Part shown: positions 1 through 64,000 of the stretch, in pieces
How the letters are laid out: each line of letters starts with the position of its first letter
Position numbering within the stretch: the stretch's first letter is position 1
DNA from: Chiloscyllium plagiosum
Taxonomy: Eukaryota
Reading direction: 5' to 3'
Length of the DNA: 64,000 nucleotides
Assembly (NCBI RefSeq): GCF_004010195.1
Contig: NC_057758.1
Coordinates: forward strand, 8,225,353 to 8,289,352
Translations under genes and position numbers: made by a program
Notes under the pieces: model-generated
The model's database searches: none
What the model was told of the DNA's origin: nothing
What the model saw: only the letters and a program-made list of their open reading frames with translations

Positions 1-515
1 GTATTTACCTCTGAGCCACCATGTCGCTCCAACCTCCATTATCTGCAATATTCTCATATTCTCATTTAACTGTAATTTTATATATTCTAGCCAATGTTAA
101 AGACTGACTTGATTGTAGAATCTAACTTCTTAATTGTTGAAGCGTCTGACGATTAAATGTGATCTGTTAATATTGCTGGCCTGCCACCTAATCTTATTAT
201 TCAATCGGTGTATCAGTTTACACGACCAAGGGTTCTGTGCTTATGATTCAGTTTTTTTGAGTGTAGTAAATACTTTGGGTGGAAGGTTTGCTGTCCAGTT
301 ACTCGCTCTTTAATTAATTTGCACGAAATTACAAATTCGTTCACTCAGCAATTAGTGAGAATTCACATCAAGGATGTAAAGTTAACTCATTCTCTAATGA
401 GGCAAGCTTGAGGAGTTAATGTTAATCTACTTTTTCGCTAGTTCTTCAATTCCTCGACAGAATGTGGGAGAAAGTAAGGTTTTCAAACAAATTATGGCTC
501 TGATAAAGTAAGTAA

Positions 516-2420
516 ATGTGCCCCACTTCGCCAATGATTGCTTGCCTTCTCGAAGCCAAGCTTGAATCCTTGCGAACATCGGGTGAGTTCTTACTTAAAC
601 CATTTGCTATTCATGTTTCAGGTTTTGTTGAAGTCCATTTCTGAGCTTTTGACAATTTTTCTTTACAGTAGACTGACAAATAGGGGTGGAAACTACATGG
701 ACAAATGGCGAAATGCGGAAAGACTAAAAGAGACGTGGAAGTGGCTGATGAAAATCTCATTCTTTTTCGGTAATCTGGGAACACTAAATGTTTAGATATT
801 CCTGTCTTGCAAAGAAAATATCAGGCATGTCATATTTTCACAATTGTAATGTTGATGACAGCTCTCTGTTCAATACCATTTTCAAAGAAGAGAGATCTGA
901 AAATTCCGAGGTCAGACTTCGGCCCGACGTTTTCCAACTATATACTGAGCTTCCTGACCAGACGATGGCCCACTGCATCTCCTCCGTCAAAACACTCAAT
1001 ATTGGCGCCCCAAAAGTTGGGTCCTCAGCCCCTTAACGTCCACCGTGCACATCCACGGCTGTGTTGCCGAACGAACGTCATCTTCAAATTTGCTAACGAG
1101 ATGTCCATGCGAGGAAGGATGTGAAAAAATAATGAGAGATCAGCAGAGAGAAAGGAGATCGAGGGTTTTATTATGTGGTACAATGAAAATAATCTGTCTC
1201 TCAATGTTGGCAAAACTAAAGTACTGATAATAGATTTCAGAAAAAAGAAGAGGAGAACACAACCCCATCTATATCAACTGAGTTGAGTTTAATAAATTTG
1301 ACAGCTTCAATTCCTCAGCATGATGATAACTGATAATCTGTCCTGAACTTTCCACACAGATGGGAAAGTCAAGAAGATTTCACGACGCCTCTTCCTCCCC
1401 AGGCGGCGCAGGAAATTTGGCTTCTCCAAAACAACCCTCACCAACCTTTATAGCTGCACCATAGAGAGCATTCTGCCAGATGCACAACGGCCTGATATGG
1501 CAACTGATCTGCGCAGAACCGAAAGAATCTTCAGAAGGATGTGTGCACAGCTGAGACGATCACGGAATCCAATCCCCGATTTATGGGCTCTATCCTCAAG
1601 CCTCGTTGCCATGGAGATGTTGCTAACATCATGAAAGACCCATGCCACTCGAAAATGCTCACTGGCAGCAGTTTCTGTCAGGCAGAAGATACAGAAGCTT
1701 GAAAACACGAACTAACTGGTTCAAGTGCAGCTTCTTTTCTGCTGTTATTGGACTGATGAATAAAGTCAACTATTGCTCAACATTTTAATCTTGATCTTGC
1801 CTCGTATATGTTTTGTGTGTCGTAAAATGCATGGCTTTATCTGTCCAGGTTGTTTCAGTCTATCATCTGCATATCCTTGATTACTATGATATATGTGTGC
1901 TGTTCACAAAAATGCTTTTCACTGTGCTCAGTTACACAGGATTATACGAAAAATAAAATAAAACCAAGTGAAATCATAGTCCAGAAAAAAGTGGAATAAT
2001 ACTGTGATGTTCAGTTGCAACAGTAAAACACATTTTCAATAAGAAAGGAGGGTTCAAATGTAAGTTATCAGGAATTAAGCGTAAACAATTGACAGCACTC
2101 GCAATATCCAACAACCACAGTCGCTGTTCTCTTCTTGTCGTATCTTGAGTATAAATGTGACCAGAAATGCGTAAAAATCGATGAAATTGGAAAGCAAATG
2201 TGAACTGAACAAAACAGGGCAGTGCCAGAAGAAACACAACAACTCTGAATACATACAAAAAGGTGATGTCGAAGAATGAAACTGGGGTATTAAGAACGCT
2301 AATTCTGTCCAGTAGGAGATTGAAAATTACAAGTGTTAGATGTGTTGATGGCATTGCCACATTAGAAAGGATTCAGTTTTCTCGACTGATGATCACAGTT
2401 TAAATTTGGCAGGAAATCAA
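516..2420 (+). pseudogene. Cys-rich defensin-like pseudogene B1 (exons ~516-582, 669-769, 2141-~2420)
   Basis: ATG516 opens MCPTSPMIACLLEAKLESLRTS, then G|GTGAGT (phase-1 donor; degenerate signal peptide). A 101-nt exon lies between TTTACAG and GTAATC. The last exon (acceptor mutated to GTCG) reads YLEYKCDQKC..ESKCELNKTGQCQKKH..YKC*MC*WHC and is homologous to 2931-3251 on the minus strand. Stops and a frameshift are present. Confidence 0.55.
905..1790 (+). mobile_element. Degraded Rex1/Babar-like non-LTR retrotransposon RT fragment
   Basis: Frame-broken RT motifs: YILSFLTRR, TLNIGAP, CVA, IFKFAN, SLNVGKTK.LIIDFR, followed by a 3' region. Confidence 0.7.
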
Positions 2421-2930
2421 AGAGCCAGGTTTCCAAAAGAGTTCTGTGTAAAGTTAGTGATTTATGCCATTTTACTTTATTCTACTTCCAAGGAAAAACT
2501 GATGATTGTAATTGAGAAGTGGAGGAAAATACCGTCGTGGTAAACAAAGTTAAGAATACATTTCCTGAGGTAGCTGAGATTCGGAAATGGCCTAAAGTAT
2601 GTCTTATATGAAGTTTCACTTGGCTAAACTATGGTCACTAAACTATTCTCTCATGCAATTACCTTTCATTTTCATTTATTGTAAATACAACAAGTTATTA
2701 GATGATGAATTATTTATTGACTGAGTGTCCCTTATCTATATTCCAGGGAAAGAATACATATATGTTTATGGCAGCTGAAACTGTAAGAGGCACATTATCA
2801 TGCTGAATGATTGTAAAAACAGCCTCATGGTATACACAGTTTGTTCCATTGAACATTGAAGAAAGTTAAGCGAAACGTAGTCTCTTAACGCTGTCTGCGT
2901 GAAAAACTTTCGAGGCACATCTCCTCAAAC

Positions 2931-5526
2931 TTATTCCCTCCCTCCCACACTCTGAACCTGTGCGCCCTTGCAATTGAAACTGTGATCCTGATTCAAAAAT
3001 ACTGAAACCTCTATAAATACGTGCCTTGCTGCTTGTTGGCAGTGCCAGCAACAGATTTAATACTTGTCATTTGCAATGTTCTGCTGGACTGAATTAACAA
3101 TGTTCATTCCCCAGTTGCAATCTTGGACATCACCGCTCTGTACGCATTCAGTATTGGTCCATTTCTTATGGCCCTGCCCTGTTTTAGTTGGTTCACACTT
3201 GCTTTCACAGTTGATGGATTTACATTTCTGGTCAGACATAAAATCCAGATACTACAGGGAGAGAATAGCGAATGCGGCTGTAGGATGCTGCGAGTGCTGT
3301 CAGTCTGTTACGCGCAATTCATGGTATTTTGTATTTGAGACTTCTTTTATTCCTTAAAATGTGCCGTGATTTTGCATCTTAACAGTATTATTCCGCTTTC
3401 TTCTGATCAGTCTATGATTTGATTTGATTTGATTTATTGTCCTGTGTAACTAAATATAGTGAAAAGATTCTTTGTGTTCAGTAGAAGAAGATCATAGAGT
3501 GAAATCTGACGTGCAGATGAGAGGGGTTAAAAAAGTTTCCAGAGTAACCCATGCATATTACAACACACAAAACGGAGACGCGGCAATATCAACATGTAAA
3601 TGCTTGACACAAATAAACACAGATCGAATAAAGTACATCTTTTCCAACTGATTATAAGATAATTCTAATGTACATATTCTAGATTTATACTGTATGTACC
3701 ATCAGATATAATGCAGTGTGAGTACTTATCCAAGATAATTACACGTCACACTATATTTGTCTGATGGAAATAAAAAAAGAAATCACTTACCCCGATGTTT
3801 CTAAACCTAACTTCTTGTATCTCTCAGTGAAGGATGATATAACAAAAAGTGACTAAACCAAACTTTGCTATGCAGTGTACTCATATTGTAATCAGTCAAA
3901 ACTGTGGCAAATGAGAACAGATTCAATGGATCATCAAGACTGGCAGGTATATTTATGTGTGGCGGTCAGTTGACACATAAAATATGATGATAAAGAAAAG
4001 ATAATCACCGAGTGACTTCCATCGACATCTAATCATTTAATTTATGTATTTTCAATAGAACATTCGTAAACGCCCTCAAGGATACTTATCAAGCATTTTC
4101 TTTCAACCAATTAGATTAGATTACTTACAGTGTGGAAACTGGCCCTTCGGCCCAACAAGTCCACAACGACCCTCTGAAGCCAACCCACCCATATATTTAC
4201 CTAACCTGCACATCTTTGGACTGTGGGAGAAAACCGGACCAAACCCACTCAGACACGAGGAGAATGTGCAAACTCCACACAGGCAGTCGCCTGAGGCGGG
4301 AATTGAACCCTGGTCTCTGGCTCTTTGAGGCAGCAGTGCTCACCACTGTGCCACCGTTGCAGCCACACATATGCCATTATATGTAACAAAGGAAATCATT
4401 TAGAGCAAATGTTTTATTTTGGAATTACATAACTTCCACAGTGTTTATGAATCTGTCAGATTTCTGTAGTCTGAGCAAAACAAGAAAAGACTTGCCCGTT
4501 CAGCCTCTGGGAGAATGACTTCTCTTGGAAATGAGTAAATTCTGGCAAACATGTTAAAATTTATTCATGAACATTAAAACACAGTTAAATATTTTCTTAC
4601 ATAACCAACACTGGAGTGATAGTTTTACAAGTAACACCAACAGCTGCAAGTATAGGGTAAAACATACCCTCTGTCTGTTAGATTACTGACTACTCCAAGT
4701 TGGCTCTTATTTTGTGGATTCACTGATGGTTACTGCTGAAAAAATAGACGCATATTCAATGCAAGTCACTTTTATATTGAGCAATCGCTCCCGTGATATT
4801 ACTAATTTGTTTGAGTGTCACACTATTAATTTAGAGTAATCGAAACAAGAATAAAATCAACTGCGTTGATTTCAAATCACGTTCTATGATTCTCTGTCGA
4901 ACCAGATTATAAATTCTACATGTGCCGCATACAAACTAAATCAGACACTCAATGCAAAGTGGGGTATACGGTCACAAAATTAGGAAATCTCTTGCTGGAA
5001 AAGCCATTCAGTCGTTGCAAACGCATGTGCAGAAGAAGAGTCAGCTAAAGTCTGGATCTTACTGTACGTATGTCTATCTTTACCTTTCTTCCAAATGGAG
5101 AGAGTAATCAAGAGACACGGAGTAAGAAATGATCTGTATGGAATGATTTGGATACATGACATGTGGTGGACAGATTAACATGAGGAAGACAAAAATACAT
5201 ATAGTGGGAAAGGCATTCGGGATGCGGTGACCAGAGATGTGCAGTGAAACTTTAAGGTGATTTAACAACAGTTTTCCGCTGAAAGCAACACCCGAAACCC
5301 AGGGAATACATGTCAAGTCGAACAGAATTACTTGAGGGAGGAAAGAAAACAGTAAACATTCCAGTGTAGAATTCTTTACTGGGACATTGTGCCGGCGTTA
5401 TTTCAGATTTCCAGCGTCCACCATAAGTTACTTTATGCTTAATGCTTTGGAGAGATTAAAAATGCAAACCTTCCAACACAACCACCTTCAAAAGCAACGC
5501 CATTCCCACTATCGAAGGTCTTCCAT
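2931..5526 (-). pseudogene. Cys-rich defensin-like pseudogene B2 (exons 5526-5470, 5133-5084, 3251-2931)
   Basis: Signal-like exon M/GRPSIVGMALLLKVVVLE+G|GTTTGC (1-nt frameshift). A 50-nt exon CAG|...|GTAAAG (phase 1 to 0) ends in GRK. A phase-0 exon after CCCTGTAG reads YLDFMSDQKCKSINCESKCEPTKTGQGHKKWTNTECVQSGDVQDCNWGMNIVNSVQQNIANDKY*ICCWHC. The splice phases are mutually consistent. Confidence 0.65.
4112..4362 (-). mobile_element. HE1-like tRNA-derived V-SINE
   Basis: Reverse complement of ggtggcacagtggtgagcactgctgcctca...gtgtggagtttgcacattctcc, with an aatct tail. Confidence 0.85.
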
Positions 5527-6079
5527 TCTCATGTATTGGGCGTGTGCTCGTTATGTTCGATTGAAAGATGACCTGTTCTGAATCATTGACCAGACCTGAC
5601 ATAGTTAAATATATATTGGATGAGTGGGCAATGAACTGATGGAAAGTAGGGATGAATAATAACTTCTGGCCCAACCAATAAGCACATCGTTCTTTATCAT
5701 AGCGATGAAAGAAAACTGTTTGCAAAATTTCCGCAGTGGTATGAATAGTCTCTTGTATTGTTTGATCAACTTAACATTGGACACGATTCTCTTTGAAGTA
5801 CCGGCTAATATTCTCCTTGACTGCTCTCTTACCCGCTGAACTTGGATACTTGAACTTGAACATGACATGGAATTTTATTTTTAGCAGTGGTTATGGGGCG
5901 TGTGTTTTACTGGTTGGCCAGCATTCATTGCCGATCCTTACTTCCTTTCAGAACACGGTGATGAGCATACATCTTGAACGGCTGCAGGCCAACAATGATA
6001 TCAGGAAGTGATTTTGGCCCAGCGACAGTGACGCAACAACTATATAGTTCCAAATATATTTGCTGTAGATCTTCTGTAG

Positions 6080-7270
6080 GATTCAGCCGTTGTAGCATTG
6101 GATCAGAGCCGGAACAACAAGCGAGTAAGTGCAGGGAGTAGGGACAAATGTGAGACTGTGATAGGCATAGGTTAGAATTAGAATAGGTGGAGTGACGTCG
6201 CTGGGCTCGGAGTGACTGGAGGAGACAGAGGCACAGATAGGTAGTGAGTTAATGAAAACGTTTGGAGAAAGCAGGGTACTTGTGATTTGTGACGTTAACC
6301 GTTCTGTTATTGATTGGGACTCGCTTAGACCCAGGGGATCAGATGGAGACAAAATTATTGGATGTGTCCAGGAGGATTGCTTTTGAGACAGTACATTGAC
6401 AATACAACGAGAGACGAGGCCATACTAGACTTGAGATTACTGAATGAGGCAAAACAGTTGATCAGTGTTTCAGTAGGAGAGCGTTTTGGACTGAGTGACT
6501 ATAATTTCAGAAGATTTCGAGCAGTCATGGACAAGAGTGGCCGTCTGATGAGAGTGTTAAATTCAGAAAAGACCAATTGCGTTTAATTAGATAATGACTG
6601 GTGAATGGGGATTGGACGGTTATTTGAGGGCCAATCTGTGTCTGGAAATTTTGAGGCCTGACAAGATTCGGAATTGTGGGTAACAAGGCGAATTGCAAGC
6701 TTAGTTAAAAGGGGTAAAAATAAGAGTACAATATATCTAGGCAGTTACAAACTGACAAAGCACGTTGGGAGTACAGAGTAAATTAGTAAGGAGGTTAAAT
6801 GTGGAATTAGGAATCCTAAAAACGACCACGAAATGTCTTTAGCTAACAGGGTCAAGGAGAATCCCAGGACTTTTCATGCATAGATGAGAAACAAGAGTAT
6901 AGCAAGGAAAGAATAGGCATACCCGAGAATAAAGGGCGTGCAGTTGAAATTATGCATGGACCACAAAAATTGGAAATATGTTTCATGAAAACATTGCATC
7001 GGTATTCACTAATGGAGATGTGCGAGGGAAGAACTTCCAGCAAGATGGGTAGGAATCTGGAACACACTGCCACATGAGATGATGAAAACAATCACGTTGG
7101 CAATATTTAAAAGCCATTTGGATCATTACGTGAATAGGGAGGGACTAGAGGGATGCAGACTGAATAAGGACATAAGGCTTGTGTTTTATTTTAATGAGGG
7201 CATAATGTTCGGCGAGGGTTTGGAAGGCTGAGTGCCTGTCCCTGTGATATACTTCCTTTTGTTTGTTCTA
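6080..7270 (+). mobile_element. Degraded, internally deleted CR1-clade LINE (endonuclease region joined to 3' end)
   Basis: Motifs LRQYIDNTTRDEAILDL, VGERFGLSDYN and RVKENPRTF, then a CR1-like 3' tail. Inverted copy at ~59985-61080. Confidence 0.75.
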
Positions 7271-8680
7271 AGTCAGGATATGAGTGGCTTGGAGGAAACC
7301 TTGCAGGTGATAGCTCCCCCATTAATCTGCTACACTTTTTCTTGTAAGGCAAATTTGTTATGAATTTTGACAGTGCGATCTGAGTGAAATTTGCTGAATT
7401 TTGACATGAGCTTTCGATATAAAGTACACACTATTGCTCCTGAGCTTGGGCGTTCGAGCGTTTGGATAGTTGGGAATATAATGCCATTCATGCACTGCTT
7501 TGTCCTGGATGGTTCAAAACTTCTTAAGTGTTGTTACAGCTGCACTTAACCACACAATGATGTGGTAGCCCATCACACTTATGATCTGTACCTTTTAGAT
7601 TATGTAGAGGCTTCGGGGAGTTAAGACGTGAGTTATTCGCCACTGTATTTCTCGTTTCTGATCTCTTCCTGTCGGTAATGTGTTTACGTGGTGAGTCCAG
7701 TTGAGTTCCTTATCAGATATAAAGCACAGATGTTCATTTTGAGGACTTATTGATTGTAACAACATTGACTGAGTCGGGTCAATTGTTAGATTGTCTCTTA
7801 TTTGTAGGGGTCATAATTTGGCATGTGCACGACGTGGTTGTGACATGCAACTTGTCAGTTGAGGGTGTGGTTCCTGAAACGACAGCAAACCAGGCAACGT
7901 TCGAGGAGCAGGAATATCGATGTTTTGGGCAAAAGCCCTGAGGTAGCGCTTTAGTCTGAAACGTTGATTTTCCTGCTCCGCAGATGCTGTCTGGCCAGTG
8001 GTGCTTTTCCAGACCACACTCTGGGTTCTTATCTCCAGAATCTGCAGTCTTCTGTTTGCCTTGCCACTTGTCAGCCTAGCCTAGACATCGTACTCATATT
8101 GTTGCATTTTAAAATGGATTGCTTCCGTAACTAGGTAGATGCAAATTATGATGAATATTGGGCAGTCATCAGCAACATCCGTAATCATGACGTTATGGTA
8201 GAGTAGCTGACGATAATTTAGCCTTGGTCACTATCCTGAGGAGAGATGTTCTGGTTCTGAGATTACTGACCTCCAACAAACTTGACATTTGGCATATCTT
8301 ATGATTATCAACCTAACCAATGGATAGTTTGCCCCTTGATATCCATTGACACCAGTTTTGCGACCTTCATGTCAGCTCTGAAATTTAGTTTATTTTGTCG
8401 ATGTTTGAAACAAGTCTGAACAGTAATTGGATCTTCCCCAATCCTTTCCTTCCGTGTCACTGAGTCTCATTTCTGAACAGTCTCCCATATATAAATCAAG
8501 CACTCACAACCACCTTGTTAAGGGGGAAACTAAAGTTGGGCAATAAATGCTGGATAGCCAGAGATGCCCACGTGGCATGAGTGAGTAAAAAAGATGCATG
8601 TCTGTAACTTCTCCGCCCATTAAAACTGATTTCTGATTGACTTATTTTTATAATTCTTGAACAAGATTTTATTAGAAGAA

Positions 8681-8683
<3 letters not shown>

Positions 8684-8762
<79 letters not shown>
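8684..8762. repeat. (CA)n microsatellite
   Basis: Seen directly. The paralogous tracts at 47412-47424 and 58452-58520 differ in length. Confidence 0.98.
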
Positions 8763-8766
<4 letters not shown>

Positions 8767-8829
8767 GAGTTATTTTTCAAAAGCTGCTGTCGAATGCGAG
8801 ATTAACACTGATGTTTTCTCCTGTGGTAG

Positions 8830-9360
8830 TATTCCTTTATCTCTTCCCAGTGTTTCTCGGATGGGGGCACATTCAAGGCCCCCATCTCTGCCATCGGTCA
8901 CGTTTTGTCCAATGAATTCTTGGGACCCGAGAATTGCTCCAACCGACTAGAATCTCCTCCATTGGTTTGCCACATTGCAGCCCACTCTGGATGGTTCGAC
9001 CCTCTCGTCAGATAGACATACCCAGAAGATGGTTTGGAACTGTCAGGGATGATGGTTTGCATTCTCACGGGATGAATGTGTTAATGAACTTGTCTGTTGG
9101 TCAGTGAGGGCACGGAATAGCTACAGGAATCAGACGTATCAATATAATCGTCTCGCCATTTTGTGGTCATCCTGGTATGTCTGGAGATCTCTGTGCAGAG
9201 CAACCCTTGCTCAATTTCCTGCTTCTACCCCTGCCATGTTTATTCCAACCTAACTCACCATCATTCAGCAAATCATGCTGGATTGCACTTGTGTATGTGC
9301 AGGATTACATCAGAACTGACTCTCCAACAGTGTGGTGCTCCACCAGATCTGGCTTTCCAG
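8830..9360 (+). pseudogene. Decayed exon D1 with ~3 tandem beta-defensin-like motifs
   Basis: Reads QCFSDGGT[F]KAP..ENCSNRLESPPLVCH; KKMVWNCQG*WFAFSRDECVNELVC[W]; VCLEISVQSNPCSISCFYP..KSC[W]. Missing Cys positions are often one base from a Cys codon (TTC, TGG). Frameshifts are needed. Confidence 0.45.
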
Positions 9361-9884
9361 TACCGAGTGCTGACCTCAGTGCAGCCCATCCGACAGACTG
9401 ATTTTTTGCTCCCTCATTACTGACACTTTGACATGACTGTGCTCAGTGCAGCTCAGAGCGGCTTGTAAATTCTCATGACTCCCCGTTCTATTCAAGTTAC
9501 ACTGACACTCCGATAATACGGCGCTCCCACAGTTTTAGCCCGTTGACAGTGAGATCATTTTCTCAGTGTGAGCTCTCGGAAACTGCGGTACTCTCTTGTT
9601 GGTCAACCTCGACTCGCTCACATTCATTACCACTGACGCCTGACAATGTGAAGCCCCATTTGCACTTAGCAGCTGCTGATACACGCATAAGGGACCATTG
9701 TCGTTCACTTGGTCATTAAGCCTGTTGCCTCATTCCATAGAATCATGCGATTGTGAAACTTAAATGCAGAATTTGACCATATTGCTCCTGGACATGCTCC
9801 AACATTTGATCAGAGCTCATGCGTTCCAACCGACCACACCCCTATGGTAACTCGTGATCGGCTTACCAATCAAGAGCCTGTCTA

Positions 9885-10750
9885 TCTGGATACTGACGAA
9901 GGATTTAGTAGGTTGCAGAGGGACATAGATAGGATGCAGAGCTGGGCTGAGAGGTGACAAATGGAGTTTAATGCGGACAAGTGTGTGGTGATTCACTTTG
10001 GCTGGAGTAATCGGGATGCAAAGTACTGGGCGAATGGTAGGATTCTTGGGAGTGCAGATGAGCAGAGAGATCTCGGTGTCCATGTACACAGATCCATGAA
10101 AATTGCCACACAGATTGACAGGGTTGTTAAGAAAGCAAACAGTGTTTGGACTTTACTAATAGAGGGATTGAGTTGCGGAACCAGGAGATTATGCTGCAGC
10201 TGTACAAAGCTCTGATGCGGCCACACTTGGAGTATTGTGTACAGCTCTGATCACCGCATTATAAGAAGGATGCGGAAGCTTTGGAAAGGGTGCAGAGGAG
10301 ATTTACTAGGATGTTGCCTGGTAGGGAAGGAATGTCTTACGAGGAAAGGCTGAGGGCCTTGAGGCTGTTCTCGTTATAGAGAAGAGGGTTGAGAGGTGAC
10401 TTAATAGAGACAAAAAAGATAATCAGAGGGTGAGATAAGGTGGACAGGGAGAGCCTTTTTCCAAGTATGGAGACGGCAAACACGAGGGGACACAACTTTA
10501 AAGTGAGGGGAGATAGGTATTAGACAGATGTCAGAGGTAGTTTCGTTACTCAGACAGTAGTAAGGGTATGGAATGCTTTGCCTGCATCGGTAGTAGATTC
10601 GCCAAGTTAAAGTGCATTTAAGTCGTCATTGGACATACATGGAATGGTGTAGGTGGGATAGGCTTCACATTAGTATGATAGGTCGGCGCAACATCGAGGG
10701 CCGAAGGGCCTGTACTGCGCTGTAATGTTCTATGTTCTATATTCTATGTT
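9885..10750 (+). mobile_element. 5'-truncated CR1/HER1 LINE 3' end
   Basis: LQRDIDRMQSWAER, MEFNADKCVVIHFG, EQRDLGVHVH, RPHLEYCVQ; tail of (ttctatg)n repeats. Confidence 0.9.
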
Positions 10751-11274
10751 CCTTTCTTAAATGCTCTCAATGACGTGGCCTCCCTAGCCTTCTGAGCAAT
10801 AGGTTTCACGATTCGCCAATTCTCTGCCTGAAGAAGTTATTCCTTAATCAATTCTCGAGGTGTGCCCCGTTACTCTGAGGCTTTGCCCTCGGATCCCAGC
10901 CTTTCCCAAAGACGGATACATCTTCGTCATGCCCATTCTATCCAGGTCGCTCAGTATTCTGTAACTTTTAATCAAATCCCTGATCATGGCTGATTTCATT
11001 CTAAATCATATTCCTCTGCATTTGCGATAATCTTTCATTCCTTGATCTTGAACAGTGTTCCGCCCTCTGTGTTTTCTCTCTCTCTCTCTCTCTTTCTCAA
11101 TTTCTCCCTCCACCCCCCTTCTTTTTTCTCTCTGCATGTATTTGCTGCCAGAATAGTTCGGTTTCTCTGTGCAGAAAAGTCCAAGCAGACTCGAAATGCT
11201 AAGTCTGATTTCCTCTCTCTACGCTAAAACTGCCAGACGTCCTGTGCTTTCACCAGTGTTCTCTGTGCATTTGG

Positions 11275-11605
11275 CACCGAATGCGGCATGGACAAGGACT
11301 GGTTAACAGTTCAGCTGGTTTTAAGTTACACCTCGCGGGGAACATCGGATTAAGCAGTCCGACCTTACATAGATTCCACAGTCAACTTAAGAATCAACTG
11401 AAGTCAGTATCCCCATAGCTCTCGTGCGGCACTTGTGTCTGATATCGTCGATTCTTGCAACAGTGTTCTTCAGGCGGGCACAGCCTCAGAACAGGTTATA
11501 CTTTAAATGTTGGGCACACATTGACTGAACACATGCCACCAGCATTTTTACAGTCATTTTCATAATCGGCAAGGAAGCAAACAGTTTGTTCGTCTGTTCT
11601 GCTCG
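11275..11605 (-). pseudogene. Beta-defensin-like exon A1 (complete six-Cys domain with an internal stop, plus a decayed second domain)
   Basis: Polypyrimidine acceptor TTCCAG|CG (phase 1). Reads ASRTDEQTVCFLADYENDCKNAGGMCSVNVCPTFKV*PVLRLCPPEEHCCKNRRYQ = C-x6-C-x4-C-x11-C-x5-CC with GGxC and CP; TAA at 11498-11496. Second motif: DCGIYVRSDCLIRCSPRGVT*NQLNC*PVLV/PC[R]. Confidence 0.8.
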
Positions 11606-11639
11606 CTGGAAGCATGGGGGAGAAAGTCGAATTCCAAGA

Positions 11640-13500
11640 TCACAGAATCCCCCAGAATACTTCGGGCGCACTCGGACGCTATTCGACCGGCTGTGTACAC
11701 TGCTGTTCTATCCCCTGATGTAAACTTCGTGACTCTTGCCCCAGCTCTCTGCATCTCATTTCCACACCAACAAATACCCGACTTCCGTCTTGAAAGTATT
11801 GCCTTGAGTATACCTCCAGGCCATGACGTGGCCTTCCGAACTTGCCTTGAGTATACCTCCAGGCCATGCATTCCAGACCCTAAGTACTTACTGGGTGGAA
11901 AAGATCTTACTCTCTTTATTATTGTTTCATTTGCACCCACCTTAACGATACGACCATACGCCCTTCTCATTGTTGATCCTTTTACAAATGGTAAAGCCTT
12001 CTCCCTGTGTACACAGTTCAGCTGCACGCCATGATTTTGAAATCTCCGTCATATCTCCTCTCAGCTATTTTCTCTCCAGGGAAAGCAGTTGCACCAGTTT
12101 ATTCTTTCTTTGCTATTGTCTCCCTTTGTCCTACCAAAGTCTATTATCTGCGCACAGATACATGCATGTCCCTTTGCGCCTGCCCCCCTTTAAATTTCTG
12201 CCACCTGTACCATGCAATCCCAATTTTATATTGCCTTTCAGTGATCTTCCAATAAAGTGCATCCCCTTTCACTTCATTGAATTGAAATGTGTCTACCTCT
12301 TACCTTCCAACTCTACCAATTTGCCAGTGTCCTTTTGAATCTCTGCACTGGCCTTCCCATAGTTTACAGTTCTACCAGGTTTCGAGTCATCTGCATGCGT
12401 CTAAATTGTTAACTGCTCAGTTCTCCAGATGCAATATCACTAATGCCCTGTATTACTGAAGTATAGACTTCCTCCTTTTGCATTTTTTTCCTATGTTAAC
12501 AATACAATATTCTCTAGACTGTATGAATCTGTGAGTCTGTGTGATCTGCATAAAAAGAAAGTCAAATTTATGGTCGAGCTGATTTCTCTTCTCGTCGGGG
12601 TATCGAGTACGGCAGGCTATAGTGTGAGAATAAGGGACTTCAGAATTAAGACAGAAATGTGCAGAAATTACATCTCTGCAAGCTTGAGACTCAATTAAAT
12701 TTGCCAACTCCTCTTTTATCCCTCCAGTAGAAGATATCCTTCCCGTTGCGTGATGACCAGGAGTACACACAATATTTCAGCTGTGCCCAAACTGAAGTTC
12801 TGTACAGATCCAACAAAACCTCCTGCTTTTATAATCGATGTCTCGAATGGTAAAGACAACACGGTCCTTCTTAATTCTACCATTAACATGTGGACACGCC
12901 CCGAAGATTTCTCTATTCCTTTGAGCCTACTCATGACCCAGGAATCATGAGTACTCTCCTACCTTGATTCTTCTTCCCAAGAGCGTTTCCTAAACTTATC
13001 GATGTTAAATCCAATTCTGCACTCATGTTCAGAACTGTCTTATTGAGTTATTTTTCTTTCGGGCTATCTTTCTGCCATCCACAAATTTGGAAACAGTATC
13101 TCACGTCCCTTTGTGTGAACGGTGTTGAAAAACAGCAAACATTTGAGGGTTCAGCCGGCCACTTTCTGTTGCATGACTTGTAAAGTTGAACACGCAAGAT
13201 GCCAACCTCCTGTTTACATCCTGCCAGAGCAATCATTCTTCTCTCCATGCCTGTATATACCATGCTTGCACACTGAACATACTATATCTGCGCAGGAGCA
13301 CCTTATATCCAGCCTTCATGAAATTTACTTACACCACGTCCAAGGGTTACCTTCTGTCTACAATGCGCGTTGTCAATGAACTCAAAAAGCTTCCTCAAAC
13401 CATGATCATTCAACAAACCATGTCGTTTTTACAATGATTGCCTTTGAAATCATCCAAATGCTCTGTTACAAATTCCTAACAATACATTCATTGAGACAAA
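11640..13500 (-). mobile_element. Nested degraded CR1 fragments in the intron of pseudogene A
   Basis: An SKFADD-like RT remnant (VSKFVDGRKI), LRGDM motifs, and a CR1 3' tail ending in attctgtga just upstream of the exon A acceptor. Confidence 0.7.
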
Positions 13501-14179
13501 GTTTTATCTAACTCGGTGAGACCCAAGCAACTGCAATTGGTGAAAATTGAGAAATGGGACATTTGGAAATCTGGTGGTGCCGAAAGGGAGGGGGAGGGTA
13601 GGTTGCATTTAAATAATTCAAAAACAAATGTTATTGAAATTGAGGCATTACTTGAATATACATACAGAACAACATCAGCATATCTGTGACTATTGCTTGG
13701 CACAGGCGAGCCAATTCCAGTCAGTGCACATGGAGCATTTTGAATCATTTCGGTGTAGTGGAGGTAACAGAGTTGGTTTGCTGGAGGGAAGGTGCAGGGA
13801 ACATGCCAGTGTCTCATTATGATAAATGATCCCAGCGTTAACCGTGTTGTGTGAGAGGCGAAGAACAAGGAAAAGGAGAAGGATAGGCAATCGATCAAGC
13901 GAGTGATCATTTGATGCAATCATGGCTGATCTTTTCCCAACAGCCAACTCCACATTCCAGTCCCATCTCTTCAGCTGAAGTCAGGTAAAAATCTGTCCAC
14001 CACTTCTTTATGTTTACTAGTATCCCGGCATTCACTGCATCCCGCGTCAGTGAGTTCCACCAATCGATGGTTCTTTCAGAAAAAAAAATCTTCCTCATCT
14101 ATGCTCTGAATTCATACCCTTTGTTTTAAAACTTGGACCTATCCTTCTACAAATCCCGACCTGAGGAAGCATCCCTTTT

Positions 14180-14481
14180 GGGCGGTACGGTGGCACAGTG
14201 GTTAGCACTGCTGCCTCACAGCGCTCAGAGACCTGGGTTCAATTCCTGACTCAGGCGACTGACTGTGTGGAGTTTGCACATTCTCCCCGTGTCTGCGTGG
14301 GTTTTGTCCGCTTGCTCCGGTTTCCTCCCACAGTACAAAGCTGTGCAGGTCAGGTGAATTGGCCATGCTAAACTGCCCGTAGTGTCAGGCGTAGGGGAAT
14401 GGGTGGGTTGCGCTTCGGCGGGTCGGTGTGGACTTGTTGGGCCGAAGGGCCTGTTTCCACACTGGAAGTAATCTAATCTAA
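14180..14481 (+). mobile_element. Full-length HE1-like V-SINE
   Basis: tRNA-like A/B boxes (tggcacagtgg, ggttcaattcc), V-domain gtggagtttgcacattctccccgtgtctgcgtggg, and an aatct tail. Confidence 0.9.
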
Positions 14482-15138
14482 TAATCCATTCTACGTACAC
14501 TTGCACAATCGTACTCACCATTTTTCAGACTCCGATTTGACTGCTTAAACTTTCTTCATAAGACAAATGTTCACTAATTGACGCAGTTGACTGAAACTCC
14601 TCTAAATTGCCTCCAGTATAACTATATACCTTCTCAAGTAAGGTGATCCAAATTCTCCGCAATATTCCAACGGCAGAGTCATTGATTCCTTCTACAGTTG
14701 CAGAAACACACTTCTTTTATAGTAGATTCGTTTAAGAATAAATTGGAAACACCAATTTATTCCTTCCTCCGAGGTGCTATCAACATTTGAGCGAATGTTA
14801 GATCCAGAGTGAAGTGGCTGCATTCTGTGCTGGAACAATTTTTATATCTTTTACATTCAACTGACTATTTCTGATAGAAGTGGTATCAGTTGGAAGTTTG
14901 AAAAAGCTGATTTCAATGTAAGGGGGTTGCCCAGATAATCACACAGAAGAGCGGATGGAAGATGTCAGGAGTAAGCAATGATTGGTGTGCGGACCACTGA
15001 CAGAAGTGTTCACTACTGGAAGAATATTAATGAATAAATTGCGAAACTCATCATGATCCAACAGGCAAACTCTGGTTTTATTTTGTGAAAGTGAATGATT
15101 TTTAAAGGAAATTAAATGAATTTAGGACCCTGTCTCAC

Positions 15139-16239
15139 TTCTGAAATAGTTTTCTGCGATGTCGGAATTGAGCGATTGAATGGCCTTCTCATATACCTGC
15201 GAAAGATGCAGTGGTATAAAAAATAATATGGATCTTCGATTTTGGGAAGTAAGAAAAGTGCATCAGAAGCAAAGGACAAAAAGAGCATCAGGAAAGAGCA
15301 CCATGGGCTCACCGATCTCGGGACTCATAGCAGAAGCAGTAATGCAAATGTTAGAACAAACAGTCTTTCCACAAATTCAACCCAAACTCTGGGTCAGATA
15401 CGTTGATGACACCTTTGTAATCATTAAAAACACGGAAATAGAGAATACACACCGGATCATCAACTCCACACTCACAGGAATCCGATTCACGAGAGAGGAA
15501 GAAAAGGACAACCAACTCCCATTCCTAGACGTGAGGGTAGAGAGAACACCAGACGGAGAATTCACCACTAAGGTAGACAGGAAAGCGATACACACAGACC
15601 AAGCCCTGAACTATGAAAGCAACCACCCCAATACACACGAACGAAGTTTCATCAAGACACTATTCAAAAGGGCCACAACACACTGCAGCACACCAGAACT
15701 GCAAAACGAGGAAGAGGAACACCTATACAAGATATTCGCTAAAAACGGATATCCTCGCAATTTCATCAACAGATGCCTAAGGGAAAGACAACAGATCGAG
15801 GACATGCAGCAACCCAAAGGACTAGCCACACTACCATACAGCAAGAACATCTCTGAAATGACAGCCAGACTACTGCGACCACTAGGACTTATAACAGCAC
15901 ACAAACCAACAGCCACTCTCAGACAACAACTCACCAAAACCAGCCAGGGAATTCCTAGAAGCATGGCACTCATCCACAAACTCCATCAACAAACACATAG
16001 ACCTGGACACAATATACCGGCCGCTACAGCGGACAGCTGAAACTGACAACCGGAAGCGGCAGGGACAGGCCACTATAAATGCCGGAGGAAACACCACAGA
16101 AGCGCTTCACAAGAGGCTCCCAAGCAGTGAGGATGTCACCGAGACAGGGGACGAAACGTTTGCAACAAAAACTTCCAGCTCTGCGAACAGAACCACAGCA
16201 GCATCAGGAAACGTATTGCGAAGGGTCCTGCCATCAACA
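15139..16239 (-). pseudogene. 5' exons of pseudogene A1: signal-peptide exon split by a Penelope insertion, plus a 58-nt exon (15196-15139)
   Basis: Removing the insertion restores MLMAGPFAIRFLMLFLSFAS. Downstream, TTTCGCAG|VYEKAIQSLNSDIAENYFR+A|GTGAGA. No intact donor follows the signal segment. Confidence 0.5.
15296..16199 (+). mobile_element. Penelope-like element, 5'-truncated and internally deleted, with 12-bp TSD
   Basis: RT motifs MGSPISGLIAEAVM, WVRYVDDTFV, FTREEEKDNQLPFLDV and LNYESNHP. The sequence jumps to an EFLEAWHS tail, so most of the GIY-YIG domain is missing. TSD agcatcaggaaa at 15284-15295 and 16200-16211; empty site at 41148-41159. Confidence 0.92.
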
Positions 16240-16246
16240 TTCTCCA

Positions 16247-16746
16247 NNNNNNNNNNNNNNNNNNNNNNNNNNNNNNNNNNNNNNNNNNNNNNNNNNNNNN
16301 NNNNNNNNNNNNNNNNNNNNNNNNNNNNNNNNNNNNNNNNNNNNNNNNNNNNNNNNNNNNNNNNNNNNNNNNNNNNNNNNNNNNNNNNNNNNNNNNNNNN
16401 NNNNNNNNNNNNNNNNNNNNNNNNNNNNNNNNNNNNNNNNNNNNNNNNNNNNNNNNNNNNNNNNNNNNNNNNNNNNNNNNNNNNNNNNNNNNNNNNNNNN
16501 NNNNNNNNNNNNNNNNNNNNNNNNNNNNNNNNNNNNNNNNNNNNNNNNNNNNNNNNNNNNNNNNNNNNNNNNNNNNNNNNNNNNNNNNNNNNNNNNNNNN
16601 NNNNNNNNNNNNNNNNNNNNNNNNNNNNNNNNNNNNNNNNNNNNNNNNNNNNNNNNNNNNNNNNNNNNNNNNNNNNNNNNNNNNNNNNNNNNNNNNNNNN
16701 NNNNNNNNNNNNNNNNNNNNNNNNNNNNNNNNNNNNNNNNNNNNNN
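16247..16746. other. Assembly gap (500 N)
   Basis: Run of N. Confidence 1.
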
Positions 16747-16789
16747 GTGACACAATTGCACTATATACACACACTGACAGTAATACGAT

Positions 16790-16817
16790 TACACAGGCGC
16801 ACGCGCGCGTGCACGCG

Positions 16818-16848
<31 letters not shown>

Positions 16849-17500
16849 GCTCACACACACAGTCAAACAAGGCACACACTCTCCCAGACTCACACAAGTA
16901 CCCTCTCACAGACAGAGGGCCCTCTACACTCACAGGCACACATACACGCATACTCTCACAGACACTCAATAACCCCTCCACACACAGACACACACACACA
17001 CATACATACGTTTGTGGTTTGAATTTCTACTTGCAGACTTGTATTGTACTTTGCTCAAAATCTGAATGAATCCATGGACAATTCTGTGAATTTTTTAAAA
17101 ATTAGAATCAGTCAAACATTATGGCACAGACAGCAGCGCACAGCGGTGCTAACACCTTCAATACATTATCTGGGCAGCCACCAATTGTTAAATTTCACTG
17201 CAGAATATAACTTTTTAAGAAAACTTATTGCCATTTTCATATGAAACAACTGAAACTAACATGGCCATTCTAACACATGAGAGACTGAACAAACAATCAA
17301 GGTATTTTTCAATGCATAATTTCTGTTGCACCACGCTGTAAGCTTTTGCTATAAATTCTGTTTCTTTGAGTCATATACTCCACAACCACCTGATGAAAGA
17401 GCAACACTCCGAAAGCTGGTGCTTCCAATTAAACAGGTTGAACTATAACCTGCTGCTGGGTGATTTTTAACTTTGTACACACCAGTCCAACACCGGCATC
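16790..17500 (+). mobile_element. Non-autonomous Penelope-type repeat with a CA-rich tract and hammerhead-like terminus
   Basis: Ends ccacctgatgaaagagcaacactccgaaagctggtgcttcc...ttttaactttgtacacaccagtccaacaccggc. A related copy lies on the minus strand at ~39850-40445. Confidence 0.6.
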
Positions 17501-17699
17501 TGCAAAGCACAGGCAGTTTGATAACCAGACGTTTTCCCAGTGCAGAAATTGTTATCACAAGGAGTCACATTTCCCAGGTATTTGGAAGTTCAGGGAAGAC
17601 GTCACTGTTGGATTCTTTACTCAGAGAGGGGTGGGTACGTGGAATGCTTGCCAGTACATGAATGATATTTAAGTTAGTCTGATCTGACAGTGTAACAAA

Positions 17700-18015
17700 A
17701 GGGCGGCACTTTGACTCCGTGGTTAGCACTAATGCCTCACAGCGCCAGGGATCAGCTGTCTGCCTGGAGATGGCACATTCTCCCCGTAGATGCATGTTTT
17801 TTCTCCGGTTTCCTCCCACAGTCCAAAGATGTGCAGGTTAGTTGAATTGGCCATGCTAAGTTACCAGAGTATTCAGGAATGTTAAGTTAGGTACATTAGT
17901 CGGTGGGGTGCGGTGGGGATAGGTAATCGAAGCGCTCTGGGTTGTCTGATTTTCAGAGGGTCGGTGTGTACTTGTTGTGTTTAATGGCCTGTTTGCATAC
18001 TGTCGGGCTTCAATG
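17700..18015 (+). mobile_element. Diverged HE1-like V-SINE
   Basis: gtggttagcactaatgcctcacagcgccaggg..ccggtttcctcccacagtccaaagatgtgcagg. Confidence 0.8.
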
Positions 18016-19299
18016 AAAAGGCCGACCAAGCATCGAGGGTCAAATGGCCCGTGCTGTACTGATCTATAATACAGAATCCATGTTCAGGAAATTTAACACA
18101 ATAGACAAGATATCACGTTGCAATTTGCTGAGGCATTGGTCAGGCAACAAGTTCATTTCTGGGAAGCAAGTTTACAGGAGGGATTTGGAAACTATGGAAA
18201 GCGTGCACAAGAGTTTTACCAGGATGCAACGTGATAAAGAGGGCACGACCTATAAAGTGACTCCAGAAAAACTTTGCAGTGGCGGAGGATAGAATTTGAA
18301 AAAATAAATCATGACATGCATAGAAAAGGTTGACCGTCAGAATCATTTTCGTTGAGTTGAAATGTCTAAGACTAGGGAGCATGCATCTAAGGTAAGAGGG
18401 GGAAATTTCAAAGGAATGTGAGGAGCAAGATTTTGTTTCTACAGGCGGTGATATGAGTCTGTAACGCGCTGTCAGTGGTGATCATGGATCCAGATACGAT
18501 AGAACACTTTCAGGAACATTTCGATAAGCATATGAATATGGAGGGAATGGAGGAATATGTTCAAGTACAGGAGAAGCGTTGAGTTTACTTCAACGTCATG
18601 TTCAGCACAAACTCGTCTTTTGAAGGACCGGTTCCTGTGTTGTATGTTTTTACCTGCTAACAGTGAAACCTAATAGATTCATACGGTTTGATGCCTTCTC
18701 AAAAAATAAACGTGGTTCATGTGCATTGACCTGGAGTGGCGAGCAGATTGTGGTATTGCATCTCCTTTAACACGAACGAGAGACAGAGAGAGAGAAAGAG
18801 AGAGGCTTTGATCCACAAAAATTCATGGATCTATTTTCAAAAGAGCAAAAATCCCTTGGAACAAAGAGGAAGAAAAGAGATACACACAAGAATGCACATG
18901 AATACACATAAGTGCACACACACTCAAATATATGCAAATAGAGGCAGACAAAAATGCCCAGAGATACGCGGAGATAAATGAATACACGACAATAAACACG
19001 CGCATAAACAACCCCAGATGCACGAACACGCACAAGGACGAACACTGACAAGGACACACACAGAAACACTGAGCGACGTATAAATCGCGACAAACACTCA
19101 AAAGCCGACACACGTGCTAATCTAAAGCAAGAGACGTAGACAGATAAATAACGAGACGCACAGAGATGCACACACGTAGTCTGAGTGGGACAATGAACAG
19201 CAGATGTGGTGTAATTTCGAAAAATATGATGTTAACGACTTTGGTTGCAATATGAGGAAGGCTAATTACGATTTGAGTGACTTCAAAGTTGGAGATTAG

Positions 19300-19830
19300 T
19301 TTGTGATAGGTTGGGTCTGTGTGTTCAATTTGGGGGCACTGTAGAGGAAATGTGTTTTAATTGGAGTCTGTGCCTTCAGTGTGGAGGCAGCGTGTTCAGA
19401 GTTGGTTCCGTGTGTTAGACGTAGGATCAGTTTGCATTAAATGTGGGTCTGCGTATTCAGTATTGGGTCTGTGTATTCAGAGTAATGTATTTGTGTTCAG
19501 TGTGGGTTCTGTGTGTTCAGAGTGGGGTCTGGATTTCATTCTGCGCTTCGTATCTTCTGTTTGGGATCTGTGTTTTCACATCGGTGCCAGTGTGCATTGA
19601 GTGTCTGGTCTGCGTATTCAGTGTGGGTGTGTCAGTGTTCAGCGTGGGGCGTGTGTGGTCAGTTTGGGCACCTCTGTGTTCAGTCTGGCGTCTGTGTGAT
19701 CGGTGTGGGTGCCTCTGTGTTCAATGTGGGGTCTGTGTGATCAGTGTGGGATCAGTGTGTGTTCAGCGTGAGATCAGTCTGTGCCGAGTGTAGTGTCTGT
19801 ATTTTCAGTGTGACGCCTGTGTCAGTATTA
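19300..19830. repeat. Degenerate GT-rich minisatellite (~20-bp unit, tctgtgtgttcagtgtgggg-like)
   Basis: Recurrent gtgttcagtgtggg/tctgtg units seen directly. Confidence 0.75.
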
Positions 19831-19909
19831 GAGAGAGCGAGAGAGAGAGGGACAGGGAGACAGAGAGCGAGAGAAATAAAGCCTTCTGAAATCCGCATAC
19901 GCCCTCTAA

Positions 19910-20980
19910 TCCCCTTCCCCTTCATTGATCTTGTTCTGCCACCAGTGACAGAATACCTGCAATCAACCTACATCAGTATGGGTGCACCAAAAATTGCACA
20001 TGAATTTCAACCCAGGTGAGTGATTGACGAAGTTCTTCTTAATCAGGGGTCCTGGTGTTGATATTGGGGATTGGCGTACCTGAGATGATGCTGTCACAAA
20101 AAAGCCTGAAATGAATTCGCCAACGGTCAGAAGCTGGGACGTCGTTGCGTTGGCAAACGTCAACCCATCAGGCAGTTCGTCTCATCTGGCAACACGTGGA
20201 GTGTGGATGTTGCCGTGAGTAGCCGGGATTATCCTGGTTGGCACAGAGATCTGGCACAGTTACATCACAGGATTTGACTCCCCAGTATTATTTCTGAAAA
20301 AAAGCAAATACAAATCTCACTTCTGGCACCAGCCATCTCCCTCTCACCCTCACATTTCACCACTTTGAACAAGGGTTTTATTAATCAAAACATCTCACAG
20401 ATTCGCATTTCACACCTTCGTCACTTCCGACAGCCTCCCGAGTTAGTCCCCTGCTCACTCCTTCAGTGATCTTGAGCTCTAATGGCATTACCATTACTGA
20501 ATCATATCACTGTAAAAATCCGAGATCTCCCACTGAGAGAGAATCTCACAGTCGCCCCTTGATGTTGAATGGCATCACCATCATAGTGCGAATCCTTGGC
20601 CAACATTTATTTTGATTGCTCAAAATTCTGGACTTCTGACCGTAAGAATTTACCGTGAGTCAGTCTCCTGCATATGGACTGCGGTGTTTCACGAAAGAGC
20701 CCACTCCCAACGTCTTCTCAAAGTGGACAATCAATGGATGAACGACAAATTATGGACCGGCCAGGTCCGATCACGTCTGAATAGTGAAAAGAATGAAGGT
20801 GCCGCTGCGTTTTCAGCGGGCACGAAACTTTGTGATGTTTTTCTACGCTCCCCTCCTCTTTCAGCACAATACCCCAACTCATTACCACCTGCTGCCCAAT
20901 GTAGCGTTTTCCATCCTTCTGTTTTGTTCCATTATCCAGACCTGACTGCAAAACTTCCCAATTGTTGCAAGTTTTCACAA
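19910..20980 (-). pseudogene. Heavily decayed multi-domain defensin-like pseudogene I (exons 20980-20654 and 20293-~19910)
   Basis: Phase-1 acceptors TTCAG at 20980 and 20293; phase-1 donor G|GTAAAT at 20654. Motifs: KTCNN/GKFCSQV[W]..SR[W]**VGVLC[*]KRR; IICRSSIDCPL*EDVGSGL[F]RETPQSIC; NCARSLCQPG/HSTCCQ; DVCQRND..LFCD; FMCNFWCTHTDVG*LQVFC. Confidence 0.4.
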
Positions 20981-21379
20981 CTGAACATTAAAAGCAAGGA
21001 TCCTGTCGATGGTAGAAGAATGCACAATACTTCAGCTGCCGATTACGCAGTCACGTCACAGCCACAACTGTACAAACCCGAGCTTTTAGCTGTAAGACAT
21101 CTTAGTACATACGATATTACCAAAAAATCTAACCTGAAGCTATGCTGCGTGCACTTGATCTTAATATGTAATTCTGCATGTTTTGGGACTAAATCCTTTA
21201 TAAAATATTCTAACGTGTTACAATATGTACTTTTCTCTTTCTAAATCACCCTGTGAACAGTATGCCTGCGTTTGCAATGATCTGCCTCTACTGCTCACAA
21301 AACAAATCTGTTTCCACTGTACGTAGGCACATTTGACAACAATAAATCAAATCAAATCAATGAAACACATTATGCAAAC

Positions 21380-21945
21380 TATAGAATAAAATTTGTCTCT
21401 CTTTATTTTTGAAAAAGCTTGATTATTGTTCTTCAATACTCTGGAAGGAAGGATGGTAAATTCCTTGAGAATGTACAAAAGCAATTTAAGTGGTCACTAC
21501 AGATGGATTTTAGATATTAGGAACGGTCATGGAAACTGGGCTTATTCTCATTGAAAAAGAGGATTCACAGGTGATCTTACCGACGTGTTCAAAATTATGA
21601 ACTATTTTCACAGGATGAAGACGGATTCTGCTTCCACTTGTTGATTTGCTAGTAACAAGTGGGTTACACTCCAAGATTGTGAGCAAGACAGTGAGGGGTG
21701 AGCCGAGGAGAAATGCCGAACCTCAGAAAGTTGTTAGAATTTGGAATATGCTCCTTTGGAAAATGATGGAGGCGGATTCTAGTAGAGGTTTCAAAGAAAG
21801 TGGAATATATATTTGAAATAGATACATTTGAGAGGGTTATGGAGAGAGAGCTGGAGCATGGTACTATTTACGAAATTGTTTGCGGATTATATGCAGATTC
21901 AATGGGTCTCAAACTGCTCTGCAAGTTCGCATGATTCCCCGAAAA
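21380..21945 (+). mobile_element. Old CR1 3' fragment
   Basis: LGLFSLKKR/GDLTDVFKIM-like remnant and tail. Confidence 0.65.
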
Positions 21946-22203
21946 TCTAGAGTTATGAAATGAAAGCGGATCCAGTCGTAAGCATTGCAATTTGCTGCAA
22001 ACACCCGTCCAACTCACTCATGTTCTTTATGGAAGAAATTCTGTTGCCCTACCCCAGTATGGCATCATGTCACAACAGACCCACAGCGATATATTTGATT
22101 ATATTGAAAACAGCACTAAGTGATGCACACAGTCAGCGAGTTTCATGGGCCATGAAGAAAAATTGCTTTTCATATATCTGAACGTTTCACCTGATTTCAG
22201 CAG

Positions 22204-22350
22204 GTTATTTTGGACTGCGCTTTCTGCTTGATAAATATTTACCTAGTTCACGGAACAGATTACCATTCTGCTTGTTGGCTTGGAACAAGGTTATCAAGCT
22301 ATTCACGAATGGGTCACTTTCTTGTCCGTTTCAAAGAGAAGCATGTAAAC
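22204..22350 (+). pseudogene. Decayed defensin-like exon J, truncated by an antisense CR1 tail
   Basis: TTTCAGCAG|GT (phase 1) then GYFGLRFLLDK[Y]LPSSRNRLPFCLLA[W]NKVIKLFTNGSLSCPFQREAC. Only 3 Cys remain. Confidence 0.35.
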
Positions 22351-22849
22351 TATGAGCAGCAGCAGGCCATTCCGTTCTTAGACTTTGCTGCAAAATTCAA
22401 TATGATCATAGCTGGTAATCCAACTCAGTCCCCTGTTCATGCTTTCTCCCCATACATTTTCATCCATTGAACTGCAAGAACCATGTCTAACTCCGTCTTA
22501 AGGAATATCTACATTTTGGTCTCGGGCTCTTCCCGCGTCAATTGTTTGCCAAGGTTTCCCAAACTCTTCCAAATGAAATTTTCCCTGCCTTATGCCAAAA
22601 TAGCTATCCTTTACCTCTTACCGTATGAGCCTCTCGGTTCTGGATTCCTCTGTTCGTGGGGAGCATATTTTTGTATTTTCTGACCAGTCTTGCTGCATCA
22701 TACAGATGCAGGCCATTTAACTGCTGGCGTCCACTCCACAATTCAATGAGATTCTGGCTGAATTGTGGCCTAATATTATGAGACTGCTCCACACCAAACT
22801 CTTTCCTTTAAACTCCAATGATTAATATACAAACCGAACACATCAGCGT

Positions 22850-22995
22850 ACATTATTACATTATATTATATCATACTATATTATGTTATGTTATATTACA
22901 TTATATTATACTATATTATATTATGTTACATTATATTATATTATATTATATTATATTATATTATATTATATTATATTATATCATGTCATATCATA
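22850..22995. repeat. (TATTA)n pentanucleotide microsatellite
   Basis: Seen directly. Confidence 0.97.
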
Positions 22996-23353
22996 TCAGG
23001 CTCAGGAAGCTTAATCTTATCTCAAAGTCTTTCACTGAGCTGCATCGTGGCTCAAAGTTTAACACACTCCCATCGCATTACATAAGGCAATCAGGTTTGA
23101 CTGCACTCTCGGGACATTGTCGATGTGGACTTTGAAAATTCTCCTGATATCTGCGAACATCTCCATCTGTACCGATGGAGTTCCAACCTCTATCCACATT
23201 AGGTTTTCGCATGCAGTCTGCATTAAACATCTTGAAATGTCTTGATTGAACTCACCACCACATCGCCAATGTTAAAAAATTGCAGCAAGAATTGACACTC
23301 GCTTCCTCACCAGGGGTAATGGAACAGTGCACAGATTGTAGAGGGAAAGGGAA
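22991..23353 (-). pseudogene. Defensin-like pseudogene K (signal-exon remnant 23353-23311, exon 23217-22991)
   Basis: ..FPLQSVHCSITP+G|GTGAGG phase-1 donor, 93-nt intron, ATGCAG|AC phase-1 acceptor. Reads DCMRKP..V[R]RYQEN[F]QSPHRQCPESAVKPDCLM*CDGSVLNFEPRC[S] in a single frame. Confidence 0.5.
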
Positions 23354-24299
23354 TTCTCCTCTGAATACTCTGCTGTTCCGTATACAGTCCGGATGTGCAG
23401 GTTTGGTGGATTGGTCAAGATAAATTGCGCATAGTATCCGGAAAATTCAGGTTGGGTGCATAATTCATGGGAAATACAGAGCTAATGAAGCAGGGCAGTA
23501 GTTTAATCTGGCCGGGATGCTCTTTGGAGGGTCAGCTTGGCCTTATTATATCAGGCATTAAGAGTTTAATAATGACCATAAATCCATTGTTGACACAAAT
23601 GTAGTTTAGTGAAGGGAACTGTCACCCTTAACTGCTCTGATTTGCATGTGACTTCAGACAATGGCAATATCGTTGGCTCTCAATTATGGATGGGTAATAA
23701 ATTCTGGCCCAGACAGGAGTTGAAATGAATGAGTTGGGTGTGGAGTATTCTCATAAAATTAGGCTACAGTTCAGTCAGAATCTCATTGAATAGTGGAATG
23801 AATACAAAAAAATGCCTAGTGGCCTGCTCCCACACTGCAGTGTTGTGCTATATTATATTGTTTTTGGACCAATTCTCCATTCCTATTTGTGTCTTGAAGT
23901 TTACTATCAGGTCACTGATAAATCTTGAAAATATTAGAGAAAACGGGGCTGATTATTTCAATCTCTCCTCACAACTTAACCACTGAAATCCAGGCATCGA
24001 TTTTACAAATATTTCTTGGAGTTGCTTCAAGGTCAGCATCTCCTTCGAAACATCTGCTGCTCAGATATGCACACAGTACTCGAGGTGAGGTCTAACCAGA
24101 GTATTTCAAAATCACAGTGTAACGTCTGCGTCCTCACGTTTCAATCCTCCAGATATGAAAGTGAGCTATCCTTGAGCAGTCTTGTTTATTTTCTGCAAAT
24201 GTCCACTCCTGTTTTATTTAATTTCTTTCCCTCCAAACTTTAGTGTTCCGCAATCGCTGATGAACAAGGGATTAAGCATTGTGTGCTGTTTTGGTTTTC

Positions 24300-24815
24300 C
24301 TTTCTGTGCAAGGAGGCTTTTGCTCTCGAGGGAGTACAGCAAGCTTTAGCAGACTGATCCGAGGATGGCCCACAGACATATAAGGGGAGATTAGTAAGTT
24401 TAGGAGTTCAGACGGCATGAGGGGGCATCTCATAAAGATTTATAAAAAATCTAACAGGACTACACAGGATAGATGCAGACAGGAAATTCCGGGTAGTGGG
24501 TATATCTAGAACCATGGATCAGAGTGGGAGGATTCGGCTTGACTATTTAGTACAGAGACTAGGAGCTATTTCTTCATTCAAAGATTGTTGACCCTGTGGA
24601 ACTCATCTCCACAGGAAAAGACTGATACCAGAACATTGAATGGACGCAAGAGGCGACTGAATGAAGTAATTCTGACAAACGGGAACATGTGCAGAAAGCA
24701 GGATGAGACTATTGATTTGGACAGCCAGTCAAGAACGTGATGAATGGTGGACCAGTCTTGATGGGAAGAACGGCCTCCTGCTGTGCCAAATTTCTTTGTT
24801 TCTATGTTTTTCTGT
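24300..24815 (+). mobile_element. CR1 3' fragment
   Basis: ALEGVQQ..RGHLIKIYK-like remnant; tail ends tttctatg. Confidence 0.7.
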
Positions 24816-24819
24816 TTAA

Positions 24820-27800
24820 CGTTTGATACCTCTGTCTCTCCATGTGGCTGCACACCGCAGCAATGCAGTTACCACTGACCTTCTCTATCTCGACATTGAG
24901 TCCAGATTCACAGCTTTGTAGTCATGACTCAACTGCTCCCTGTCTCCAAATGTGACTTTGGCTAACAGCATTTTGTTATCATTTTACTCTGTGTCTCTGC
25001 ATGTGATGCAAGAACAATAGTACTGTGGTTAGTACTGACTGTCTCTGCCTGGTTACGTGACTCCAGACCCACAGCACTGTATTTGCCGAAGATGTGTTCT
25101 GTATCTACATGTAAATCCTGGGCAACAGTATTGTGACTATCAGTGACCTGCTCTGTCTCTGCATGTGACACCAGAACCGCAGCACTGCCCTCCTCCAGAT
25201 CTAAGCGGGACATCTGACTTAGTGTCCTGTGTGGAACTATGATCAGGAGTGTCCATGCACTGACTCCAGGTCCAAAGTATTGCGCTCATCACTGACATAT
25301 TCTGTTTCTTCATGTGATTCCACACCCACATCACTGTAGTACAAATTTACTTACTCGCTCTCTACTTGAGTCACGGGTGCAAGTACTGTGGTGATCAGAA
25401 ATCTTTCCTGTCTCTACAGATAACTCCGACACACAGGACTTTGCGTATTATTAACCTGCTCTGACCTCTCATGTCACTCCACCCGCTGCATTGTGATAAC
25501 CATCAATATGTTACGGACCTACACGTAATTCCAGATTCGAAGCACTACGTTCATTTCTGACATGCTCTGCCTCTACATATGACTCCTGGTCCAAAGATTT
25601 GTGTTTACCATTAATTGCATTGTCTCTATTTGTGAATCCATACCCACAGCGCTGTTGTCACCAATGACACGTACTACATATGATTCCAGGCCAACCTCAC
25701 CATGCGATCCATTGACTTGCTCCATCTCAACATCTTCCACTAGACGCATGATTTCTGATGAAGGACTGATGCCCAAAACGTCTGTTCTGCTCCTCAGATG
25801 CTGCCTGACCTGTTGTGCTTTCTCAGCAACACACTCTTGAATCTTCAATGCCTACTACTGACTTGTTCTGTATCTGCGTATGACTCCAAGTACAGCACTG
25901 TGGTTTTCATTGACCTGCTCTGACGCCTGATGCATATCCGAAATAAAACAATATTGCAGTTGCCACTGACATGTCCTGTCTCTGGATGTAACTTCAAACG
26001 CACAGCATTGTTGTTCAAAATGACCTGCTCTGGAATGATGTAAATGCAGATCTAGAGTATGGTGGTTGCTATTGACCGTTTTTGAGTCTACATGTGTCTC
26101 CAGGTGCTGCAATCCACATTGAACTTCTTTTTCTGCATACGAAGTCAGATCCACAGCACTGTGGTTATCACAGGGCTCTCTATTTTTTACATGTGACTCT
26201 AGGTCCACAACACCTTTGTTATCACATTTTTTCCCCTGACTCTGTATGTGATTCAAGGCAGACAACACTGTGTTAACACTAACCTTCTCTGTCCCTGCAT
26301 GTCACTCCAGACCTACAGCACGTGTTTATCACAGACGTGTTCTATCTTTAAGTGAAACTCTTGGCCAACAGCCATGCAGTTATCACTGATCTATTCTGTC
26401 TCTCCGTGCAACTTCAGACCAAAGCATTGTGATTACTAATGCCCAGCTCTGGGTCTACATGTAAAGTGAGACAAAAGGTATTATGAAGACCTCCGGCCTG
26501 CTGTGTCATTCCATGTGACGCCAGAACCATAGCACTATTCTTATTATTGGTCTCTTCTGCCTCTGCATGTCATTCCAGACCCACAGAACTGAGTTTAACA
26601 TTTACTTTCAATTCTCTGCATGTGGTCTCGGGCCCACAACACAATGGTTTCCACCGACCTGCTATCTCGACATGTAAACCTGGGCCCCCAAACCTGTCGG
26701 TGCGTCGGACCTACTTTGGACTGACATTTCAGACCCGTCCTTAACACAGTGGTGATCACTAATCTTCTATGTGTCTGCAAGTGACTACACATCCGAAGCA
26801 CTCTTGTTGTTACTGATCTATTCTAATTCTATGCTTGACATGAGACGTACAATGCTCTTGTTCCCACTGTCCTATTCTGTTTCTGCATGAAACTCCTGGC
26901 CAACAGCACCTCGGTTGGGACGCAACTGATCTGTGTCCGCATGTGTGTCCAGAACCACAGCACTATGGTTAGCACTGATCTATTCTCTCTCGAAACCTAA
27001 CAGCTGAACAGCAGTGGTTATCCCTGACCTGTTCTGTCAAAGCACGTGACTCCAGACCGACAACTCTGTGGATTCTACGATCCTGCACTGATCTCAAATG
27101 TAACTCCATGTCCAAAGAACTTTGGTTACCCCTGACCAGATCTGTGTCTACATCTGACGCCAAGCATGTAGCATTGTGGCAATCACTGACCTATTATGTC
27201 AATAAACGTGACACCACATTCACAGCAATGTGATTACGTTAGATCTGGTTTGGGTTTGCAATTTAATCCAGACAACTGCACTGTGATTCATATTGAACTG
27301 TTCTAGACCGCCATGTGACTCCAGATATTCAGCTCCGTGTTTGGTACTGAACTGCTTTGTCTCTCCAAGTGGCTGCAGATCCACAGTACTTTTGGCTATT
27401 ACTGACCTGCTCCATCTCTGCAATTATTTCCAGACAAATAACACTGTGGTTCACATTGAACTGCTCTGGGAATTACTTGTGACTCCAGATCTTCAGAACT
27501 GTGGTTACCACTGATCTGCTCTGTCTCAGACTGATAGTCGGAGCTCATAGCACCGTTTGTAACTCTGACTTGTTCTGGATCCAGGTCAGGATGTGACTCC
27601 AGATGGTCAACTTTGTGTTTAGCACTGACCTGTTGTGTCTTTGCATCTGAATCCAGACCAAAGACCTGTAGTGACCACTGACAACCCTGCCTGTACACTT
27701 TGCTCCAGATCCGTAGAACTGAATGTACTCCCAACATAGGCTATCTCTCCAGGTGATGTCAGTCTCACAGAATTGTATTTGCAAATGATATTTTTTGTTC

Positions 27801-28125
27801 TACGTTTGGCTCCAGCCGCAGCTATGTGTTAACCACGGACCTGCTCTCGACCTACTCACCATTCCAGACCGACAACACTGTGAATACCATTGATCTGCTC
27901 TGTCTTCACATATGACAGTGAACCCACACACGGTGGTTACACATGTTCAGCTTTGACTCTGCATATGGTTCTAGAAAAAAACAACTTTTTGGTTGTCACT
28001 GACCTGCTGTGTCTCTGCATGTCATTCCGGCCTACATGACTGATGTTACCATTGACTTGGTCTGCATCTGTATTTGACTCCATACCAAAGTGTCATGGTT
28101 ACCACAGACATGCCCCGTCTCTAAG
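24820..28125. repeat. Degenerate 54-bp tandem satellite, left part
   Basis: Approximate consensus gactccagacccacagcactgtggttatcactgacctgctctgtctctacatgt recurring every ~54 bp. A short TE interrupts it at ~25740-25850. Confidence 0.9.
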
Positions 28126-28139
28126 TCTCCACGTAGAAC

Positions 28140-31100
28140 TCATGGAATACGTAGGAAAAGGGATGGGGATGTAAGGCAGGAATTCAAGGAGACAGGTTGG
28201 AAGCTTTTCGGAGGCCAAAAAAAACTGTCAACAGGATGTGCCTTGTTTGTTAACTTTGCCCAGTTCTAGCAGGAGAGGAGTAGGAAGTGAGCGAGGAGGT
28301 CAACAAATGTATTCAATTCCCGTGCAGGAGAGAGGATTCAGATACCTCGATAATTGGGACTCATTATGGTGTAGGTGGGTCCTCTACAAACGGGATGTTC
28401 GATACCTGGGCAGGAGGGGATAGCAATATCCTGAGTTGGGAGGGATTGGATTTGCTAATGGTCTTTGGGAGGGTATAATCTAATTAAACAGGAGATGTGA
28501 ACCTGAATTGTAGCTGAGGTGCACAGGCGTTTGACAGGTGAAAGCATAATAAGGTTTCAATCTCACTGGAATTTAACAGCAGGCATGAAATTTCTTTGAA
28601 ATATGCCTACTTCAACGTCAGGAGAGTCAGGAAAAGATGGGTGAACTTGCATCACGGGTTGTTAAATGAAAGTTCGATGTTATGACCAATTCGGTGACAT
28701 GGACAGAGCAGGGAAAGGAAGTTTGTTGCAGTTCCAGGATTTTGATATTTCAGTGAGAAAAAGAGAAAGTGATCAAAAAGGGGTATGTGTGGCATTGTTA
28801 ATCAGAAGAGCGTTAAGATTTTAGAAAGGATATTTTATAAGTAATCCAAAATTGGGATAGTATGGGCTGAGATTAGAAACAGGAAAGGGGAGTTCACACT
28901 TCTAGGAGATTTCTACAGGCCGTCAAATATTTCCAAAGATCCAGTGGAAACGATTCTGAAGATGATTCCGGATAGGAAAGGCAAATACAAGGTATTTGTT
29001 ATGTAGGCCTTTAACTTTCCAAATATTGACTGAAAACGCGAGAGTTCATGTATTTCGAATGGGTGAGTTTTAGTCCACTGTACGCAGGAGGTTGTCCTGA
29101 CACAGTATGTCGATAGTCAAACAAGAGGCGAGGCCGCCTTGGATTTGACACTTCGTAATGAACCAGGCCAGATGTTAGATTTGAAGGTAAGTGAGTCATT
29201 TGGTGATCGTGACCACAATCCAGTTACGTTTACTTTAACGATGGAGAGACATAGGTACGGACAGCAGGGCAAGAGTTATATCTGGGTGAAATGCAATTAT
29301 TACGCGATTAGGCATGAGATAGGATCCAAAGTATCAGGAAGGAAACTGCAGGTAATAGGCACTTTTGAAATGGGGAGCTTGTTCAAGGAACAGCTACTTC
29401 ATGATCTTGATGTGCGCGTACATGTCAGACAGAACAGAAGTGGTCGATCAAGGGGAACCATATCTTTCTGAAATGATTTGAGTCTCTTGTCAAGAGGAAG
29501 ACGAAGGCTGCTGTAAAAATGAGACATGAGGGCTCAGTCATGGCGCTTGGCAGTTACACGTTAGTCAGGACGGGACTAAATGGAGACCTAGGAAGAGCCA
29601 AGAGGAGACATGCGAATTTTTTGGGAGGTAGAATCAAGGAAAGCCCGAAAGCTTTCGACAGGATTGTAAGGAACAAATTAACGGTTAGAGTAATATTAGG
29701 ATCAGAAATGACAGAAGTGGAATGGGTGTGCGTTGAGTCTGAATAGATAGGAGAGGCGTTAAATGAACATTTTTCGCCAGTATTCGCACAGGAAAAAAGG
29801 AATGTTTTCGAAGAGGTTAATGCGATTCCAGCTATTGGACTGGACAGGATTAAAATTCATCAGTAGGAGTTGTAAGCAAGTCTGGAAAGTGTGAAAATAA
29901 GTAAGTCCCCTGGGCATGGTGTGATTTTGTCATAAGAGTCGCCAGGAAGCTAGGGAGGAGAAAACAGATACTTTGGCTTTAATCTTTCTGTTGTCAATGT
30001 CTGCAGGAATAGTTTCAGAAGACTGGAAAATAGCAAATGTAGGCCCTTGCTCACGAAGGAGAGTAAGGAAAGCCCTGACAATTATTAGGACTGAACCTTA
30101 TTTCGGATGTGGTATAAAGAAGGGAGAGGATTATAAAGATAGGATTGAAAATCATCTGGAAAGGAATAAATTCATTAGGAATACTCAACTCGGATTTCGG
30201 AAGGGAAGGTCGTGCCTCACAAACCTTATTTATTCTTTGAGAAGGTGACTCAGCATAAACTGCTTGAAGTGGTATACATGGATTTCAGTAAAGCGTTGGA
30301 TAACATTCTCTCCGGTATTCGTAGAAATTGTGGAGGAATGCGATTGATGGTGATTTGACGGCTTGGACCAGGAATTGGTTGACTGTGAGAAGACAGAGGG
30401 TGGTGGTTGATGGGGAATGTTCATCATGAAGTTCAGTCACTTGTGGTGGGCCACATGAAGCTATTTTGGGGCCACTGCTCTTTATCATTTTTATAATTGA
30501 CCTGGATGAGGGTGCAGGAGAAAGTGTGTACTGCAGATGCTGAAGTTCAGAGTCCCAAAGTGTGATGCTGGAAACGTACAGCCGGTCAGGCAGCTTCCGA
30601 AGAGCGTGAGAGTCGACAATTCGAACATAAGATCTTCATTAGGAATGAGGAATGGCTTCAGGGGGCTGAGGGATAATTGGGAGTGCGGAGGGATTGAGGG
30701 AAGATCACGAGGAATGAAATAGATCGATGACATGGGAAGTGGTAATGGTAATACATTGGAAAGGTGGGTGGAGTGCATAGGTAGAAATGAAGATGGGAAG
30801 TGCGAAAATAAGTAAGTCCCCTGGGCTGGGTGGGATTTTGTCATAAGATTCGCTGAGAAGCTGGGGAGGAGAAAGCAGATACTTTGGCTTTAATCTTTTT
30901 GTTGCCAATGTCAGCAGGAATAATTCCAGAAGACTGGAAGATAGCAGATGTTGGCCCTTGCTCAAGCAGGAGTTCAAGAGAGTGAAGCTTCATTGGAAGA
31001 TTACATCTGGGACAAAGTTGGGGGGAGAGAAAATTAAGAAACTGGTGAAGTCTACATTGATCGTGTGTGGCAGGAGGGTCTCAATTCGGAAGAGGAAGTA

Positions 31101-32320
31101 TTCTTCCTCCATGCGTTGGGTGGCTAGAGTTTGGTTGTTAAGGAGGCCCAGGCATGCATGGATTGACGGATTGGGATGGAAAGCTAAAATGGTCGGCCAA
31201 AGTGTGAGGGGATTCAGAAGCGTATGTACAAGAGGAACGAATGGATTAATAAATTTGTGGATGACACAAAATTTGATGGAGAAGTGGATCGTGCAGAAGG
31301 ATGTTGCATTTTCCAGAGAACCATTGATAAGCTGCAGAGCTGGGCTGAGAAGTGGGAAATGGAGTTTCATGTAGATTTTGGTTGCTGAGCTGGAAGGTTC
31401 ATTTCAAGATGTTTCATCACCCGACTAGGTAACCTCTTCAGTGGGCCTCTGGGGAAGCACTGTTGATAGAATGTTTGTTGATAGAGTTCCGTGTGGAATG
31501 TCATGCTTCCAGGAATTCTTGTGCATGTCTTTGTTTGGATTGCCCGAGAATGAATGTGTTATCCCAGTCGAAGTGGTGTCCTTCCTCATCCATATGTAAA
31601 GACACGAGCGAGAGAGGTTGATGTCGTTTTCCAGCTAGTTGGTGTTCACGTATCCTGGTGGCAACTCTTCTGCCTATTTGTTCAATGTAAGGTTTGTTAC
31701 AGTCCTGGCAAGGTATTTTGTAATGACATTCGTTTTGCGTGTTGTTTGTATAGGTTCTTTCGAGTTCTTTGGCTGCTATTTTAGTGTGTTGGTGGGTGTG
31801 TGGGCTACCACGATGTCAAGGGGTCTGAGTAAAACCACATCGAGTTAGATGCCAGCTATCACCCCTGGAGAAAAGAACAGGAAGCGACTTTGGAACAGGA
31901 AATGATATTACCACACGAAATGACATCACTAACCCAAACAAATCCAAACATATAAATAGAAAGCAGGACTTCACCTGAGACCCACTGAAGATGTTACCTG
32001 GTAGGGCGCCAAAACGTCTGGAAATGATTCTTCGCACTCAGCAAGCAAACCTACATCCAGAACCTCAACCTGATCTACAAATCATCTCAAAACTCACGAA
32101 TGGAGTTTAACGCAAAAAAGTGTGAGGTTATTCAATTTCGAAGGAGTACCAGGAATGAAGAGTACTGGGCTGATGAACACAGAGATTTTGGTATCCATGG
32201 GCATAGATCCCTTGAATGATGACACCCCGGTTGCTAGAGTTGTTAAGAAGGTGTACCGTGAGTTCGCTAATATGATTTTCAAAGCCAAAAGGCCATATTG
32301 CATCTGTACAAAATTCTACG
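28140..32320 (+). mobile_element. Long decayed CR1 LINE (ORF1 end, endonuclease, RT) with nested insertions
   Basis: GFRYLDNWD (ORF1 esterase-like), YFNVR, FGDRDHN, RIKESPKAF, EDWKIANV, GRSCLTNL, YMDFSKA and KFVDDTK. Confidence 0.88.
31375..32095 (-). mobile_element. Penelope-like fragment with inverted terminal segment, nested in CR1
   Basis: Minus strand encodes EFLEA* and GHHFDWDNT-like sequence. 31380-31450 is an inverted match to ~31975-32050. The host motif aatggagttt occurs on both sides. Confidence 0.7.
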
Positions 32321-32409
32321 GCCGCATCAGGCTGTGGGATTTCCCCAGACTCGATGGTTTTACGCATGTGAGCCCCCCCCACCCCCCCTCCCCCCCCCCC
32401 GCCACCACC

Positions 32410-32815
32410 GGCCAACAGTGATGTGCTCATCACCGACCTGCTGCATCACCAAGTATGACCTCTAGACATACAGAACTGCGATTACTACTGATCTGCTCCA
32501 TCTCTACAAGTAAATCCAACTCCACAGCACTTTGATTCCCAATTATCTGCTCCAGGTCTCAATATGACTCGATACCCACAGCGCTGTGGTTACTGCTAAC
32601 CCACTCAGTCCAAACATGTGACTTCATGCTTAGAGGACTATGGTTCATATTGACCGTCCAATGTTACATGTGATCAAAAGCCGAAGTACTGTGGGTATCA
32701 CTGGCCTGCTTTGTCGCTACATGTAAGCCCAGACCCACAGCACTGTTCATGTTCTTGACCTGCTTTGGTCCTAAATATCACACCAGACCCACATGACGAT
32801 GGTTGCGACTAAACT
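32410..32815. repeat. 54-bp satellite, right part
   Basis: The same unit (ccagacccacagcactg) resumes after the CR1. Confidence 0.85.
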
Positions 32816-34211
32816 GCGAATAGAATGTCGGCCTTTGCTTCAAATGGAATAGAGTACTTGACTTAACCAACTTCCCAGGTAGGATGTTCCATATTTCCAC
32901 TGTCCTGTGAATGAAACAAAAGTTCCCATTTCGCTTCTCAGCTAATTATTCGCCAGGTGAAACGATTACACTCTAGTCTCGCAACCTGATTTGTTCATAA
33001 ATCTCAAGATTTTCTCGACATCAATCCGAGTCCCCCACAGCATCTCCTGCCCCGAGGAAAACAAAAGCAACCTGTCCAATCACTCATCATAACTGCGGTT
33101 TTTAATCACAGGCAACATCGTACTCAATCTCATCTCCATCCTCTCCTCTGCACACATTCCCTTCTGATAGTGTGGTGACAAGTACTGCAGATATTATTAT
33201 ATGTGTGGATGAAGCAATGTCTTAAACATTTGTAATGAGACTTTGTTGCTGATATACTCCAAAGGCTAATGATGGTTAGCATTCCGTATGTCTTATTCAC
33301 CATCCTTTTCATATGTGCTGACATCTTCAAGGATTTATTAATTTGCATATTAATACCCCTTTGTTCCCAGTACTCCCTATGGACCGACGATACATTGGGC
33401 ATATCCTTCCTTTTTAGAAGTCTCAAAATGCTTATCAAACTTATTAGAATTAAATTACATCTGCACAATTTTGCAGCTGATCAATATCCGGATGTAGCCT
33501 GAGACCATCCTCCTCACTATCATCAACACCGTCAAATTTCGAGTCATTAGTGAGCCTCCTAATTATCCCTTTTACATTCTTATCGACTTGTTACATGTAC
33601 AGCCCACAATCAAAAAAAAATACAGATCCGTTATTTAAAAGTAACCAATTAAAGTTGAGATAAAGAAACATTTCTTTCCTCTTGGAGGGTTTCAAAACTT
33701 TGGAATTCCCTTCTTGAAAAGACAATGGTGTAAACACTTTAAACTTTTAAGGCGTATTCAGAGAGATTCTTGATGAACAACGGGATGAAAGCTGATCAAG
33801 GAATATGTAGGAATGCAGAGTTGAGGATAACATTTGAACAACTATGATCTAACTGAATATAAACTGAAAAAACTACGCATGCTAAACATTCCAAGAAAAA
33901 AATTCTGGAAAAGCTCAACAGGTCTGGTAGCTTCCATGGAGAGAATTCATAATTAAACATTAGCTTCGCGAGAACCTTCCTGAGAACTCTGGTTCACTTA
34001 TCCAGTTCTGAGGAAGGGTCAGTCAACGAGAAAGGTTAACTCTGACATTTCTCCACAGATGATGCCAGATGTGCCGAGTTTTCCCAGTAATTTCTGTTGT
34101 ATGTTGTGTTATTGATTTGTTGTTCAGCAGACTCGAAGGGCTGAGTGGTCTACATTTGGTCGTATTTTCTGTGTTTGAACGAATCCACGGAGACCGCCTC
34201 TCTTACTGCAG

Positions 34212-34555
34212 TTGGATTATGGTTAATTCATCTCCTGTTGCAAGCCAAGCCTGGTGGAAACTTCCCTCCCTGTTGCCACAATGTGGATAGAATTGATACA
34301 ACAGATGGTTTCTTGGTGTTCGGCATGCATGCAGGGTAAATTTTGTCTCCAGCTCCTTGCAACTGTGGCTCCCAATTTCCATTCCAGGCTTTGCGGTCAG
34401 AACGCGAGTAAACGATGATTTTCCGTGTGATGCAACAGGGTGATGCCTAACTCCCCTTTGAGAGAAACAGCATGTCTCCCATCCCTTCCCCAAAGGAAGG
34501 GTGTATAATTATTCAGTGACTTTACCTGCGGGCTGTTGTTTGTGTGTGTTCAAAC
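34212..34555 (+). pseudogene. Decayed two-domain defensin-like exon H
   Basis: TCTTACTGCAG|TT acceptor. Motifs: CKPS/GGN[F]..PQCG*N*YNRWFLGVRHACRVNFV[S][S] (TCC, AGC at the CC positions); FPCDATG*CLTP/TACLPSLPQRKGV*LFSDFTCGLLFVC. Confidence 0.45.
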
Positions 34556-35563
34556 ATAGAATCGTAGAATCAGAAAATGTAGGTGAGGCACTTCAGCTCA
34601 TTGAGTCCACACTGTGAAACGTTACTCAAAGTTTATACTTGCCACACATTCCAAAACTTAACGTGTAGCCTTTAATGTTTGGACACATCGTGTGGCTCAT
34701 GCAAGAACTTTTCAAGGATTGTGAGGTTTCCCAACTGAGGTAACTCTCAGTCAAATAATTCCAGACACCACAATCCTCCCGGTGAAAAGTTTTCTCCTCA
34801 ACTTCCCTTCAAATTTTTTACCTTTCAATTTCAAATTATGCCAGCTCGTTATTGACGTTTTGACAGAGGGAAGCAGCTACTTACTGATCACTCTGTCCGC
34901 ATAATCGTGCACACCTCAAACTGTTCATCCCGCTACCTTTTCTGCTTCAAAGCAAATAAACCGAGCAGATCTTGCTTCCCTTTGTTGCTAAACTGATCCA
35001 TAGAATATAGAAATGTACTGTGCAAGAACAGCTGGTTCTGCCCACAATACTACCATTTTAAACTAATTCTATCTGCCTGCACGCAGCTTGTTTCCCTCTT
35101 ATTCTACTCGTTCATTTGTAAATCTAACACATTTTAAGCTTTGCTATGATATCCAGTTCAGCCACCTCTCCTGGCAGAGTAGTCCCGTTACCTACATCCC
35201 TCCCTGTAAAAAAAACTTTCCTCATATATTTCCATATGTATTCCCTACACCTTAAATATATACCTACCTATATTCGACATATCCGCCCTGGGGGTAAAAC
35301 AGCTCTGACTGGATAATCTTACCTCGCATAATTTTTTGTGCTTCGGACACTTGCCCCCCTCCTACTCCCATAGTCTAGTGAAAAAGATCCAAGGTTTTGC
35401 ATTCACTCCTTGCAGTTAATCCTCTCCTATCCTGCCAAACCCCTTTTGGAACCGCCCCAAAGTCTCCATTTCATTCATACACTGTGGCGATCCGGTCTGA
35501 ACATGGTCTTCTGACTGCCGTGTAACCAAATGTCTACACAGCAGCTAAGCTGCAACAAAGACA

Positions 35564-36330
35564 ATGTCATCGCGGTATCCTGCCTATTCTCTGACCGTTG
35601 CTTCCGTCTCTGTCATTATGTTAGAACTATGATCTGACTGGGAAATGAAATTTGGACAACTTATGTTTGTTGATGTCTTTTAGTTTTATTCATATGTGTG
35701 AGAAAGCAGTGCGTCAGGACTCATTGTATTAAGACCATGAAATGAAGATTGAATGGACAGATCTCTCCATTCGGAAACTCAAAGGCTTTCCAGAGGTGCA
35801 TGTTTCCTTTTCTTCATCGCGGGAAAGAAAGGCATGCAGCACACTTAGAAGTGTGGGCATGCCCCATCGGTCCTTACTGAAATTGTCTCATTACATGGTA
35901 CTTTACTGCAGTAACTTCGCTCTAAAACACATGGAATGATTGGATCTAGGAGACAGAACAAAAGAGAAAAAATATTCTTCAATGTTAACATTCCACACAC
36001 AGGACATCCTCCTGTGGTCTCACTGGGGGGCATAAAGCCAGAAAGTGCAGATTGCAGTCTCTCGTTTCTAATAGTAATTTGTTGGGGTCGCAGCAGTACA
36101 TATTACTTGAAGTGGTTTCCATTATTGTTTGTGAATACCAGACCTGCATGCAGTGCTGCAGCTCTGACCTGCTATTGATATAGTCGATTGGGAACTGATC
36201 AGTTTGTTCACAGTGTGCAAATAGTTAGGAAGACGGACTGCAACGTTTCTGAGCACTTTGCTTCAGGAAGTGAGAATCGATAGGAAACATCAGCTGGCTT
36301 AAAGGTGAACACATCCCCTGGTCCGTAACT
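35564..36330 (+). pseudogene. Defensin-like pseudogene E1 (signal-like 35564-35626; Cys exon from 36003)
   Basis: MSSRYPAYSLTVASVSVIMLE, donor lost. ACACAG|GA (phase 1) then GHPPVVSLGGIKPESADCSLSFLIVICWGRSSTY[Y]LKWFPLLFVNTRPACSAAALTC[Y]*. A second decayed motif follows. Confidence 0.55.
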
Positions 36331-37455
36331 CAGTGACTTCATTATTCAGAGAGTTGTTGGGAAATGGAACATCGCTGCCAAGGAGAGAAGTGGAGGCAGA
36401 TTCGACAGATGCTTTCAAAAGAGAATTGGATATTCATTTGAAGGGGATGAATTGAGAGGGATATGGAGGTAGGGATGGAGAATTGTGTTAACTTTGCAGC
36501 TCTTACTGGAGCCGGGGCAGAAACAATGGATAGAATGGTCGCGCTCTGAACTGGAAATTCTATGATTATTATATGATGGGCAGCTGATGAAGCCTTGCTC
36601 AAAGCGGGGTGATTTCAGACCAATCTTAAAGGTGGAAATAGACGTGGTTAGTGTTAAATAATTTCTTGTGCAACAGACTTCTTGAGGCACGGGCAGCATA
36701 GACAGTTTTAATAATACAGCTTAGATCAAAGAAGACCGGACTTGGCGGAATTCAGATATTGTAAAAGCGTTCAAACTGCAGCCACTGCAGATATCAGACC
36801 AACTACACCCACAACTACAATTTCCAGGCTTTTCCCAATACTTCAGCGATTCCCTTACTGCTTGAAAAATCTGTCAGTCTCACCTTTGAGCACACAATTC
36901 TCTTGGGGAGAGAATTGCCTGCATTTACAACAATCCAATAGAAGAAACTTCTCACCAAGAATGTTTTAAATTGTCAACACTTCATTTTAAGACGAGGCTC
37001 TCTGGTCCTACATTCTCACATAAGATCAATCGACCTCTCACCAGTTAAACTGAAAAGACGTTCAAGAGTCGTTTATTCTTCAATAAGCTCACCTCTTATT
37101 CTTCGAAACTCCAACGAGTACTCATCTAACCTACTGAACCTCTCCTGATAAGACCGTCCCTCCATAACTGGCATCAGCCCAATGAACTTTCTGTGGTCTG
37201 CCTTTCTTCAGGTACGCTGCCCGAAACTGTTCACAATAGTCCATTATGCCGACTCGAGTGGTGTTTACCTTCAGTGAAACCTCTAGCATTTCATAATCCA
37301 ATCCATTTCAAATTAAAGTCCTCAAAGCCATTCGTATATTTAAACAAATCTGGTGAACTGTTTGCAAATGCTTCTGCGACAGAGATATTATTACACAACT
37401 TTGGAACATGTAGAATTTGAAACCTCCATTGCACCACGACATTCCCCCTTTCACT

Positions 37456-37760
37456 TTAACTGGGGTACTTACAATTTTTCTGGCCTTCCACCAACACAAG
37501 CTTTCCAATCAGCAAAAGCAGTGTCAACCACTTCATCACTGTTGTGGCGAGAGGAAAAATGACAAGACTGGAACACAGATCATCATTTTATGGTTTCAAA
37601 GATGGTCCTGTTTTTCATCATAGACATAACTATGACTGGCATCAGTTTGAATTATGAAATTAACTCACTAACTGAGACAGGGAGTGAATGGAACGGAAGT
37701 TCAAAGCTATCTCCTTAAAGTTTACATGATGTACCGAACAAAGTTACCGGCCTGAGTAAT
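37456..37760 (+). pseudogene. 5'-deleted defensin-like exon F1
   Basis: QKQCQPLHHCCGERK; lacks the ~283 bp present in the paralog at 50763-51045. Confidence 0.5.
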
Positions 37761-38279
37761 GAGAGAACTAAAGAAGATCGAAATAATTTATTTATAGGAA
37801 ATTAGTAACACGGTGAACCCGTTTAGTTCCTCGAATCTGCGCAGCTGCTCGGAAGACCATGTATATTATGTGGGTGATCTCCATATGCCTGCCTTGAGAC
37901 CACATCCCTTGACATACTTCCTTAATAAAAATGTGTCTATCTCAGATTTAAATGTAAGTATTAAAATATCATCAGCCGCCATTTGAAGATGACATTTCCT
38001 AACCAACACTACTCTCTCTGTGTAGAAGTGCTATCTATTACCTCTCCTGAATGACTCTGTCAGAATTCTTAAATAATTTGGACATTGCTTACTGGAACCA
38101 GCATTTATTGCCTGTTATTAGTTGCCCTCTCGAGAAAGTGGTAGTAAGCTGCCTTCTTGAACTGGTGCAGTCTGTGTGGTGCAGGTTGACTTACAATACC
38201 CTTCGGAAGGGAATTCATCCCAGCACAATTTTTGACTTTTAATTCAAATTGTGGACATTGTTTCTGTTTATCTTCCCTG

Positions 38280-38570
38280 ACTTTCGCTACTGATTCCCTG
38301 AAGTCGTTGATTAGACCACCCTTTTACGGTTCAGATTCCAGAGATGAAAAGGCTCTCATCATTTTCAGAAATTAAGACGTCATGTCCAGGGTTTGTGCTT
38401 ATGCCCTTGTAATGACATCTTTCCAGTGCCTAAAGCTCCTTCCTGAAGACGTTGACAGAGGAAATGGTTTGTGTTTCGGGTATTCCCAGAGGGTTGGAGT
38501 TCTGTTGCTATCCGTTGTATTTTCTAACGGACTCTGTCAATGGAGAATGGAAGCAGATCTCGAATGACAA
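38280..38570 (+). pseudogene. Decayed defensin-like exon G1
   Basis: RVCAYALVMTSFQCLKLLPEDVDRGNGLCFGYSQ/RGLEFCCYPLY with one frameshift. The acceptor is uncertain. Confidence 0.5.
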
Positions 38571-38879
38571 AATCCCTACAGTATGGAAGTCAATGATTCG
38601 GCCACCGTGTCCACATCGACTGTTTGAAAAACATCCCACTGAGACCCACCAGAAAACTTTGATCCTGTCAGCCTGCATTTCCGATGCTATGGAGGCTGAT
38701 CCCCAGGAGGCAACGCAAGCACATACAGGGAGAAGTTCAAACAATTGGTCACCCATTTGTGGAATCGACACAAGGTCCCTGGCACTGTTAAGCAGCAGGG
38801 CTAACCACTGAGCACCCGTGCCTCATGGTGTATTAAACAAATGTTTAGGAAAGTAACAAAACTCCAACTTGACCAGAAC

Positions 38880-40755
38880 AATGGAAGAAATGGAAGGTAT
38901 CGAATATAATTTGGAAATGTATACCTTTATGAATGATAGTCAACGTGCCTTTGTGCGGGGCAGACCATGTTTCACTAGCCAAATGGAACTATTTGAGAAT
39001 GTGACAAAACACATTAATCAGGGCAGAACACTTGATGTCCTCGAGATGAATTGCAGCATGGCGTTTGCTAATTCAGAAAGTAACAACGCGTGAGATACAG
39101 GGAAATCTCGCTGTCTGGATATAGATTTGCCTGGCCCACATAAGAGGATAATAGTCGTAGATGGAAAGTATTCAGCCTGGATCTCAGTGGCCAGTGGTGT
39201 TCCGCAGGGGTCTGTTCTGGAAAATGTGTTCATTGTGATTTTTATAAATGACTCGCATGTGGAAGTGAAATGGTGTTTAGACAAATATGCCGATGACACA
39301 AAGGTTACTGCGGTTCCTGATATGTGGAGTGCTGTTATAGGTTGTAACGGGAGAGTGACAGGATGTACAGCGGGTCTGAGAGGTAGCAGGCAGATTCTAA
39401 CTTGAAAAAGTGTAAAGTGTTTCATTGTGAAATTTGGAATTATAATGTAGATTACAGGGGTAAAGGCAGGATTCTTGTCATTGTGGTGGAACAGACGGAT
39501 CTTGGGATCCACGCACATAGATTCCTGAAAGTTGCCACCCAAGTTGAAAGGGTTGTTCAGAAGGTGTATGAAGTGCTGGCTTTTGTTAGCAGCGGAATCA
39601 GATTACGAACCGCAAGGTTATGCTGCATGTCTATGAAGCCCTTTTTGGATCACAGTTGAATTGTTGTGTTCAGTTGTTCGAAAAATATGGAAGCTTTAGA
39701 GAGGGTGCAGTGTACTTTTATTAGGATGCAGCGTGTACAGGAGGGATTGTCTTGTGCAGAAAGATTGAGGTAGTTGGGGCATTTCGCATTGGAATGAAGA
39801 AGGAGGAGACGTGACTGGATAAAGGTGTACAAGATGACGAGAGGCATAATTTGGATGTGCCAGTTTTGGACTGGGGTGTACAAATTTATACATTATACAA
39901 CACCAGGCTGTAGTCCATCATGTTTGGAAGGACTAGCTCTCAGAGCGCTGCTGCTTCATCAGGTGGTTGTGGACGAGAAGATCATAAGATACAGAATTTA
40001 TAGTAAAAGTTAAAATGTAATGCAACTGAAATGACATTTGAAAATTACCTGCTTTGTTAGTTAAGTCTTTCAAGTTCTGGAACAATCGTGTTGGTTTCAG
40101 TTCTTTCATATGTAAATCTCAGAACTTTATTTAAAAGTTGCATTCTCAACAGATGCCATGTCAGCTCACATAATGCATTGTAGCTGTAAGATTGAAATCT
40201 GTCTGTCTTTGTCACAATGTTCAGACGATTCCGTTTCCTTAAGAAAATGCAGAATCTTGCATGGATTCATGCAGTTTTTGCAGAAAATAAATTGCAATTC
40301 TGCAAGTACAAATTCACTGCGCAAACTTTTATGCATGTGCGTACATGTTGGTGTGTGTCTGTGTTGGGAGTGTGAGTGTCAGTGAGAGAGTGTTTATGTG
40401 TATGTGCTTGTGTGGGTATGAGTGTTGGTGTGTGTATGTGAGAGGCTTAGGTAGAGTGGATAGCCAGAAATCTTTTCGCAGGCTATCACGTGGGGACATA
40501 ATTTAAAGGCGATTGGAGGAAGATTTTGGGGAAAGATGTAAGAGTGAGGTTCTTTTCACTAGAAATTGTGAGTGCATGTAATGCCCTGCCAACGTTGGTA
40601 GTAGAGTCGGATACTTACTCTTGGATAGCTGCATGTTTGATAGTAAAAGATTAGAAATGCATATTAATTTGATCTTCAAGAGGATAAACGTTTGGCACAT
40701 TATCGAGGGTAGAAGAGCCTGTAATGTATTGTACTGTTCTGTTCGATGTTCTATG
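38880..40755 (+). mobile_element. CR1 RT to 3' end, interrupted by a Penelope-type repeat (~39850-40445)
   Basis: GRPCFTS, SGVPQGSVL, IFIND, KYADDTK; tail gttctatg. Confidence 0.85.
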
Positions 40756-40970
40756 TATATCGTTAAATGAAAGTGATATATGGCTGAAAGCTGAATAGTG
40801 TCCTTTGGTGTCTGTTTACTTCTGAAAAGACAGGAACAAATGTAATGTTTCCTACTTCAGTCATTTCTCTCTGTATTTCTCTCTCTCTATCTCTTTCTGT
40901 CTGTTTCTCCCTTCATGAGTTAAAATCAATAAGACTGAGTGAGTAAGACTGCGTTTCCTTTCTGCTGCAA

Positions 40971-41065
40971 TTGCTTAATAATCTGCCAACTTGATACACA
41001 CAAGATGCAGGCAATCACTTTTATTGATGTCATTATTACTGACAGATACGTCGTGAACTTATAAA
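40971..41065 (+). promoter_or_regulatory. Candidate promoter of gene A2: C/EBP-like site and TATA box
   Basis: TTGCTTAAT at 40971-40979 and TATAAA at 41060-41065, 53 nt upstream of the signal-peptide ATG at 41119. Confidence 0.4.
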
Positions 41066-41118
41066 GAGAAAGCTTGAGGACTAACTTCGGCCACGAGATA
41101 TGAGATACTCAGTGGAGA

Positions 41119-44100
41119 ATGTTGATGGCAGGACTCTTCGCACTCGGTTTCCTGATGCTCATTCGGTCCTTTGCTTCTGATTCACTTTTCTTACTTCCCA
41201 AAATCGAAGATCCGTATTATTTTTATAGCACTGCATCATTCGCGGGTTTATGAGAAGGCCATTCAATCCCTCTATTCCGACGTCGCAGAAAACTCTTTCA
41301 GAAGTGAGACAGGGTCCTAAATTCATTTATTTCTTTAAAAATCATTCACTTTCACCAATTGAAACCTGTGTTTGCCTGTTGGATCATTGTGAGTTTCGCA
41401 ATTTATTCATTAATATTCTTCTACTAGTGAACACTTCTGTCAGTCGTCCGCACATCAATCATTGCCTACTCCTGACATCATCCATCCGCTCTTCTGTGTG
41501 ATTATCTGGGCAACCCCCTTACTTTGAAATCAGCTTTTTCCATCTTCCAACTGATACCACTTCTATCAGAAATCGGACAACTGAATTAAAAAGATATAAG
41601 ATTTGTTCCAGCACAGAGTGCAGCCACTTAGCTCTGGATCTAACACTAACTCAAGTGTTGATAGCATCTCGGAGCAAGGAATAAATCGGTGTTTCCAATT
41701 TATTCTTAAACGAATCTACTATAAAAGAAGTCTGTTTCTGCAACGGTAGAAGGAATCAATGACTCTGCCGTGGGAATATTGCGGAGAATTTAGATCACCT
41801 TACTTGAGAAGGGATGCAGTTATATTGGAGGCAATTCAGAGGAGTTTCAGTCAATTGAGTCAATTCGTGAACATTTGTCTTGTGAAGAAAGTTTAAGCAG
41901 TCAAATCGGAGTCTGAAAAATGGTGAGTACGATTGTGCAAGTGTGCGTAGAATGGATTATTCGATGAGATTACTTACAGTATGGAAACAGGCCCTTCGCC
42001 CCAACAAGTCCACACCGATCCGCCGTAGTGCAACCCACCCATTCCCCTACGCCTAACACTGCGGACAATTTAACACGATCAATTCACCTGACCTGCACAT
42101 CTTTGGACTGTGGGAGGAAACCGGCATGGATGAGGAAGAATTTTTTTTCTGAAAGAGCCATCGATTTGTGGAACTCGCTGACGCGGGATGCAGTGAATGC
42201 TGGGATACTAGTAAACATAAAAAAGAGGTGGACAGATTTTTACCTGACTTCAGCTGAAGAGATGGGACTGGAATCTGGAGTAGTCTGTTGGGAAAGGTTC
42301 AGCCATGATTGCATTAAATAATCGCTGGCTTGAGGGATTGCCTATCCTTCTCCTTTTCCTTGTTCTTCTCCACTCACACAACACGGTTAACGCTGGGATC
42401 GATTATTGTAATGAGACATTGGCATGTTCCCTGCACCCTTCCCTCCAACATACCAACTCTGTTACCTCCACTATACCGAAATGATTCAAAATGTTCCATG
42501 TGTACTGACTGTAATTGGCTCGCCTGTGCCAAGCAATAGTCACAGATATGCTGATGTTGTTCTGAATGTATATTCAAGCAATGCATCAATTTCAATAGCA
42601 TTTGTTTTTTTTAATTATTTAAAGGCAACCTACCCTCCCCCTCCCTTTTGGCACCACCAGATTTCCAAATGTCCCATTTCTCTGTTTTTCACCAATTGCA
42701 GTTGCTTGGGACTCACCGAGTTAGATAAAACTTTGTCTCAAAGAATATATTGTTAGGAATTTGTAACAGAACATTTGGATGATTTCAAAGACAATCATTG
42801 TAAAAACAACATGGTTTGTTGAAAGATCATGGTTTTAGGAAGCTTTGAGTTCATTGACAACGCGCATTGTAGACAGAAGGTAATCCTTGGACATGGTGTA
42901 AGTAAGTTTCATGAAGCCTGGATATAAGATGCTCCTTCGCAGATATAGAATGTTCAGTGTGCAAGCACGGTATATACAGGCATGGAGAGAAGAATGACTG
43001 CTCTGGCAGGAAGTAAACAGAAGGTTGGCATCTTGCGTGTTCAACTTTGCAAGTTATGCAACAGAAAGTGACCGGCTGAACCCTCAAATGTTTGCTGTTT
43101 TTCCACACCGTTCACACAAAGGGACGTGAGATACTGTTTCCAAATTTGTGGATGGCAGAAAGATAGCCCGAAAGAAAAATAACTCAATAAGACAGTTCTG
43201 AACATGAGTGCAGAATTGGATTTAACATTGATAAGTTTAGGAAACGCTCTTGGGAAGAAGAATCAAAGTAGGAGAGTACTCATGATTCCTGGGTCATGAG
43301 GAGGCTCAATGGAATAGAGGAATCTTCGGGGCGTGTCCACATGTTAATAGTAGAATTAAGAAGGACCGTGTTGTCTTTACCATTCGAGACATCGATTATA
43401 AAAGCAGGATGTTTTGTTGGATCTGTACAGAACTTCAGTTTGGGCACAGCTGAAATATTGTGTGTACTCCTGGTCATCACGCAACGGGAAGGATATCTTG
43501 TACTGGAAGGATAAAAGAGGAGTTGGCAAATTTAATTGGGTCTCAAGCTTGCAGAGATGTAATTTCTGTACATTTCTGTCTTAATTCTGAAGTCCCTTAT
43601 TCTCAAACTATAGCCTACCGTTCTCGATACCCCGACGAGAAGAAAAATCAGCTCGACCATAAATTTGACTTTCTTTTTATGCAGATCACACAGACTCACA
43701 GATTCATACAGTCTGGAGAATATTGTTTTGTTAACATAGCAAAAAACGCAAGAGGAGGAAGTCTATACTTCAGTAATACAGGGCATTGGTGATACTGCAT
43801 CTGGAGAACTGAGCAGTGAACAATTTCGACGCATGCAGATGACTCGAAACCTGGTAGAACTGTAAACTATGAGAAGGACATTGCAGAAATTCAAAAGGAC
43901 ACTGGCAAATTGGTAGAGTTGGCAGGTAAGAGGTAGACACATTTCAATTCAGAGAAGTGAAAGGGGACGCACTTTATTGGAAGATCACTGAAAGGCAATA
44001 TAAAATTGGGATTGGATGGTACAGGTGGCAGAAATTTAAAGGGGGGCAGGCGCAAAGGGACATCCATGTATCTGTGTGCAGATAATAGACTTTGGTAGGA

Positions 44101-45040
44101 CAAAGGGAGACAACTGCAAAGAAAGAATAAACTGGTGCAACTGCTTTCCCTGGAGAGAAAATGGCTGAGATGAGATATGACGGAGATTTCAAAATCATGG
44201 CATGGGGCTAAACTGTGTACACAGGGAGAAGGCTTTACCATTTGTAAAAGGATCAAGAATGAGATGGGTGTATGGTCGCATCGTTAAGGTGGGTGCAAAT
44301 GAAACAATAGTGAAGACAGTAAGATCTTTTCCACCCAGTGAGTACTTCGGGTTTGGAATGTATGGCCTGGAGGTATACTCAATGCAAGTTCAATTAATAC
44401 TTTCAAGACGGAAGTCGGGTATTTGTTGGTGTGGAAATGAGATGCAGAGATCTGGGGAAAGAGTCAAAAAGTTTACATCGGGGATAGAACAGCAGTGTAC
44501 ACAGCCCGCCGAATAGCATCCGAGTGCGCCCGAAATATTCTGGGAGATTCTGTGACCTTGGAATTCGACTTTCTTCCCCATGCTTCCAGCGAGCCGAACA
44601 GACGAACAAACTGTTTGCTTCCTTACCGATTATGAAAATGACTGTAAAAAAGCTAGTGCCATGTGCTCAGTCAATGTGTGCCCAACAGTTTAGGTATAAC
44701 CTGTTCTGAGGCTGTGCCAGCCTGAAGAACACTGTTGCAAGAATCGGCGATCTCAGACACAAGTGCCGCACGAGAGCCATGAGGATACTGACTTCAGTTG
44801 ATTCTTAATTTGACTGTGGAGTCAAAGTAAGGTCGGACTGTTTAACCGATGTTCACGGAGAGGTGTGACTTAAAACTAGCTGAATTGTTAACCAGTCCTT
44901 GTCCATGCCGCATTCGGTGCCAAATGCACAGAGAAGTCTAAGTAAGGTCGGACTGTTTAACCGATGTTCATGGAGAGGTGGGACTTAAAAAACCAGCTGA
45001 ATTGTTAACCAGTCCTTGTCCATGCCGCATTCGGTGCCAA
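41119..45040 (+). pseudogene. Beta-defensin-like pseudogene A2 (signal exon 41119-~41179, small exon 41246-41303, Cys exon from 44590)
   Basis: MLMAGLFALGFLMLIRSFAS. TTCCAG|CG then SRTDEQTVCFLTDYENDCKKASAMCSVNVCPTV*V*PVLRLCQPEEHCCKNRR, with two stops. The acceptor of the small exon is mutated. Confidence 0.75.
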
Positions 45041-45519
45041 ATGCACAGAGAACACTGGTGAAAGCACAGGACGTCTGGTAGTTTTAGCGCACAGAGAGGA
45101 AATCAGAATTAGCATTTTGAGTCTGGTTGGACTTTTCTGCAGAGAGAAACCCCAACTATTCTGGCAGCAAATACATGCAGAGTGAGAAATGAAGGGGGGT
45201 GGAGGGAGAGAGTGAGAAAGAGAGAGAGAGAGCGAGAGAGGGATAACACAGAGGGCGGAATATTGTTCAAGATCAAGGAATGAAAGATTATCGCAAATGC
45301 AGAGGAATATGATTTAGAATGAAAACAGCCATGATCAGGGATTTGATTAAAAGTTACAGAATACTCAACGACCTGGATAGAATGGGCATGACGAAGATGT
45401 ATCCGTCTTTGGGAAAGGCTGGGATCCGAGGGCAAAGCCTCAGAGTAACGGGGCACACCTCGAGAATTGATTAAGGAATAACTTCTTCAGGCAGAGAATT
45501 GGTGAATCGTGAAACTAAT

Positions 45520-46300
45520 ATGAAGCCCATCCCACCTACACTATTCCATGAATGTCCAATGACGACTTAAATGCACTTTAACTTGGCGAATCTACTAGCG
45601 ATGCAGGCAAAGCATTCCATACCCTTACTACTCTCTGCGTAAAGAACCTACATCTGACATCTGTCTTATACCTATCTCCCCTCACTTTAAAGTTGTGTCC
45701 CCTCGTGTTTGCCGTCTCCATTCTTGGAAAAAGGCTCTCCCTGTCTACCTTATCTCACCCTCTGATTATCTTTTATGTGTCTATTAAGTCACCTCTCAAC
45801 CTTCTTCTCTCTGACGAGAACAGCCTCAAGGCCCTCAGCCTTTCCTCGTAAGACATTCCTTCCATACCAGGCAACATCCTAATAAATCTCCTCTGCACCC
45901 TTTCCAAAGCTTCTGCATCCTTCTTATAATGCGGTGATCAGAGCTGTACACAATACTCCAAGTGTGGCCGTATCAGAGCTTTGTACAGCTGCAGCATAAC
46001 CTCCTGGTTCCGGAAATCAATCCCTCTATTAATAAAGGCCAAAACACCGTATGCCTTCTTAACAACCCTGTCAATCTGGGTGGACATTTTCAGGGATCTG
46101 TGTACATGGACACCGAGATCTCTCTGCTCAGCTTCACTCCCAAGAATCCTACCATTAGCCCACTACTTTGCATCCCGATTACTCCAGTCAAAGTGAATCA
46201 CCACACACTTGTCCGCATGAACTCCATTTGTCACCGCTCAGCCCAGCTCTGCATCCAATCTATGTCTCTCTGCAATCTACTACACCCTTCGTCAGTTTCC
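45520..46300 (-). mobile_element. CR1/HER1 3' fragment (paralog of 9885-10750)
   Basis: Inverted copy lacking the terminal tail. The same deletion is seen at 56565-57350. Confidence 0.9.
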
Positions 46301-46816
46301 AGATAGACAGGCTCTTGATTGGTAAGACGATCACGAGTTACTGTAGGGGTGGGGTCGGTTGGAACGCATGAGGTCTGATCGAATGTTGGAGCATGTCCAG
46401 GAGCAATATGGTCAAATTCTGCATTTAAGTTTCACAATTGTATGATTCTATGGAATGAGGCAGCAGGCTTAATGACCAAGTGAACGACAATGGTCCCTTA
46501 TGCGTGTATCTGCAGCTGTTAAGTGCAAATGGGGCTTCACATTGTCAGGCGTCAGTGGTAATGAATGTGAGCGAGTCGAGGTTGACCAAAAAGAGAGTAC
46601 CGCAGTTTCCGAGAGCTCACACTGAGAAAATGATCTCACTGTCAGTGGGCTAAAACTGTGGGAGTGCCGCATTATCGGAGTGTCAGTGTAACTTGAATAG
46701 AACGGGGGAGTCATGAGAATTTACAAGCCGCTCTGCACAGTCATGTCAAAGTGTCAGTAATGAGGGAGCAAAAAATCAGTCTGTCGGATGGGCTGCACTG
46801 GGGTCAGCACTCGGTA

Positions 46817-47347
46817 CTGGAAAGCCAGATCTGGTGGAGCACCACACTGTTGGAGAGTCAGTTCTTATGTAATCCTGCACATACACAAGTGCAATCCAGC
46901 ATGATTTGCTGAATGATGGTGAGTTAGGTTGGAATACACATGGCGGGGTAGAAGCAGGAAATTGAGCAAGGGTTGCTCTGCACAGAGATCTCCAGACATA
47001 CCAGGATGACCACAAAATGGCGAGACGATTATATTGATATTTCTGATTCCTGTAGTTATTCCGTGCCCTCACTGACCAACAGACAAATTCATTAACACAT
47101 TTATCCCGTGAGAATCCAAACCATCATACCTGACAGTTCCAAACCATCTTCTTGGCATGTCTATCTGACGACAGGGTCGAACCATCCAGAGTGGGCTGCA
47201 AAGTGGCAAACCAATGGGAGGAGATTCCAGTCGGTTGGAGCAATTCTCGGGTCCCAAGAATTGATTGGACCAAACGTGGCCGATGGCAGAGGTGGGGGCC
47301 TTGAATGTGCACCCATCCGAGAAACACTGGGAAGAGATAAAGGAATA
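46817..47347 (-). pseudogene. Multi-domain defensin-like exon D2
   Basis: Inverted paralog of 8830-9360 (RDKCVNEFVC[W]). Confidence 0.45.
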
Positions 47348-48257
47348 CTACCGCAGGAGAAAACATCAGTGTTAATCTCGCATTCGACAGCAGCTTTTGA
47401 AACATACGTTTGTGTGTGTGTGTGTTTGCTCTTCTAATAAAAACTTGTTCAAGCATTATTAATAAAAGTCAATCAGAAATCAGTTTTAATGGGCGGAGAA
47501 GTTATAGACATGCATCGTTTTTACTCACTCATGCCACGTGAGCATCTCTGGCTATCCAGCATTTAATGCCCAACTTTAGTTTCCCCCTTAACAAGGTGGT
47601 TGTGAGTGCTTGCTCGCCATGGTCTCACATTGCTATATGGGAGACTGTTCAGAAATGAGACTCAGTGACATGGAAGGAAAGGCCGGTTTGGATTGGGGAA
47701 GATGACTCAGAAATCCATTACAGTTCAGACTTGTTTCAAACATCGACAAAATAACTGAATTTCAGAGCTGAAATGAAGGTCGCAAAACTGGTCTCAATGG
47801 ATATCAAGGGGCAAACTCTCCATTGGTTAGGGTGGTAATCACAAGATATGCCAAATGTCAAGGTTGTTGGAGGTCAGTAACCTCAGAACCAGAACATCTC
47901 TCCTCAGGATAGTGACCAAGGCTAAATTATCGTCAGCTACTCTACCATAACGTCATGATTACGGATGTTGCTGATGACTGCCCAATGTTCATCATCATTT
48001 GCATCTACCTAGTTACGGAAGCAGTCCATTTTAAAGTGCAACAATATGAGTACGATGTCTAGGCTCGGCTGGCAAGTGGCAAGGCAAACAGAAGACTGCA
48101 GATTCTAGAGATAAGAGCCCAGAGTGTGGTCTGGAAAAGCATCACTGGCCAGACAGCATCTGCGGAGCAGGAAAATCAACGTTCAGATTAAAGCACTACC
48201 TCAGGGCTTTTGCCCAAAACATCGATATTCCTGCTCCTCGAACGTTGCCTGGTTTGC

Positions 48258-48757
48258 NNNNNNNNNNNNNNNNNNNNNNNNNNNNNNNNNNNNNNNNNNN
48301 NNNNNNNNNNNNNNNNNNNNNNNNNNNNNNNNNNNNNNNNNNNNNNNNNNNNNNNNNNNNNNNNNNNNNNNNNNNNNNNNNNNNNNNNNNNNNNNNNNNN
48401 NNNNNNNNNNNNNNNNNNNNNNNNNNNNNNNNNNNNNNNNNNNNNNNNNNNNNNNNNNNNNNNNNNNNNNNNNNNNNNNNNNNNNNNNNNNNNNNNNNNN
48501 NNNNNNNNNNNNNNNNNNNNNNNNNNNNNNNNNNNNNNNNNNNNNNNNNNNNNNNNNNNNNNNNNNNNNNNNNNNNNNNNNNNNNNNNNNNNNNNNNNNN
48601 NNNNNNNNNNNNNNNNNNNNNNNNNNNNNNNNNNNNNNNNNNNNNNNNNNNNNNNNNNNNNNNNNNNNNNNNNNNNNNNNNNNNNNNNNNNNNNNNNNNN
48701 NNNNNNNNNNNNNNNNNNNNNNNNNNNNNNNNNNNNNNNNNNNNNNNNNNNNNNNNN
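48258..48757. other. Assembly gap (500 N)
   Basis: Run of N. Confidence 1.
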
Positions 48758-48866
48758 CCCCAAAGTCTCCATTTCATTCATACACTGTGGTGATCCGGTC
48801 TGAACATGGTCTTCTGACTGCCGTGTAACCAAATGTCTACACAGCAGCTAAGCTGCAACAAAGACA

Positions 48867-49640
48867 ATGTCATCGCGGTATCCTGCCTATTCTCTGACCA
48901 TTGCTTTCGTCCCTGTCATTATGTTAGAACTCTGATCTGAATGGGAAATGAAATTTGGACAATTTATGTTTGTTGATGTCGTTTAGTTTTATTCATATGT
49001 GTGAGAAGGCAGTGCGTCAGGACTCATTGTATTGAGACCATGAAATGAAGATTGAATTGGTGAGATGACAGATCTCTCCATTCGGAAACTCAAAGGCTTT
49101 CCAGAGGTGCATGTTTCCTTTTCTTCATCGCTGGCAAGAAAGGCATGCAGCACACTTAGAAGTGTGGGCATGCCCCATCGGTCCTCACTGAAATTGTCTC
49201 ATTACATGGTACTTTACTGCAGTAACTTCGCTCTAAAACACATGGAATGATTGGATCTCGGAGACAGAACAAAAGAGAAAAAATATTCTTCAATGTTAAC
49301 ATTCCACACACTGGATATCCTCCTGTGGTCTCACTGGGGGGCATAAAGCCAGAAAATGCAGATTGCAGTCTCTCGTTTCTAATAGTAATTTGTTGGGGTC
49401 GCTGTTGTACATATTGCTTGAAGTGGTTTCCATTATTGTTTGTGAATACCAGACCTGCATGCAGTGCTGCAGCTCTGACCTGCTATTGATATAGCCGATT
49501 GGGAACTGATCAGTTTGTTCACAGTGTGTAAATATTTGGGAAGACGGACTGCAACGTTTCTGAGCACGTTGCTTCAGGAACTGAGAATCGATAGGAAACA
49601 TCAGCTGGCTTAAAGGTGAACAGATCCCCTGGTCCGTAAC
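48867..49640 (+). pseudogene. Defensin-like pseudogene E2
   Basis: ADCSLSFLIVICWGRCCTYCLKWFPLLFVNTRPACSAAALTC[Y]*; acceptor mutated to CTG at 49311-49313. Second motif: QCVNIWEDG/CNVSE/RCFRN*ESIGNIS[W]LKGEQI. Confidence 0.55.
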
Positions 49641-50898
49641 TCAGTGACTTCATTATTCAGAGAGTTGTTGGGATATGGAACATCGCTGCCAAGGAGAGAA
49701 GTGGAGGCAGATTCGACAGAAGCTTTCAAAAGAGAATTGGATATTCATTTGAAGGGGATGAATTGAGAGGGATATGGAGGTAGGGATGGAGAATTGTGTT
49801 AACTTTGCAGCTCTTACTGGAGCCGGGGCAGAAACAATGGATAGAATGGTCGCGCTCTGAACTGGAAATTCTATGATTATTATATGATGGGCAGCTGATG
49901 AAGCCTTGCTAAAAGCGGGGTGATTACAGACCAATCTTAAAGGTGGAAATAGAAGTGGTTAGTGTTAAATAATTTCTTGTGCAACAGAAGTCTTGAGGCA
50001 CGGGCAACATAGACAGTTTTAATAATACAGCTTAGATCAAAGAAGACCGGACTTGGCGGAATTCAGATATTGTAAAAGCGTTCAAACTGCAGCCACTGCA
50101 GATATCAGATCAACTACACCCACAACTACAATTTCCAGGCTTTTCCCAATACTTCAGCGATTCCCTTACTGCTTGAAAAATCTGTCAGTCTCACCTTTGA
50201 ACACACAATTCTCTTGGGGAGAGAATTGCCTGCATTTACAACAATCCAATAGAAGAAACTTCACACCAAGAATGTTTTAAATTGTCAACACTTCATTTTA
50301 AGACGAGGCCCTCTGGTCCTACATTCTCACATAAGATCAATCGACCTCTCACCAGTTAAACTGAAAATACGTTTAAGAGCCATTTATTATTCAATAAGCT
50401 CACCTTGTATTCTTCGAAACTCCAACGAGTCCTCGTCTAACCTACGGAACATCTGATTAGACCGTCCGTCCATAACTGGAATCAGCCCAATGAACTTTCT
50501 GTGGTCTGCCTTTCTTCAGGTATGCTGCCCGAAACTGTTCACAATATTCCATTATGCCGACTCGAGTCGTGTTTACCTTCAGTGAAACCTCTTGAATTTC
50601 ATAATCCAATCCACTTGAATTTAAAGTCCGGCAAAGCCATGCGTATATTTAAACAAATCTGGTGAACTGTTTGCAAATGCTTCTGCGACAGATATTATTA
50701 CACAACTTTGAAACATGTAGAATTTGAAACCTCCATTGCATCACAACATTCGCCCTTTCACTGAGTTGTCGCATGAATTGCACATCTGCTTGGCGATCAA
50801 TATTTGCAATAAGAAAAAAATGCAAGCATACGATTTTTTGTACAGACTAGAAATTATGATCGACATCTTTCTGTGCGCAATTTTTTTTTTCTTCCAAG

Positions 50899-51353
50899 AT
50901 TACAGAGAAAGGAACGACTGAAATATTAACGTGAATGAACACACATGATCAACCCAAATAGAAGCAAAGAGCATAGTGACCACCGTTCAAAGCAGTGCTG
51001 CCCTCGTTTGACCACATGAAGTTGTGCAAATCTCTGTAAGGAAGTTTAACTGGGGTACTTACAATTTTTCTGGCCTTCCACCAACACCAGCTTTCCAATC
51101 AGCAAAAGCAGTGTCAACCACTTCATCACTGTTGTGGCGAGAGGAAAAATGACAAGACTGAAACACAGATCATCATTTTATGGTTTCAAAGATGGCCCTG
51201 TTTTTCATCACAGACATAACTATGACTGGCACCAGTTTGAATTATGTTGAAAATTATCTCACTAACTGAGACAGGGAGTGAATGGAACGGAAGTTCAAAG
51301 CTATCTCCTTAAAGTTTACATGTTGTACCGAACAAAGTTACCGGCCTGAGTAA
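50899..51353 (+). pseudogene. Two-domain defensin-like exon F2
   Basis: Strong poly-T acceptor ending CTTCCAAG|AT. One frame reads KLCKSL*GS[L]TGVLTI[F]LAFHQHQLSNQQKQCQPLHHCCGERK = C-x6-[C]-x6-[C]-x14-C-x5-CC. A second TCCTEQSYRPE* lies at 51318-51353. Confidence 0.6.
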
Positions 51354-51869
51354 TGAGAGAACTAAAGAAGATCGAAATAATTTATTTCTCGGAAATCAGT
51401 AGCACGATGAACCCGTTTAGTTCCTCGAAACTGCGCAGCTGCTCGGAAGACCATGTATATTCTGTGGGTGATCTCCATATGCCTGCCTTGAGAACACATC
51501 CCTTGACATCCTTCCTCAATAAAAATGTGTCTATCTCAGATTTAAATCTAAGAATTGAAATATCATCAGCCGCCATTTGAAGATGGCATTTCTGAACCGA
51601 CACTACTCTGTGTGTAGAAGTGCTTTCTATTACCTCTCCTGAATGACGCTGACAGAATTCTTAGGTAATTTGGACATCGTTTACTGGAACCAGCATTTAT
51701 TGCTTGTTCTCAGTTGCCCTCTCGAGAAAGTGGTAGTAAGATGCCTTCTTGAACTGATGCAGTCTGAGTGCTGCAGGTTGACTTACAATACCCTTCGGAA
51801 GGGAATTCGTCCCAGCACAATTTTTGACTTTTAATTCAAATTGTGGACATTGTTTCTGTTTATCTCCCC

Positions 51870-52165
51870 TGACTTTCGCTACTGACTCCCTGAAGTCGTT
51901 GATTAGACCATCCTTTCACGGTTCAGATTCCGAGATGAAAAGGCTCTCATCACTCCTCAGAAATTAAGACGTGATGTTCAGGGTTTGTGCTTGTGCTCTT
52001 GTAATGAAATCTTTCCAATGCCTAAAGCTCCTTCCTGAAGACGTTGGCAGAGGAAATGGTTTGTGTTTCGGGTATTCCCAGAGGATTGGAGTTCTGTTGC
52101 TATCCGTTGTATTATATAATGGACTCTGTCAATGGAGAATGGAAGCAGATCTCGAATGACAAAAT
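51870..52165 (+). pseudogene. Decayed defensin-like exon G2
   Basis: RVCACALVMKSFQCLKLLPEDVGRGNGLCFGYSQ/RGLEFCCYP. Confidence 0.5.
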
Positions 52166-55100
52166 CCCTACAGTGTGGAAGTCAGTGATTCGGCCATCGT
52201 GTCCACATCGACTGTTTGAAAAACATCCCACTGAGACGCACCAGAAAACTTTGATCCTGTCAGCCTGCATTTCCGATGCTATGGAGGCTGATCACCAGGA
52301 GGCAACGCAAGCAAATGCAGGGAGAAGTTCAAACAATTAGTCACCCATTTGTGGAATCGACACGAGGTCCCTGGCACTGTTAAGCAGCAGGGCTAATCAC
52401 TGAGCACCAGTGCCTCATGGTGTATTAAACAAATATTTAGGAAAGTAACAAAACTCCCACTTGACCAGAACAATGGAAGAAATGGAAGGTATCGAGGAAA
52501 TGTATACCTTGATGAATGATAGTGAACGTGCCTTTGTGCGGGGCAGACCATGTTTCACAAGCCTAATGGAACTATTTGAGAATGTGGCAAAACACATTAA
52601 TCAGGGCAGAGCACTTGATGTACTCGAGATGAATTGCAGCATGGCGTTTGCTAATTCAGAAAGTAACAACGCGTGAGATTCAGGGAAATCTCGCTGTCTG
52701 GATATAGATTTGCCTGGCCCACAGAAGAGGAGAATAGTCGTAGATAGAAAGTATTCAGCCTGGATCTCAGTGGCCAGTGGTGTTCTGCAGGGGTCTGTTC
52801 TGGAAAATTTGTTCATTGTGATTTTTATAAATGACTCGCATGTGGAAGTGAAAGGGTGTTTAGACAAATATGCCGATGACACAAAGGTTACTGCGGGTCC
52901 TGATATGTGGAGTGCTGTTATAGGTTGTAACGGGAGACTGACAGGATGTACAGCGGGTCTGAGAGGTAACAGGCAGATTCTAACTAGAAAAAGCGTAAAG
53001 TGTTTCATTGTGAAATTTGGAATTATAATGTTGATTACAGGGGTAAAGGCAAGATTTTTGTCATTGTGGTGGAACAGAGGGATCTTGGGATGCACGCACA
53101 TAGATTCCTGAAAGTTGCCACCCAAGTTGAAAGGGTTGTTCAGAAGGTGTATGATGTGCTGGCTATTGTTAGCAGCGGAATCAGATTACGAACCGCAAGG
53201 TTATGCTGCATGTCTATGAACCCACCCATTCCCCTACGCCTAACACTGCGGGCAATTTAGCACGGTCAATTCACCTGACCTGCACATCTTTGGACTGTGG
53301 GAGGAAACCGGAGAAAACCCACGCAGACACGGGGAGAATGTGCAAACTCCACACAGTCAGTCGCCTGAGTCGGGAATTGAACCAGGTCTCTGAGCGCTGT
53401 GAGGCAGCAGTGCTAACCACTGTGCCACCGTACTGCCCAAAAGGGATGCTTCCTCAGGTCGGGATTTGTAGAAGGATAGGTCCATGTTTTAAAATAAAGG
53501 TATGAATTCAGAACATAGATGAGGAAGAATTTTTTTTCTGAAAGAGCCATCGATTTGTGGAACTCTCTGACGCGGGATGCAGTGAATGCTGGGATACTAG
53601 TAAACGTAAAGAAGAGGTGGACAGATTTTTACCTGACTTCGGCTGAAGAGATGGGACTGGAATGTAGAGTTGGCGGTTGGGAAAAGGTCAACCATGATTA
53701 CATTAAATGACCGCTGGCTTGAGGGATTTCCTATCCTTCTCCTTTTCCTTGTTCTTCACCTCTCACACAACACAATTAACCCTGGGCTCATTTATTATAA
53801 TGAGACACTGGCACGTTCCCTGCACCCTTTCCTCCAGCAAACCAACTCTGTTACCGAAATGATTTAAAAGTAAACAGGAGTTTGGCATCTTGCATGTTCA
53901 ACTTTGCAAGTCATGCGACAGAGTTACTGGCTGAACCCTCAAATGTTTGCTGTTTTTCCACACCGTTCACACAAAGGGACGTGAGATACTGTTTCCAAAT
54001 TTGTGGATGGCAGAAAGATAGCCCGAAAGAAAAATAACTCAATAGTAATCCTTGGACGTGATGTAAGTAAATTTCATGAAGGCTGGATATCAGGTGCTCC
54101 TGCGCAGATATAGAATGTTCAGTGTGCAAGCACGGTATACAGGCATGGAGAGAAGAACGATTGCTCGGGCAGGAAGTAAACAGGAGTTTGGCATCTTGCA
54201 TGTTCAACTTTGCAAGTCATGGGACAGAGTTACTGGCTGAACCCTCAAATGTTTGCTGTTTTTTCCACACCGTTCACACAAAGGGACGTGAGATACTGTT
54301 TCCAAATTTGTGGATGGCAGAAAGATAGCCCGAAAGAAAAATAACTCAATAAGACAGTTCTGAACATGAGTGCAGAATTAGATTTAACATTGATAAGTTT
54401 AGGAAACGCTCTTGGGAAGAAGAATCATGGTAGGAGAGTACTCAAGATTCGTGGGTCATGAGAAGGCTCAAAGGAATAGAGGAATCTTCGGAGCGTGTCC
54501 ACATGTTAATGGTAGAATTAAGAAGGACCGTGTTGTCTTTACCATTCGACACATCGCTTATGAAAGCAGGAGGTTATGTTGGATCTGTACAGAACTTCAG
54601 TTTGGGCAGAGATGAAATATTGTGCGTACTCCTGGTAATCACGCAATGGGAAGGATATCTTGTACTGGAGGGAGAAAAGAGGAGGTGGCAAATTTAATTG
54701 AGTTACAAGCTTGCAGAGAAGCAAATATCTGCACATTTCTGTCTTAATTCGGAAGTCCCTTATTCTCAAACTATTGCCTGCCGTTCTCGATATACCGAGG
54801 AGAGGAAAAATCAGCTCGAACATAAATTTGACTTTCTTTTTAGGCAGATCACACAGACTCACAGATTCATACAGTCTGGAGAATATTGTTTTGTTAACAT
54901 AGAAAAAAATGCAAGAGGAAGAAAACTATACTTCAGTAATACAGGGCATTGGTGACACTGCAACTTGGAGAACTGAGCAGTGAACAATTTCGATGCATGC
55001 AGATGACTCGAAACCTGGGAGAACAGTAAACTGTGTGAAGGACAGTACAGAGATTCAAAAGGACACTAGCAAATTGGTAGAGTTGGCAGGTAAGAGGTAG

Positions 55101-55753
55101 ACACATTTCAATTCAGAGAAGTGAAAGGGGACGCACTTTATTGGAAGATCACTGAAAGGCAATATAAAATTGGGATTGGGTGGTACAGGTGGCAGAAATT
55201 TAAAGGGGGGCAGGCGCAAAGAAACATGCATGTATCTGTGTGCAGATAATAGACCTTGGTAGGACAAAGGGAGACAACAGCAAAGAAAGAATAAACTGGT
55301 GCAACTGCTTTCCCTGGAGAGAAAATGGCTGAGAGGAGATATGACGGAGATTTCAAAATCATGGCATGGGGTTGAACTGTGTACACAGGGAGAAGGCTTT
55401 ACCATTTGTAAAAGAATCAAGAATGAGATGGGCGTATGGTCGCATCGTTAAGGTGGGTGCAAATGAAACAATAGTGAAGACAGTAAGATCTTTTCCACCC
55501 AGTGAGTACTTAGGGTTTGGAATGCATGGCCTGGAGGTATACTCATGGCAAGTTCAATTAATAGTTTCAAGACGGAAGTCGGGTATTTGTTGGTGTGGAA
55601 ATGAGATGCAGTGATCTGGGGAAAGAGTCACGAAGTTTACATCGGGGATAGAACAGCAGTGTACACAGCCGGCCGAATAGCATCCGAGTGCACCCGAAAT
55701 ATTCTGGGGGATTCTGTGACCGTGGAATTCGACTTCCTTCCCCATGCTTCCAG

Positions 55754-56080
55754 CGAGCAGAACAGACGAACAAACTGTTTGCTTCCTTGCCGATTATGAA
55801 AATGAATGTAAAAAAGCTGGTGGCATGTGCCCAGTCAATGTGTGCCCATCGGTTTAGGTATAACCTGTTCTGAGGCTGTGCCTGCCTGAAGAACACTGTT
55901 GCAAGAATCGGCGATCTCAGACACAAGTGCCGCACGAGAGCCATGAGGATACTGACTTCAGTTGATTCTTAATTTGACTGTGGAGTCTAAGTAAGGTCGG
56001 ACTGTTTAACCGATGTTCACCGAGAGGTGTGACTTAAAACTAGCTGAATTGTTAACCAGTCCTTGTCCATGCCGCGTTCG
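55754..56080 (+). pseudogene. Beta-defensin-like exon A3 (orphaned; 5' exons deleted)
   Basis: TTCCAG|CG then SRTDEQTVCFLADYENECKKAGGMCPVNVCPSV*V*PVLRLCLPEEHCCKNRR. Confidence 0.78.
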
Positions 56081-57859
56081 GTGCCAAATGCACAGAGAAC
56101 ACTGGTGAAAGCACAGGACGTCTGGTAGTTTTAGCGTACAGAGAGGAAATCAGAACTTGCATTTCGAGTCTGGTTGGACTTTTCTGCAGAGAGAAACCCC
56201 AACTATTCTGGCAGCAAATACATGCAGAGTGAGAAATGAAGGGGGGTGGAGGGAGACAGTGAGAAAGAGAGAGAGGGCGCGAGAGAGGGATAACACAGAG
56301 GGCGGAATATTGTTCAAGATCAAGGAATGAAAGATTATCGCAAATGCAGAGGAATATGATTTAGAATGAAAACAGCCATGATCAGGGATTTGATTAAAAG
56401 TTACAGAATACTGAGCGGCCTGGATAGAATGGGCATGACGAAGATGTATCCGTCTTTGGGAAAGGCTGGGATCCGAGGGCAAAGCCTCAGAGTAACGGGG
56501 CACACCTCGAGAATTGATTAAGGAATAACGTCTTCAGGCAGAGAATTGGTGAATCGTGAAACTAATGTGAAGCCCATCCCACCTACAGTATTCCATGAAT
56601 GTCCAATGACGACTTAAATACACTTTAACTTGGCGAATCTACTAGCGATGCAGGCAATGCATTCCATACCCTTACTACTCTCTGAGGAAAGAACCTACCT
56701 CTGACATCTGTCTTATACCTATCTCCCCTCACTTTAAAGTTGTGTCCCCTCGTGTTTGCCGTCTCCATACTCGGAAAAAGGCTCTCCCTGTCTACCTTAT
56801 CTCACCCTCTGATTATCTTTTATGTCTCTATTAAGTCACCTCTCAACCTTCTTCTCTCTAACGAGAACAGCCTCAAGGCCCTCAGCCTTTCCTCGTAAGA
56901 CATTCCTTCCATACCAGGCAACATCCTAGTAAATCTCCTCTGCACCCTTTCCAAAGCTTCTGCATCCTTCTTATAATGCGGTGATCAGAGCTGTACACAA
57001 TACTCCAAGTGTGGCCGTATCAGAGCTTTGTACAGCTGCAGCATAACCTCCTGGTTCCGGAAATCAATCCCTCTATTAATAAAGGCCAAAACACTGTATG
57101 CCTTCTTAACAACCCTGTCAATCTGGGTGGAAATTTTCAGGGATCTGTGTACATGGACACCAAGATCTCTCTGCTCAGGTGCACTCCCAAGAATCCTACC
57201 ATTAGCCCACTACTTTGCATCCCGATTACTCCAGCCAAAGTGAATCACCACACACTTGTCCGCATTAACTCCATTTGTCACCGCTCAGCCCAGCTCTGCA
57301 TCCTATCTATGTCTCTCTGCAACCTACTACACCCTTCGTCAGTCTCCAGATATACAGGCTCTTGATTGGGAAGACGATCACGAGTTACTGTAGGGGTGGG
57401 GTCGGTTGGAACGCATGAGGTCTGATCGAATGTTGGAGCATGTCCAGGAGCAATATGGTCAAATTCTGCATTTAAGTTCCACAATCGTATGATTCTATGG
57501 AATGAGGCAGCAGGCTTAATGACCAAGTGAACGACAATGGTCCCTTATGCGTGTATCGGCAGCTGTTAAGTGCAAATGGGGCTTCACATTGTCAGGCGTC
57601 AGTGGTAATGAATGTGAGCGAGTCGAGGTTGACCAAAAAGAGAGTACCGCAGTTTCCGCGAGCTCACACTGAGAAAATGATCTCCGTGTCAGCGGGCGAA
57701 AACTGTGGGAGTGTCAGTGTAACTTGAATAGAACGGGGGAGTCATGAGAATTGACAAGCCGCTCTGAGCTGCACTGAGCACAGTCATGTCAAAGTGTCAG
57801 TAATGAGGGAGCAAAAAATCAGTCTGTCGGATGGGCTGCACTGAGGTCAGCACTCGGTA

Positions 57860-58391
57860 CTGGAAAGCCAGATCTGGTGGAGCACCACACTGTTGGAGAG
57901 TCAGTTCTGATGTAATCCTGCACATACACAAGTGCAATCCAGCATGATTTGCTGAATGATGGTGAGTTAGGTTGGAATAAACATGGCAGGGGTAGAAGCA
58001 GGAAATTGAGCAAGGGTTGCTCTGCACAGAGATCTCCAGACATACCAGGATGACCACAAAATGGCGAGACGATTATATTGATATCTCTGATTCCTGAAGT
58101 TATTCCGTGCCCTCACTGACCAACAGACAAATTCATTAACACATTTATCCCGTGAGAATCCAAACCATCATCCCTGACAGTTCCAAACCATCTTCTTGGC
58201 ATGTCTATCTGACGACAGGGTCGATCCATCCAGAGTGGGCTGCAAAGTGGCAAACCAATGGGAGGAGATTCCAGTCGGTTGGAGCAATTCTCGGGTCCCA
58301 AAAATTCATTGGACCAAACGTGGCCGATGGCAGAGATGGGGGCCTTGAATGTGCACCCATCCGAGAAACACTGGGAAGAGATAAAGGAATA
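57860..58391 (-). pseudogene. Multi-domain defensin-like exon D3
   Basis: Inverted paralog of 8830-9360. Confidence 0.45.
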
Positions 58392-58455
58392 CTACCGCAG
58401 GAGAAAACATCAGTATTAATCTCGCATTCGACAGCAGCTTTTGAAACATACGTGT

Positions 58456-58526
<71 letters not shown>

Positions 58527-61500
58527 CTTCTAATAAAAACTTGTTCAAGCATTATTAAAAAAAGGCAATCAGAAATCAGTTTTAATGGGCGGAGAAGTTA
58601 TAGACATGCATCTTTTTTACGCACTCATGCCACGTGAGAATCTCTGGCTATCCAGCATTTAATGCCCAACTTTAGTTTCCCCCTTAACAAGGTGGTTGTG
58701 AGTGCTTGATCGCCATGGTCTTACATTGCTATGTGGGAGACTGTTCAGAAATGAGACTCAGTGACATGGAAGGAAAGGCCGGTTTGGATTGGGGAATATC
58801 ACTCAGAAATCCATTACAGTTCACACTTGTTTCAAACATCGACAAAATAACTCAATTTCAGAGCTGACATGAAGGTCGCAAAACTGGTCTCAATGGATAT
58901 CAAGGGGCAAACTCTCCATTGGTTAGGGTGATAATCATAAGATATGCCAAATGTCAAGGTTGTTGGAGGTCAGTAACCTCAGAACCAGAACATCTCTCCT
59001 CAGGATAGTGACCAAGGCTAAATTATCGTCAGCTACTCTACCATAACGTCATGATTACGGATGTTCCTGATGACTGCCCAATGTTCATCATCATTTGCAT
59101 CTACCTAGTTACGGAAGCAGTCCATTTTAAAGTGCAACAATATGAGTACGATGTCTCGGCTCGGCTGACAAGTGGCAAGGCAAACAGAAGACTGCAGATT
59201 CTGGAGATAAGAGCCCAGAGTGTAGTCTGGAAAAGCATCACTGGCCAGACAGCATCTGCGGAGCAGGAAAATCATCGTTCAGACTAAAGCACTACCTCAG
59301 GGCTTTTACCCAAACCATCGATATTCCTGCTCCTCGAATATTACCTGGTTTGCTCTCGTTTCCAGCACCACACCCTCAACTGACAAGTTGCATGTCACAT
59401 CCACGTCATGCACATGCCAAATTATCACCCCTACAAATAAGAGACAATCTAACAATTGACCCGACTCAGTCAATGTTGTTACAATCAATAAGTCCTCAAA
59501 ATGAACATCCTGCGCTTTATGTCTGATAAGGAACTCAACTGGACTCACCACGTAAACACATTAGCTACAGGAAGCGGTCAGCGACGAGGAATACTGTGGC
59601 TAATAACTCAGGTCTTAACTCCACTAAGCCTCGACATAATCTAAAAGGTACAGATCATGAGTGTGATGGACTACCACATCACTTGTGTGGATAAGTGCAG
59701 CTGTAACAACGCTTAAGACGTTTTGAACCATCCAAGACAAAGCAGTGCATGAATGGCATTATGTTCCCAACTATTCAAACTCTCGAACGCCCAAGCTCAG
59801 GAGCAATAGTGTGTACTTTATATCGGATGTTATGTCAAAATTCAGCAAATTTCACTCAGATCGCACTGTCAAAATTCATGACAAATTTGCCTTCCAAGAA
59901 AAAGTGTAGCAGATTAATGGTGAAGCTATCACCTGAAAGGTTTCCTCCAAGCCACTCATATCCTGACTTAGAACAAACAAAAGGAAGTATATCACAGGAA
60001 CAGGCCCTCAGCCTTCCAAACCCTCGCCGAACATTATGCCCTAATTAAAATAAAACAAAAGCCTTATGTTCTTTTTCAGTCTGTATCCCTCTATTCCCTG
60101 CCAATTCACGTAATGATCCAAATGACTTTTAAATATTGCCTACGTGATTGTTTTCATCATCTCATGTGGCAGTTGTTCCAGACTCCTACCCATCTTGCTG
60201 GAAGTTCTTCCCTCGCACGTCTCCATTAGTGAATACCGATGCAACGTTTTCATTAAAAATATTTCCAATTTCTGTGGTCCATGCATAATTTCAAATGCAC
60301 GCCCTTTATTCTCGGGTGTGCCTATTCTTTCCTTGCTACACTCTTGTTTCTCATCTATGCATGAAAAGTCCTGGGATTCTCCTTGACCCAATTTGCTGAA
60401 GACATTTCGTGGTCGTTTTAAGGATTCCTAATTCCACACTTAACCTCCTTACTAATTTACTCTGTACTCCCAAAGTGCGTTGTCAGTTTGTAACTGCCTA
60501 GATATATTGTACTCTTATTTTTACCCTTTTTAACTTCGCTTGCAATTCGCCTTGTTACCCACAATTCTGAATCTCGTCAGGCCTCAAAATTTCCAGATGC
60601 ACATTGGCCCTCAAATAACCGTCCAATCTACATTCACCAGTCATTATCTAATTAAATGCAATTGGTCTTTTCTGAATTTAACACTCTCATCAGACGGCCA
60701 CTCTTGTCCATGACTGCTCGAAATCTTATGAAATTATAGTCACTAAGTCCAAAACGTTCTCCTACTGAAACATTGATCAACTGTTCTGCCTCATTCAGTA
60801 ATCTCAAGTCTAGTATGGACTCATCTCTCGTTGTATTGTCAATGCACTGTCGCAAAAGCAATCTTTCTGGACACTTCCAATAATTTTGTCTCCATCTGAT
60901 CCCCTGGATCTAAGTGAGTCCCAATCAATAACAGAAAGGTAACCAAGTACCCTGCTTTCTCCAAACGTTTTCAGTAACTCACTACCTATCTGTGCCTCTG
61001 TCTCCTCCACTGACTCCGAGCCCAGCGACATCTCTCTGCCTATTCTAACTCTAACCTATGCCTATCTCAGTCTCACATTTGTCCCTACTCTCTCCCAAAT
61101 ATATTTGGAACTATATAGTTGTTGCGTCACTGTCGCTGGGCCAAAATCACTTCCTGATATTATTGTGGGTCAACAATGGCCTGCAGCCGTTCAAGATGTA
61201 TGCTCATCACCGTGTTCTGAAGGGAAGTAAGGATCGGCAATGAATGCTGGCCAACCAGTAAAACACACGCCCCACAACCACTGCTACAAATAAAATTCCA
61301 TGTCATGTTCAAGTTCCAGTATACAAGTTCAGCGGGTAAGAGAGCAGTCAAGGAGAATATTGGCCGATATTTCAAAGAGAATAGTGTCCAATATTAAGTT
61401 GATCAAACGATACAAGATACTATTCATGCAACTTCAGAAATTTTGCAAACAGTTTTCTTTCATCGCTATGATAGAGAACGATGTGCTTATTGGTTGGGCC

Positions 61501-61641
61501 AGAAGTTATGACTCATCCCTACTTTCCATCTGTCCATTGCCTACTCATCCAATATATATTTAACTATGTCAGCTCTGGTCAATGATTCAAAACAGGTCAT
61601 CTTTCAATCGAACATAACGAGCACGCGCCCAATACACGAGA

Positions 61642-64000
61642 ATGGAAGATCTTGGACAGTGGGAATAGCGTTGCTTTTGAAGGTTTGTGTTGGAAGGTTT
61701 GCATTTTTAATCTGTCCAAAGCATTAATCATAAAGTAACTTATGGTGGACGCTGGAAATCTGAAATAACGCCGGCACAATGTCCCAGTAAAGAATTCTAC
61801 ACTGGAATGTTTACTATTTTATTTCCTCCCTCAAGTAATTCTATTCGACTTGACGTGTATTCCCGGGGTTTCGGGTGTAGCTTTCAGCGGAAAACTGTTG
61901 TTAAATCACCTTAAAGTTTCACTGCACATCTCTGGTCACCGCAGCCCTGATGCCTTTCCCACTATATGTATTTTTGTCTTCCTCATGTTAATCTGTCCAC
62001 CACATGTAGTGTATCCAAATCATTCCATACAGATCATTTCTTACTCCTTGATCACTCTCTCCATTTGGAAGAAAGGTAAAGATATACATACGTACAGCAA
62101 GATCCAGATTTTAGCTGACTCCTCTTCTACACATGCGTTTGCAACGACTGAATGGCTTTTCCAGCAAGAAATTTCCTAATTTTGTGACCGTATACCCCAC
62201 TTTGCATTGAGTGTCTGATTTATTTTGTATGCGGCACACTTGGAATTTATAATCTGGTTCGACAGAGAATCATAGAACGTGATTTGAAATCAACGCATTT
62301 GATTTTCTTCGAGTTTGGATTACTCTAATTTCATGGTGTGACACTCAAACACATTAATAATATCACGGGAGCGATTGCTCAATATAAAAGTGACTTGCAT
62401 TGAAGATGCGTCTATTTTGTCAGCAGTAACCATCAGTGAATCCACAACATAAGAGCCAACTTGAAGTAGTCAGTAATCTAACAGATAGAGGGTATGTTTT
62501 ACCCTATACTTGAAGCTATTGGTGTTACTTGTAAAACTATCACTCCAGTGTTGGTTATATAAGAAAATATTTAACTGTGTTTTAATGTTCATGAATAAAA
62601 TTTAACATGTTTGCCAGAATTTACTCATTTCCAAGCCAAGTCATTCTCCCAGAGGCTGAACGGGCACGTCTTTTCTTGTTTTGCTCAGACTACAGAAATG
62701 TGACAGATTCATAAACACTGTGGAAGTTATGTAATTCCAAAATAAAACATTTGCTCTAAATTATTTCCTTTGTTAGATATAATGGCATATGTGTGAGTGC
62801 AACGGTGGCACAGTGGTGAGCACTGCTGCCTCACAGAGCCAGAGACCAGCGTTCAATTCCCGCCTCAGGCGACTGCCTGCGTGGAGTTTGCACATTCTCC
62901 TCGTGTCTGAGTGGGTTTGCTCCGGTTTTCTCCCACAGTCCAAAGATGTGCAGGTTAGGTGAATTGGCCATGCTAAATTGTCCGTAGTGTTAGGTGAAGT
63001 GGTAAATGTATGGGTGGGTTGCGCTTCAGCGGGTCGTTGTGGACTTGTTCGGCCGAAGGGTCGGTTTCCACACTGTAAGTAATCTAATCTAATTGGTTGA
63101 AAGAAATGCTTGATAAGTATCCTTGAGTGCGTTTACGAATGTTCTATTGAAAATACATAAATTAAATGATTAGATGTCACCGTAAGTCACTCGGTGACTA
63201 TCTTTTCTTTATCATCATATTTTATGTGTCTCCTGACCGCCACACATAAATATACCTGCCAGTCTTGATGATGCATTGAACCTGTTCTCATTTGCCACAG
63301 TTTTGACTGACTACAATATGAGTACACTGCATAGCAAAGTTTAGTTTAGTTACTTTTTGTTATATCATCCTTAACTGAGAGATACAAGAAGTTAGGTTTA
63401 GAAACATCCGGGTAAGTGATTTCTTTTTTTTAATTTCCATCAGGCAAAAATAGTGTGACGTGTAATTATCTTGGATAAGTACGCACACTGCATTATATCT
63501 GATGGTACATAAAGTATAAATCTAGAAGATGAATATTAGAATTATCTTATAATCAGTTGGAAAAGACGTGCTTTATTCGATCTGTGTTCATTTGTGTCAA
63601 GCATTTACATATTGATATTGCCGTGTCGATGTTTTGTGTGTTGTAATCTGCATGGGTTACTCTGTCCATTTTTTTAACTCTATCATCTGCATGTCAGATT
63701 TCACTCTGTGATCTTCTTCTACTGATCACAAAGAATCTTTTCACTATATTTAGTTACACGGGACAATGAATCAAATCAAATCAAATCATAGACTGATCAG
63801 AAGAAAGTGGAATAATACTGTTAAGATGCAAAATCACGGTACATTTTAAGGAATAAAAGAAGTTTCAACTACAAAATGCCATGAATTGCACGGAACCGAC
63901 TGACATCACTCGCCGCATCCTATAACTGCATTCGCTATTCTATTCCTGTAGTATCTGGATTTTATGCCTGACCAGAAATGTAAATCCATCAACTGTGAAA
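61642..64000 (+). pseudogene. Cys-rich pseudogene B3 (exons 61642-61696, 62033-62075, 63952 onward)
   Basis: Paralog of B2 with extra small deletions. The last exon starts YLDFMPDQKCKSINCE and runs off the window. Confidence 0.55.
62800..63092 (+). mobile_element. HE1-like V-SINE (paralog of 4112-4362)
   Basis: A/B boxes, V-domain and aatct tail. Confidence 0.88.

What the first reader, a model, noticed from the sequence alone, without database searches (positions are those of the whole stretch)
516..64000. Hidden dense cluster of beta-defensin-like pseudogenes in a probable shark genome
Seen: about 11 distinct non-TE segments (about 19 copies counting duplications), on both strands, encode C..GxC..C..C..CC-type motifs. 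Most sit directly behind phase-1 acceptors, and several have upstream hydrophobic or signal-like exons, three of which end in a phase-1 donor. The ORF track misses or only partly shows them. Established: vertebrate beta-defensins have a C-x6-C-x3-5-C-x8-10-C-x5-6-CC core, a separate signal exon, and evolve in clusters by birth and death. Inference: this is the decayed part of a large, possibly unannotated elasmobranch defensin-like family, with intact members likely nearby.
Basis: partly seen in the sequence, partly recalled or inferred. Interest (0 to 1): 0.9.

Follow-up and report, generated by a model that had tools for sequence, protein, structure and literature searches.

The report
Five dead shark beta-defensin gene copies
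This stretch of shark-type DNA holds five broken copies of two small defence-peptide (beta-defensin) genes, copied along with large duplicated blocks, at the edge of a large family of such genes that spreads over most of one small chromosome.

Summary
Partly confirmed. The window holds five six-cysteine beta-defensin-like second exons of two types (A x3, B x2), not about 19 copies of 11 types. Five hits score >=5.3 against 0.16 expected from simulated DNA and 0 in 52.7 kb of control DNA. A profile of 29 intact cores finds no sixth. Weaker motifs are at background, or lie in a SINE and a 54-bp tandem array. Four copies have a signal exon; only one keeps a canonical acceptor. Lesions are shared, so about two gene deaths were multiplied by segmental duplication. 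Relatives abound: 85 exon matches at E<=0.001 for three queries, 24 on the window's 9.98-Mb contig C49 (0.84-8.87 Mb), 59 on small contigs. One intact-looking two-exon relative passes Pfam PF00711 and folds like human beta-defensin 1. Types A and B miss the Pfam cut-off and join the family by motif, gene structure and profile links. No expression evidence. This scan already reported the same family elsewhere on C49; nine literature searches found no paper on it.

The parts
37473..37536 (-). Type B copy 1, signal-peptide exon (21 codons + 1 nt), phase-1 GTAAGT donor
   Evidence: hydrophobic frame kept in paralogues L062 and L100 at 83-86% DNA identity
35685..35945 (-). Type B copy 1, exon 2: canonical acceptor, six-cysteine core 35836-35931, premature stop at 35845-35847 before the last two cysteines, AATAAA near 35690
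51063..51126 (-). Type B copy 2, signal exon with phase-1 donor
48990..49256 (-). Type B copy 2, exon 2: GAG acceptor, core 49147-49242, same premature stop as copy 1, AATAAA downstream
41119..41245 (+). Type A copy 2, probable signal/pro exon (42 codons + 1 nt), weak phase-1 donor
   Evidence: ATG and hydrophobic core shared with L063 and L104, but donor phase differs in L104, so medium confidence
44629..44790 (+). Type A copy 2, exon 2: acceptor AG lost, core 44643-44738, two stops
15196..16240 (-). Type A copy 1, signal exon split by a reverse-transcriptase element (about 15296-16190) with a 12-nt direct repeat at the junctions
   Evidence: RVT_1 E 6e-4 for ORF 15180-16040; the label Penelope-type is recalled
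11400..11566 (-). Type A copy 1, exon 2: acceptor AG lost, core 11457-11552, one stop
   Evidence: (PF00711 E 0.11, below cut-off)
55793..55955 (+). Type A copy 3, orphan exon 2 (no signal exon in its block), acceptor lost, core 55807-55902, two stops
3203..15295 (.). Segmental duplication, inverted copy of 41148-48257 and 53219-64000 (91-95% identity); carries type A copy 1
35455..48257 (.). Head-to-head B/A module, first copy; repeated in shortened form at 48758-59353 across an assembly gap (94-96% identity)
   Evidence: the same B-upstream/A-upstream arrangement is seen in L062 and L063
24830..32830 (.). Decayed 54-bp tandem array (57-58 units, about 65% to consensus), interrupted by LINE-type insertions at about 28150-32430; not defensin, but its minus strand gives chance CC-x-G-x-x-C motifs

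Best explanation
The window is a dead sector of a very large beta-defensin-type gene family. Two ancestral two-exon genes (A and B; signal exon, phase-1 intron, one exon with the six-cysteine peptide, stop and poly(A) signal) sat head to head in a module of about 13 kb. Each was inactivated about once (A: acceptor lost and a stop; B: one stop before the terminal cysteine pair), and the dead module was then copied by segmental duplication and inversion, with further damage (a retroelement in one signal exon, loss of another by a block boundary at a SINE). The five copies make no functional peptide. Their stop-free relatives on C49 and on small contigs would be secreted, three-disulfide beta-defensin-fold peptides. 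Shown: motifs, exon structure, shared lesions, duplications, relatives. Inferred: order of events, secretion, disulfide pairing, host-defence role.
For: Motif excess. Signal exons and phase-1 junctions conserved in paralogues. All three A copies and a fourth 18 kb before the window share a stop; the four B copies with the same stop form one clade, support 98/95. Pooled pN/pS 0.16 among 3 stop-free A exons and 0.81 among the 3 window A copies (few, non-independent pairs). 85 exon matches at E<=0.001, 65 without an internal stop. A profile that excludes types A and B proper (it keeps two B-like exons, L089 and L090) ranks the five window copies first. 7 of 15 aligned intact cores match PF00711 at E<=1, best 8.9e-6; 3 pass the curated cut-off (L012, L010, L017). 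All 3 PDB sequence hits are defensins. L012 model pLDDT 89.8, top Foldseek hit human beta-defensin 1, probability 0.96, TM 0.65. ESM Atlas first hits for A and B are beta-defensin clusters, scores 0.79 and 0.77, leads only.
Against: Stop-free A and B exons have no Pfam match at E<=1 (4 of 4). The type-B model is low-confidence (pLDDT 62; Foldseek probability <=0.08), and profile-profile B versus L012-type gives only probability 16%, E 0.0016. No Foldseek hit reaches E<=0.001. B pN/pS is the same in stop-bearing (0.36) and stop-free (0.39) sets. No A or B gene was verified intact end to end with canonical splice sites: the nearest B has a GC donor, and A donor phase varies. Only 7 of 15 B paralogues examined keep AG, six cysteines and no stop. 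Type B has net charge 0, unlike cationic antimicrobial defensins. The cathepsin B propeptide maps to C9, not C49.
Confidence: 0.85

Rival explanations
1. Same genes and fold, but the living relatives of A and B are not antimicrobial: they act as reproductive-tract, signalling or other secreted peptides. This can hold together with the pseudogene reading.
For: Type B exon-2 peptide is neutral with a hydrophobic tail; A and B miss Pfam; nearest Atlas cluster is PF13841-type, a group I recall as largely epididymal in mammals.
Against: Type A exon-2 peptides are cationic (+5, +6) and the L012 type is +3. No functional data either way.
Confidence: 0.3
2. One reading: about nine more types lie in the window but are too decayed for my tests.
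For: Modest excess of weak motifs (58 vs 36+-6.5); my library covers only about ten subfamilies; several non-repeat segments are specific to this cluster.
Against: Real control DNA gives 33 per 52.7 kb; about ten weak hits come from the 54-bp array and others from SINE copies and duplicates. Paralogues of the candidates at 516, 2750, 3037 and 3830 show no six-cysteine version, including stop-free relatives of 3830.
Confidence: 0.1
3. Copy number is inflated by assembly: tandem copies in the window and the many small contigs are alleles or redundant haplotigs.
For: The two modules flank an N gap at 48258-48757; 59 of 85 matches are on small contigs, several identical in protein.
Against: Window copies differ by 4-9% with private indels and insertions; 24 matches are placed at distinct positions over 8 Mb of C49 and span about 20-98% protein identity.
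Confidence: 0.12
4. The motifs are chance or derive from transposable elements.
For: A SINE in the window does spell C-x-x-G-x-C-like text (4 exact anchor matches).
Against: The five cores exceed all simulations and controls, have splice-anchored stop-free relatives, and their DNA relatives are almost confined to C49 and small contigs.
Confidence: 0.02

Closest known systems
Vertebrate beta-defensins (Pfam PF00711, PF13841; human hBD-1/2/3, penguin spheniscin-2)
   Same: C-X4-8-C-X3-5-C-X9-13-C-X4-7-C-C motif (PMC515299, passages read); separate signal exon; short helix plus three strands in the L012 model; clustering and pseudogenes.
   Different: Types A and B fall below the Pfam cut-off; type B is neutral; the window copies are dead; no cathepsin B on C49.
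Chicken beta-defensin cluster (13 genes in 86 kb next to CTSB; PMC515299, passages read)
   Same: One main cluster of small, diverged six-cysteine genes.
   Different: Here matches span about 8 Mb of a 9.98-Mb contig with at least 24 placed exons from three queries, spread by 10-15 kb duplications; some copies lie on C8, C33 and C46.
Teleost beta-defensins (three exons, a few genes; PMC8231796, passages read)
   Same: Same cysteine core and signal peptide.
   Different: Here the whole mature peptide, stop and poly(A) signal are in one exon, as in mammals; a 5' untranslated exon is not excluded.
Human 8p23 DEFB copy-number-variable block (search listing and abstracts only)
   Same: Defensin genes multiplied inside segmental duplications.
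   Different: Here the copied block carries dead genes.

Membership tests
beta-defensin | Six-cysteine spacing C-X4-8-C-X3-5-C-X9-13-C-X4-7-CC | tested here: met
   5 of 5 window cores; invariant in 15 of 15 aligned relatives, which were chosen for the motif
beta-defensin | Separate upstream signal-peptide exon joined in phase 1 | tested here: met
   B: clear; A: plausible, donor phase variable; L012-type gene clear. Judged by hydrophobicity and conservation, no signal-peptide predictor run
beta-defensin | Pfam PF00711 score above the curated cut-off | tested here: not met
   Not met for window copies or stop-free A/B; met for relatives L012, L010, L017
beta-defensin | Beta-defensin fold | tested here: inconclusive
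   Met for L012; low-confidence for type B; type A not folded
beta-defensin | Disulfide pairing 1-5, 2-4, 3-6 | not testable with these tools
   Model coordinates not available; needs peptide mapping
beta-defensin | Cationic, antimicrobial or chemotactic activity | tested here: inconclusive
   Net charge +5/+6 (A), 0 (B), +3 and +1 (others); activity untested
beta-defensin cluster of birds and mammals | Linkage to cathepsin B | tested here: not met
   PF08127 matches only at C9:579 kb; TRAM2 not tested
pseudogene | Disabling lesions absent from relatives | tested here: met
   Stops in 5 of 5, acceptor loss in 3 of 5

The most novel reading that the evidence does not exclude
Contig C49 is in large part a beta-defensin chromosome: this cartilaginous fish carries on the order of a hundred beta-defensin-type genes and relics, far more than the handful in teleosts, amplified as head-to-head A/B modules, with a mammal-like two-exon structure that would then be the ancestral state of jawed vertebrates, and with neutral subfamilies that have left antimicrobial duty.
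Probability: 0.4. Interest if true: 0.7.

Novelty: new member of a known kind. Interest (0 to 1): 0.45.

Why it matters
The five window copies are dead and matter mainly as a record of how the family turns over: dead genes are copied in blocks, so pseudogene counts overstate gene deaths. The family matters more. A 2019 review says shark antimicrobial peptides are little studied (PMC6795676, passages read), my searches found no paper on a shark beta-defensin cluster, and two protein databases returned no relative. A large repertoire in a cartilaginous fish would bear on when vertebrate beta-defensin clusters and their exon structure arose, and would offer many untested peptides.

Tried and rejected
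Extra defensin candidates: 516-583 (ATG with phase-1 GT; ATG and GT not kept in 3 of 3 paralogues at 72-80%); 2747-2930 (acceptor, cysteines not conserved in 6 paralogues; no Pfam); 3830-3970 (30 genome matches, six fetched, none with six cysteines; one search read this candidate in the wrong frame, in the right one, no Pfam either way); inverted pair 1777-2359 / 3037-3607 (hydrophobic text, no shared start or donor); 40619-40700 and 42330-42450 (look like LINE ends, recalled). 54-bp array as a coding repeat: no codon-position signal, pN/pS 0.8-1.0 in all six frames. Expression: no RNA holder listed; laying four runs on 35600-37700 gave 1 read from about 2% of X5, 0 from about 6% of X6, no exon cover in X7, and intron-inclusive cover without joints in X1, which looks like DNA: no test. 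Protein databases: no homologue for a type-A stretch (this query included intron-derived residues and may have been handicapped) or for alignment A4; the HMMER search of 1.84 billion representatives gave 2 hits, both unrelated repeat proteins. PF13841 genome scan: 5 matches, none over cut-off, none on C49. Contiguous flanks of the window could not be fetched, so local synteny and the nearest intact gene stay open.

Full report
Setting. The window is G000:C49:8225353-8289352 of a 3.56-Gb genome; C49 is 9,983,820 bases. It has two 500-base gaps, and about 38.6 kb lies in duplicated blocks: 3203-15295 is an inverted copy of 41148-48257 and 53219-64000 (91-95%), and 35455-39640 repeats at 48758-53223 (95-96%). 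That the animal is a shark rests on recalled SINE and LINE types; no call names it.

Observation. A six-frame search found five complete six-cysteine cores of two types. A: 11457-11552(-), 44643-44738(+), 55807-55902(+). B: 35836-35931(-), 49147-49242(-). A frameshift-tolerant scan gave 5 hits at score >=5.3 against 0.16 in 25 simulated windows and 0 in 52,652 bp of flanks from 20 loci on other chromosomes. At >=3.9 it gave 58 against 36+-6.5 simulated and 33 in the control; about ten of the 58 lie in a 54-bp array and others in SINE copies or duplicates. With an acceptor required, score >=4 gave 10 against 6.4+-2.3. An HMM of 29 distinct intact cores and BLASTN with their DNA recovered the same five and nothing above the simulations. 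Four further candidates were followed into their paralogues and showed no six-cysteine form.

Gene anatomy. B has a 21-codon hydrophobic exon with a phase-1 GTAAGT donor at 37473-37536(-) and 51063-51126(-), kept in frame in two paralogues. Exon 2 starts in phase 1, carries one stop before the last two cysteines and ends with AATAAA about 150 nt after the core. A has a probable 42-codon signal/pro exon at 41119-41245(+) with a weak phase-1 donor; its counterpart for the 11.5-kb copy is split by a reverse-transcriptase element; the 55.8-kb copy has none. All three A acceptors have lost the AG found in L005-L007. B and A sit head to head, and upstream DNA of both is joined the same way at C49:4.13 Mb and 7.83 Mb.

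History. The A copies, and a fourth at C49:8207063, share a stop. Both B copies and two on small contigs share their stop and form a clade (98/95, 17 rows). So about two inactivations preceded the duplications. Pooled pN/pS is 0.16 for 3 stop-free A exons and 0.81 for the 3 window copies; for B it is 0.39 (12 stop-free) and 0.36 (5 with stops), which shows past constraint but no clear relaxation (pairs are not independent).

Family. A PF00711 scan of the genome gave 28 matches at E<=10 (150 of 232 candidates scored); of 23 read, six were full stop-free cores, on C49 or small contigs. Three protein queries gave 43 (B), 17 (A) and 25 (L012 type) matches at E<=0.001: 24 on C49 between 0.84 and 8.87 Mb, 2 on other large contigs, 59 on small contigs, 20 with internal stops. 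These are lower bounds for the search and upper bounds for function: only 7 of 15 B paralogues examined keep acceptor, six cysteines and frame, and small contigs may be haplotigs. One gene looks whole: C49:5.71 Mb has a 30-codon signal exon with a phase-1 donor, a canonical acceptor, core, stop and AATAAA; it passes PF00711 and folds with pLDDT 89.8 into a helix and three strands whose best matches are human beta-defensins (best E 0.28). A and B miss Pfam, the B model is poor, and their link rests on spacing, exon structure, the profile test, a weak profile-profile match and Atlas leads. They work like beta-defensins in architecture; membership is likely but not met on the Pfam criterion.

Mechanism. 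Most likely (0.85) birth-and-death evolution by block duplication, with these five copies dead. Host defence is the default role for living relatives (known biology, PMC515299), but type B is neutral, so another secreted role is a real rival (0.3). Expression could not be tested. Cathepsin B, which flanks bird and mammal clusters (PMC515299), is on C9.

Literature. Nine searches (listings and abstract starts only) showed no paper on a shark or ray beta-defensin cluster. Passages were read in PMC6795676, PMC8231796, PMC515299 and PMC10707392. Subscription papers, genome annotations and supplements were not seen and may already list these genes. Three earlier notes of this scan report intact-looking members at other places on C49; I did not read those loci and do not count them as support.

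Verdict. Real but smaller than claimed: five dead copies of two divergent beta-defensin-like genes in a large, apparently undescribed family. New member of a known kind; interest 0.45.

Noticed in passing
window 24830-28150 and 32430-32830: Decayed 54-bp tandem array, 57-58 units; one consensus frame is open (18 residues) but there is no codon signal. Relatives at 67-98% lie on C49 (4.14, 6.53, 6.73, 6.75 Mb) and small contigs, several of which also carry type-B exons. Possibly a dead repeat exon or an old minisatellite of the module.
   Followed up: partly
window 1777-2359 and 3037-3607: Inverted pair, 71% alike, about 680 bp apart, with a TATA-like box at about 3012 and a hydrophobic reading; copies confined to C49, small contigs, C8:49.2 Mb and C13:81.7 Mb. 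Unexplained.
   Followed up: partly
L088 (C97606:2758-2856) and weak matches: A further stop-free six-cysteine exon type; about 30 weak matches with 68-69-residue frames lie on C7, C8, C23, C32, C38 and small contigs, so this subfamily may be dispersed or the pieces misplaced. Only one was read.
   Followed up: partly
L087 (C46:4314270) and L096 (C8:79802708): Stop-free beta-defensin-like exons on large contigs other than C49.
   Followed up: partly
L044 / L052 (C97408): Two stop-free type-B second exons in tandem, 754 bp apart; could allow alternative last exons.
   Followed up: no
window 41959-42124 and 53219-53431: A duplication boundary falls inside a SINE copy, which suggests SINE-mediated recombination removed the signal exon of type A copy 3.
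   Followed up: partly
window 44820-45052: 117-bp tandem duplication, 94% alike, in the 3' region of type A copy 2.
   Followed up: no
window 19425-19812: GT-rich 20/41-bp minisatellite that yields cysteine-rich chance translations.
   Followed up: no

Follow-up and report, generated by a model that had tools for sequence, protein, structure and literature searches.

Probable decayed duplicates of a small, cysteine-rich secreted-protein gene in a defensin-rich region of the shark Chiloscyllium plagiosum

Our analysis supports a model whereby three related copies, A, B and C, in a 64-kb window of the Chiloscyllium plagiosum genome (the whole stretch analysed, 64,000 nucleotides) probably descend by duplication and decay from a single small gene of three exons, whose secreted, cysteine-rich product matches none of the families searched. 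The window also contains five six-Cys exons with defensin-like spacing (C-x6-C-x4-C-x11-C-x5-CC), each with an in-frame stop and 8-55 kb from the A/B pair, and these, sharing the window with A, B and C, mark it as a beta-defensin cluster. The pair is best read as sitting among defensin-like pseudogenes, as decayed duplicates of an orphan gene, and not as a demonstrated ten-Cys defensin subfamily. Of the secreted Cys-rich peptide genes proposed in the initial annotation, this model keeps the old paralogs, once coding and probably secreted, with a signal/pro/mature build in B; it gives up the living ~10-Cys subfamily, since no copy encodes the peptide and the cysteines are not conserved above neutral expectation.

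Repeat finding and local alignment identify A (1777-2406, plus strand) and B (3607-2972, minus strand) as tail-to-tail inverted homologs (blastn E 2e-79) with about 75% identity (71-77% in local alignment) and a spacer of 565 bases between the arms. This bears out the inverted pair that had been proposed from 2050-2400 (+) and 3360-2970 (-), a proposal that overlooked both copy C and some 360 non-coding bases of homology. The shared block comprises about 200 bases of repeat tail (141/191 identical), 160 bases of intron (115/156) and the exon (202/262 aligned columns). Its non-coding parts are as follows.

860..1979 (+): old retroelement-like fragment in the second intron of A (nhmmer)
1980..2140 (+): end of the A intron, 74% identical to B, with the acceptor reading CG at 2139-2140 (alignment)
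3252..3607 (-): end of the B intron and repeat tail, homologous to A 1777-2140 (alignment, nhmmer)

The fragment at 860..1979, which we take to be a LINE from its look, gave no match in Pfam; its last 200 bases are common to B and C and recur at 21249-21360 (nhmmer). An Rfam search of positions 1-6500 returned zero matches. Copy C is 93% identical to B (697/747 columns), ends at the window end, and is part of an inverted segmental duplication, 91-95% identical, spanning most of the window. By nhmmer, the 64-kb window holds just three copies of the exon, every one inside local duplications, which within the window speaks against the dispersed transposable element that the initial annotation had itself raised as an objection.

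The exon frame of A and B was probably once protein-coding, because one frame carries an excess of substitutions at third codon positions. Over all aligned exon, substitutions by codon position number 10/18/32 (chi-square p 0.002); in the unambiguous blocks (78 codons, once six codons at the frameshift and all columns in the second gap are left out) they number 10/16/27, with 27 of 53 at third positions (p 0.006; p 0.013 against a composition-matched null with base types fixed), and the adjoining intron, used as a control, is flat (13/15/10, p 0.61). Codon-like divergence, one of the checks suggested at the outset, is thus present, and the accompanying check of dN/dS gave about 0.53-0.59. The frame with the excess starts after the pyrimidine tract and TAG acceptor of B (3251) and contains a single stop in B versus 3-10 in the other five frames. 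Opposite-strand readings were rejected on account of more stops and the absence of an acceptor, although the antisense frame does share the third-position signal. Amino-acid conservation between A and B is not above the neutral null (44/78 identical versus 42.1 expected, p 0.29; BLOSUM score p 0.10), so the coding signal comes from a single statistic, and these results together with a dN/dS of ~0.55 suggest that selection after duplication was brief or weak.

These data also bear on a reading without any host gene, in which a non-coding stretch, or a transposon piece by the retroelement tail, was duplicated and the frame signal and exons arose by chance. The non-significant amino-acid tests would fit such an origin, as would the start of the homology block within the repeat tail, an exon that up to the stop is kept no better than the non-coding sequence (76% versus 74% identity, p 0.61), and a probability of about 0.045 per frame for a 64-codon open frame by chance. 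We nevertheless consider it very improbable, given that the frame showing the third-position excess has the fewest stops and opens at an acceptor, that B has 8 Cys in 71 codons (p 0.014), that the three copies in the window all lie within local duplications, and that no protein among 1.84 billion representatives matches.

Taken as a union, A and B hold 11 Cys, at exon codons 6, 10, 15, 19, 27, 36, 45, 64, 67, 68 and 71 (spacing 3,4,3,7,8,8,18,2,0,2); four are common to both copies, six occur in one copy alone and one is ambiguous, and codon 4, one base from Cys in both A and B, could have been a twelfth. The consensus in the initial annotation resembles this union but has nine Cys, corresponding to the combined cysteines of A and B less two that only B has, and the SVF..DHS.N tail that it described is indeed common to A and B, though behind a stop in both. 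The Cys conservation that it would have predicted is absent: retention is 3/6 each way, equal to neutral expectation (means 2.6 and 3.2), and cysteines not kept above neutral drift are not how a living disulfide family diverges. Moreover, exon codon 65 is a stop in both copies (TAA 3059-3057 in B, TAG 2337-2339 in A) and precedes CC-x2-C and the tail, so that the ~10-Cys peptide is encoded by no copy. With its frame through the Cys domain interrupted and its cysteines not conserved, the pair is not classed as a functional protein-coding gene. Because the chance that B's stop coincides with one of A's is 0.07-0.15, a stop that both had early on, or a conversion, is the likelier origin, yet substitutions behind it still lean to third positions; the codon-65 stop may be either a shared inactivating stop or the genuine shortened end of B.

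Copy A carries most of the damage.

21..96 (+): candidate exon 1 of A, signal-like, 25 codons plus 1 base, with TT instead of GT at the donor position
556..582 (+): candidate exon 2 of A, 27 nt, AG...GT, ending in phase 1 and out of step with exon 3
2141..2406 (+): exon 3 relic of A (alignment)

Its candidate exon 1 has a perfect start context (GCCACC before the ATG) and a best 9-residue hydropathy of 2.71. Exon 3 has a frameshift of four extra bases near 2170-2190 and four stops (TGA 2277-79, TAG 2313-15, TAG 2337-39 and TGA 2346-48), and the splice sites are dead (donor G|TT, last acceptor CG); judged from its sequence, copy A yields no product now. Exon 1 of A is like that of B only in an anchored, post-hoc alignment (p 0.007-0.016) and exon 2 weakly so in the same kind of alignment (p 0.02); local alignment of these upstream exons with those of B is not significant (p 0.16-0.86), and nhmmer finds no match between them. 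Their divergence greatly exceeds that of the 630-base block, which points to partial duplication or to a conversion tract.

Copy B, by comparison with A, retains three candidate exons with GT-AG junctions; their phases are 1 then 0, and the frame stays open over 101 codons.

5084..5162 (-): candidate exon 1 of B, signal-like, 26 codons plus 1 base (79 nt), phase 1, donor GTAAAG (scan)
3791..3822 (-): candidate exon 2 of B, short pro-piece, 32 nt, phase 1 to 0, donor GTAAGT, weak acceptor GAG
2931..3251 (-): exon 3 of B, intact acceptor, 64 open codons with 5 Cys
2476..2718 (-): three AATAAA, at 2718, 2680 and 2481, candidate poly(A) signals of B

The three exons in phases 1 then 0 that had been claimed for both genes thus hold at the sequence level for B and fail for A at its donor and last acceptor. 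Exon 1 of B is a hydrophobic, phase-1 candidate signal exon and is among the five stretches in the window, both strands considered, that combine an ATG, a hydrophobic run and a phase-1 donor; two of these five are signal exons of six-Cys defensin-spaced genes, and a stricter threshold of the scan narrowly missed B exon 1. Exons 1 and 2 of B were selected for open frames. A pro-exon ending in the dibasic RK, also part of the initial annotation, was rejected: in the segment that we ourselves identify with it (5133-5084), the RK ending needs another frame, which, read from phase 1 to 0, holds an in-frame TGA. In exon 3, which has a net charge of -1, beyond the TAA at 3059-3057 come CC-x2-C and then the SVF..DHS.N tail, which runs to TAA 2933-2931, and the most that B could yield is a 101-residue precursor carrying five Cys in its exon 3 part.

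The visible part of copy C resembles B.

61985..62075 (+): exon 1 of C, 7 bases shorter than that of B (alignment)
63380..63411 (+): exon 2 of C, 32 nt, ending in codons R-N-I-R
63952..64000 (+): first 49 bases of exon 3 of C, 48/49 identical to B, truncated at the window end

In exon 1 of C, the ATG matching that of B (62004) runs into a TAG while an upstream ATG (61985) stays in frame, and from this upstream ATG C is open across its 57 visible codons. The R-N-I-R end of exon 2 is a minimal furin-type motif.

The state of B and C raises the possibility that a shortened gene survives in B and perhaps also in C. The stop would then be the true end of a precursor of 101 residues, of which 64, with 5 Cys, form the mature part, and CC-x2-C and the tail would be left over in the 3' UTR. 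The first 64 codons of B exon 3 have neither stop nor indel (chance under neutral drift about 0.29 x 0.19), which is compatible with recent function of B, and all lesions ahead of the shared stop are in A. In agreement with this possibility, B has canonical splice sites up to the stop, candidate poly(A) signals occur on its strand only (no AATAAA on the plus strand at 2400-2980), the stops of A and B rarely match by chance, C is open as far as it is visible, and B has lost three upstream Cys, the same number as the stop cuts off, as if bond partners had been released. However, the Cys count is odd, the start of B is lost in C, and substitutions after the shared stop lean to third positions (2/3/7, p 0.07) in a region with an 18-base net indel between A and B. 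The fold prediction that had been suggested as a check, a single-sequence model of B's 64 open residues, gave pLDDT 48 and pTM 0.24, values that are uninformative without relatives. We regard a living, shortened gene as unlikely and retain decayed duplication as the preferred reading.

In our working form of the ancestral gene, exon 1 would have encoded a signal peptide, exon 2 a short pro-piece and exon 3 a domain of about 105 residues whose cysteines, at least 11 in number, would have formed five or six disulfides. Because its charge is near neutral (-1) and not cationic, this domain more likely bound an extracellular partner, on a surface or within a secretion, than lysed membranes. We suggest that an ancient duplication, now at about 0.3 changes per site, produced an inverted second copy of some 630 bases or more, and that the nonsense codon before CC-x2-C, which A and B share, may have been an early cause of inactivation. 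The changes that followed look mostly neutral, with A collapsing and B holding its frame up to the stop, and a recent 12-kb segmental duplication would then have produced C. Homology, lesions, the loss of cysteines and their spacing are direct observations; splicing, secretion, function and the sequence of events are inferred from them.

Protein searches place the exon in no described family. A phmmer search with B against 1,835,955,588 representative proteins gave none at E 0.001, Pfam gave no match on 12 frames or on two exon frames (Crisp and ShK included, up to E 10), a PDB sequence search gave one chance match (E 0.2), and an Atlas search with the 64 open residues gave no usable match. 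As a control for Pfam, only one of three six-Cys neighbour exons scored at all (Defensin_beta E 0.096, below the cut-off), indicating that the defensin profiles are weak on this lineage. A word-index search with exon 3 of B and of A found no match, which says little because a neighbouring defensin-spaced exon found nothing either. VWC/chordin, IGFBP, TNFR, glycoprotein hormone alpha, somatomedin B, prokineticin and resistin were set aside by spacing only. A literature search, covering mostly open-access papers, brought up no report of this peptide or of a defensin cluster in sharks. It is tempting to speculate, at slightly less than even odds, that A, B and C are what is left of a shark protein family not yet described, secreted and near-neutral, with 11-12 Cys and a signal/pro/mature build, belonging neither to the defensins nor to any Pfam family, and that intact members survive elsewhere in the defensin-rich region or in other sharks and rays. 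As it stands, the broken pair is a small case of gene birth and death in a defensin-rich region of a shark, and its exon is useful as a probe, its Cys pattern being unmatched in the libraries searched; an intact relative, if found, would bring a new type of disulfide scaffold to a lineage in which, according to excerpts of PMC6795676, antimicrobial peptides have received little study.

Comparison with known systems yields partial likenesses. The hinge, or ion-channel-regulator, region of CRISP has the Cys run 3,4,3,8,8,8, and CRISP and ShK domains end in C-x3-C-x-C. The union run 3,4,3,7,8,8 resembles that of CRISP, as a lead only, whereas the union ends in 18,2,CC,2 and no CAP domain exons were seen; given this terminal spacing and the lack of a match to Pfam Crisp or ShK, the exon is not assigned to them. 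Agouti and AgRP have three coding exons in phases 1 then 0 and ten Cys, with CC-x2-C early and five Cys following. Their exon phases and CC-x2-C element are as in B, whereas in A/B the CC-x2-C comes last, and Pfam gave no match to the Agouti Cys domain. AvBD11, an avian double beta-defensin, is described in excerpts of PMC9138766 as Cx6Cx5Cx9Cx6CCx9Cx6Cx6Cx7Cx6CC. Like A/B, AvBD11 and the ovodefensins lie in a defensin cluster and pack about 12 Cys into about 80 residues; the spacings of ovodefensins do not fit the union, and the two CC-ended domains of AvBD11 are on separate exons while A/B has one exon and one CC, so that a double beta-defensin was rejected.

Beta-defensins themselves have the motif C-x6-C-x3-5-C-x8-10-C-x5-7-CC (excerpts of PMC6716921) and a three-stranded fold with disulfides C1-C5, C2-C4 and C3-C6 (excerpts of PMC9138766). 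An ancestor that was a strongly stretched beta-defensin with extra Cys, like the Komodo dragon 8- and 10-Cys variants, would be consistent with the six-Cys neighbours, of which one approaches the Defensin_beta profile, with a candidate phase-1 signal exon as in these neighbours, with the CC near the end, and with the odd spacings, such as 3-10-16-6, that defensin clusters contain (excerpts of PMC6716921). Yet no six-Cys subset of the 11 union cysteines fits even the widened spacing C-x5-7-C-x3-5-C-x7-13-C-x4-7-CC, blastp of the exon against three six-Cys neighbours gave E 0.37 or worse, and neither Pfam nor the PDB supplied a match; the published 10-Cys variant, moreover, retains a normal core with its extra Cys behind it (excerpts of PMC6716921). 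The stretched defensin-like core of the initial annotation is accordingly not borne out, and we judge such an ancestor improbable. Decayed duplicates of an orphan gene being the reading that we prefer, A/B share with beta-defensins (Pfam PF00711 and PF13841; Komodo dragon VkBD6 with 10 Cys and VkBD16-18 with 8 Cys) the six-Cys defensin-spaced neighbourhood, a candidate phase-1 signal exon, a Cys-rich last exon with CC, and birth and death by local duplication, and differ from them in a spacing before CC that at its nearest is 8-8-18-2 versus 6-(3-5)-(8-10)-(5-7), in five more Cys in front, in an extra pro exon, in the lack of a profile match, and in a domain of about 105 residues with a charge of -1.

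Three copies of a six-Cys exon in the window have the beta-defensin spacing 6,4,11,5,CC, and one of them drew a below-cut-off match to Pfam Defensin_beta (E 0.096):

11567-11397 (-), six-Cys exon, copy 1
from 44628 (+), six-Cys exon, copy 2
55792-55962 (+), six-Cys exon, copy 3

All three carry in-frame stops, and at the acceptor position each has CG instead of AG. The same AG-to-CG change is seen in an unrelated exon type, at 2139-2140 ahead of exon 3 of A, one of the decayed twin Cys-rich genes A and B; this parallel loss is probably due to chance.

A six-Cys defensin-spaced exon also occurs in a two-exon gene, whose two copies both have a clear signal exon and share an identical TAA two codons ahead of CC:

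37536-37473 + 35946-35782 (-), signal and six-Cys exons, copy 1
51126-51063 + 49257- (-), signal and six-Cys exons, copy 2

Segmental duplicates of 91-96% identity make up most of the window, which contains two 500-base gaps, and some of these copies could be assembly haplotypes:

3203-15300 versus 64000-41148, inverted pair
35455-39640 versus 48758-53223, direct pair

A further feature is a degenerate tandem array:

24850-28100 and 32400-32800, units roughly 55-60 bases

The array yields many, weak self-matches.

In exon 3 of A and B (2141-2280 (+) and 3251-3117 (-)), the opening six intervals between cysteines, 3,4,3,7,8,8, resemble the spacing of the CRISP hinge/ion-channel-regulator region; a Pfam search gave no support for CRISP likeness.

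Follow-up and report, generated by a model that had tools for sequence, protein, structure and literature searches.

The window analysed here is a stretch of 64,000 nucleotides (G000:C49:8225353-8289352) of the 9.98-Mb scaffold C49. It contains three copies of a six-cysteine exon, hereafter family A (A1, A2 and A3), and two copies of a second six-cysteine family, family B, which are arranged among duplicated blocks and assembly gaps as follows.

3203..15295, unstranded: inverted segmental duplicate with A1, 91-94% identical to 41148-48257 and 53219-64000
11394..11566, minus strand: copy A1, six-cysteine exon; on alignment with its paralogs, what was in the ancestor the final coding exon (phase 1) of a beta-defensin-like gene
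11552, minus strand: Cys1 of A1, whose natural stop TGA lies at 11396-11394
11496..11498, minus strand: premature TAA of A1 in the Cys3/Cys4 interval; the 14 copies that do not belong to the window clade all have GAA
11567..11568, minus strand: ruined ancestral splice acceptor of A1, CG; AG in 11 of 12 paralogs with homologous DNA
11567..11607, minus strand: former intron end of A1, by paralog comparison, including the AG at 11607-11606 previously taken as the acceptor
11650..14200, minus strand: sequence preceding A1, which aligns collinearly with every paralog (ungapped identity about 77-79%); no signal-peptide exon found
16247-16746: 500-N gap after the A1 block
35779..35945, minus strand: family B copy 1, exon 2, spacing C-6-C-4-C-11-C-5-CC, with a TAA ahead of the CC where most paralogs have Gln
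37473..37536, minus strand: first exon of family B copy 1 (64 nt), resembling a signal peptide and with a GTAAGT donor in phase 1
41148..48257, unstranded: duplicate block with A2, which matches the block of A3 at 94-97% identity
44629..44801, plus strand: copy A2, same exon as A1; CG acceptor 44627-44628, TAG 44691-44693, TAA 44697-44699
48258-48757: 500-N gap at the end of the A2 block
49090..49256, minus strand: second exon of family B copy 2, with the TAA of copy 1 and a GAG acceptor
51063..51126, minus strand: family B copy 2, exon 1, 64 nt, signal-like
53219..64000, unstranded: duplicate block with A3
55793..55965, plus strand: copy A3, same exon as A1; CG acceptor 55791-55792, TAG 55855-55857, TAA 55861-55863

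All three window copies of family A retain six cysteines when their stops are read through, spaced C-6-C-4-C-11-C-5-CC. They lie where the initial annotation had placed them, A1 on the minus strand (11605->11394, no strand having been given) and the copies at 44590-44801 and 55754-55965 both on the plus strand, and the stops that it described are likewise present, a TAA common to the three copies (in A1 at 11498-11496) and a TAG common to A2 and A3 at a site where A1 reads AAA. With two stops allowed, the six-cysteine pattern has five matches in the window, namely the three family-A and the two family-B exons, which share the spacing 6-4-11-5-0; by chance 0.01 matches per window are obtained, with a maximum of 1 (100 order-3 Markov simulations). 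The product of the A1 exon is near neutral (6 K+R, 7 D+E) and ends in a C-terminal tail of about 20 residues. The two families lie on opposite strands of a module some 24 kb in length, which extends from about 19043 to 45500 in the window and is repeated on scaffold C49 at 3.8, 4.1 and 4.7 Mb with roughly 70-77% identity. The window also contains an old inverted repeat (1777-2359 and 3037-3607, 71% identity) and, beside an assembly gap, a 286-codon open frame on the plus strand (15180-16037) with a weak RVT_1 match below the cut-off (E 6e-4).

The resemblance to vertebrate beta-defensins (PF00711, PF13841; hBD-1, hBD-2 1fd3 and duck AvBD3 7lzl) comprises the C-6-C-4-C start, the GxC and CP motifs, the terminal CC followed by basic residues, a mature peptide borne on one exon after a phase-1 intron, the clustering of duplicating genes and, as predicted for A1, a helix-plus-strands fold. 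In beta-defensins the third disulfide is 3-6. The 1-5 and 2-4 disulfides and a two-exon layout are described in PMC5381368. Compared with hBD-1 the fit is imperfect, the Cys3-Cys4 and Cys4-Cys5 gaps being 11 and 5 in A1 and 9 and 6 in the hBD-1 alignment, which requires gaps of two residues and one residue; "near-canonical", as the exon had been described, is thus too generous a term. A1 further departs from vertebrate beta-defensins by its long C-terminal tail, a Pfam score under the cut-off, its lesions and a leader exon that was not found.

Read with X at the stop, A1 matched only Defensin_beta in Pfam (E 0.14, 12.6 bits against a cut-off of 21), and the intact paralog L044 also stayed below that cut-off with 14.0 bits. 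In a sequence search of the PDB the top four matches of A1 were hBD-1 variants (E 0.43-0.62), and a profile of six family-A exons matched no defensin there. The AF2 model of A1, built on a 14-row alignment, displays an N-terminal helix and strands (pLDDT 70.5, pTM 0.41). Among its 23 Foldseek rows 21 are beta-defensins, one is crotamine and one is unrelated, with a best E of 0.48 (probability 0.77) and none at E<=0.001; among 22 VIA-align rows (Z 2.0-3.6) 11 are titled beta-defensins, with Z<=3.3, and the top one is an unrelated luciferase with Z 3.6. An HMM search and structure prediction with the stop repaired had been proposed in the initial annotation, and with the stop masked most of the Foldseek rows are beta-defensins, but none of the scores is significant.

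Stronger support for a beta-defensin identity comes from the genomic context than from the peptide's own scores. The exon belongs to a cluster of related genes, as beta-defensin genes do; all six cysteines align with those of further subfamilies, in which 9 of 13 sampled members match Defensin_beta (best E 1.8e-5); two exons, one of them on C49, exceed the Pfam cut-off; and families A and B have the same spacing. We consider it very improbable that another cysteine-rich family, e.g. carboxypeptidase inhibitor I68, mimics the spacing: one paralog scores alike for Inhibitor_I68 (E 0.051) and Defensin_beta (E 0.052), and a tick carboxypeptidase inhibitor reaches Z 2.6, but the aligned cysteine columns, the Defensin_beta matches and the intron, which is in phase 1 and in the same position, all speak against such mimicry. 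Judged from the sequence, family A likely encoded a six-cysteine peptide of the beta-defensin family. No protein relative at E<=10 was found with the family-A alignment or with a 13-member alignment of all subfamilies, in a shared-word search covering only proteins of 23-98 and 18-98 residues, respectively. A HMMER search of 1.84 billion representatives with a profile of families A and B returned two matches, both long repetitive proteins matched over 14-19 positions, which were rejected.

For family A, 14 matches in the genome came from a DNA search and 32 at E<=10 from a protein search, and 18 distinct copies were counted at E<=2e-6, of which some on small contigs may be allelic duplicates; no further strong copy emerged from a repeat search with an intact paralog as query. 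The copies of the window form a monophyletic clade (FastTree support 1.0) of four members rather than the three that lie in the window itself, the fourth (G000:C49:8207014) being located 18 kb before it, within a 2-kb block (L031, G000:C49 ~8205990-8208025) that ends at a 2.3-kb N gap. TAA is found in the four copies of this clade and GAA at the same site in all 14 others. The acceptor preceding the mature peptide is CG in all four, whereas among the other 14 copies it is AG in 11 and AT in one, the remaining two having no homologous DNA; in the 11 AG paralogs a pyrimidine tract and the AG stand immediately 5' of the codons leading to Cys1, forming a phase-1 acceptor. A second shared lesion therefore accompanies the stop that had been held solely responsible for the death of the gene. 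TAG is present in three of the four copies and a +1 frameshift in one, the fourth copy, which carries both, the frameshift falling before Cys2. This frameshift results from an A8 run in place of A7, and the same slip arose independently in C91024.

The acceptor proposed in the initial annotation (TTCCAG|CG at 11607-11606) does exist, 39 nt upstream of the ancestral one and in frame with it, but its position is intron sequence in the paralogs. Its AG is specific to the window clade; the paralogs read TTCCAC there, TTCCAAG in one case and CAG in none. An in-frame stop interrupts the stretch between the two sites in 7 of 11 readable paralogs, which identifies that stretch as intron, and an exon starting at the upstream site would hold seven cysteines instead of six. 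One could suppose that after the loss of the ancestral AG this new AG was used, adding 13 residues and a seventh cysteine, and that the TAA killed the gene later, in which case a single lethal stop would be correct after all. In favor of such a shift, the new AG is in frame in each of the four copies and is followed by 39 stop-free nucleotides, and 7 of the 11 readable paralogs carry an in-frame stop there. Nevertheless, the copies on C33 and C81400 are also open over the 39 nt while lacking that AG and keeping the true acceptor, so an open frame arises by chance in this stretch, and an unpaired cysteine is unusual for the beta-defensin family; we regard the shift as improbable.

Since the stop and the destroyed acceptor occur in all four near-identical copies, most likely a single inactivation was followed by carriage in segmental duplications. 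The earlier claim that the gene died before these duplications is supported, both lesions being found in four of four copies that are about 5% apart. It would be overstated if the copies were haplotypes assembled in tandem across gaps, and the 500-N gaps that separate A1 from A2 and A2 from A3 alike would suit such an artefact; yet divergence between the blocks is 3-9% and indels are numerous, and the contigs of X3 and of X12/X15 each hold more than one version, which makes it an improbable account. Contigs from X3 (same species label, another sample), X9 (organism B) and X12/X15 (organism C) cover the family-A exon and include pieces resembling the window clade that are about 90-95% identical; the versions in X3 and in X12/X15 are 91-95% identical to A1. 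In X9, both lesion sites are overlapped by two contigs, one window-like and the other from a distant paralog. Among the 40 of 133 differences listed, apparently those at which nearly all of the run depth differs, neither lesion site appears, and the missing differences suggest that the window-like contig of X9 carries both lesions. If so, the death would predate the lineage splits, and close relatives would not have the intact ortholog that had been hoped for.

Divergence after the duplications is that of a neutral sequence. A1 and A2 differ at 9 of 117 exon positions (0.077) and 164 of 3075 flank positions (0.053), with no sign of constraint, and nonsynonymous p-distances among A1, A2 and A3 are 0.06-0.07, against 0.04-0.06 for the flank, a comparison of low power over 39 codons; the fourth copy has only two nonsynonymous differences from A1. 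As expected of a duplicated pseudogene, the disabling changes have no counterpart in the paralogs and the exon diverged neutrally afterwards. Between A1 and five distant paralogs, with flank distances taken from BLAST pieces, the exon differs by 0.18-0.23 and the flank by 0.21-0.23, none of these comparisons being significant, and in other paralog pairs the exon is slightly better kept than the flank (Fisher p 0.04-0.17, six non-independent pairs). Set against four distant paralogs, A1 has a dN/dS of 0.23-0.45; ratios close to 1 or exceeding it occur in several other pairs, all on 39 codons and small counts. The values, of low power, fit weak past constraint on the exon sequence followed by neutral drift. 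The range 0.23-0.45 indicates that the lineage retained some constraint after the old duplications, and this in turn implies that a first exon existed.

For family A, no conserved signal-peptide exon turned up when 12 copies were aligned over some 3.7 kb of upstream DNA, or when the modules were scanned more widely; assembly gaps interrupt the upstream DNA. The collinear sequence upstream of A1 (11650..14200) we take, by its motifs, to be a decayed CR1-type LINE. Three candidates for exon 1 were examined and rejected: at 42305-42407 (plus strand) the GT donor is present in A2 only and the site is at an apparent LINE 3' end; a donor near 13332 (minus strand) has no open hydrophobic frame and presumably, by motif, sits among reverse-transcriptase-like residues; and the candidate at 33269 (plus strand) is the antisense of a LINE reverse-transcriptase remnant. 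Applied to seven intact exons from other subfamilies, the same scan gave signal-like candidates for five but not for the remaining two, and with such an insensitive scan the absence of exon 1 is suggestive only.

A reading on which family A lost its first exon long ago must be weighed here, whereby all 18 copies would be non-functional, the five unbroken ones merely unhit, and the TAA would have killed nothing. Besides the missing signal exon, it draws on the lesion or truncation found in 13 of the 18 copies and on exon conservation barely above that of the flank among the other paralogs. The five copies with AG, six cysteines and an open core (C33, C54855, C89534 and C49 at 3.82 and 4.13 Mb), however, belong to a family in which cysteines are largely retained over three lineages about 22% apart, and the dN/dS of A1 against its four distant paralogs, even if not that of several other pairs, argues against long-standing orphan exons, as do the insensitivity of the scan and the gapped upstream DNA. 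We hold this reading to be possible, though doubtful. The unbroken C33 exon (L010/L041, G000:C33:28043793-28043966) is on a separate 44-Mb scaffold and shares only about 3.4 kb of DNA, ending at an N gap, as either a transposed fragment or a misplacement. Remoter, frameshifted family-A-like exons with 36-38% identity were observed at L069 (G000:C95972, near 3133, minus strand) and L059 (G000:C99685).

Taken as a whole, we conclude with a probability of roughly 0.86 that a real beta-defensin-like second exon was pseudogenised by at least two changes before a four-fold duplication. Of the initial annotation, the beta-defensin-type second exon stands as the most likely identity, while the single lesion and the good acceptor do not. 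We hypothesize that the ancestor was a secreted three-disulfide peptide, its exon joined by phase-1 splicing to an exon for a signal peptide, in the manner of the neighboring subfamilies, and that one inactivation of the gene by acceptor loss and the stop would have been followed by block duplication and then by decay through the TAG and the frameshift. The copies would have spread passively with the block, likely not by selection on the exon, and any present transcript would yield at most a three-cysteine fragment with no known leader.

Such a fragment recalls the primate theta-defensins, for which a nonsense change in the mature peptide is a precedent (PMC4018336). That a functional, theta-defensin-like half-defensin with three cysteines arose here from the stop is by analogy conceivable: TAA and TAG each leave Cys1-3, and a stop in the last exon would likely escape nonsense-mediated decay. 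However, the acceptor is destroyed, the leader exon was not found, the fourth copy is frameshifted before Cys2 and the copies diverge at the neutral rate; such a gene would be expected to keep both its leader and its splicing and to have a stop sparing a conserved three-cysteine segment, which is not what the locus displays, and we give the idea hardly any credence. The closest parallel is offered by the theta-defensin pseudogenes of primates (DEFTP; retrocyclin), whose copies share one common nonsense change and were duplicated as block passengers (PMC4018336). In DEFTP the stop is in the signal peptide, the mature part is intact and a functional DEFA1 'driver' lies in the block (PMC4018336), whereas in the A copies it is the disulfide core that the stop interrupts, the acceptor is gone as well, and the family-B genes linked to them in the window carry a stop of their own. 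Unlike the theta-defensin case, the unit duplicated here showed no intact gene. Defensin pseudogenes are common, accounting for almost one third of primate alpha- and theta-defensin genes (PMC4018336), and the dead copy itself is ordinary gene turnover.

Family B yielded 54 matches at E<=5 in the genome, a number of matches and not of genes. Four of the 30 loci read have the TAA of the window, and 14 have Gln at that site together with six cysteines and a YAG acceptor. The donor of its exon 1 is GT in the window and GC at 3.81, 4.14 and 7.83 Mb of C49. Related exons are spread from 0.8 to 8.9 Mb of this 10-Mb scaffold and over many small contigs, and the exon at 5.71 Mb gave, as a query, 67 matches at E<=2, again not gene counts. 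Within 60 kb (G000:C49:7823001-7883000, L169-L174) there are five stop-free six-cysteine exons of four subfamilies, two of them preceded, at a distance of about 1 kb, by a signal-like first exon of 94 nt. The Pfam cut-off for Defensin_beta is passed by L114 (G000:C49:5713638-5713751, 24.3 bits) and L112 (G000:C101976:16705-16809, 25.0 bits), the two exons best suited to tests of expression and activity. In the role once given to A1, that of anchor for the cluster, the A1 exon is weak, and other members on the scaffold serve far better, for instance the one at G000:C49:5713644 with 24.3 bits against the cut-off of 21. Neither is A1 the easiest peptide to resurrect, given at least two shared lesions, a first exon that was not found and 5 of 18 family copies already unbroken; with intact natural relatives at hand, repair of the dead exon is pointless. 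In the search with the 5.71-Mb exon, a defensin-like subfamily has many near-identical matches over the large scaffolds C7, C8, C11, C23, C32 and C38, and may travel with a mobile element or by repeated duplications; the two copies read, L123 and L128, lack the terminal CC.

Scaffold C49 harbors a large, apparently unannotated beta-defensin-like family. Teleost beta-defensin genes usually have three coding exons, and the neighboring subfamilies here, by comparison, look two-exon. The nearest fish group with described members is that of the teleost beta-defensins, with seabream and tilapia, in a section of PMC6795676, and beta-defensin is not among the shark peptides in that section of this review of cartilaginous-fish antimicrobial peptides. 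No title describing shark beta-defensin genes was found among those listed for the literature searched, in which subscription fish-immunology journals are thinly covered; the term 'defensin' has no occurrence in the main text of PMC7677710 and is present in PMC10707392 in a reference title only.

The exon copies are a clean birth-and-death record, in which acceptor loss and a stop were followed by block duplication and further decay. The dead exon is probably one fossil in a very large, fast-turnover beta-defensin repertoire of a cartilaginous fish, centred on the 10-Mb scaffold and comprising at least six subfamilies and well over 100 raw exon matches, many of them unbroken, which is missing from the protein collections searched and the literature found, and which would extend an expansion of mammalian scale to sharks. 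The wider family matters more than the dead copy, as its intact members are candidates for expression and activity tests and are also useful to date the origin of the vertebrate beta-defensin cluster.
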